This document shows, in pieces, positions 1 to 20,000 of a DNA stretch of 20,000 nucleotides (positions are counted from its first letter, which is position 1; each line of letters begins with the position of its first letter). Made by a program: the position numbers and the translations under genes. The notes below the pieces were generated by a model, which was given only the letters and a program-made list of their open reading frames with translations, made no database searches and was not told the DNA's origin. The stretch comes from an uncultured virus (IMG/VR IMGVR_UViG_3300012352_000177) (taxonomy: Duplodnaviria; Heunggongvirae; Uroviricota; Caudoviricetes; Crassvirales): the IMG/VR virus record IMGVR_UViG_3300012352_000177. One strand, 5' to 3'.

Positions 1-402
1 AAAGAGGCGGCTAATATGTTGGGTTATTTCTACTATGGAACACCTTCACAGATTCAAGCAGCAACAAGTTACTTTAAGGGAGTAGATCCATCAATCGTAG
101 GCATTAATCGTGCTAATGATAGGATTATTATTGAGAGAAAGAATGCTGATGGAGAGACAAGCTATAAAAGTATCTATATGCAGCAAGGAAGTAATAGATT
201 ATCTCAAAAAGAATTTATTCAAGCTGCATCACCTGAATTAGCAAAGATAAATGACATCTTTACAGGACTTGCTCAAGGAAGTTATGCTGAAGGTAAACCT
301 TTAAGTATTTACCAAGATAACCAAGGAAAGGGTACAATAATTAAAAACAGAACCGTAACAGGTGATGAGAACACTAATAAAGTAAACGCAGCACAATATT
401 AA
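1..402 (+). CDS. 3' part of a phage hypothetical protein (probably virion-associated), truncated by the window edge
   Basis: Frame is open from base 1 (AAA GAG GCG GCT AAT ATG) to TAA at 400-402, so the true start is probably upstream. It lies 11 bp before the giant gene on the same strand. Confidence 0.7.
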   Translation, partial: KEAANMLGYFYYGTPSQIQAATSYFKGVDPSIVGINRANDRIIIERKNADGETSYKSIYMQQGSNRLSQKEFIQAASPELAKINDIFTGLAQGSYAEGKPLSIYQDNQGKGTIIKNRTVTGDENTNKVNAAQY

Positions 403-413
403 TTAATTGTAAT

Positions 414-3400
414 ATGAACGAAAAAGCAATTCAAGACGCATATAAACTATTCAAGCAATCGGGTTATACAAAGAGCATTAATGAATTCAGAGTGCTCATG
501 AGTTCTAATCAAAATGCTGTAAATGATGCATATAAATTATTTAAGCAATCGGGATATACAAAAAGCGTAGATGACTTTAAAGTGCTCATGGGTTCAGGAG
601 CTCAAGTAAAAAAAAAACCTACTTCAGAATTGGATTCCAAATCGGGAAAACTTACTTCGGTTTCTTCTACCAATCAGAAAAGTAACGGAGAGTATACTTT
701 CCCGGGACAAACGGGAGTTAAGTTCAGGAAAGAAAACAATCAGTGGTATAGGAAAGATCCAACTGCTGCTGACTACATTGTAATTAAGGAGCCTGCTAGA
801 GTTAAAAACCTAGAGAAAAACGCTTTACAAACTACATCAAATACTAAACCAAAGGGGCAAGTTGGTATGGAGCAAGGATATCTTAAAAAGGGATATCAAA
901 AGATTAACAACAAGTACTACGATGGTAAAGGTGAGATATTCACCAACTATCCCGGAAAGGAAGGAAAAGCTTATAGATTCAGTAATGGTCAATGGTTTGA
1001 ACAAAGCCAATATATTGACGCAAAGAATGTACTTGCTAATGGTGAAGATATGAGCGTTACTGTATTGAAGTCCCCTATCAAGGACCCAATGCGTATAAAC
1101 GCCCTAAACAAACAATTCAAGAAATGGGGTACTTCTGAGAATGGAGTATTATTAGGATTCCCGGGTAAAGAACAGAACGAATACCGAGTTGTAAATAATC
1201 AATGGCAGAGAAGATCTCCTGAGAATAAGACTTGGGTAAATGTTACAAACCAAAACTCTGTAACAGCACTTAACGACTACTTCAAGAAACAAGTTAAGTT
1301 TGAACCTGAAAAAGTAGATAATCTTAAGCAAGATAACATATATTCTAAAAACTTTGACACCAATATTAAATCAATTAATTCATCATTAATTGGTGGAGAA
1401 GAAGAGAATGCTGTAGAGGTTCTTAGAAAGAAATTTCCTGCAGCAAATGGATGGTTATTTGAAGAGACAGGTGCAGGAGATAGAATAATAATTACTGCCC
1501 CGAATGGTCAGAAAGAAACATTTACTCTTGACAATTGGACTTGGGATGATGATAAGAGAAATGCACAGCAAATGATTGGATGGATGCAGGCTAATAATTT
1601 GGCTCCATCTGAGAAAGAAACTTATGATAGATATAAGAAAGCTACAGTTGCTCAAGGAGAAGGAGCAAAAGAAGAAGTAGAGACAATAGTACTACCGGGT
1701 GGTGGTTCTTTAAATATACAGCAGCCTGTTCTTAATAAAATGTATTTGAAAAATGAAGAGGTTGCAAGGCAGGCAAGAAATGAATGGATGCCTATTAAAA
1801 GTCAAAAGGTTCAAGATATAAAGTCTCAATATTCTGCATATATATCTGATAAGGGTGCTTTAGATAAGCATACTCAAGAAAGAGCTCAGGCAGCTCTTGG
1901 CGCATTAGCAGAAGATAAAGAGACAATAAGACAAGTTAATGCATATCAAAATGATATCAAATATAATATTGAGTCATTTAATAAAAAACAAAAAGAAGCT
2001 GAGCTATACGTAACAAGCTTAAACTCAAAGTTTTTAAATGGAGAGATAACAAAAGAAGATTTTGATTCTCAGTTAGGATCTAAACAGAAAGAACTATTAG
2101 ATCAAGAACAGGAAATAAAGAATCAAATTAAGTCATCTGATAACTTAACTAGAACAGCTAATATGGCTGCAGCAGAGAATTATCTTGTTCAGGAAACAAA
2201 AGGTAGTCTTGGAGGTGGTTTAACACTTAGCTTTATAAAAGGAATGGTTTCGCCCTTGAGATTAATTGAGGGTGCAATGGGAATGGATACAAGTGCATCT
2301 GCATGGCATAAACAAGTTACTGATGCAATAGCTCCGATTTGGGATTATGAGACATCACTTGAATACCTTCGTTCTGAAGAAAGACCTGACCTATATAAAT
2401 CAGCGTTCTCAGTAGCTGAATCACTAGGGGCAATGGCTCCTTTAATTGCATCAGGTGGTGCTACTTTGCTTGGAGAAAGTGCTTTAGCTACAGGTACAAT
2501 GACTGCAGCTGCGTTCTATCCTATGTCTTATTATGAGATGAAGGATGAACTTGAGAATATTGATATGCCTGAGGAAGATAAGATTGCTTTATCATCCGTA
2601 TATGGATTGGTATCATCTGCATTTGAATCCATAGGTATGGAGTATGCAATGGGTAAGGTAAGTACTCCTATTCAAACAGCTATAAAGAGAAACATACTAA
2701 AGAATGTTGTAGGTAAAGAGATACCTAAAAATGCTTCAAAGGAATATATTGATGCTCTTGTAAAGAGTGAGACCAAGGCATACGTTGCAAATTTAGTTGC
2801 AAGCACTGCAGGATCAATGGCTGTTGAGGGCGGAACTGAAGCTCTTCAAAGTTTATCAGGTGCCGGTATGAAAGAAATATATGACCGGTATAAAGGGAAT
2901 AATGAGCTATTTAATAATGAAGGATTACAAGGTGTAATGAAAGAAGCCCTTTACGAAGGGTACCTTGGTGCATTAGGTGGTGGTATGACGCATAGCGTTT
3001 ACATAGCATCTGATGCGGTAAAACGTGGTAAAGCATTAAACAGCAAGGAGCTTGGAATGCTCATGATGGCTGCTAAGACAGATGGTATGAGTGAGACACT
3101 TATGACCAACTTAAAGTCAGATATGTTAAATGGTCGTATTACAAAGACAGAGGCTGAAGAGATTGCTAATAACTTTCAAATGGTTCGTGGCAACATGGAA
3201 CAGATGCCTGAGAACTTAACACCTGAAGCGCAGTCTGTATCATTGAGCCTAATGATGGAGCGCGACAGACTAGATAAACAAGTCGCAGGGAAAGACCCGA
3301 ATCTCGTTAAGCCGCAGACAACGCGTATTGCTGAGATAAATAATCGTTTACAACAAATATCAGAAGAAAATGCCGTTCAAGAGCAAGCAACAGGTGAAGT

Positions 3401-6400
3401 TCCTGTACAGTCAGAAACCGGAGTTAGCGAAGAAGTGGCGGGAGGAGTATCCCAACCAACCACTGAACAAGTTACCACAGAAGGTGAGCAAGCTAAAACA
3501 GAGGTCGCTAAACAAGAAGAAAAAGTAGCTCCAAGTACTGAAGCTGAGTTAGACTTCGAGGTTACACCTGAGATTGATCAAGAGGCTGTTAACCTTGAGA
3601 AGCTATTGGCTGATGAGGGTATTACTATTGAGACACCTGTTACTGAGGCTCCTATAACAGAAGAGACTGTTACTGAGGAAGCTCCTGTAGCAGAGGCTCC
3701 TTTAGCAGAGGCTCCTGTAGTAGAAGAGACTGTTACTGAAACGCCAAATGTAGAAGTAGGTGGTATTGTAAGAGGTTATGAAACCATATCAGGAGAAGAA
3801 GCTGTAGGTGACGTAAGATCAAAGCTACCTAATCAAAACAATGGTACAGTTGTAATAGAAGGTCAAGATGGAAATCAATATGCCGTTGCGTTCTCAAGAA
3901 AAGGATCAGACGGTAAAAATATCTTTGAGCAAGGAACAACAACTCAACGTCCGGGATACATATCAGCATCTGTTAAGATTGATGAGAATGCTACACCTGA
4001 GCAGATACAAGTCGCTCAACAGGAAGCTCAGAGAAATCTAGAGATGATTCTACCGGCCGTTGTAAACGGGTCGATAAACACACAAGCTGTGAACGAGATC
4101 ATGGCACAACAAGCTGTTGCCCAACCATCCGGAGAAACCGGACAGTTGCCGGTTGCTGAGACAGCTGTGGTTGAAGAAGCTCCTGTAACTGAGACAGCTC
4201 CTGTAATTGAAGCAGCTCCTGCTAAAAAGCCAAAAGCTCCTAAGAAGTTAACTAAGAAGGAAGTACTTCAGAAATATAATGATTATATCGACTCATTGAT
4301 TAAGGATGAGAAAGAGAGATCAGATAGAAGAATTGCTCAGCTTGCTAACCAAAGAAACTCAGCTACAGGTCAAAGACGTACTGAGTTAACTCAGGAGATG
4401 CAAGACTTAGAGTTTGCATTCAAAGCTAAGAAACGTGGCTTAGAGAGCAAGAAAGACGACAAGCAAGCTGCAATTGATTTCAATGAGCAAGGAAATATTA
4501 AGCCTGCTGACATATTATTCCAACTTGACTCTAGCCAAGAGTCAGCTGATAAAAAGAAAGAGCTACTAGAAACAGCTACCGCAATGATGGAAGAGGCTGA
4601 GAAGGAAGGATTCTCTGAGACAGCTTTTACAGCAGAACAACCTGAACCACAGGTTGATTTGATTACTATTGATATTAAAGAGAATACGGAGCTAGCAGAT
4701 AAGGTACAAAGAATGGGTCTTTCTGAGCTTATTGGAAAGAAAATTAACCTTGTAATGGCAGATCAACTAAAGGTTGACAAAGGTCTTATGGGTGGACCTT
4801 TCTTTCCTTTAATTAATAAGCTATTCGGAAAGGTTGCATGGGCATCTATTAATGACACAGCCGCCATAAAGATTATCAACGGAGCAATTAAGTCTGACTA
4901 TACCGTGGTATATAACATGAACCCGGAAGCTATTGACTCTAATGTAGCAGTGCTTGACTCATTTGAAAGAAAGATTCAAGAGCTACCTAAGAAAATGCAA
5001 CAGCAAGTATTCACTGAGATTACTGAGTACTTAAATGAGAAGAAGTTTGGGGAGAAGACAGAGGAGATACAAAAGATAGCATCTGAGTCAAAGAACCTAA
5101 ATGACTTATTGGCTAAGCTAAATGAGTTAGATGTAGATACCATTGCTGCGGTTGTTAAGAGTGTACTACCATCAAAGACTGTTAACGCAGGAACTAAGAT
5201 TGGTGCTACACTTCAGTCTCAAAATATTAGTATTGAGGACATCAGAGCAGAGAACATCGAACAGTTTGTAGCGGACCTTCCTGCCGGAGCTTTGACTATG
5301 GTATTGCAGGTAACTGACAAGAATGGTAAAAAGGTAACTAAGCAGACAGCAAGAGAGGCTCTTATGAGTAGAGAACAGCAAAAAGCTGAGGGTCTACCTA
5401 TACATAAAAACTATCCTGTATACATTAGAGGTAAGGCAGTTGGTATCTTAAAAGAGACCACTCCTTTTTGGAATGTATTTAAGGATGCAATTAACGAGAT
5501 AAACGTAAAAGTTGCAGGTGTTGTTAAGCACTCTACAGGGAGAAACATAACATCAAAAGAGGCTCTATCTAATGAGATGAGAAGCGCGTCAATGACTGCT
5601 TCACAGGCGAGAAAAGTTTCTGAGCCAACGGTTGATATGTATCAGAAGTTTGTAAGCGTATTGTCTCGATCTATTCCGGGAGTAAATGTTGTTACATCTC
5701 AGAAAGAGTTCAATGACCTACTAGACAACTTAAACACTCAAAAGCTATCTACTAAAAACCAAAAGGTATATGGTGCTGTGTACAAGGGTAAGATTTATTT
5801 GAATCCATCACTACAGAACTACAACACACCTATCCATGAGTTTGGACATATTTGGCTTAATGTAGCTAAGACAGCAAATAAAGATCTATACAATAAAGGT
5901 ATTGACCTTATTAAAGGGTCTGAATATGTTGATCAGATTAAAAACAATAAAGACTATCAGCGTGTAACAAACGAGATGGCTAAGAATGGTGCTACTCAAG
6001 AGGAGATTGACAACTACATCTATGAGGAGGCACTAGCTACTGCAATTGGTGACAAGGGTGAGTCATTTGTTAAAGCATCTCAAGCTCTAAAAGATTTTAA
6101 GAGTTGGTTAGATAAGCTATACTCATTTGTAAGAAAGCTAACGGGTATATCTAAGTACACGCCTGAGCAGTTACAAGACATATCACTTGATGAGTTCTTA
6201 CAGGCTGTATCTGTAGACTTATTATCCGGAGAGAAGCTATTTGATGTGACCGAGGGTAGTATGTCCGATGCGCTTCAGTTAATGTCCAAGAGCAATAACA
6301 TATCTAAAATTATTGATGCAGCTAGGAAGAACAACATATCTGACCAAGCCATAAAGTTGGTATTGGCAAGAAAAGGTTTTGCTGTTTCTGATATAAACGA

Positions 6401-9400
6401 TGCATTTGATACTGCTATTCAAGCTGAAGAGAATTTAGCTGAGACGCTTGAAGGATATTCTGAGTTAATGTCTAAGGTTGATGCCATGATTGCCCGTCAA
6501 CAAAAGAGAAATACAGAGCCATCTAAAATCTCTAAGAACGTGGATGCACTTGTAAGAAAATCTGATGTATATCAAAATGCTACAGACTTACAAAAGAAAG
6601 CAATTGAGGCTAATACAAAGGCTAAGACAGGTACTAGACAAACAGTTGCTCCATCATACGGTAGAATTTTAGGTGCTGTTGGAGATATTGAAAACTTAAC
6701 CTCAAAAGAAAAAATAGCTATTGCTAATAGAATAGCCAAGTTAGCTAAAGATGCATCTGCTAACTTAGCAGATGAGATTAAAGACTTAGTTAAGTCAGGT
6801 AAAATTTCAGCCAAACAAATGGTAAGTGTATTTAACAGATTGAAATCTGTTAACTTACTAAATGAGGTATCAGTGATGAAATTCATTGACTACATGGCTA
6901 AGGTCTTTAATAACGCTGAGTATGCTCAACAAGTAAGTACAGCTAAATCATTACAGTCAAAGGTTAAGAATAACGCTAAGACTAAACTTGGTATTGCTAA
7001 CGACTTGATTTCTGAGATCCTTATAATGGCTTCTATTAACCCATCATTGATCCCATCTAAGGTGTTTAATACGTACTTGGAGACTATGAATATGCTTGGG
7101 CAAAGAACGGCTGTTCTAAAGCTTGAGGAGAGGGGAGAGCTTACGCAAAAGGTTGCTGACATTTTAGACGCAGTTAACGAGGAGTTATCTGTAGCTAGTG
7201 AAATGGCTGAACAGTTTGACAACTACGAGCAAAAAGAATTAAATAAGGAGGGTAAAGTAGACTTTGCTAAGACGTTGAAAAAAATGATAGACGATGGCAC
7301 CATCACGGAGGCTCAAGCTGACATAATGCGTAAGTACAAAGCAGAGATAGTTGATAGTGAGTCTACAAAGAAGACTGAGGAAGAGCTTGCTGAAGAGAAG
7401 AAGACTTTGCTTGGAGTTCTTAAAAAAGACGTTATAACTGATGAGGCTATTAAAGATTTACCATCAAGACTAGAGAGAGAATTAGCTAACTCAATTAAAT
7501 CATTACTTAAGACTGATGCTGTTAACAGATTGAATAACACTACATTAAAGAACTTATTAAAGTTAGTTGACAATATCAATAATGGCTTTGTTCCTCACTA
7601 CGCAGAGAAAATGAAGGAGAGATTGAATGCTATTAATAGCTCATCTATATTATCATCTTCTGTTAAAAAAGCGAATCCACTTAGAGTAAGCACTGTATTA
7701 AGTAAGATTAAAGCATTCTTTACTGAGAAGTATACAAAAAGAGATTATGTTCTAGATATGGAACGTAGTATTTCTTTAGCAAATATTGATCAGGTTTTTG
7801 GTGATTTTAAGACAGAGAATATATCAGAGTCAATGTTTGAACCATCTAGAAAAGCACAAGCTGCATTTGAAACAATGTTTAAAAAGGCTCAAGATAAGTT
7901 AGAGAAAGCAAGAAGAGATGTGTTTATTTCTTTAGGTAAGAATTCAAATAAAACAATTATGTCTGATTTTAAGATAATGACATATTTGTTGCAACTTGAA
8001 AGTAATTCAAATCCTAACAGTAAGCAAGTAAACAATGCTGTTGACTTTATCAATGCAACAATAGCTCAAATTAATCGAAAAAAATCAGCTAACTATACAA
8101 ACAAAGATGCTAAGTTCTTAAATGAGATATTAGATAAATATACTAATCAAAGATCTTTAGAGAATAAGTATGGTAAGCCGTATGGAAAATTTACTTCAGA
8201 AGAAAAGGCTAGTGTTGAGTTGGATATTAATAAGATCTATAACTCATTTAACTCAGCAGAAAAAGCTTCTATTAAAACTATTCAGGAAGTAAATGACTCT
8301 ATGACTGAGAAGGCTGTATACACAGCAGGAATCATTCGAGGTGATAAGATTAATCCAATTGCTGATTATGTTCCTCATATTGTAACAAAAGACATTTTAC
8401 CGGGTGAAGAGATTTCAGGAGCAAGTGATGTAAATAACTTTAATAACTCAAGAAAGCCATCTACTAAGGCTAGTAACTTAGTAGAGCGTACGGGTACTGT
8501 CACAGCAATTAGCTTTGATCCATATAAATCTACATCTAATGCAACAAAGAATGTATTATTAGATTTCTATATGACTGAGCCTATCAGGACGGCAAGGATG
8601 ACAATCAATGAGACGCGTAAGAGACTAGAGGATGATGGTATTACTGAGCAACAAAATTTATTTTTAAATGCTATTGAAAATGCATTTGAGGAAGCTACAA
8701 AGAATGTATTACAAACTAACTTCCAACAAGACGAGATACTAAGTAAAGCGGCTAGTATTATTACAAAAGCCGGATATAGATCTTTGCTAGGAACAAGTAC
8801 AGTTCGTACTGCATCAGAGCTATTATCTAACATGAGTGCTGTTGCATTGATGGAAGGAAAAGCATTTCTAAAAGGAGTATCCAAAGAATTAAGGAAATAC
8901 ACCAATCCGGAAGAAGGACTTGAAATCATGATAAACAGTGGTTCAAATGCACCTCAACGAGTATTTGGAGGAAGTACTCAAGGTGGTATGTTTATTGATC
9001 CTGCTATTGCAAATAGCGCAGTTGGTATGAAAGATTCAGCTGCAAAAACAAAGCTAGAGAATACAATGCAAATGATCTATAATAGATCACTTAAGCACCC
9101 TGTTAATTGGATTGAGACTACATCAGATGTAATGATGTCAGCTCCTGATATTATTGTAACAAGACCAACATGGTTTGGTGCATATGCTAATGAGTTTAAG
9201 AAGGTAGCAGGAAAGGATGTAGACTTTGATAAGATTAAGGCTAACGATGAGGCGTACATGAATGAGAATAAGGATGCCATTGAAGCTGCAACAAAGAAAG
9301 CAGATAAGGCTGTATTCAAGTTGAGTGCTACGAATAATCCTTACATGGGTATATTGAGAAATAATATCTCACCTGACTCAAAAGGTATAGCTAAGACTAT

Positions 9401-10421
9401 TAAGATATTTGATAACTACTTGACTCGATTTACTATATATGAGTATACTAATGCTCGTACTGCAATCTATGCACTAGCAGGACAAGGTATGATCAGTAAG
9501 ACAGAGGCTACATTATTATTAGCAGGTGTAACTACTCGTATGATTACTTACTCATTACTATTAAAAGTATTAGGTAGTTCTTTATTAGGATTGTTTATGG
9601 GTGGAGATGATGAGGATGACGATAAGAGCTTCATGCAAAAACTTGGTCAGTCAGGAGCATCAGCAGCAACAACCTTATTACTTGGTAGAAACTTTGGTAA
9701 CATTATGAGAAATGCAATGGGATATGGTGCTGAGCAATTCAATAAGAACTATCTTACATTACTAAGAGAAGGTGACTACGATGCATACGAGGATGCTATT
9801 CAATACACGATATTGCCTCAAGAGAAGAAACAAGACATGGGTCAAGGTATGGAGCTATTTGATATATATCAAAATATGCTAGGACCTTCAGGACCTTTTA
9901 TAAAGTCACTTGATTACTCACTTAGAAAATTAACTGAGGCAGATCGAGTTGCTCCGAAAGCAAGTGACAGCGATGCTGTTAAGAAGAAAAGGATGGAGGC
10001 TGTAACTAGACAGCAGAGGGAGAGAAACATTCGTGTTCCATTAGAACTTACAGGTACGTTAGGATTTGTACCATTCTATAAAGATATAAGAAAGGTAGTC
10101 AATGAGATGATCTACGCTGATCTTAAGAAGTCTCTTAAAGAACAAGAGGCTAATAAGAAAAAGAAAGAGGAGATGTTGATGGGTTATGAGAGTAAGTCTG
10201 ACATGGAGGAAAACAATCCTAAGCTTTACGAAAGACTTTACGACAAAGGTGGTAAGTATTATGCTGAAGAGGAGATTAGGTTAGCTAATGAGAACCTAAA
10301 AAATCAACTAAGGGATATTGAAAAGAAACGTAAAAGCGGTACTATATCACCTTCGAAAGCTGCAACCTTAAAGAGAAGAGAGAAAAGAAAGGCAACTGTA
10401 AGGATAAGAAGAGCAAGATAA
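414..10421 (+). CDS. Giant (3335 aa) polyvalent phage protein, probable internal virion/DNA-ejection protein with a zincin-like metallopeptidase domain
   Basis: 10-kb uninterrupted ORF with an AT-rich start context. Motif LNP..NTPIHEFGHIW (HEFGH at 5835-5849) with downstream EEALA (6024-6038). Also Gly/Ala-rich amphipathic helices (~2200-3000), an acidic Pro/Glu/Thr linker and a hydrophobic segment near the C-terminus. The ejection role is inferred from size and architecture. Confidence 0.85.
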   Translation: MNEKAIQDAYKLFKQSGYTKSINEFRVLMSSNQNAVNDAYKLFKQSGYTKSVDDFKVLMGSGAQVKKKPTSELDSKSGKLTSVSSTNQKSNGEYTFPGQTGVKFRKENNQWYRKDPTAADYIVIKEPARVKNLEKNALQTTSNTKPKGQVGMEQGYLKKGYQKINNKYYDGKGEIFTNYPGKEGKAYRFSNGQWFEQSQYIDAKNVLANGEDMSVTVLKSPIKDPMRINALNKQFKKWGTSENGVLLGFPGKEQNEYRVVNNQWQRRSPENKTWVNVTNQNSVTALNDYFKKQVKFEPEKVDNLKQDNIYSKNFDTNIKSINSSLIGGEEENAVEVLRKKFPAANGWLFEETGAGDRIIITAPNGQKETFTLDNWTWDDDKRNAQQMIGWMQANNLAPSEKETYDRYKKATVAQGEGAKEEVETIVLPGGGSLNIQQPVLNKMYLKNEEVARQARNEWMPIKSQKVQDIKSQYSAYISDKGALDKHTQERAQAALGALAEDKETIRQVNAYQNDIKYNIESFNKKQKEAELYVTSLNSKFLNGEITKEDFDSQLGSKQKELLDQEQEIKNQIKSSDNLTRTANMAAAENYLVQETKGSLGGGLTLSFIKGMVSPLRLIEGAMGMDTSASAWHKQVTDAIAPIWDYETSLEYLRSEERPDLYKSAFSVAESLGAMAPLIASGGATLLGESALATGTMTAAAFYPMSYYEMKDELENIDMPEEDKIALSSVYGLVSSAFESIGMEYAMGKVSTPIQTAIKRNILKNVVGKEIPKNASKEYIDALVKSETKAYVANLVASTAGSMAVEGGTEALQSLSGAGMKEIYDRYKGNNELFNNEGLQGVMKEALYEGYLGALGGGMTHSVYIASDAVKRGKALNSKELGMLMMAAKTDGMSETLMTNLKSDMLNGRITKTEAEEIANNFQMVRGNMEQMPENLTPEAQSVSLSLMMERDRLDKQVAGKDPNLVKPQTTRIAEINNRLQQISEENAVQEQATGEVPVQSETGVSEEVAGGVSQPTTEQVTTEGEQAKTEVAKQEEKVAPSTEAELDFEVTPEIDQEAVNLEKLLADEGITIETPVTEAPITEETVTEEAPVAEAPLAEAPVVEETVTETPNVEVGGIVRGYETISGEEAVGDVRSKLPNQNNGTVVIEGQDGNQYAVAFSRKGSDGKNIFEQGTTTQRPGYISASVKIDENATPEQIQVAQQEAQRNLEMILPAVVNGSINTQAVNEIMAQQAVAQPSGETGQLPVAETAVVEEAPVTETAPVIEAAPAKKPKAPKKLTKKEVLQKYNDYIDSLIKDEKERSDRRIAQLANQRNSATGQRRTELTQEMQDLEFAFKAKKRGLESKKDDKQAAIDFNEQGNIKPADILFQLDSSQESADKKKELLETATAMMEEAEKEGFSETAFTAEQPEPQVDLITIDIKENTELADKVQRMGLSELIGKKINLVMADQLKVDKGLMGGPFFPLINKLFGKVAWASINDTAAIKIINGAIKSDYTVVYNMNPEAIDSNVAVLDSFERKIQELPKKMQQQVFTEITEYLNEKKFGEKTEEIQKIASESKNLNDLLAKLNELDVDTIAAVVKSVLPSKTVNAGTKIGATLQSQNISIEDIRAENIEQFVADLPAGALTMVLQVTDKNGKKVTKQTAREALMSREQQKAEGLPIHKNYPVYIRGKAVGILKETTPFWNVFKDAINEINVKVAGVVKHSTGRNITSKEALSNEMRSASMTASQARKVSEPTVDMYQKFVSVLSRSIPGVNVVTSQKEFNDLLDNLNTQKLSTKNQKVYGAVYKGKIYLNPSLQNYNTPIHEFGHIWLNVAKTANKDLYNKGIDLIKGSEYVDQIKNNKDYQRVTNEMAKNGATQEEIDNYIYEEALATAIGDKGESFVKASQALKDFKSWLDKLYSFVRKLTGISKYTPEQLQDISLDEFLQAVSVDLLSGEKLFDVTEGSMSDALQLMSKSNNISKIIDAARKNNISDQAIKLVLARKGFAVSDINDAFDTAIQAEENLAETLEGYSELMSKVDAMIARQQKRNTEPSKISKNVDALVRKSDVYQNATDLQKKAIEANTKAKTGTRQTVAPSYGRILGAVGDIENLTSKEKIAIANRIAKLAKDASANLADEIKDLVKSGKISAKQMVSVFNRLKSVNLLNEVSVMKFIDYMAKVFNNAEYAQQVSTAKSLQSKVKNNAKTKLGIANDLISEILIMASINPSLIPSKVFNTYLETMNMLGQRTAVLKLEERGELTQKVADILDAVNEELSVASEMAEQFDNYEQKELNKEGKVDFAKTLKKMIDDGTITEAQADIMRKYKAEIVDSESTKKTEEELAEEKKTLLGVLKKDVITDEAIKDLPSRLERELANSIKSLLKTDAVNRLNNTTLKNLLKLVDNINNGFVPHYAEKMKERLNAINSSSILSSSVKKANPLRVSTVLSKIKAFFTEKYTKRDYVLDMERSISLANIDQVFGDFKTENISESMFEPSRKAQAAFETMFKKAQDKLEKARRDVFISLGKNSNKTIMSDFKIMTYLLQLESNSNPNSKQVNNAVDFINATIAQINRKKSANYTNKDAKFLNEILDKYTNQRSLENKYGKPYGKFTSEEKASVELDINKIYNSFNSAEKASIKTIQEVNDSMTEKAVYTAGIIRGDKINPIADYVPHIVTKDILPGEEISGASDVNNFNNSRKPSTKASNLVERTGTVTAISFDPYKSTSNATKNVLLDFYMTEPIRTARMTINETRKRLEDDGITEQQNLFLNAIENAFEEATKNVLQTNFQQDEILSKAASIITKAGYRSLLGTSTVRTASELLSNMSAVALMEGKAFLKGVSKELRKYTNPEEGLEIMINSGSNAPQRVFGGSTQGGMFIDPAIANSAVGMKDSAAKTKLENTMQMIYNRSLKHPVNWIETTSDVMMSAPDIIVTRPTWFGAYANEFKKVAGKDVDFDKIKANDEAYMNENKDAIEAATKKADKAVFKLSATNNPYMGILRNNISPDSKGIAKTIKIFDNYLTRFTIYEYTNARTAIYALAGQGMISKTEATLLLAGVTTRMITYSLLLKVLGSSLLGLFMGGDDEDDDKSFMQKLGQSGASAATTLLLGRNFGNIMRNAMGYGAEQFNKNYLTLLREGDYDAYEDAIQYTILPQEKKQDMGQGMELFDIYQNMLGPSGPFIKSLDYSLRKLTEADRVAPKASDSDAVKKKRMEAVTRQQRERNIRVPLELTGTLGFVPFYKDIRKVVNEMIYADLKKSLKEQEANKKKKEEMLMGYESKSDMEENNPKLYERLYDKGGKYYAEEEIRLANENLKNQLRDIEKKRKSGTISPSKAATLKRREKRKATVRIRRAR
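426..590 (+). repeat. Tandem 30-codon duplication at the N-terminus of the giant protein
   Basis: AIQDAYKLFKQSGYTKSINEFRVLM (426-500) versus AVNDAYKLFKQSGYTKSVDDFKVLM (516-590), with many synonymous differences. Confidence 0.95.
608..685 (+). other. A10 slippery run plus -1 frame extension (candidate programmed frameshift or transcriptional slippage site)
   Basis: GT-AAAAAAAAAA-CC (A run 608-617). The -1 frame reads KKKTYFRIGFQIGKTYFGFFYQSEK* (TAA 683-685) and has no start codon after the upstream TAA at 578-580. Confidence 0.55.
699..1289 (+). repeat. Three diverged protein repeats [FY]PG..x.[FY]R..N[NG]QW ... L(N/E)
   Basis: FPGQTGVKFRKENNQW..IKEPARVKNLEK (699), YPGKEGKAYRFSNGQW..IKDPMRINALNKQFKK (948) and FPGKEQNEYRVVNNQW..VTALNDYFKK (1158). 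Confidence 0.85.
3370..3528 (+). CDS. Nested +1-frame small basic protein (52 aa) MPFKSKQQVKFLYSQKPELAKKWREEYPNQPLNKLPQKVSKLKQRSLNKKKK
   Basis: Hand translation: ATG at 3370 in an A-rich context (CAGAAGAAAATG), TAG at 3526-3528. It matches my recollection of a small phage hypothetical-protein pattern MPFKS..Q..(F/Y)LY...PE.A.KW......LP.KV. It is shorter than any ORF listed in the track. Confidence 0.75.
   Translation: MPFKSKQQVKFLYSQKPELAKKWREEYPNQPLNKLPQKVSKLKQRSLNKKKK
3681..3725 (+). repeat. 15-bp tandem repeats in the acidic linker (APVAE/APLAE/APVVE)
   Basis: GCTCCTGTAGCAGAG GCTCCTTTAGCAGAG GCTCCTGTAGTAGAA. GAAGAGACTGTTACTGA also occurs on both sides (3660, 3723). Confidence 0.9.
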
Positions 10422-10422
10422 G

Positions 10423-10444
10423 AGTAGTGCCGAAAGGCACTACT
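10423..10444. terminator. Hairpin at the convergent junction, probable bidirectional terminator
   Basis: Perfect 9-bp stem AGTAGTGCC-GAAA-GGCACTACT immediately after the giant gene stop, overlapping the TAG of the opposing gene. U-tracts are weak. Confidence 0.7.
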
Positions 10445-10853
10445 TAAACCTTATGTACTTAAACTCTTTTTGTTTGTCGTAGTAAGCCATTAGCTCATTA
10501 TCGTTAGTGGCTCCTTCTCTGCTAGGTCTACCACCCAACCGGATGGTTCCGTATATAGAGAATATCTTACCATAGATGATACCATCTTCGCATGACCATA
10601 TAACAACGGGGTTTAGTCTTTTATCAGATAACTTGTGTAGTTTACGTATGGCAATAGGGAGAGGATACGCGTCTCTCATGGTACGTATCCTTCCCTTTAC
10701 CTCGACATAAGCAATTAGTTTCTTGTCCTTATCAAAGACCTTATAGTCTACATCGTGTGGACCTAACTTCTCGTATGATCCTCCGAATATTGCAACAAAT
10801 GTTTCTATGGCTTTTTTCTCTCTTCGTCTGTCTTCTTCTGATTCAAAAGTCAT
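10440..10853 (-). CDS. PD-(D/E)xK-fold nuclease-like protein
   Basis: DVDY...YVEVKGR motif arrangement (D...ExK). Confidence 0.65.
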   Translation of the reverse strand: MTFESEEDRRREKKAIETFVAIFGGSYEKLGPHDVDYKVFDKDKKLIAYVEVKGRIRTMRDAYPLPIAIRKLHKLSDKRLNPVVIWSCEDGIIYGKIFSIYGTIRLGGRPSREGATNDNELMAYYDKQKEFKYIRFK

Positions 10854-11031
10854 CGTGCTCTATAGATTTTAAAAGCATACGTAGCTCGGAGATAACGGAG
10901 ATGATATCCTTGTCGACCTTGTGAAACTCACGGTCAACTAATCTTTCATAGATATCAGCTAAGGACTTGTGACATATGTCAATTGTGAAGGCTATACGCC
11001 TTGCTCTGTCCATTTCATTATTCCCCTCCAT
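10843..11031 (-). CDS. Hypothetical protein (62 aa)
   Basis: Tightly packed within the - strand operon; helical character. Confidence 0.7.
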   Translation of the reverse strand: MEGNNEMDRARRIAFTIDICHKSLADIYERLVDREFHKVDKDIISVISELRMLLKSIEHDDF

Positions 11032-11035
11032 ACGC

Positions 11036-11578
11036 TTATCTCATTACAAGACTATTAAAAAAATTATTCAACTTAGATTCCACAAAATCCTCTTGTCCGA
11101 CAGGTGTCCTATCGTTGATCAACCAAAGTATTTTTTGTAGTCTCTCGTACTTTAGTTTGTCACTTAAGTACTTTTGATTCTCCAAAGATAGCTTTTCTAT
11201 TTGTTTATGCAACACCATTGAGTTATTTATTATCTCAATCTCTTGACTTTCTATCAGCTTAGGTTGTATTTCTATAAACCTTTCTTTCAGGTATATATAC
11301 GTTTCGCGGAACTCTGTGTCACTACTAAATAACCAATCAAAGTTTTTCATGTAGTGAATAATAGTTGAATGATCTTTGCCAATTCTTCTACCAATAGACT
11401 TAAATGAATAGTTGTGTTCACGTGCAATCTTTGCATATATAATACGGGCATCGACAAGCTTTCTTTTCCTTGAGTCCCCAAATATATCTATATCTAGTTC
11501 ACCCTCTACTACGATGCGAATTGCATCTAATTCATCCTTTGGTTTCCTCACCTCTAAATACTTCTGTTCTGATTCCAT
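11036..11578 (-). CDS. DnaA C-terminal (domain IV)-like HTH DNA-binding protein
   Basis: SRKRKLVDARIIY...SFKSIGRRIGKDHSTIIHY matches the DnaA domain IV pattern (R..R...AR...Y...S...IG...G.DH(S/T)T.IH). No AAA+ domain is present. Confidence 0.8.
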   Translation of the reverse strand: MESEQKYLEVRKPKDELDAIRIVVEGELDIDIFGDSRKRKLVDARIIYAKIAREHNYSFKSIGRRIGKDHSTIIHYMKNFDWLFSSDTEFRETYIYLKERFIEIQPKLIESQEIEIINNSMVLHKQIEKLSLENQKYLSDKLKYERLQKILWLINDRTPVGQEDFVESKLNNFFNSLVMR

Positions 11579-11786
11579 GTTTATTTAATTCTTTAATTCT
11601 AAATTCTTGTAACTTACTTAACTTTCCATCCGGACGCTTGACCTCGCTAAACAGCACACCTGTGTTAGGTGGTATAGCGATGAGGTCCGGGATTCCATTC
11701 TTATTGGTCTTGATGAGCTTAATGACGTAGTATCCTTGAGCTTCAAGTTCCTTGATACGTTTGGCTTGTATCTGCTGTTCGGTCAT
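11532..11786 (-). CDS. VRR-NUC domain nuclease (putative Holliday junction resolvase)
   Basis: E..IQ ... GIPDL ... FSEVKRPDGKLSKLQ is the canonical phage VRR-NUC pattern. Confidence 0.85.
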   Translation of the reverse strand: MTEQQIQAKRIKELEAQGYYVIKLIKTNKNGIPDLIAIPPNTGVLFSEVKRPDGKLSKLQEFRIKELNKHGIRTEVFRGEETKG

Positions 11787-12031
11787 AGCTCAAATAGTTC
11801 TCTTCGTGTTTCTTCTAATTGTTTAAGCTCTCTATCAAGCTGACCCTTTAATAGATCTAAAGCAACTTTATAATCAATATAACATGGTATATTACGAATT
11901 GTAATCCATTCATAGTCGAAATGAATTTCATCCATTCCTTTAACTATTTTTTCAAGCTGCTCTATTCTTTCCTCATATCCAATTATACATTGGATAAGAT
12001 GTTCTCCTTGTCTAACTTGTTCTACTGTCAT
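11783..12031 (-). CDS. Hypothetical coiled-coil protein (82 aa)
   Basis: ATGA stop/start overlaps at both ends; resembles 12306..12566. Confidence 0.75.
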   Translation of the reverse strand: MTVEQVRQGEHLIQCIIGYEERIEQLEKIVKGMDEIHFDYEWITIRNIPCYIDYKVALDLLKGQLDRELKQLEETRRELFEL

Positions 12032-12309
12032 AGCTTTTCGATTTCTTGTTTAACTTCTTCCCAATATTCAAGCGACAACCCTAAATCTATTTCCCGGTGG
12101 CTATAACATTGGTTGATTAATTCTTGAACTGCAATCAATGCACATTGTTTGGCTGTATATTCATCAATATGACCTTGATAACAATATAGCATTTTATCTA
12201 CTAATTCTTTTGCTTTTTCTTTTGGTGTCATAAATCCATTTATTTTTTTAGGTGTTGCATCTAATATTTTAGATAGCTCATTAATTACTTCTTTACTTGT
12301 TGGCTTCAT
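12028..12309 (-). CDS. Hypothetical phage protein (TPKEKAKEL...AKQCALIAV...YWEEVKQEIEKL type)
   Basis: ATGA overlaps at both ends. An alternative start is possible at 12231 (MTPKEKA). Resembles 18989..19165. Confidence 0.75.
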   Translation of the reverse strand: MKPTSKEVINELSKILDATPKKINGFMTPKEKAKELVDKMLYCYQGHIDEYTAKQCALIAVQELINQCYSHREIDLGLSLEYWEEVKQEIEKL

Positions 12310-12566
12310 AATTCGTCAAATAGTTTTTGGTGTCTTTCAATTTTTTCTTTAAGCATCTCACAGCGTTGCTCTGAAACTTTGATAATATCTTCAATAAGGA
12401 TGCGTACATATCCTACATCAGAAAACTCAACTGATATAGTTCCATCTTCTCTACATGACTTTCGTTTTAACTTTTCTATTTGCTCTTTTTCAAGATCAAG
12501 TGCCTTCCAATTACTTGAGATGCAATCTTGCAAATCATTTGCTCTAAATAATAATTCCTTTGTCAT
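12306..12566 (-). CDS. Hypothetical coiled-coil protein (86 aa)
   Basis: ATGA overlaps with the helicase stop and with the next gene start. Confidence 0.75.
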   Translation of the reverse strand: MTKELLFRANDLQDCISSNWKALDLEKEQIEKLKRKSCREDGTISVEFSDVGYVRILIEDIIKVSEQRCEMLKEKIERHQKLFDEL

Positions 12567-13993
12567 AATAATTTTTTAAAATGTGTAACTGTAAAATCTT
12601 TCTTTGCCGATACGGCTTTGTATATCTCCTTCTCGATGCCTCCCTTGGAGAACAACCAATACACTTTATTGTACTTGCGTTCCTTAGTGGTCATCCTATC
12701 GCGTGACTGCCAATAGCTTGTCGCACTGAAGTCGATGTTGTAGTATACCAAGTAGTCAGCGTTCTTCAACGATATTCCCTCACGTCCGGATACAATCTGC
12801 AGAGCTATCACCTGATAGTCCTCGTTGTCAAACTTATCAAGCTCAGTAGTAAGCTTATCACCAAACACTTGCTTGAGTGCATTAAGCTCTTCCTTGAACT
12901 TGTAGAAGACTCCAATCTTATATTCTGAAAACTTCCATTTTATGCACTCTGCCTTGGTCAGGTCAAGTATCATAGAGTTTCCACTCTCGAACTTAATGGT
13001 ACCACTGCATAGTTGGTGTACCTTCTGCATGAGCTTCACCGGTGTGTCAGCTAAGATTAGCTCTTCCTTCCCCTCGATCAGCAGATCTTTTTTAAGCTTC
13101 TTGATCATTGCGTAGGTCGAAGGCTTCAGGCTAACGTACAAAATCTCTTCTTCTACTTCACTATCAAAGCCTGCTTCTTTCTGCGTGTAGCTTATCATGT
13201 AAGGCTTCATCGCTTCAAGGATGGAAGGCTTTCCCTCAGAGTAGTCTCTGATGCGTAGGCTGTTGATCATTCGCTCCTTTACGTTCACGTGTTCGTTTGC
13301 AAACTTGTAGAACGTTGGGCATCCTCTGAACGGGTTACCGGGAATTGCGCTTACTTGGTGGTACAGCTGTGAGTATGACTCGGGGGTTGGTGTACCCGAA
13401 AGTAAGATGACGTATGGTTTATTAACTTTGATGAACTCAGCCACAATCTTAGCTCGGTTACTTGCCTTTGGAAAGGCACCCATACCATGAGCCTCATCTA
13501 GGATGATTACATCGTACCCGTAATTACCAATGGTGTGTAAGCTCTCGTAGTTGATCACGGTTATCGCATAGCTTGGGTTAAGAAGGTCGTAGTCTCTTTG
13601 AATAGTTGAGATAGCTTTCTTCTTAGTAACAAATAAAACCTGATTAGGCTTCAATAACTCGCATATGCCGAGACTTGTGAGTGTCTTCCCTGTCCTTACC
13701 TCCATTGCTAAATAAACGAAGCGAGAGACGTTTAAAATGTCATATGCTTTTGCGATGATTTCTTTTTGATAATCTCTAAACTCTATCTTCATACTCTTAT
13801 AATGTTCTATGCTATTCTTAATTTGTTTTACCTTGTCTTCCATGTTACGATACATAGGCACCCTCATGGTTACAACATTCTTTCCTCTTCCGATCTTTAC
13901 TTCCTTGATCTTATTTATCGCCTTGAGCATTGCCTCAAGTTGACTAATCATCATCTTAGGTGTGTATCCGGATGGACCCTGTATGATCTCCAT
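12563..13993 (-). CDS. Superfamily 2 (SNF2-like/DExH) helicase
   Basis: Q-motif FRDYQ, Walker A MEVRTGKT, Walker B IILDEAH, motif III LSGTP, motif V SGREGISL, motif VI QSRDR. The helicase core starts near the internal ATG at 13792. Confidence 0.9.
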   Translation of the reverse strand: MEIIQGPSGYTPKMMISQLEAMLKAINKIKEVKIGRGKNVVTMRVPMYRNMEDKVKQIKNSIEHYKSMKIEFRDYQKEIIAKAYDILNVSRFVYLAMEVRTGKTLTSLGICELLKPNQVLFVTKKKAISTIQRDYDLLNPSYAITVINYESLHTIGNYGYDVIILDEAHGMGAFPKASNRAKIVAEFIKVNKPYVILLSGTPTPESYSQLYHQVSAIPGNPFRGCPTFYKFANEHVNVKERMINSLRIRDYSEGKPSILEAMKPYMISYTQKEAGFDSEVEEEILYVSLKPSTYAMIKKLKKDLLIEGKEELILADTPVKLMQKVHQLCSGTIKFESGNSMILDLTKAECIKWKFSEYKIGVFYKFKEELNALKQVFGDKLTTELDKFDNEDYQVIALQIVSGREGISLKNADYLVYYNIDFSATSYWQSRDRMTTKERKYNKVYWLFSKGGIEKEIYKAVSAKKDFTVTHFKKLL

Positions 13994-13995
13994 GG

Positions 13996-14334
13996 CTAAC
14001 GTGTTATTATGTTTTCACACAGAGCACACCTTACCTCATCGTACTCGTAGCTTAAGATGTCGGGGTAGTCACACTGACACTCATAGTCCTTAGGACTTCC
14101 GTCCGGCTTAAATCTGATGTCGTATATCTTCTTTAAGTTAGCACAATGTTCAAACATCTCCTTTCCTTCAAAGTATTTAATTATTAGGTTAAGGTTTCCT
14201 GACTCTAATGGCTCATCAGGTAGGTGAGCGAACATGGCAATTGGTGACTCAGTGATCGCTTCGTAGGTAGCCTTACCTGTAATCAAGTTATGCGAGTTAA
14301 GCATTGCTACGTGTAGTAATTGTTTCTGTCTCAT
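13996..14334 (-). CDS. Hypothetical protein with C-terminal CxC...CxxC (possible Zn ribbon)
   Basis: ECQCDYP...VRCALC; coupled within the operon. Confidence 0.7.
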   Translation of the reverse strand: MRQKQLLHVAMLNSHNLITGKATYEAITESPIAMFAHLPDEPLESGNLNLIIKYFEGKEMFEHCANLKKIYDIRFKPDGSPKDYECQCDYPDILSYEYDEVRCALCENIITR

Positions 14335-14516
14335 TTTGTGCTTTGTTTGTAATCAATTATAAATCCTATCGCAACTATTATGTTCATGCCTATAGATGCT
14401 ACTACCTCTGTAATGTCTTCATAGACCGTTGTCATTAGATGGATGTGTCCTATAGACCAAAAGGGTATGGCTAGGTTCTGACTAATCCAAACTATCAAGA
14501 ACGTAACAAATCTCAT
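14331..14516 (-). CDS. Small membrane protein (two hydrophobic segments)
   Basis: FVTFLIVWISQNLAIPFW and VVASIGMNIIVAIGFII; ATGA overlaps at both ends. Confidence 0.7.
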   Translation of the reverse strand: MRFVTFLIVWISQNLAIPFWSIGHIHLMTTVYEDITEVVASIGMNIIVAIGFIIDYKQSTK

Positions 14517-14761
14517 TTTATCTCGTAGTTAACTTTAACTTCTTGTCTAGCTTTTTGTTCAATAAACTTGACATCTTGCTTAAGCTTTTCAATGTAGCAC
14601 GTGGCATCCATCAGTTCTTCCTGTAGGTGATTTAACCAATCGGTTAAACTCAGGTCATCACGATCGAGCGTTGTCCCATACTTATTGATACCTACCTGAC
14701 TACGCTCGTAGTACTTTGCCATTACCTTCAATACGATTGGGTCTTCTACTTTCTGTTTCAT
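14513..14761 (-). CDS. Phage protein, possible all-alpha NTP pyrophosphohydrolase (MazG-like) fold
   Basis: G..KYG.TL....W..HLQEELMDA..Y contains an EExxD acidic motif; function is inferred. Confidence 0.55.
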   Translation of the reverse strand: MKQKVEDPIVLKVMAKYYERSQVGINKYGTTLDRDDLSLTDWLNHLQEELMDATCYIEKLKQDVKFIEQKARQEVKVNYEIK

Positions 14762-14994
14762 TCTTCTAAATTTAAGTTATAGTCTTCTAATATTCTTCTT
14801 AATTCTTCTCTAAGCATTTCAGATGCTTCAATTTCTAGTGAAGTAGCTTGTCTACCTTTAAAATGTTGATTTCTAATAACACTTCTAAGTTGTTGATCTA
14901 AATTCCACATAGCAATCCTCCATTTGTAGCCATCTAAAGCCTCACGAAGTTCTTCTCTTTCTTCGTTTCCGTCAAACTCAATTGTTACTTTCAT
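14758..14994 (-). CDS. Hypothetical phage protein (78 aa)
   Basis: Overlapping coupling with both neighbours. Confidence 0.75.
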   Translation of the reverse strand: MKVTIEFDGNEEREELREALDGYKWRIAMWNLDQQLRSVIRNQHFKGRQATSLEIEASEMLREELRRILEDYNLNLEE

Positions 14995-15361
14995 CTTCTC
15001 TATATTTAATTTCTTTTTTAATCAAGTCAAGGTGCCACTCAGCTCCACCATATTCAAGTACTGCTTGTAGGTAGTCATCGTCCATATCGCATATCGCGAT
15101 GTACGTTAGCGGTTGCTTGCCATCTACACCCCGGCTGCCTCTTGTTGCATACTTTCTCACAATCATAAAATCATCATCTGCATAGACGTACTTAGGTTCA
15201 ATCTTATCCATGTCCTTAGCACCATATCTCTCATACTCATTACCTCCGTCAACCATGGCGCCATTAGGACATCCACAAGTAACATAGTCATGCCGGCTAC
15301 GGCTTACAATCGTTTCGCCACATTCAAGGCATTTGATTGCGTTATAAACTATCTGTCTCAT
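14978..15361 (-). CDS. Cys/His-rich putative Zn-binding phage protein
   Basis: NAIKCLECGETIVSRSRHDYVTCGC...VDGG. The start was moved to the ATG at 15361 (MRQIVYN) to reduce overlap with the upstream gene. Confidence 0.75.
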   Translation of the reverse strand: MRQIVYNAIKCLECGETIVSRSRHDYVTCGCPNGAMVDGGNEYERYGAKDMDKIEPKYVYADDDFMIVRKYATRGSRGVDGKQPLTYIAICDMDDDYLQAVLEYGGAEWHLDLIKKEIKYREDESNN

Positions 15362-15578
15362 CTTGATATTTTTCTCTAAGTATTTCAAACTCTTTTGTTA
15401 GCTTTTCCATTGTAATATGTTCTGCGGCTCTTACTAATGCGCCTCCAAACTTAATGGATTCAAACATCTCATCCTCATATTTTATCTTGGCTTCTTGCTT
15501 CAATGCATACCAAGCTAACTTATCCTTTGGCATCTCCCACAGCTGTCGGTATAACCACTCTATTGAATTTTCTTTCAT
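15342..15578 (-). CDS. Hypothetical phage protein (78 aa)
   Basis: ATGA overlap with the upstream gene; SIEWL...EAK pattern. Confidence 0.7.
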   Translation of the reverse strand: MKENSIEWLYRQLWEMPKDKLAWYALKQEAKIKYEDEMFESIKFGGALVRAAEHITMEKLTKEFEILREKYQDETDSL

Positions 15579-15829
15579 ATCATATTGTTTTTAGTAAAGT
15601 ACTCTGCCACCTGACCGATGTCATCGAACTTAATGTTATCAAATTTCTTTTCCTCAAAGTTATACTGAACAAGGCTTTTGTTTTTAACAGCAGTCTCAAA
15701 CGTACATATCTTACAGACCCTGTTTCTTCCAAGGTCTGTCTTCAATGTGTAGTGTCTCCTGTTCTCAGTGAAGCTGTCCAACGTAAGCGTTCGCCTACAG
15801 CTGAAGCATTGTTTCTTTGTCTGTGTCAT
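15575..15829 (-). CDS. Small CxxC...CxxC zinc-finger protein
   Basis: KQCFSC...F...RVCKIC. Confidence 0.7.
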   Translation of the reverse strand: MTQTKKQCFSCRRTLTLDSFTENRRHYTLKTDLGRNRVCKICTFETAVKNKSLVQYNFEEKKFDNIKFDDIGQVAEYFTKNNMI

Positions 15830-18227
15830 CCTGTTCAGGTTTACGATTAATAACTATCCATCTTCCCTTGTCCTCACGTCCCTCAGTAGGCATAACTCCG
15901 TGCTTGTACATTGCGTAAGACACTAGCCACTTATAGAACTTCGTTCGACTGATCGTCATCTTAGCCTTCGGTCCGTAGTCCGGGTACTCGTTGATGAAGT
16001 CAAAGTATAGATCGTTCTTGAAGTACTTGATGCTAGGGTATAACCTTTGGTCATCCTTGTTAGCATCGTCAATCAATCCAACCCACTCTATGAAGTCATG
16101 ACAGGTCTCAGCTGACAGCTGACGTATCTTAAGGTTCACGAACTTAGACTTAACTAGTCCGGTGTTCAAGTATCCCTGAAGACAGGCTACCATGTAGTTG
16201 TCAAACTCACACCAATCCTCATCGTTCCAATCTGCAAAGAAGTGACGACCAAACTCATCCTGTGGAGTGAAGTGCATATTGTAGTGCTGATGCAGTTCCA
16301 ACTCCCACTTACGTCTTGCGAATGAGTTACCTGCCCCCTTGATTGCGTAGTTGGTAGTGATGGCTACCTTAGGTGACTTACTGAATGGTATCTTAATTGC
16401 ATCCTTATTCTTCTTCTCAAGCGTTAACCCCTCTGTGATGACAGAGAACAACCGCTCGAAGTCAAAGTATCGTTTAACGTCATCAAAGCATAGTATCTGA
16501 GTGTCTGCTGATACCAACTGATATGGGAAGGACTTCTCAAATGCGAATGCCTTACCATCAATCACCACCAACTTCTTCATCTGACTAAGCGCGTTCATGA
16601 ACAGACCCTTACCGGTACCACCCTCAGGGTTGTCACTGATTACCTCATCGTTTAGGATGACAGCCGGACAGAACGATAGGTTCTTGTACCCATGCATAAG
16701 GAACCCAATGGTACTCTCCATGGTAGCAACTCTGTACTCATCGTTACCACAGATGTTGGAGATGAACTGAACGTAGTCGCACTTGTCTGTGATGTCACAG
16801 ATGTTGAAGCTCCTGTCTATCACGTGGTCTTTCCATACGTACCCACCTAAGTCCAAGTAGTCAATCGTCTTTATCTCTCCCTTGGATATCTGAACAGCGC
16901 AGTTCCTGTAGTACAGGTACGCTGTGTCCTTGGTGTCCTCAATGAAGTAGATGTCAATGGTTGCCAACATGGAAAGGAACTCTTCCTTAAAGAATCGAGT
17001 GTTGTCAGCGAAGTAGTTGTACACGTTGATGTCGTCCAAGTTAAGCAGGTAGTCAAGGATAAAGTCCTTTATCTCCTTCTCCGATGTGTGGTCGATCAAG
17101 TTGTTGGTTACCTTAACAAACACGTAGTTCTTTCCACCCTCAGGGCAGTACTTGTAGAACCCATTGTCTTCCAAGAACTGCTTCAATAAGATGTGTACTA
17201 CCTTGATGATTCCCTTGTCGTTCTTTGACCAAAATGTAGAATTTGCATTCTCCTCCTCTACCTTGTTAAGAACAGAATCGATTGTCTCCGTATCCAAATG
17301 GGAATCTTGTAGCTGAATACGTATCTCTTTTTTTGATACACCACGTCTTAGCTTAGCCTTGATCTGATTGACTCTCTCCTCATCCTCGTAGTACTTGGTA
17401 CCGAAGTTAGATGTGTTCTTGTAAGCTGAGTCAATTGTCATTGCAATCTCAGACAAAGTAAAGTCCTGAGTAGCAAACTGATTAAGCACGTAAGATGCAA
17501 GGCTCTTGTTGATACCGAAGTCATTGAACGCCATCGCTAGGATGTACGCGTTATGATTACGTTGACCCTCAACCATTGGGTGCTTCTTCTCCCACCACTT
17601 GAGTAGTATCTCAACTACCTTGTTCTCATCGGTGATTGGAATGGTAGCCGTGTCTCTGAACTTTGTCACCTCTTGGTACTCAGGCTCTTCGATGATGTCC
17701 CATAGGGATGAGTTCTCGTTCACGTAGATTAACGGGTCGTATGACTCGTAGCATACGCGACTGATGTTCTTTGATGTCTTGTCGAAGTACTGCGAGTTGA
17801 AGTACTTCTCTAGGCTGTTGAAGTAGTTTGTATGGTTCTCCGGATCTTGTGGGACCTTTATCAATACCTTTAGTCCGTTACCTGATGGTGAGATGAACAC
17901 TGAGTACACGTACTTGTTCTTTGATATGTTCTCCTTGTCCTGAAGTAGCTCCTTTTGTTTTTGGTATCCATCGAAGTCTAAGCAGATGAGTCCGCTGTGT
18001 TCTACTAACGCGCTGTCTGCTCTCTTGGTAAACGTACCGCTGAAGCAGATAGCAGGTAGTAATTTCTTTAGGTCGTTACGTATCTCCTTCTTCTTCTCTG
18101 TACGAATCTTCTTAACCAAGTCCTTTGAGGTACCCTCCTTAATCCTATCGAGGATATTACCTACCTCTCGGTAGAAGGGAGTATCTGTCTCCTTGATGTT
18201 TTGGAATATTGTTATTGTAAATGTCAT
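15795..18227 (-). CDS. Primase-helicase: BT4734/VirE_N-like primase domain, PriCT-like domain and SF3 (D5-like) helicase
   Basis: K..LPAICFSG...HSGLICLDFD...FISPSGNGLK...D....NISRVCYESYDP; GQRN (PriCT-like); Walker A GGTGKG, Walker B ILCFDD, motif C ITTN. Confidence 0.9.
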   Translation of the reverse strand: MTFTITIFQNIKETDTPFYREVGNILDRIKEGTSKDLVKKIRTEKKKEIRNDLKKLLPAICFSGTFTKRADSALVEHSGLICLDFDGYQKQKELLQDKENISKNKYVYSVFISPSGNGLKVLIKVPQDPENHTNYFNSLEKYFNSQYFDKTSKNISRVCYESYDPLIYVNENSSLWDIIEEPEYQEVTKFRDTATIPITDENKVVEILLKWWEKKHPMVEGQRNHNAYILAMAFNDFGINKSLASYVLNQFATQDFTLSEIAMTIDSAYKNTSNFGTKYYEDEERVNQIKAKLRRGVSKKEIRIQLQDSHLDTETIDSVLNKVEEENANSTFWSKNDKGIIKVVHILLKQFLEDNGFYKYCPEGGKNYVFVKVTNNLIDHTSEKEIKDFILDYLLNLDDINVYNYFADNTRFFKEEFLSMLATIDIYFIEDTKDTAYLYYRNCAVQISKGEIKTIDYLDLGGYVWKDHVIDRSFNICDITDKCDYVQFISNICGNDEYRVATMESTIGFLMHGYKNLSFCPAVILNDEVISDNPEGGTGKGLFMNALSQMKKLVVIDGKAFAFEKSFPYQLVSADTQILCFDDVKRYFDFERLFSVITEGLTLEKKNKDAIKIPFSKSPKVAITTNYAIKGAGNSFARRKWELELHQHYNMHFTPQDEFGRHFFADWNDEDWCEFDNYMVACLQGYLNTGLVKSKFVNLKIRQLSAETCHDFIEWVGLIDDANKDDQRLYPSIKYFKNDLYFDFINEYPDYGPKAKMTISRTKFYKWLVSYAMYKHGVMPTEGREDKGRWIVINRKPEQDDTDKETMLQL

Positions 18228-18380
18228 CTTAATGTCGATTTAATGTCGTTTTCAAATTATAAATCCCTTTATTAATAAGGGTTATGTCGATTCTGTCGAT
18301 TTTTCTTTCCTAATGTATAAGAATAAAAAATAATTAATAGTAAAAATATATATAGAGTATAGAGAGATATATTTTTTGTT
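18219..18380. promoter_or_regulatory. Iteron-like repeats, inverted repeats and AT-rich tract; candidate replication origin or operator
   Basis: ATGTC at 18221/18232/18243 (11-bp period), TGTCGAT at 18285/18294, near-palindrome CCCTTTATTAATAAGGG at 18265-18281, and an AT-rich tract at about 18310-18377. Confidence 0.5.
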
Positions 18381-18401
18381 GTCATCTACGATTTGTTGGT
18401 T

Positions 18402-18427
18402 AAAAAAGGGGAGCGTTAACTCCCCTT
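18402..18427 (-). terminator. Intrinsic terminator downstream of the SSB-like gene
   Basis: - strand reads GGGGAG-TTAACG-CTCCCC-TTTTTT. Confidence 0.85.
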
Positions 18428-18448
18428 GACTAACTGATAATCAATAGG

Positions 18449-18742
18449 TTAGAATGGTAAGTCCTCCTCATCATCCTCGTCTACACTTGGCTTAGAACTG
18501 ACAGCCGGTGCAGTTTTCTCGACATCCTTGTTCTTAGGCTCGTATGTGTCCAACTCAAGGTATGCGTTACCACTTCGTCCGTACTTAATGTCTAAGTTAA
18601 CCCAACCATTCTTCTCGTTGTTACGTAAGAATGCGATCGCCTCGTCTATCTTAACTGATAGCCTACCGATTACAAAGTCAGGTGCATCCTCTCTTCGCTT
18701 GAACATAAACCCATCTGCGAATACTTTTTCTTTTTGTTCCAT
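18449..18742 (-). CDS. Putative single-stranded DNA-binding protein
   Basis: Small beta-rich core, flexible linker and acidic tail ending DDEEDLPF; located next to the primase. Confidence 0.7.
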   Translation of the reverse strand: MEQKEKVFADGFMFKRREDAPDFVIGRLSVKIDEAIAFLRNNEKNGWVNLDIKYGRSGNAYLELDTYEPKNKDVEKTAPAVSSKPSVDEDDEEDLPF

Positions 18743-18764
18743 TTTATATTTGATTTAATTGTTA

Positions 18765-18869
18765 CTAAAATACTCCACGCCATACGTGGATGACTAACTC
18801 TATCATTCCATAGCAGAAAACTCCAAGGATGAATAGTAATAATATAATTGCCTTTGTTTTCTCTGTCAT
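18765..18869 (-). CDS. Small membrane peptide (34 aa) MTEKTKAIILLLFILGVFCYGMIELVIHVWRGVF
   Basis: Hand translation; the ATG lies within a 19-bp junction repeat; one hydrophobic helix. Confidence 0.6.
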   Translation of the reverse strand: MTEKTKAIILLLFILGVFCYGMIELVIHVWRGVF

Positions 18870-18870
18870 C

Positions 18871-18987
18871 TTATTCTGATTTAATTGTTAATAACTTTTC
18901 TGCTAGTTCTAATACATATAATAAAAATGTATCTTTCGTATTAACTAATGCTACATTAATTACTACAATGCTGTTTATATCTCTCAT
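18871..18987 (-). CDS. Small hypothetical protein (38 aa) MRDINSIVV...LLTIKSE
   Basis: Hand translation; fills the gap between neighbours with 1-nt spacers and ends inside the junction repeat. Confidence 0.5.
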   Translation of the reverse strand: MRDINSIVVINVALVNTKDTFLLYVLELAEKLLTIKSE

Positions 18988-18988
18988 A

Positions 18989-19165
18989 TTACTTTTGTTT
19001 ATTTAATTGTTGTTTTACTTCCTCCCAATAATCTTCTGAAAACCTATCATTTTCAAATTTTTTACTTGTATACAAAACACATTTCTGTATCTCATATACT
19101 ACCTTTATCGCAAGTTCTTTACCAAACTTATTTATCAAATCTGTTGCTCTCTCTACTGCTGTCAT
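18989..19165 (-). CDS. Small hypothetical protein (58 aa) MTAVERATDLINKFGKELA...DYWEEVKQQLNKQK
   Basis: Hand translation; starts in a junction repeat; similar to 12028..12309. Confidence 0.75.
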   Translation of the reverse strand: MTAVERATDLINKFGKELAIKVVYEIQKCVLYTSKKFENDRFSEDYWEEVKQQLNKQK

Positions 19166-19166
19166 C

Positions 19167-19511
19167 TTATTCTGATTTAAAGGGTTTTAAAAAATTGTTT
19201 ATTTGGTCAAATAACCATCCTGTTAAGTAAGCTTCAGGCTCATCATTATGAAGATCGATCTTAGCATTTATACCTAAGAAGATGTAGTTCTTAATATGTA
19301 CAATCTCATGAGCTATATTACTAAGGTGATTTGCATCAGTAAATGCTACGACATAGTGTCTATACTTTGACTTGTCCTCAAATGTTAGTGCCCCAAACTC
19401 ACCCCAATTACCTTGTAGATTATACTTTTTCACAACTTCATTCAGGTCATTGGCAAAGATGATAGTGAGATCACAGTTGTATATAGGTACTTCAATTGTC
19501 TTGCACTTCAT
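19167..19511 (-). CDS. Small HExxH (zincin-like) phage protein
   Basis: IAHEIVH...DEPEAYL. Probable start is MKCKTI at 19511; it ends FKSE* inside the junction repeat. Confidence 0.75.
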   Translation of the reverse strand: MKCKTIEVPIYNCDLTIIFANDLNEVVKKYNLQGNWGEFGALTFEDKSKYRHYVVAFTDANHLSNIAHEIVHIKNYIFLGINAKIDLHNDEPEAYLTGWLFDQINNFLKPFKSE

Positions 19512-19686
19512 TTTCTTCAAGATCACTAAATACAGTCTTAACTTCTGCACACCATCCATCATACTCTAATTCACCATCTTTCTCATAAAAGAAATGTTCT
19601 GTGTTGTTAGCATCTGTGATAATGTAGCCATTGTCTACGCTTGTTGGCTTAATGCTTATTGGCATTTTTAATTTTAATTCACTCAT
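19492..19686 (-). CDS. Hypothetical protein (64 aa) MSELKLKMP...
   Basis: Start reassigned to the ATG in the junction repeat (19686). The longer ORF-track start overlaps the upstream gene. Confidence 0.65.
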   Translation of the reverse strand: MSELKLKMPISIKPTSVDNGYIITDANNTEHFFYEKDGELEYDGWCAEVKTVFSDLEENEVQDN

Positions 19687-19720
19687 CTTATTCTGATTTA
19701 AAGGTTTCATTGTTAGTCTA

Positions 19721-19900
19721 CTAATTATCTCTTTCATTTTTATTAGTTTCATTAGATATTGAATCATTTTCATTAATTGCTTCCAAATTATCTAACTGAT
19801 TCCATAAAATTGCCAATTCTGCTTTACGAATTGATAACTCTCTTTCCTTGTCTCTGATGAATAATTTAATATCATCAATTGCTTTTTCTATCTTGTTCAT
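19721..19900 (-). CDS. Hypothetical coiled-coil protein (59 aa) MNKIEKAIDDIKLFIRDKERE...
   Basis: Hand translation; ATGA overlap with the upstream gene; TAG at 19721-19723. Confidence 0.65.
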   Translation of the reverse strand: MNKIEKAIDDIKLFIRDKERELSIRKAELAILWNQLDNLEAINENDSISNETNKNERDN

Positions 19901-20000
19901 TTTTCTTGTTGTTTAAAGGTTAATAATTCTTCTGCTATCATTCTTGTTGTCTTGCCTTGTATGTACTTCATAGCACTTGATTCGGCAACTTGACAAGCAA
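19897..20000 (-). CDS. 3' end of a hypothetical protein (...MIAEELLTFKQQEK*), truncated by the window edge
   Basis: Open frame from the window edge to a TGA that overlaps the next ATG. Confidence 0.55.
   Translation of the reverse strand, partial: ACQVAESSAMKYIQGKTTRMIAEELLTFKQQEK

What the first reader, a model, noticed from the sequence alone, without database searches (positions are those of the whole stretch)
1..20000. Apparent total absence of CCAG/CTGG on both strands
Seen (manual scan, may miss a few): I found no CCAG or CTGG in 20 kb, while CCA followed by A/C/T and CTG followed by A/C/T are very common. Dozens would be expected from base composition. Codon choice visibly avoids the word: Pro-Gly is CCG GGN or CCC GGA (702, 951, 1161, 1695), some Pro-Glu pairs are CCG GAA, and Ala/Ser/Thr-Gly avoid NCT GGN. 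CCGG and CCTG are plentiful, so this goes beyond Dcm/EcoRII CCWGG avoidance. Inference: strong selection by a host defence or DNA-modification system targeting a non-palindromic 4-mer, possibly uncharacterised. The AT-rich accessory genes show it too, suggesting a gene pool sharing one host lineage.
Basis: partly seen in the sequence, partly recalled or inferred. Interest (0 to 1): 0.72.

Follow-up and report, generated by a model that had tools for sequence, protein, structure and literature searches.

The report
Phage genome purged of CCAG/CTGG
This stretch of a lake-water phage contains not one copy of the four-letter word CCAG on either strand because its codons have been silently rewritten, most likely to dodge a host DNA-cutting enzyme that reads that word and that nobody has yet isolated.

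Summary
The window has 0 CCAG/CTGG. Expected numbers are 83 (Markov), 98±10 (dinucleotide shuffles) and 71±6 (synonymous-codon shuffles). All 12 one-letter neighbours of the word are at or above expectation.

The window is part of a ~64-kb podophage-like genome. Its cultured relatives all infect Flavobacteriaceae. A complete 64,114-bp relative has 0 sites against 258 expected.

In 81 family sequences only 9 of 136 tetramer classes are ever purged. CCAG is the commonest (52 of 81). Seven are classical palindromic restriction sites: GATC, CTAG, CATG, GGCC, CGCG, GCGC and CCGG. The ninth is CCCG.

Selection is still acting. Of 1914 substitutions between the window and its relative, none creates the word, against 33±5 expected.

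Best reading (0.75): restriction-site avoidance against a host restriction enzyme that reads CCAG. CCAG-specific methyltransferases are published (H. pylori; lactococcal phage phi15). I know of no characterised CCAG endonuclease, and I did not identify the host or its enzyme.

This scan had already noted CCAG purges in other uncultured phages. I class it as a new member of a known kind, of moderate interest.

The parts
1..20000 (.). Stretch with no CCAG and no CTGG on either strand
   Evidence: 0 observed. Expected 98.2±9.9, 82.7 by Markov and 71.2±6.4 by synonymous shuffle of the coding part. All 12 single-substitution neighbours are at or above expectation.
414..10421 (+). Giant ORF (3335 aa), probably a virion protein, fully recoded to avoid the word
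   Evidence: ORF list. Only phrog_32588 matches, at residues 2421-3277; there is no Pfam domain above cut-off and no PDB sequence match. Region 1-10421 has 0 against 46.0 expected. All 7 Pro-Gly pairs are CCG/CCC+GGN. The homologous giant gene is annotated 'structural protein' in Flavobacterium phage elemoF.
702..707 (+). Example of forced codon choice: Pro-Gly written CCG GGA (CCA GGN and CCT GGN would both contain the word)
   Evidence: The same holds at 951, 1161 and 1695.
4055..4058 (.). The only GGCC in the window (a second, weaker purge)
   Evidence: GGCC 1 against 13.4 expected; position.
10440..10853 (-). Small PD-(D/E)XK nuclease (PF24579), a core gene of the family
   Evidence: Pfam E 1.3e-6. 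Its cluster is present in 41 CCAG-free, 8 low and 10 normal loci, so it does not track the purge.
11036..11578 (-). DnaA-C-like helix-turn-helix protein (replication module)
   Evidence: PF08299, E 5.3e-11.
12563..13993 (-). SNF2/ResIII-type helicase; used to show synonymous replacement of the word
   Evidence: Pfam and PHROG matches.
14978..15388 (-). Accessory DUF7695 gene in a variable cassette, also free of the word
   Evidence: PF24749. Contigs of 3 of 4 runs laid replace 14747-15357 by 11 letters (tables 5 and 5c). Pooled accessory ORFs have 0 against 7.7.
15795..18227 (-). BT4734-type primase/helicase, the marker used to collect 409 relatives
   Evidence: PF08800 and PF19263; phrog_28855 full length.

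Best explanation
The window belongs to a virulent-looking, roughly 64-kb freshwater phage with a P22-like portal. Its cultured relatives infect Flavobacteriaceae. Its DNA has been cleared of every CCAG/CTGG by synonymous codon changes, and selection keeps new sites from arising.

The most likely agent is a restriction endonuclease of the host population that recognises the asymmetric tetranucleotide CCAG and can act on a site in either orientation. A phage with no sites cannot be cut, so it needs no methylase of its own. This is passive restriction-site avoidance.

Shown: the absence, its specificity, its synonymous nature, its persistence through divergence, its family-wide spread, and its co-occurrence with purges of classical restriction palindromes.

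Inferred: that the agent is a host restriction enzyme, its class (an orthodox Type II enzyme with an asymmetric site is the best guess), and the host group.
For: 1. Size and specificity. 0 against 83-98 expected. All 12 one-letter neighbours are at or above expectation, and the replacement words CCGG, CCCG and CCAT are enriched.

2. The removal is silent. 0 against 71.2±6.4 under synonymous shuffling, with the context-dependent codon choices. At 476 CCAG sites in the primase and helicase genes of CCAG-normal relatives, the window encodes the same amino-acid pair without the word at 305. These site-by-relative pairs are not independent.

3. Selection is current.
- 1519 of 60,000 possible single changes would create the word.
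- Of the 1914 real substitutions between the window and relative G001 over 13,125 aligned bases, none creates it. Random placement with the same substitution spectrum gives 33.0±5.3, minimum 19 of 300.

4. It covers whole genomes. G001 (64,114 bp, rated 100% complete) has 0 against 258. G004 (63,424 bp) has 0 against 298.

5. Family pattern. Among 81 sequences (80 IMG/VR loci plus the window), only 9 of 136 tetramer classes are ever purged (observed/expected below 0.05, expected at least 8):
- CCAG 52 of 81, GATC 50 of 81, CTAG 35 of 81, CATG 33 of 81
- GGCC 30 of 70, CGCG 20 of 44, GCGC 19 of 64, CCGG 5 of 53, CCCG 2 of 79.
Seven of the nine are 4-bp palindromes that I recall as classical Type II sites. 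Sets differ between close relatives, as expected from changing host restriction repertoires.

6. Cultured relatives show the same kind of total purge for palindromes. Flavobacterium phage elemoF has CATG 0 against 124 and also no CCGG, CGCG or GGCC. Maribacter phage Panino has GATC 0 against 178 and no CCGG or CGCG.

7. It is not a host-phylum composition trait. 39 Bacteroidota genome samples of 11-20 kb have CCAG observed/expected with median 0.96 and minimum 0.58.

8. Relaxation looks neutral. L030 is a close sister of L034, which is free of six words. L030 carries low, evenly spread numbers of all six. G003 has 38 evenly spread sites in 32 kb.

9. No methylase was found in G001. None is among the 47 of its 73 ORFs scanned with Pfam. 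tblastn with the family's four methylases found no match there.

10. CCAG is a real methylation specificity.
- Knock-out of gene hp0944 abolishes CCAG methylation in H. pylori A45, and the motif was also seen in T. phaeum (passages of PMC10689673).
- The Sporosarcina P32a motif is marked as not unique against REBASE (passages of PMC5930826).
- Lactococcal phage phi15 methylates CC(6mA)G with an orphan methylase that the authors interpret as protection against restriction (passages of PMC4190342).

11. Surveys find that complete site elimination concerns mainly orthodox Type II sites in non-temperate dsDNA phages (passages of PMC6286503).
Against: - No host and no CCAG restriction gene were found. 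Contigs of the family sit in MAGs labelled Parvibaculum, Aliivibrio (2) and Cytophagales, which looks like mis-binning.
- A DNA search of 401 Bacteroidota genomes gave only chance-level or low-complexity matches and no CRISPR array.
- No homologue of the phi15 CCAG methylase at E<=1e-10 was found in those 401 genomes, nor at E<=0.01 in any family locus. That search had no positive control.
- I know of no characterised endonuclease that cuts at CCAG (recalled; REBASE not consulted).
- The cultured Flavobacteriaceae phages compared here are not CCAG-depleted (150 against 186; 222 against 286). The pressure is therefore not general to that host family.
- In the lineage L043-L045 the residual sites are almost all CCAGW (7 of 8, 11 of 11, 13 of 13; the three loci share sites). 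There, at least, the pressure may be on 5-mers.
Confidence: 0.75

Rival explanations
1. Several enzymes with longer sites (for example CCWGG, CCAGC/GCTGG, ACTGG/CCAGT and CCAGA/TCTGG) together cover every CCAGN, so no single 4-mer-specific enzyme exists.
For: Residual sites in L043, L044 and L045 are CCAGA or CCAGT in 7 of 8, 11 of 11 and 13 of 13 cases. CCAGG and CCAGC therefore stay purged while CCAGW returns (the three loci are near-identical and share sites). Longer specificities that contain the word exist: TCC(m6A)GG, a Type III methylase in Geobacter (passages of PMC3526280). A Neisseria Mod paper holds 'CCm6AG...' seven times (search listing only).
Against: 52 of 81 family sequences lose all four CCAGN together. 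In the other partly relaxed genomes the base after CCAG shows no consistent rule: G003 has G 11, C 11, T 14, A 2; L030 has G 10, C 5, A 4, T 4. One 4-mer specificity is more economical than four 5-mer ones, and 4-mer CCAG methylation is published (PMC10689673, PMC4190342).
Confidence: 0.08
2. The phage, or a co-infecting element, encodes a methylase-less nuclease that cuts CCAG in host or rival DNA. The phage is immune because it has no sites.
For: The window and its relatives carry small PD-(D/E)XK nucleases (PF24579; DUF3799).
Against: The PF24579 gene is a core gene found in CCAG-free, low and normal loci alike (41, 8 and 10). No gene cluster is present in all CCAG-free loci and absent from normal ones; the best is 26 of 52 free against 0 of 20 normal. 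Relatives purge up to seven or more different words in changing sets, which would need many phage nucleases in a 64-kb genome. None was seen in the 47 of 73 ORFs of G001 that were scanned.
Confidence: 0.07
3. The word is avoided because it serves another sequence-reading defence, such as a CRISPR PAM, or some other non-restriction-modification system.
For: Nothing direct. The agent is unidentified, so this cannot be excluded.
Against: Removing about 260 sites per genome down to zero, and keeping them out, needs strong selection on each single site. That fits cleavage at every site better than a PAM, which matters only next to an acquired spacer (inference). The purge also travels with classical restriction palindromes.
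Confidence: 0.05
4. No selection for defence: a mutational, repair or DNA-structural bias, or an assembly artefact.
For: None found.
Against: Close relatives with the same replication genes have normal counts (G005: 261 sites in 42 kb; 20 of 81 sequences normal). Bacteroidota genomes are near expectation. The one-letter neighbours are not depleted. The purge is seen in dozens of independently assembled contigs and in a GenBank record (MW202828.1: 4 against 241).
Confidence: 0.02

Closest known systems
Restriction-site avoidance in non-temperate dsDNA phages (survey: Rusinov et al. 2018, PMC6286503, passages read)
   Same: Complete or near-complete elimination of short recognition words by silent changes. 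It is strongest in virulent dsDNA phages and is attributed to orthodox Type II enzymes. In this family it co-occurs with purges of GATC, CATG, CTAG, GGCC, GCGC, CGCG and CCGG.
   Different: The leading word here is an asymmetric 4-mer, and no cutting enzyme for it is known to me. The survey's cases are overwhelmingly palindromes of known enzymes in known hosts. Here the host is unknown.
Orphan CC(6mA)G methyltransferase M.Phi15I (and CY(6mA)G M.Phi93II and M.Phi145II) of lactococcal 936-type phages (Murphy et al. 2014, PMC4190342, passages read)
   Same: A phage countermeasure aimed at exactly the word CCAG, interpreted by the authors as protection from host restriction.
   Different: Those phages keep the sites and methylate them (35 sites in a 10-kb piece of phi15). 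This phage removes the sites, and no methylase was found. No homologue of M.Phi15I is present in any family locus.
CCAG-specific methylation in bacteria: H. pylori A45 gene hp0944, T. phaeum (PMC10689673, passages); Sporosarcina sp. P32a (PMC5930826, passages)
   Same: Shows that proteins reading the bare 4-mer CCAG exist in unrelated bacteria. H. pylori A45 methylates CCAG alongside CATG, GATC, GCGC and GGCC, much the same set that this phage family purges.
   Different: Only methylation was shown. The passages I read report no cognate endonuclease activity. The organisms are unrelated to the likely hosts.
Halovirus Hardycor1 tetramer avoidance (Dyall-Smith et al. 2021, PMC7911831, passages and Table 2 read)
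   Same: A virus with several absent palindromic tetramers that also strongly avoids CCAG (odds ratio 0.11).
   Different: An archaeal virus with GC 67.8%. CCAG is reduced, not absent, and is a minor item there. Here it is absolute and is the commonest purge of a large family.
Orientation-biased avoidance of Type III sites (mentioned in PMC6286503 passages as 'previously known specific examples'; the T7/EcoP15I case is recalled, not checked)
   Same: An asymmetric recognition word under selection in a phage.
   Different: There the sites stay but face one way. Here both orientations are gone, and the partly relaxed relative G003 has 16 sites one way and 22 the other.

Membership tests
Restriction-site avoidance (passive anti-restriction) in phages | A short word is far rarer than composition-aware and codon-aware expectations | tested here: met
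   0 against 98.2±9.9, 82.7 and 71.2±6.4. 0 against 258 in a complete 64-kb relative.
Restriction-site avoidance (passive anti-restriction) in phages | Removal is by silent changes that leave proteins intact | tested here: met
   Context-dependent codon choice. The same amino-acid pair is kept at 305 of 476 homologous CCAG sites of normal relatives.
Restriction-site avoidance (passive anti-restriction) in phages | The word is the recognition site of a restriction enzyme present in the host | not testable with these tools
   Host not identified. CCAG methyltransferases exist in other organisms (PMC10689673, PMC4190342, PMC5930826). No CCAG endonuclease is known to me (recalled).
Restriction-site avoidance (passive anti-restriction) in phages | Selection is maintained: new sites are kept out as lineages diverge | tested here: met
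   0 of 1914 substitutions between the window and G001 create the word, against 33.0±5.3 under the null.
Restriction-site avoidance (passive anti-restriction) in phages | The phage has no protecting methylase for the avoided word | tested here: inconclusive
   No DNA methylase among the 12 window ORFs scanned or the 47 of 73 ORFs of G001 scanned. No tblastn match in G001 or the window to the family's four methylases. Small ORFs were not all scanned.
Dcm/EcoRII-type CCWGG avoidance | Depletion is confined to CCAGG/CCTGG | tested here: not met
   CCAG followed by any base is absent (0 of about 83 expected, of which roughly a fifth would be CCWGG by base composition). CCTG is 110 against 93.8 and CCGG 36 against 15.5.
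Type III-style strand-biased avoidance | Sites persist but in one orientation only | tested here: not met
   Both orientations are absent in the window. The partly relaxed relative G003 has 16 and 22.
Methylase-less phage nuclease with a site-free genome | A phage nuclease gene whose presence tracks the purge | tested here: not met
   The PF24579 nuclease occurs in free, low and normal loci. No cluster separates free from normal loci.

The most novel reading that the evidence does not exclude
The agent behind the CCAG purge is not an orthodox restriction-modification enzyme. It is a still-undescribed kind of sequence-reading defence, or a weapon of rival mobile elements, that recognises a bare asymmetric 4-mer in either orientation. 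It is widespread in freshwater bacteria and is the single most pervasive sequence-specific pressure on this phage family, ahead of GATC (52 against 50 of 81 sequences).
Probability: 0.12. Interest if true: 0.8.

Novelty: new member of a known kind. Interest (0 to 1): 0.5.

Why it matters
A phage genome that has lost every copy of a word is a negative print of what its hosts can cut. In a family of at least 409 uncultured relatives, CCAG is purged more often than any classical restriction palindrome in the 81 sequences examined. Close relatives of the window, or shared parts of it, occur in lake-water and freshwater metagenomes of 18 studies (four runs laid). Yet no enzyme that cuts at CCAG is known to me.

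The finding therefore predicts a common, strongly acting CCAG-specific nuclease in freshwater bacteria, probably Bacteroidota. It also gives a direct way to look for it: host methylomes with CCAG modification, and plating of phages with added sites. A four-base asymmetric cutter would also be a useful reagent.

The family also offers a natural experiment in how fast such purges are gained, lost and traded against phage methylases.

Tried and rejected
- Whole genome of the window: none is held.
- Counting the 4-mer in whole records with the genome search: the pattern is too short for that tool. I fetched the contigs instead and counted them in scripts.
- Near-identical named phages: none.
- Host by binning: family contigs lie in MAGs labelled Parvibaculum, Aliivibrio and Cytophagales. 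One of these MAGs holds four such contigs, which I read as mis-binning rather than as a host signal.
- Host by DNA or CRISPR match: 401 Bacteroidota genomes searched with 9.6 kb of the window. The only matches were the mis-binned contig, one 325-bp 65% primase-like stretch, and short chance matches. The best short match is a lysine/glutamate-rich low-complexity stretch with no repeats around it.
- Homologues of the phi15 CCAG methylase: none at E<=1e-10 in the 401 genomes (no positive control) and none at E<=0.01 in any locus held.
- CCAG depletion in Bacteroidota genomes as a host marker: 39 samples, median observed/expected 0.96. Four lie between 0.58 and 0.70 and none is strongly depleted. 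This is useful only as a control.
- Polarity of the 38 sites of G003: 23 of 30 aligned sites differ from G001 by one base. Only 4 of 11 sites aligned to both relatives show the same word in G001 and the window, so this does not settle gain against retention.
- Population variants from sequencing runs: read laying printed only 40 of about 1,100 differences, too few to test whether variants avoid creating the word.
- C5-methylase as the explanation of the CCAG-normal clade: it is present in only 6 of that clade's 10 loci. Its match to solved structures covers only the catalytic part of M.HhaI and M.HaeIII and says nothing about its target.
- Literature: no paper holds CCAG, CTGG, phage and avoidance together. 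Searches with methyltransferase, methylome, REBASE and SMRT gave the papers cited and nothing on a CCAG endonuclease.
Full report
**1. The observation**

The window holds no CCAG and no CTGG.
- The DNA search finds 0 matches on both strands. 200 dinucleotide-preserving shuffles give 98.2±9.9.
- My own tetramer table gives 0 observed against 83.7 from base composition and 82.7 from a second-order Markov model.
- Among the 136 strand-symmetrised tetramer classes this is the most extreme. GGCC follows with 1 against 13.4.
- All 12 words that differ from CCAG by one letter are at or above expectation. Several are enriched (CCGG 36 against 15.5, CCCG 34 against 22.1, CCAT 176 against 121.6), as expected if they are the replacement spellings.
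- Because CCAG followed by any base is missing, the effect is not CCWGG avoidance.

**2. It is silent recoding**

About 91% of the window is coding: 18,249 bases in 16 ORFs. Shuffling synonymous codons within each gene 500 times gives 71.2±6.4 sites, minimum 53, against 0 observed. Codon choice depends on the neighbouring codon:
- CCA is 53 of 117 Pro codons before a codon that does not start with G, and 0 of 60 before one that does.
- CTG is 20 of 329 against 0 of 153.
- No codon before Trp ends in C (0 of 44).
- After C-ending codons, Gln is always CAA (22 against 0).
- NCT never precedes Gly (0 of 325). NCC never precedes AGN (0 of 276).

All 7 Pro-Gly pairs of the giant ORF do so.

At 476 CCAG sites in the primase and helicase genes of CCAG-normal relatives, the window encodes the same amino-acid pair without the word at 305. 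These are site-by-relative pairs and are not independent.

Both halves of the window are clean (0 against 46.0 and 0 against 31.7). So are the AT-rich rare or singleton ORFs taken together (3,114 bases, 0 against 7.7, Poisson P about 4e-4). The non-coding 1,883 bases would hold only about 5 sites.

**3. What the DNA is**

The window carries these genes:
- a 3335-aa ORF with no known domain;
- a small PD-(D/E)XK nuclease;
- a DnaA-C-like HTH protein;
- an SNF2 helicase;
- a BT4734-type primase/helicase.

It has no near-identical named phage. The primase finds 409 relatives in IMG/VR, of which 80 loci were kept, and one GenBank genome at 76.5% (MW202828.1).

The closest complete relative is G001 (64,114 bp, rated 100% complete). 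It has a P22-like portal, a crAss-muzzle-like C-terminal domain, GroEL and GroES, a Sak annealing protein, homing endonucleases and an intein. No DNA methylase was seen among the 47 of its 73 ORFs scanned.

Its portal matches 87 phage records, 85 of them over at least 80% of its length. Every record with a named host infects Flavobacteriaceae: Flavobacterium 68, Cellulophaga 15, Tenacibaculum 2, Maribacter 1. I therefore infer, but have not shown, a Bacteroidota host.

Words of the window occur at shares of 0.20-0.43 in 20 runs of 18 studies, mostly labelled lake-water or freshwater metagenome. Four of these runs were laid and cover most of the window with contigs at 85-99% likeness.

**4. Whole genomes and the family**

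Whole contigs:
- G001 has 0 CCAG/CTGG against 258 expected.
- G004 (63,424 bp) has 0 against 298. It also has no GATC (178 expected), GGCC, GCGC or CGCG, only 2 CATG (193 expected), and lacks several 6-bp palindromes.
- G005 (42 kb) is normal, with 261 sites.
- G003, 94% identical to the window in primase protein, has 38 evenly spread sites in 32 kb.

Over 81 sequences, 52 are CCAG-free (observed/expected below 0.05), 9 are low and 20 are normal.

Only 9 of 136 tetramer classes are ever purged:

| Word | Sequences purged |
|---|---|
| CCAG | 52 of 81 |
| GATC | 50 of 81 |
| CTAG | 35 of 81 |
| CATG | 33 of 81 |
| GGCC | 30 of 70 |
| CGCG | 20 of 44 |
| GCGC | 19 of 64 |
| CCGG | 5 of 53 |
| CCCG | 2 of 79 |

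Seven of these are 4-bp palindromes that I recall as textbook Type II sites. The company CCAG keeps is therefore the strongest argument for what it is.

On a FastTree tree of 78 primases (three sequences with a primase match under 700 aa were left out), the three states need at least 10 changes. The normal state is found in a basal clade (8 of 10 rows), in one nested clade of 10, and in the single locus L048.

Cultured relatives show the same style of purge for palindromes but not for CCAG:
- elemoF: CATG 0 against 124; no CCGG, CGCG or GGCC; CCAG 150 against 186.
- Panino: GATC 0 against 178; no CCGG or CGCG; CCAG 222 against 286.

**5. Selection is ongoing**

- 1519 of the 60,000 possible single-base changes in the window would create the word.
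- The window and G001 differ by 1914 substitutions over 13,125 aligned bases. None creates the word in either genome.
- The same substitution spectrum placed at random gives 33.0±5.3, minimum 19 of 300.
- For G003 the figure is 12 against 31.8, a partial relaxation.
- L030 is a close sister of L034, which lacks six words. L030 carries low, evenly spread counts of all six. This looks like release from the whole restriction repertoire followed by drift.

**6. Controls**

39 samples of 11-20 kb from 39 Bacteroidota genomes have CCAG observed/expected with median 0.96 and range 0.58-1.23. The purge is therefore not inherited host composition. Its presence in dozens of separately assembled contigs and in a GenBank record (4 against 241 in 50 kb of MW202828.1) excludes an assembly artefact.

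**7. Trade-off with methylation (partly followed)**

- A 303-aa C5-cytosine methylase (PF00145, E 4e-43) occurs only in 6 loci, all in the nested CCAG-normal clade. The clade's other four loci lack it, so it cannot be the whole reason for the missing purge.
- N6/N4 and MT-A70 methylases occur in L026, L035, L037 and L047. L035 and L037 keep CATG and CTAG, which their nearest relatives purge.
- A 120-125-aa protein (phrog_13596, no Pfam match) occurs only in L013-L016 and L048, all CCAG-normal and in two separate parts of the tree. That amounts to two events at most, so it is only a lead.

**8. Mechanism**

The best reading is passive restriction-site avoidance against a host enzyme that reads CCAG. 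The enzyme must act on a site in either orientation, because both are removed. In G003 the returning sites face both ways (16 and 22), which does not fit the one-orientation escape known for Type III systems.

By analogy with the survey of Rusinov et al. (PMC6286503, passages), complete elimination concerns orthodox Type II enzymes almost exclusively. I therefore guess an orthodox Type II enzyme with an asymmetric site. This is inference.

CCAG is a genuine protein specificity:
- Knock-out of hp0944 removes CCAG methylation in H. pylori A45. That strain also methylates CATG, GATC, GCGC and GGCC.
- T. phaeum shows the motif (PMC10689673, passages).
- Sporosarcina P32a has it, marked as not unique against REBASE (PMC5930826, passages).
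- Lactococcal phage phi15 carries an orphan methylase assigned to CC(6mA)G, seen by its authors as anti-restriction (PMC4190342, passages). This is the opposite tactic aimed at the same word.
- Halovirus Hardycor1 lists CCAG at odds 0.11 (PMC7911831, Table 2).

**9. Rivals**

- Several 5-mer enzymes that jointly cover CCAGN (0.08). This is supported only by the CCAGW-only residual sites of one lineage.
- A methylase-less phage nuclease (0.07). No gene tracks the purge, and the many changing purges would need many nucleases.
- A PAM or another defence (0.05).
- Bias or artefact (0.02), contradicted by the controls.

**10. What was not achieved**

The host and the enzyme remain unknown. REBASE could not be consulted, so 'no known CCAG endonuclease' rests on my recall and on five literature searches that found none.

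**11. Verdict**

The phenomenon is a known kind (restriction-site avoidance), and the word is already known as a methylation target. This scan has also noted CCAG purges in other uncultured phages (e1-5976095, e1-5957446, e1-5661785, e1-6265909, e1-5651139; unchecked notes).

What this case adds:
- a large family in which CCAG is the commonest purge;
- proof of ongoing selection;
- a clear, testable prediction of a common CCAG-cutting enzyme in freshwater hosts.

Interest 0.5.

Noticed in passing
window 414-10421 (+): A 3335-aa ORF with no Pfam domain above cut-off and no PDB sequence match. Only phrog_32588 (function unknown) matches its C-terminal quarter. Homologous giant genes close the structural block in relatives: 3227 aa in G001, annotated 'structural protein' in elemoF, and annotated 'reticulocyte binding/rhoptry protein' in MW202828.1 (a label I doubt).
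   Followed up: partly
window 4055; whole window: A second, weaker purge. GGCC occurs once against 13.4 expected. In the close relative L018, GGCC and GATC are nearly absent from the first ~10 kb of the locus and commoner in the rest, which suggests mosaic histories.
   Followed up: partly
L056, L063, L071, L073, L074, L078 (e.g. L073:7568-8479): A 303-aa C5-cytosine DNA methylase is found only in 6 loci of the clade that shows almost no word avoidance. Four clade members lack it. This may be methylation used in place of avoidance.
   Followed up: partly
L048:14602-14964; L013-L016 (e.g. L013:11018-11395): A 120-125-aa protein (phrog_13596, no Pfam match) sits just after the SNF2 helicase gene in L048. 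Its motifs look to me like a PD-(D/E)XK nuclease. It occurs only in five CCAG-normal loci from two separate parts of the primase tree.
   Followed up: partly
L023 (22.4 kb locus): CTAG and GGCC are absent from about the first 10-16 kb and normal in the last ~6 kb. GATC is absent throughout. Purges can be regional, probably through recombination between phages with different histories.
   Followed up: no
window 14747-15357 and 12306-12562: Contigs from public lake and freshwater runs replace 14747-15357 (the DUF7695 gene cassette) by 11 letters in 3 of 4 runs. They skip 12306-12562 in 2 of 4 runs. These small genes are therefore variable cassettes.
   Followed up: no
L081:7635-10964 (G001): A 1109-aa protein just upstream of the portal gene carries a Hint/LAGLIDADG intein-type insertion (possibly the large terminase, by position; not tested). 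GIY-YIG/NUMOD3 homing endonuclease genes lie nearby.
   Followed up: no
L096-L099; genomes G006-G008: Contigs of this phage family are binned into MAGs labelled Parvibaculum, Aliivibrio (four contigs in one MAG) and Cytophagales. This looks like composition-based mis-binning and warns against reading hosts from MAG membership.
   Followed up: partly
L013, L014, L098: A second asymmetric tetramer, CCCG/CGGG, is fully absent in a few relatives (0 against 9, 10 and 15 expected).
   Followed up: no

What the first reader, a model, noticed from the sequence alone, without database searches (positions are those of the whole stretch)
3370..3528. Complete small basic gene nested out of frame inside the giant virion gene
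Seen: the +1 frame of the 3335-aa gene holds ATG(3370)..TAG(3528), encoding MPFKSKQQVKFLYSQKPELAKKWREEYPNQPLNKLPQKVSKLKQRSLNKKKK, after an A-rich leader with A at -3. In the main frame this stretch is a low-complexity acidic linker (NAVQEQATGEVPVQSETGVSEEVAGG) using codons such as GCC, AGC, GTG, GCG and TCC that look atypical for the gene, as expected if another frame is constraining it. From memory, not a search: MPFKS..Q...LY...PE.A.KW...LP.KV resembles stand-alone small phage hypothetical proteins. Inference: a real overlapping gene that standard gene callers miss, possibly a DNA-binding capsid core protein or a partner of the giant protein.
Basis: partly seen in the sequence, partly recalled or inferred. 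Interest (0 to 1): 0.88.

Follow-up and report, generated by a model that had tools for sequence, protein, structure and literature searches.

The report
Hidden small gene inside giant phage gene
A 52-codon gene for a very basic mini-protein sits in a shifted reading frame inside a 3335-codon phage virion gene; related phages preserve it as a protein, so it is a real gene that standard annotation misses.

Summary
ATG(3370)..TAG(3528) is a complete 52-codon ORF in the +1 frame of the 3335-codon gene 414..10421.

Length alone is no evidence, because +1-frame ORFs of 40 codons or more are common in such genes. Conservation is the evidence.
- Loci were chosen through a giant-frame domain about 1000 codons away. 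Of these 80, 67 carry the intact ORF, always in the +1 frame.
- 2 carry it as a free-standing gene just after the giant gene. 1 holds a remnant, 7 have none and 3 cannot be judged.
- Variation falls on the small ORF's own third codon positions. On the same nucleotides its protein is 67% identical between loci, against 45% for the giant frame and 12-19% in the flanks.
- The start has the A-rich, unstructured, SD-less context used by Bacteroidota.
- The product belongs to a large, unnamed family: 3189 clusters, with only a weak link to phrog_1375.
- The model is a helical hairpin with a lysine-rich tail.

Free-standing relatives lie beside portal, terminase or giant genes, so I infer a virion-assembly or ejection role. 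That role is untested.

This scan already found the same nested gene in five other genomes.

The parts
3370..3528 (+). Nested gene: 52 codons plus TAG, in the +1 frame of the giant gene. It encodes a basic mini-protein (pI 10.5; 16 K+R, 3 D+E). Residues 1-40 form the conserved module and residues 41-52 a lysine-rich tail.
   Evidence: sequence; conservation and frame; AlphaFold2: helices 6-15 and 17-26; block-mean pLDDT 85-94 over residues 1-40; tail low; charge.
3340..3369 (+). Translation-initiation region of the nested gene, lying inside the giant ORF. It is A-rich, G-poor, has no Shine-Dalgarno sequence and is predicted to be unstructured.
   Evidence: window letters; across 126 unique contexts, A at -3 in 84%, -5 in 91%, -6 in 76%, -11/-12/-13 in 83/79/90%; an SD-like word in 9 of 126; mean MFE -1.75 against -6.82 kcal/mol for control ATGs; the same positions are positive determinants in Flavobacterium johnsoniae.
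3337..3339 (+). TAA in the nested gene's frame, ten codons upstream of its ATG. It closes that frame, so the product cannot be a long read-in from upstream.
   Evidence: In the 82 sequences the frame opens 0-24 codons before the ATG.
3369..3527 (+). The same bases read in the giant frame (residues 986-1038): an acidic, low-complexity linker rich in E, Q, V, A, G, T and P. It is poorly conserved as protein and lies between unrelated flanks.
   Evidence: giant-frame identity 0.446 here (a by-product of the other frame), 0.188 upstream and 0.124 downstream.
414..10421 (+). Enclosing giant gene, 3335 codons. Its C-terminal third matches phrog_32588 (function unknown). It has an HEFGH motif near residue 1810. 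Relatives are deposited as 'structural protein'.
   Evidence: phrog_32588, E 2e-58, residues 2421-3277; annotation of relatives as deposited.

Best explanation
Window 3370-3528 is a genuine protein-coding gene, wholly nested in the +1 frame of the giant virion-protein gene.

How it is made (inferred): there is no promoter of its own, so it is read from the giant gene's late mRNA. Ribosomes start internally at an A-rich, unstructured, Shine-Dalgarno-free site of the kind Bacteroidota use. They make a 52-residue protein and stop at TAG 3526-3528.

What it makes (shown by search and model): a member of a large, unnamed family of phage mini-proteins. These begin MPFKS.., fold as a two-helix hairpin (residues 6-26), continue with a short ..LP.KV segment and end in a disordered lysine-rich tail.

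Which frame is selected (shown): on this stretch selection acts on the small protein. The giant protein merely threads a tolerant acidic linker through the same bases.

History (inferred): the small-gene family is far wider than the giant-gene family, and some relatives keep it as a separate gene right behind the giant gene. So the small gene is the older partner, and at this site the giant frame is the accommodating one.

Function (inferred, about 40% by my estimate): a virion-assembly or ejection accessory. I picture a small polycationic protein that acts with the portal or packaging machinery and the giant internal protein, and may be packaged with the DNA. Nesting would then tie its synthesis to that of the giant protein.

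The confidence given (0.9) is for the claim that this is a real, independently initiated gene under purifying selection. It is not for the proposed function.
For: 1. Unbiased sample. 80 loci were fetched through a giant-frame domain (window 6498-7160) about 1000 codons downstream.
- 67 carry the intact ORF nested in the +1 frame, one of them in a split giant ORF.
- 2 carry it free-standing directly 3' of the giant stop (L113, L123; L123 with a TAATG overlap).
- 1 holds a remnant (L110), 7 have none and 3 are 5'-truncated.

2. Peptide-led sample. 80 of 80 loci, plus Flavobacterium phage elemoC and the window, have an intact ORF of 41-66 codons, always +1 of a giant ORF.

3. Codon periodicity follows the small ORF. 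Entropy at its positions 1/2/3 is 0.535/0.310/0.915 (76 unique sequences) and 0.671/0.521/0.967 in the unbiased set (57 sequences). Invariant residues such as P17, P29 and L36 carry synonymous variation.

4. On the same nucleotides, pairwise identity is 0.666 for the peptide against 0.446 for the giant frame. The peptide is higher in 1592 of 1596 pairs. Giant-frame flanks are 0.188 and 0.124.

5. A tblastn of 2999 giant residues against 50,697 phage records finds 3 records and no Elemovirus. The 52-aa peptide finds 68 Flavobacterium phage records.

6. Family. 7 of 7 word-sharing candidates are significant. A profile finds 3189 cluster representatives at E<=1e-3 and 176 at E<=1e-10. In the 150 listed, the module mostly starts at residue 1 of proteins of 46-100 aa.

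7. Start site: (see parts). ATG is present in all 82 sequences.

8. No own promoter. A TAnnTTTG word occurs in 3 of 127 upstream regions, against a background of 0.105 per 195 nt (the consensus itself is recalled).

9. Fold: mean pLDDT 82, helices 6-15 and 17-26.

10. Function lead. Of 19 neighbours with a named function around 44 free-standing homologues, 14 are morphogenesis genes: portal 7, large terminase 3, small terminase 1, scaffold 1, minor head/pilot 1, tail-fibre/decoration 1 (Pfam agrees on 12 small contigs).
- In L191 and L245 the homologue directly follows a 1373- or 1608-codon ORF. The L191 ORF and the window's giant share phrog_32588.

11. Metagenome contigs of other phages match the window only from 3364-3370 to about 3438.
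Against: - There is no direct evidence of translation or of the protein. An identical 151-base contig from an RNA library covers 3429-3579, but it may be DNA carry-over and says nothing about the frame.
- The gene is dispensable or replaceable in some relatives. 7 of 77 assessable loci lack it, and 4 of the records that hold them, at least 90% complete, have no copy anywhere. One locus has a decayed remnant.
- One database protein (P0010, 1075 aa) carries the peptide fused in frame to the C-terminus of an N-terminal giant-type segment. Read-in products therefore exist in at least one contig, unless that is an indel error.
- The family has no Pfam model and no solved structure. The functional reading rests on neighbourhood and charge only.
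- 5 of the 19 named neighbours are not morphogenesis genes, and 66 of the 85 neighbours have no named function.
- The sequences are related, so the statistics overstate independence.
- The tree used for the history is unrooted.
Confidence: 0.9

Rival explanations
1. Chance ORF. The +1 frame is open and looks conserved only because the giant frame is conserved and its G-starting, A-rich codons happen to avoid +1 stops.
For: +1-frame ORFs of this length are common: 364 of 40 codons or more in 957 kb of related giant genes, and four others in the window's gene. An acidic, GAA-rich frame read +1 gives lysines automatically.
Against: - The giant frame is less conserved than the peptide on the same bases, and the flanks are nearly unrelated.
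- Variability peaks at the giant frame's first codon position and is lowest at its third.
- The four control ORFs hit 0 of 246 loci.
- Free-standing homologues exist where no other frame is open.
- 3189 family clusters were found.
Confidence: 0.01
2. Recoding product. Ribosomes translating the giant gene shift +1 near 3340-3370 and end at 3528, making a truncated N-terminal giant fragment with a basic tail. Alternatively, ribosomes that start at the nested ATG shift -1 in the lysine tail into the giant frame.
For: P0010 (1075 aa) is an N-terminal giant-type segment fused in frame to the peptide. The leader and tail are A-rich, which favours slippage.
Against: - A stop in the peptide frame lies 0-24 codons before the ATG. 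In three loci (L015, L051, L056) the frame opens at the ATG itself.
- The ATG is kept in all 82 sequences, and the listed homologues mostly begin at this methionine.
- X_XXY_YYZ heptamers occur in only 31 of 124 nested ORFs, with no conserved word or place.
- The free-standing forms need no shift.
Confidence: 0.04
3. The conserved island is a nucleic-acid element (an RNA structure, packaging site or regulatory site) and not a protein.
For: It is a sharply bounded island of nucleotide conservation with raised G+C (0.495 against 0.373). Other phages' contigs match only this stretch.
Against: - There is three-base periodicity with synonymous change at invariant residues.
- The start region is predicted to be unusually unstructured.
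- Protein-level homologues are found at DNA identities too low for blastn: nothing was found with 1401 bases in 'distant' mode, while the peptide hits.
- The fold is modelled with confidence.
Confidence: 0.02
4. It is a real gene, but the product is not a virion or assembly factor. It could be a host-directed or regulatory factor instead: a small polycation that binds host RNA, ribosomes or DNA after late expression, or a lysis-timing accessory.
For: - It is extremely basic with a disordered tail.
- In Streptomyces phage FlowerPower the homologue gp48 lies between a 'peptidase' and the holin at the end of the late operon.
- Some neighbours are not structural: GroEL-like, methyltransferase/ParB, RusA.
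- The gene is lost in one clade without loss of the giant gene.
Against: - 14 of 19 named neighbours are head, packaging, connector or tail genes.
- The gene sits repeatedly in or behind giant virion genes.
- It has no transmembrane segment or signal peptide (sequence).
Confidence: 0.3

Closest known systems
Lambda Rz/Rz1 two-component spanin genes (embedded architecture)
   Same: A complete small gene lies wholly inside the +1 frame of a larger phage gene, and gene callers routinely miss it. The pair also occurs in other arrangements in relatives: embedded, overlapped or separated for spanins (Kongari et al. 2018, PMC6139136, passages read: 182, 228 and 118 systems, with o-spanins often unannotated). 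Here the arrangements are nested or directly downstream.
   Different: This is not a spanin. It has no lipoprotein signal, no transmembrane domain and no lysis-cassette context in this window. The host gene is a 3335-codon virion gene, and the overlap falls in a linker and not in a functional domain. The small gene also belongs to a family that is mostly free-standing and much wider than the host gene's family.
PHROG family phrog_1375 (function unknown)
   Same: It is the only library family that the module matches repeatedly. Residues 3-45 align to profile positions 17-65 of 70. E-values are 8.9e-6 for P0100, 8.4e-5 to 7e-4 for several others, 0.002 for P0007 and 0.24 for the window's protein.
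   Different: The window's own match is not significant, and the elemoC peptide and the two free-standing forms give no match. The profile has 16 positions before the MPFKS start. No function is attached to the family.
Classical overprinted genes of small viruses (phiX174-type overlaps; reviewed in PMC8227390, abstract seen in the listing)
   Same: Two proteins are read from the same bases in different frames. One partner is biased in composition and disorder-prone.
   Different: In overprinting the nested frame is the young one. Here the nested frame is the old, widely distributed and better conserved one, and the enclosing frame is the poorly conserved one at this site. The genome is also not small: the relatives' records are about 60 kb.
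Small basic virion proteins encoded next to the portal gene in T7-like phages, such as T7 gp6.7 (recalled, no call)
   Same: A small, basic product encoded in the head-morphogenesis block. This is the kind of role I propose.
   Different: No sequence or fold relation was tested or found. It is an analogy only.

Membership tests
MPFKS mini-protein family (defined here by profile A4/A5; weak link to phrog_1375) | A significant profile or sequence match over the roughly 40-residue module | tested here: met
   7 hits at E 3e-13 to 3e-8 in a 5.8-billion-sequence database; 3189 representatives at E<=1e-3. The window's protein is row 1 of both profiles.
MPFKS mini-protein family (defined here by profile A4/A5; weak link to phrog_1375) | The module starts at the initiator methionine (M-P-F-K-S) and keeps W23 and the L35-P36 motif | tested here: met
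   P2, Q8, L35 and P36 are invariant, and M1, F3, S5 and W23 are at 90% or more in 86 sequences. The window has all of them.
MPFKS mini-protein family (defined here by profile A4/A5; weak link to phrog_1375) | Two-helix hairpin followed by a basic tail | tested here: met
   (model only: mean pLDDT 82, helices 6-15 and 17-26); the best BFVD matches are uncharacterised 44-aa phage proteins, prob 1.00, 36-44% identity.
phrog_1375 | A significant hmmscan match of the window's own protein | tested here: inconclusive
   E 0.24 over residues 3-26 only. Relatives reach 8.9e-6.
Embedded out-of-frame phage gene pair (architecture class as in Rz/Rz1) | A complete ORF with its own start and stop inside another gene, in a different frame of the same strand | tested here: met
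Embedded out-of-frame phage gene pair (architecture class as in Rz/Rz1) | Both frames maintained across relatives | tested here: met
   the giant frame is open for hundreds to thousands of codons on both sides wherever the locus reaches, and the nested ORF is intact in 67 of 80 unbiased loci.
Two-component spanin (Rz1-like o-spanin) | Lipoprotein signal with a lipobox cysteine, and a partner with an N-terminal transmembrane domain | tested here: not met
   the window's protein has no cysteine and no hydrophobic segment. Gravy is -1.53.
Pfam DUF3008 (PF11450), a resemblance I recalled and the Atlas hinted at | A match to the Pfam model | tested here: not met
   no Pfam family covers the module for the window's protein, the nested and free-standing forms at E<=10, or 18 family members at E<=1. 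HMMER's filters drop most matches above about 0.1. The Atlas gives only a 0.85 lead, to a cluster where 15% of members carry it.
Programmed ribosomal frameshift site | A conserved slippery heptamer at a fixed place, and an open acceptor frame upstream | tested here: not met
   heptamers in 31 of 124, with varied words; the acceptor frame is closed 0-24 codons before the ATG.

The most novel reading that the evidence does not exclude
A giant virion gene has swallowed an older, free-standing gene. Within this family of giant genes the nested state looks ancestral, with one later move to just behind the gene and at least two losses. This is overprinting in reverse: the enclosing frame is the newcomer at that site.

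The swallowed gene would encode a widespread, so far unnamed head or ejection accessory of tailed phages (thousands of clusters). It would be a polycationic hairpin protein that works with the portal and packaging machinery and the giant internal protein, and that travels with the DNA. Nesting would fix its dose to that of the giant protein through internal initiation on one mRNA.
Probability: 0.3. Interest if true: 0.8.

Novelty: new member of a known kind. Interest (0 to 1): 0.6.

Why it matters
- It adds a missing gene to a whole group of Bacteroidota-type phages. That covers at least 124 distinct nested copies in the loci fetched here and 68 cultured Flavobacterium phage records, whose deposited annotation shows only the giant gene at this place.
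- It ties that gene to a family of thousands of unnamed phage mini-proteins that sit in head-morphogenesis blocks. One experiment in a cultured Elemovirus could therefore name a very common unknown.
- It is a clean natural case in which the nested frame, not the enclosing one, carries the selection. That makes it useful for testing methods that detect overlapping genes, and for asking how a giant modular protein tolerates a foreign constraint in a linker.
- It gives a testable example of internal, Shine-Dalgarno-free initiation inside a long ORF in Bacteroidota.
- Nested phage genes as such are known, and this scan had already met this one in five other genomes. So it is a solid addition and not a new principle.

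Tried and rejected
- blastn ('distant') of window 2800-4200 against phages: no match.
- Pfam on the peptide, its relatives and 18 family members: no family covers the module.
- Foldseek against PDB: no match at E<=0.001, best E 8.3.
- VIA-align against 48,161 chains: best Z 2.4.
- PDB sequence profile: only designed repeat proteins (Cake, Scone) with 0 passing stretches, which I read as an artefact.
- ESM Atlas: only 'hypothetical protein' clusters of Uroviricota.
- The small contigs of 4.4-7 kb might have been Microviridae, with the module as a J-like DNA-binding protein. Rejected: they carry terminase and portal genes of tailed phages.
- The bodies of long proteins that carry the module at their N-terminus might have been homologous to the giant gene. 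There was no blastp hit at E<=1e-4 against 289 giant ORFs. P0100 against the giant gave only E 0.06-0.2.
- -1 frameshift from the lysine tail into the giant frame: no conserved slippery site.
- An own promoter upstream: none by the recalled TAnnTTTG word.
- The first alignment for the unbiased scan was too divergent for the tool. A six-sequence alignment worked.
- No whole genome is held for this window, and there are no earlier notes on this genome.
- Giant gene residues 1650-2000 (HEFGH region) against PDB sequences: nothing below E 0.014.
- RNA-library contigs cover little (5 and 8 of 30 bins) and cannot show transcription or frame.
- Complex prediction was not run. With 3335 residues to tile and one job of 1000 residues, a miss would say nothing.

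Full report
**1. The observation**

The window holds an ORF from ATG 3370 to TAG 3526-3528. It translates to MPFKSKQQVKFLYSQKPELAKKWREEYPNQPLNKLPQKVSKLKQRSLNKKKK.

It lies inside the 3335-codon ORF 414..10421 on the same strand, offset by +1. In the giant frame the stretch reads as an acidic, low-complexity linker...EENAVQEQATGEVPVQSETGVSEEVAGGVSQPTTEQ.... A TAA at 3337-3339 closes the small frame ten codons before its ATG.

The rest of the window is phage-like. It carries a PDDEXK nuclease, a DnaA-type HTH protein, an SNF2-type helicase and a primase-helicase on the opposite strand.

**2. Is it more than chance?**

Length is not evidence.
- The same giant gene has four other +1-frame ORFs of 40-63 codons.
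- 124 related giant genes hold 364 other +1 ATG-ORFs of 40 codons or more in 957 kb.
- With a +1 stop frequency of 0.0744 per codon, 41 open codons have a probability of 0.042 at any one site.

Conservation decides the matter. The four control ORFs find nothing in 246 fetched loci, while the nested ORF finds 194. Most of those loci were chosen with the peptide, so the fair sample is described in section 4.

**3. First relatives**

A tblastn of the 52-aa peptide against 50,697 phage records hit 81 records at E<=10, 68 of them Flavobacterium phages of host BAL314, genus Elemovirus.
- In MT497067.1 the match lies inside the 3694-codon 'structural protein' gene and again in its +1 frame. It is a complete 42-codon ORF, and 23 of 43 aligned positions are identical to the window's peptide.
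- blastn of 1401 bases around the site found nothing in that collection.
- A tblastn of 2999 residues of the giant protein found only three records, none an Elemovirus.
- One of those three, MW202828.1, also has the nested ORF in the +1 frame of its 3859-codon gene. Tenacibaculum phage Gundel_1, which shares only one domain, has none.

The small protein is therefore far better conserved than the gene that contains it.

**4. Two collections from viral contigs**

(a) Peptide-led.
- In 80 of 80, plus elemoC and the window, the ORF is intact at 41-66 codons.
- It is always embedded in an ORF open for 760 to more than 4200 codons, whose frame is the peptide frame +2. That makes the peptide +1 of the giant frame.
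- Two loci lack Pro2 but keep the ATG.

(b) Unbiased. The query was a giant-frame domain, window 6498-7160, about 1000 codons downstream. There were 288 pattern matches, 130 were confirmed and 80 were kept.

A peptide HMM run over six-frame ORFs gave this result:

| State | Loci | Notes |
|---|---|---|
| Intact, nested in the +1 frame | 67 | L134 sits in a giant ORF split into two frames |
| Free-standing, directly after the giant stop | 2 | L113, L123 |
| Remnant | 1 | L110: N-terminal half and ATG lost |
| No copy | 7 | none even at E<50 |
| Cannot be judged | 3 | 5'-truncated |

In L123 the giant gene's stop overlaps the small gene's ATG as TAATG, and no other frame is open across the free-standing genes.

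Searching the whole records showed that four of the 'none' cases are genomes at least 90% complete, with no copy anywhere. The two free-standing cases served as positive controls.

**5. Which frame is under selection?**

- In a codon alignment of 76 unique nested ORFs, entropy per peptide codon position 1/2/3 is 0.535/0.310/0.915. In the unbiased set (56 unique plus the window) it is 0.671/0.521/0.967.
- The giant frame's third position is the peptide's second, so it is the least variable. That is the reverse of what a gene under its own selection shows.
- Invariant residues carry synonymous variation. For example, Leu36 uses both CTN and TTR codons.
- On identical nucleotides, mean pairwise identity is 0.666 for the peptide and 0.446 for the giant frame. 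The peptide is higher in 1592 of 1596 pairs. The giant frame's 45-residue flanks are 0.188 and 0.124 identical.
- G+C rises to 0.495 in the nested ORF against 0.373 in its flanks.
- In freshwater metagenomes, contigs of other phages align to the window only from 3364-3370 to about 3438, with A-rich but unrelated sequence before.

The sequences are related, so these figures overstate independence. The direction of each is still unambiguous.

**6. How it is expressed (inferred)**

- Across 126 unique contexts the leader is A-rich and G-poor. A stands at -3 (84%), -2 (87%), -5 (91%), -6 (76%) and -11/-12/-13 (83/79/90%). An SD-like word occurs in 9 of 126.
- These positions match those reported as positive determinants of initiation in Flavobacterium johnsoniae: A at -3, -6, -12 and -13, and an A-run from -14 to -11. 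Its mRNAs lack SD sequences (Baez et al. 2019, PMC6847099; abstract and section 15 read).
- The 50 bases around the nested start are predicted to be nearly unstructured. Mean MFE is -1.75 kcal/mol, against -6.82 for other ATGs of the same genes, and only 6% of the controls are as open.
- A Bacteroidetes-type -7 word (TAnnTTTG, recalled) is present upstream in 3 of 127 loci, which is below background.

I therefore infer internal initiation on the giant gene's mRNA.

Frameshift models fit poorly.
- The acceptor frame is closed 0-24 codons before the ATG.
- The ATG is kept in all 82 sequences.
- In the listed homologues the module mostly starts at this methionine.
- Slippery heptamers occur in 31 of 124, without a conserved place.

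One counter-example needs explaining. P0010 (1075 aa) is an N-terminal giant-type segment, with E 5e-36 to the N-part of the L009 giant. It is fused in frame to the peptide. I could not see its DNA.

**7. What the product is**

- It has pI 10.5, 16 K+R against 3 D+E, and no hydrophobic segment.
- Seven called metagenome proteins of 42-53 aa match at E 3e-13 to 3e-8.
- A profile of 30 nested and free-standing forms, searched against 1.84 billion cluster representatives, gave 3189 hits at E<=1e-3 and 176 at E<=1e-10.
- In the 150 listed hits the module mostly starts at residue 1 of proteins of 46-100 aa. In some it heads longer, low-complexity proteins.
- No Pfam family covers it.
- phrog_1375 (function unknown) matches relatives at up to 8.9e-6, but the window's protein only at 0.24.
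- AlphaFold2 with 86 sequences gives mean pLDDT 82, helices 6-15 and 17-26, and a disordered tail.
- It has no solved relative. The nearest predicted viral structures are uncharacterised 44-aa phage proteins.
- One subfamily has two cysteines where the window's subfamily has Leu12 and Ala20. This would fit a contact between the two helices, but I did not measure it.

**8. Function (inferred)**

It yielded 44 distinct small free-standing genes and 15 more nested ones, again all +1 of a giant ORF.
- Of 85 flanking ORFs, 19 have a named function, and 14 of those are morphogenesis genes. They are portal 7, large terminase 3, small terminase 1, scaffold 1, minor head/pilot 1 and tail-fibre/decoration 1. 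The other five are GroEL-like, methyltransferase/ParB, RusA and two phosphoesterases.
- Pfam on twelve small contigs agrees.
- In L191 and L245 the gene directly follows a 1373- or 1608-codon ORF at the end of an operon. The L191 ORF and the window's giant both match phrog_32588.
- In Streptomyces phage FlowerPower the homologue gp48 lies between a 'peptidase' and the holin, at the end of the late operon.

I read this as a virion-assembly or ejection accessory, possibly packaged with the DNA. I put that at about 40%. The main alternative is a host-directed or regulatory polycation, at about 30%.

**9. History (inferred)**

I built a tree of the giant-frame domain with 73 distinct rows. Identical rows were merged, and no row was dropped for being short.
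- Nested forms fall on both sides of the midpoint.
- The two downstream forms make a pair (support 93), sister to nested L119 and L142, whose peptides resemble theirs.
- Six of the seven 'none' forms sit in one clade (support 99), with L118 apart.
- The tree needs at least three state changes.

The tree is unrooted. If the midpoint root is near the truth, nesting is ancestral in this giant-gene family, with one relocation and at least two losses. All nested cases share one frame relation, which also fits a single origin.

The small family reaches far beyond these phages. So the small gene predates the overlap, and at this site the giant frame is the accommodating one.

**10. Comparison and novelty**

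The architecture is that of lambda Rz/Rz1, an embedded +1 gene that is often unannotated and also occurs separated. The comparison rests on Kongari et al. 2018 (PMC6139136, passages read).

The product has none of a spanin's defining signals, so it works like an embedded pair but is not a spanin.

My searches of the held library found no paper on this gene. I could not see supplements of phage-genome papers or subscription journals.

The scan's own earlier notes report the same nested gene in five other genomes, with the same reading. They are not independent evidence, and I tested each claim again here.

My verdict: the gene is real (about 0.9). It is a new member of a known kind of arrangement. 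Its function is open.

Noticed in passing
window 414-600 (giant protein residues 4-58): The N-terminus of the giant protein has two tandem copies of a unit of about 29 residues (..NAVNDAYKLFKQSGYTKS..F.VLM..). Pfam gives only a sub-threshold DUF3364 match at residues 29-52.
   Followed up: no
window ~5830-5850 (giant protein near residue 1810): An HEFGH word, a zinc-peptidase-like HExxH, lies in the only region that matches cultured phages' 'structural proteins': residues 1664-2002 to MW202828.1 and 1787-1939 to Tenacibaculum phage Gundel_1. No PDB sequence relative falls below E 0.014.
   Followed up: partly
L001 5608 (MT497067.1, Flavobacterium phage elemoC): A second, truncated copy of the start of the nested gene (..KKMPFKSKKLMK, then a stop) lies about 400 bases upstream of the complete one in the same +1 frame. 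In the giant frame this is a repeat of ..QEDAVQKQ...
   Followed up: no
L110 8078-8200; clade L138, L139, L140, L149, L155, L163; L118: Natural losses of the nested gene. One is a remnant lacking its N-terminal half and ATG. One clade of giant genes, plus one separate locus (L118), has no copy, and four of the records that hold them, at least 90% complete, have none anywhere.
   Followed up: yes
P0010 (1075 aa, metagenome protein): The peptide is fused in frame to the C-terminus of an N-terminal giant-type segment. This is either a natural split-and-fused variant or a one-base assembly error in the A-rich leader.
   Followed up: partly
alignment A4, columns for residues 12 and 20 of the window's peptide: A subfamily of nested peptides (MPFKNKQQMKACYAQNNPKWDC..) has two conserved cysteines where the window's subfamily has Leu and Ala. 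This may be a paired change between the two predicted helices.
   Followed up: no
window 11036-11578 (-) and 10440-10853 (-): A 180-aa protein with a DnaA C-terminal HTH domain (E 5e-11) and a phage PDDEXK_14 nuclease (E 1e-6) lie directly convergent to the end of the giant gene.
   Followed up: no
L187 6001-9456 (contig of 195 kb) and P0100, P0150, P0144, P0127: The MPFKS module also heads long proteins of 418-1152 aa that have Gly/Ala-rich or membrane-like bodies. P0100's C-terminal end resembles the giant protein's (hydrophobic run, then an acidic DDEDDD-like run) only at E 0.2.
   Followed up: partly
window 2400-4400 in coded runs X1-X15: The stretch, or parts of it, is held by freshwater, lake, estuary and seawater metagenomes of many studies. 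Only two runs hold half or more of its sampled words, and only X2, X4, X17 and X20 were laid.
   Followed up: partly

Follow-up and report, generated by a model that had tools for sequence, protein, structure and literature searches.

Recoding through slippage is a well-known phenomenon, and to our knowledge few phage cases have been described outside tail-chaperone and capsid genes. The G/GT shift site of phage lambda is G_GGA_AAG.

According to the part of a recoding review available to us, bacterial RNA polymerase slips efficiently on nine A or T residues and holds an RNA-DNA hybrid of 9-10 bp (recoding review, 2016); an abstract on the subject gives a requirement of at least seven T, and of more if the run consists of A. 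The same excerpts of the review describe dnaX of Thermus thermophilus, in which a run of nine A or T lies within the full-length open reading frame (ORF), polymerase adds bases and about half of the product is truncated. They also rank A_AAA_AAG as far more shift-prone in E. coli than A_AAA_AAA, list G_GGA_AAG as highly shift-prone in that organism and mention that some g-t sites employ the latter heptamer.

The locus analyzed here lies in a stretch of 20,000 nucleotides (the window) from an uncultured virus of the Crassvirales (IMG/VR record IMGVR_UViG_3300012352_000177). As in T. thermophilus dnaX, the outcome proposed here is a shorter isoform that shares its N-terminus with the full-length protein and ends in a short stretch read in an alternative frame. 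Unlike that gene, which encodes a replicase subunit, the gene at this locus encodes a giant phage virion protein; the slip would occur about 65 codons from the start and leave a tiny short form, and where the alternative frame of T. thermophilus dnaX just runs into a nearby stop, the one found here encodes a conserved motif of 16-47 aa. The split between the dnaX genes of E. coli and Thermus has a parallel among the relatives of the window, some of which have a homopolymer and others a ribosomal heptamer. Run-less relatives with an in-phase G_GGA_AAG and a hairpin 5-7 nt downstream resemble the -1 sites of E. coli dnaX and of IS elements, whereas the window has A10, no AAG and no nearby structure.

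With the tail assembly chaperone pair G/GT, the locus shares a shift to the -1 frame within a late phage gene that adjoins or lies inside a very long virion protein gene, as well as two products with a common N-terminus in a set ratio, which here is a proposal. In G/GT, however, the shift adds a domain-long extension, and the ORF pair lies 5' of the tape-measure gene of long-tailed phages, while here the product would be truncated to 90 aa inside a giant ORF. The window shows neither two overlapping ORFs before a tape-measure gene nor a C-terminal extension, and the cultured relatives, unlike the long-tailed G/GT phages, are named with the podovirus 'P' (vB_FspP) or stand under the record "Podoviridae sp.". 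Type III secretion genes of Shigella (spa13 and others) and potyvirus P3N-PIPO also combine slippage on a short A/T run with a functional trans-frame product; they differ in polymerase and run length, and in yielding extensions or a new domain rather than a 22-residue predicted hairpin.

The A10 run and its reading frames

The features of the locus, all on the plus strand, are as follows.

414..10421, plus strand: giant ORF, whose product without a shift has 3335 aa (ORF translation)
417..590 (417-500 and 507-590), plus strand: tandem N-terminal module of two 28-residue units, aa 2-29 and 32-59
581..685, plus strand: -1 frame from stop to stop, 34 codons, start-free
608..617, plus strand: homopolymer A10 in codon phase 2 (GTA AAA AAA AAA), where the slip is proposed (sequence)
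617..685, plus strand: -1 frame tail TYFRIGFQIGKTYFGFFYQSEK, 22 codons plus the stop at 683-685 (translation, conserved motif)
618..683, plus strand: linker of the giant protein in the 0 frame, rich in Ser, Thr and Lys, which the tail ORF overlaps
619..783, plus strand: +1 frame tail, 54 codons plus stop, not conserved

An earlier note on this DNA, made from the sequence alone, had placed an A10 slippery site at 608-617 directly after a duplicated N-terminal domain. Positions 606-620 indeed read GTA AAA AAA AAA CCT in frame within the giant ORF, and the two 28-residue units of the tandem module, which would be common to both isoforms, directly precede the run. The -1 frame, read from 617, continues to its stop with the tail proposed in the note, and to read it would take either one additional A in the mRNA or a -1 shift of the ribosome. 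The claim that this frame has no start of its own also holds: its stop-to-stop window contains no ATG, GTG or TTG and is closed at 581, nine codons 5' of the run. The A_AAA_AAA heptamer pointed out in the note is present as an in-phase copy inside the run; every codon phase of an A10 contains one. The +1 frame, accessible by one A less or by two A more, is open to the stop at 781-783. The note called it less patterned, and the +1 tails of relatives (18-78 aa) have no motif in common. One description needs correcting: the 0-frame linker is rich in Ser, Thr and Lys, as stated, but it is not strictly featureless and carries a shadow of the -1 motif.

A10 is the sole A or T run of nine or more in the 20 kb. 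With 0.38 A10 runs expected against the one observed, and one or more present in 48 of 200 shuffles, its occurrence in the window is not significant by itself, and its significance derives from conservation in relatives.

The giant gene is the final gene of a block of virion-structural genes, and in relatives it comes after a 1550-aa virion structural protein (phrog_14478). The C-terminal part of the giant protein matches phrog_32588, and its N-terminal 420 residues retrieved 74 homologues of 1834-5837 aa. In cultured phages the relatives are annotated as "structural protein", in the case of phi18:3 gp123 from MS/MS. A Pfam search of the giant protein returned DUF3364 alone, with a score of 17.1 bits that is under the cut-off of 27.4, which we took as a chance match. 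The N-terminal module falls in the Protein Atlas only into small viral clusters without names, a blastn search of positions 1-3000 against a phage collection gave zero matches, and a scan of genome contigs for relatives found none. The window has the look of phage DNA, and its minus strand encodes an SNF2-type helicase, a primase-like protein, a DnaA-C-like HTH protein and a PDDEXK nuclease; the nearest GenBank record, MW202828.1 from an uncultured phage, has a primase 76.5% identical to that of the window. Parts of the window are present in DNA metagenomes labelled freshwater and estuary.

Conservation of the run and of the -1 frame

In order to follow the site across relatives, we fetched their DNA by peptide patterns far 3' of it, which gave 43 viral and 65 metagenome loci. 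A run of A9-A11 occupies the same junction in 92 of 109 sources (the window included); of the others, one lacks the N-terminus and 16 lack the site. Since these 16 belong to the 108 sources in which the N-terminus is covered, the giant protein can do without the site. Reduced to 72 distinct site sequences, the run is A10 in 65, A9 in five and A11 in two, and 71 of the 72 keep the giant protein in frame. The run occurs in three codon phases (xxA AAA AAA AAA in 40 distinct sites, AAA AAA AAA Axx in 25 and xAA AAA AAA AAA in two), so that the tenth A is supplied by the codon preceding the lysines or by the one following them. The three lysine codons are all AAA in 31 of 31 loci, the first 31 that are not duplicates, and no AAG interrupts them, which answers a check named in the earlier note; among the other KKK triplets of the same ORFs only 2 of 57 are all-AAA, at an overall AAA share of 0.644 among Lys codons. 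K67 and K68 are among only seven invariant columns of the full-length alignment (38 of the 74 homologues). The giant gene of Elemovirus nevertheless has an A10 that encodes E-K-K-N and thus no KKK, which argues that it is the length of the run that is kept and not the lysines. Two marks of programmed slippage are therefore found at this site, an A or T run of at least about nine inside an ORF and the retention of that run against synonymous drift.

Behind every run the -1 frame encodes a cationic aromatic/Gly tail of 16-47 aa. The 64 distinct tails carry a net charge of +5 to +11 and approximate the motif [aromatic]-G-h-x-h, turn, h-h-G-h; early stops are absent and the aromatic/Gly character is kept throughout, which bears out the conservation that the earlier note had left to be checked. 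Upstream of the run, the -1 frame is closed within 0-19 codons and contains no start codon in 29 of 31 loci. In a clade whose run has decayed to A7, the -1 frame closes after nine codons. A profile built on the tails, searched against 35,940 six-frame segments, matches the site only, except for two marginal matches; it does not reach the tails of cultured phages, where the likeness is one of composition and partial motifs only.

Three Gly columns of the tail bear on selection. Gly occupies them in 30, 25 and 30 of 31 sequences, with third-position entropies of 1.82-1.93 bits, compared with 0.2-0.95 bits for the first two codon positions, and with codon counts (GGA/GGC/GGT/GGG) of 10/8/8/4, 9/6/2/8 and 10/9/9/2. 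The 0-frame residue that overlaps them changes between A, V, E, G and D. The free wobble of the Gly codons also holds across the 64 distinct tails. Because Gly uses all four GGN codons while the overlapping 0-frame residue varies, this codon pattern indicates that the -1 frame is under selection, a further mark of programmed slippage. Had only the 0 frame been selected, a G would not be fixed at its own wobble position with its second codon position varying freely. Other points carry less weight. A Ser/Thr-rich 0 frame with wobble T tends by itself toward a Phe/Tyr-rich -1 frame, and the hydrophobic columns of the tail appear conserved in both frames (0-frame Ser in 25-26 of 31). Mean pairwise identity is 0.383 in the -1 frame versus 0.324 in the 0 frame (294 against 167 pairs), a modest gap, and the underlying alignment had been made with the -1 frame itself.

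The beta-hairpin-like character ascribed to the tail in the earlier note agrees with an AlphaFold2 prediction of moderate confidence. For the -1 ORF of the window alone, with 30 relatives in the alignment, the model places strands at E14-21 and E24-31 with a mean pLDDT of 73, and two ten-residue blocks that span most of the hairpin average 77 and 88.

Modules, heptamers and cultured phages

N-terminal modules and tails are joined in mosaic fashion. They form 15 clusters each, six of the 15 module clusters pair with more than one tail cluster, and in relatives' contigs homology to the window ends exactly at 602/607. A profile search with the -1 ORFs also recovered nine proteins from gene calls, 67-104 aa long, in which module, KKK and tail follow one another in a single frame and which may simply be A11 assembly variants; against PHROGs and Pfam they give matches in the N-module only (phrog_32588, phrog_24532) and a sub-threshold match to crAss001_48. 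A search for shorter proteins with the N-terminal module yielded four matches, one of them an A9 variant (P0079) and none with the tail.

Viral contigs were also scanned with a DNA motif for the tail-coding sequence, a scan that picks one tail type and whose loci overlap the earlier sets. The scan gave at least 119 matches, of which 80 loci were examined. The extended tail motif is present in 57 of these: 27 carry A9-A11, 16 an in-phase G_GGA_AAG, three G_GGA_AAY, two A_AAT_TTT and two other heptamers, and seven show no signal, one of which is incomplete. The relatives of two of the small module-and-tail proteins contributed 37 further loci, 32 of them with A9-A11 and two cut off, while the three run-less loci with a tail contain G_GGA_AAG (two) or A_AAT_TTT in phase inside the open -1 window. 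Heptamer loci are followed by a GC-rich hairpin that in many starts 5-7 nt downstream (mean z -1.65, 8 of 20 below -2). The A-run loci, in contrast, show no consistent RNA structure nearby (downstream mean z -0.18, 2 of 31 below -2), and the window with a downstream z of -0.35 shows no stimulatory structure either. The long ORFs of two run-less loci, L159 and L160, gave no significant BLASTP match to the giant protein (best E 1.7 and 0.025), and on these comparisons the cassette of module, slip site and tail seems to head different long genes.

Several cultured phages have A10 with a cationic aromatic/Gly -1 tail, namely the Flavobacterium phages elemoF and elemoD, the Tenacibaculum phage Gundel_1 and the Cellulophaga phages phi38:1 (nt 99-108 of gp101) and Calle_3; in MW202828.1 the run is A11, in frame, and again followed by such a tail. 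For the Cellulophaga phages phi46:3, phi18:3, phi19:3 and phi13:2 the recorded run is A9, and the gene is annotated as an ORF of about 100 aa plus a giant ORF. In these four records an A10 would join both ORFs and an A11 yields the tail, and the run appears to underlie the split-gene annotation. Either the recorded A9 is a homopolymer undercall or the giant protein of these phages truly depends on slippage; a search for independent relatives returned just the same four isolates.

Route to the -1 frame and alternative explanations

We consider it very probable that a -1 product made at the run, be it by polymerase or by the ribosome, is what selection has acted on. As to the route, we lean somewhat toward slippage of RNA polymerase on the run, a programmed -1 recoding that gives rise to a short isoform of 90 aa. 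Most transcripts or ribosomes would pass the run unshifted and yield the 3335-aa virion protein, while a fraction would enter the -1 frame and yield the short isoform, composed of the first 68 residues of the giant protein (tandem module and KKK) and the 22-residue cationic aromatic/Gly beta-hairpin tail. At the window, the favored event would be a slip of RNA polymerase on the run by which the mRNA gains one A. As a guess at function, the short isoform might be a docking-module protein that the hairpin anchors or oligomerises, with the slip rate determining how much of it is made relative to the giant protein. That slippage occurs, its rate, the polymerase route and the role of the short isoform are what we infer from these comparisons.

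Polymerase is favored for the run class because a ribosomal heptamer would need fewer A than the run has, AAG never closes the run, and no stimulator lies close to it. The ribosome might instead produce the same -1 product from unedited mRNA, by a shift on A_AAA_AAA or by sliding on poly-A, and we hold this to be possible though doubtful. An in-phase heptamer is available in each codon phase of the A10, ribosomes slide on iterated AAA codons (eLife 2015), and in some relatives the same tail stands behind a classical ribosomal heptamer that is followed by a hairpin, which raises the plausibility of this route for the A-run as well. For ribosomal shifting A7 would suffice, yet 9-11 A are kept in all phases, and no conserved stimulatory structure adjoins the run. 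In the heptamer class of relatives, on the other hand, ribosomal frameshifting is the favored route. A broader reading, which we regard as improbable, makes A10 a three-way expression node as well as a universal joint for swapping N-modules: slipped transcripts would give in a fixed series the giant protein, the 90-aa protein with its hairpin tail, and a +1 product, the cationic aromatic hairpin, membrane-active or assembly-nucleating, would be a peptide common to otherwise unrelated long phage genes, and a true A9 would make the giant protein dependent on slippage.

Two further explanations do without recoding of the transcript or its translation. In the first, which we judge very unlikely, the run would change its length in replication and thereby switch the giant gene on and off at the level of DNA, with the tail produced only from A11 genomes. 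The A9 records with split genes in the four Cellulophaga phages, one metagenome contig with an out-of-frame A9 (L079/P0079) and the existence of the nine small module-and-tail proteins fit such phase variation. The A9 records may, however, be homopolymer undercalls, all but one of the distinct sites keep the giant protein in frame, and contigs from two DNA runs span the run with no indel, although contigs cannot reveal rare variants. Moreover, genomes that lack the giant virion protein should be defective, and selection on the tail would therefore be hard to sustain by way of such genomes. The least probable explanation in our view is that there is no recoding, the KKK and linker being a conserved joint for module swapping or recombination and the -1 ORF a by-product of conservation in the 0 frame or the nucleotides. 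The mosaic pairing of modules and tails, the homology of relatives' contigs that stops precisely at this junction and the aromatic shadow that a Ser-rich 0 frame casts into the -1 frame speak in its favor. What it leaves unexplained is the free GGN wobble next to an invariant G in the 0-frame wobble position before it, the A10 kept without KKK, the avoidance of all-AAA KKK elsewhere in the same ORFs, the joint loss of tail and run, and the in-phase G_GGA_AAG with a hairpin at run-less loci.

The observation of the earlier note thus holds, and its recoding interpretation stands up to the sequence checks that it had named. On the basis of sequence comparison, the site is very probably a previously unannotated programmed recoding site, whose product we infer to be made. 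Full-text literature searches found no publication describing it, and the 2016 recoding review contains zero mentions of Flavobacter-, Cellulophaga or Bacteroidetes. The site spans dozens of freshwater and marine phage lineages and is also present, though unannotated, in phages of Cellulophaga, Flavobacterium and Tenacibaculum that serve as cultured models. Should the A9 of the four Cellulophaga phages be true, an essential structural gene would be subject to obligatory 'editing' of its transcript. If recoding takes place as proposed, the genomes of these phages would gain a small protein that has so far been hidden and whose conserved tail is predicted to be a hairpin. Together with their relatives they also provide slip signals of both kinds, homopolymer and heptamer, ahead of one trans-frame peptide, so that the two can be compared directly in nature.

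Landmarks of the giant gene and its upstream neighbour

Outside the proposed slip site, the 3335-residue giant protein carries short motifs of note, listed here with their positions in the window:

414..10421 (+): ORF of the giant protein
948-980: YPGKEGKAYRF, first copy of the repeated [YF]PGKE...Y[RK][FV] motif, N-terminal region
1158-1190: FPGKEQNEYRV, second copy of this motif, N-terminal region
5835-5849: HEFGH, zincin-like motif (residues 1808-1812)

A precomputed match to MORN_2 (PF07661) is found in some homologues. By tblastn, the giant protein matches other phages, namely Tenacibaculum phage Gundel_1 gp074 and MW202828.1, only in the region around HEFGH (residues 1664-2002). Upstream of the giant gene, contigs from two DNA runs contain a six-base insertion, AATAAA, behind position 375; it falls close to the end of the ORF 16..402 and keeps that ORF in frame.

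Length of the A-run and single-frame products

The run of ten A residues (A10) at 608-617 is represented by A9 in the GenBank records of the Cellulophaga phages phi46:3, phi18:3, phi19:3 and phi13:2 (loci L049, 21119-25758, L050, L051 and L052). All four are annotated with a small ORF and a giant ORF, and one additional A would fuse the two. Among the matches listed, seven linear Elemovirus records (e.g. MT497111.1 and MT497085.1) have the first A of the A10 run as their opening base, with query residue 80 falling at record position 68-69; assembly may have broken off at the homopolymer in these cases.

In the public protein library, nine gene-called proteins (P0081-P0083 and P0085-P0090; 67-104 residues) join the N-terminal module, KKK and the aromatic, Gly-containing tail of the -1 frame in a single frame. 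They may stem from genomes with A11, from assembly variants or from stand-alone genes. A further relative (L154, 2501-2899) has the module and an A10 run, yet its 0-frame ORF ends after 132 residues rather than continuing into a giant gene.

Loci with a different proposed slip signal

Loci without an A-run (within L162-L240, e.g. L169, L181, L182 and L183) carry the heptamer G_GGA_AAG in phase, followed 5-7 nt downstream by a GC-rich hairpin. Their -1 frame encodes an Arg/Cys/Gly-rich spacer of 20-35 codons and then the same GRWF[IF]G tail. The long ORFs of run-less loci show no detectable relationship to the giant protein of the window by BLASTP (L159 and L160).

Module exchange at the run

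Across loci L001-L160, 15 module clusters pair with 15 tail clusters in a mosaic fashion, and alignments of relatives' contigs to the window either end at 602 or begin only at 607. The point at which N-terminal modules are exchanged is exactly the run (602-617).
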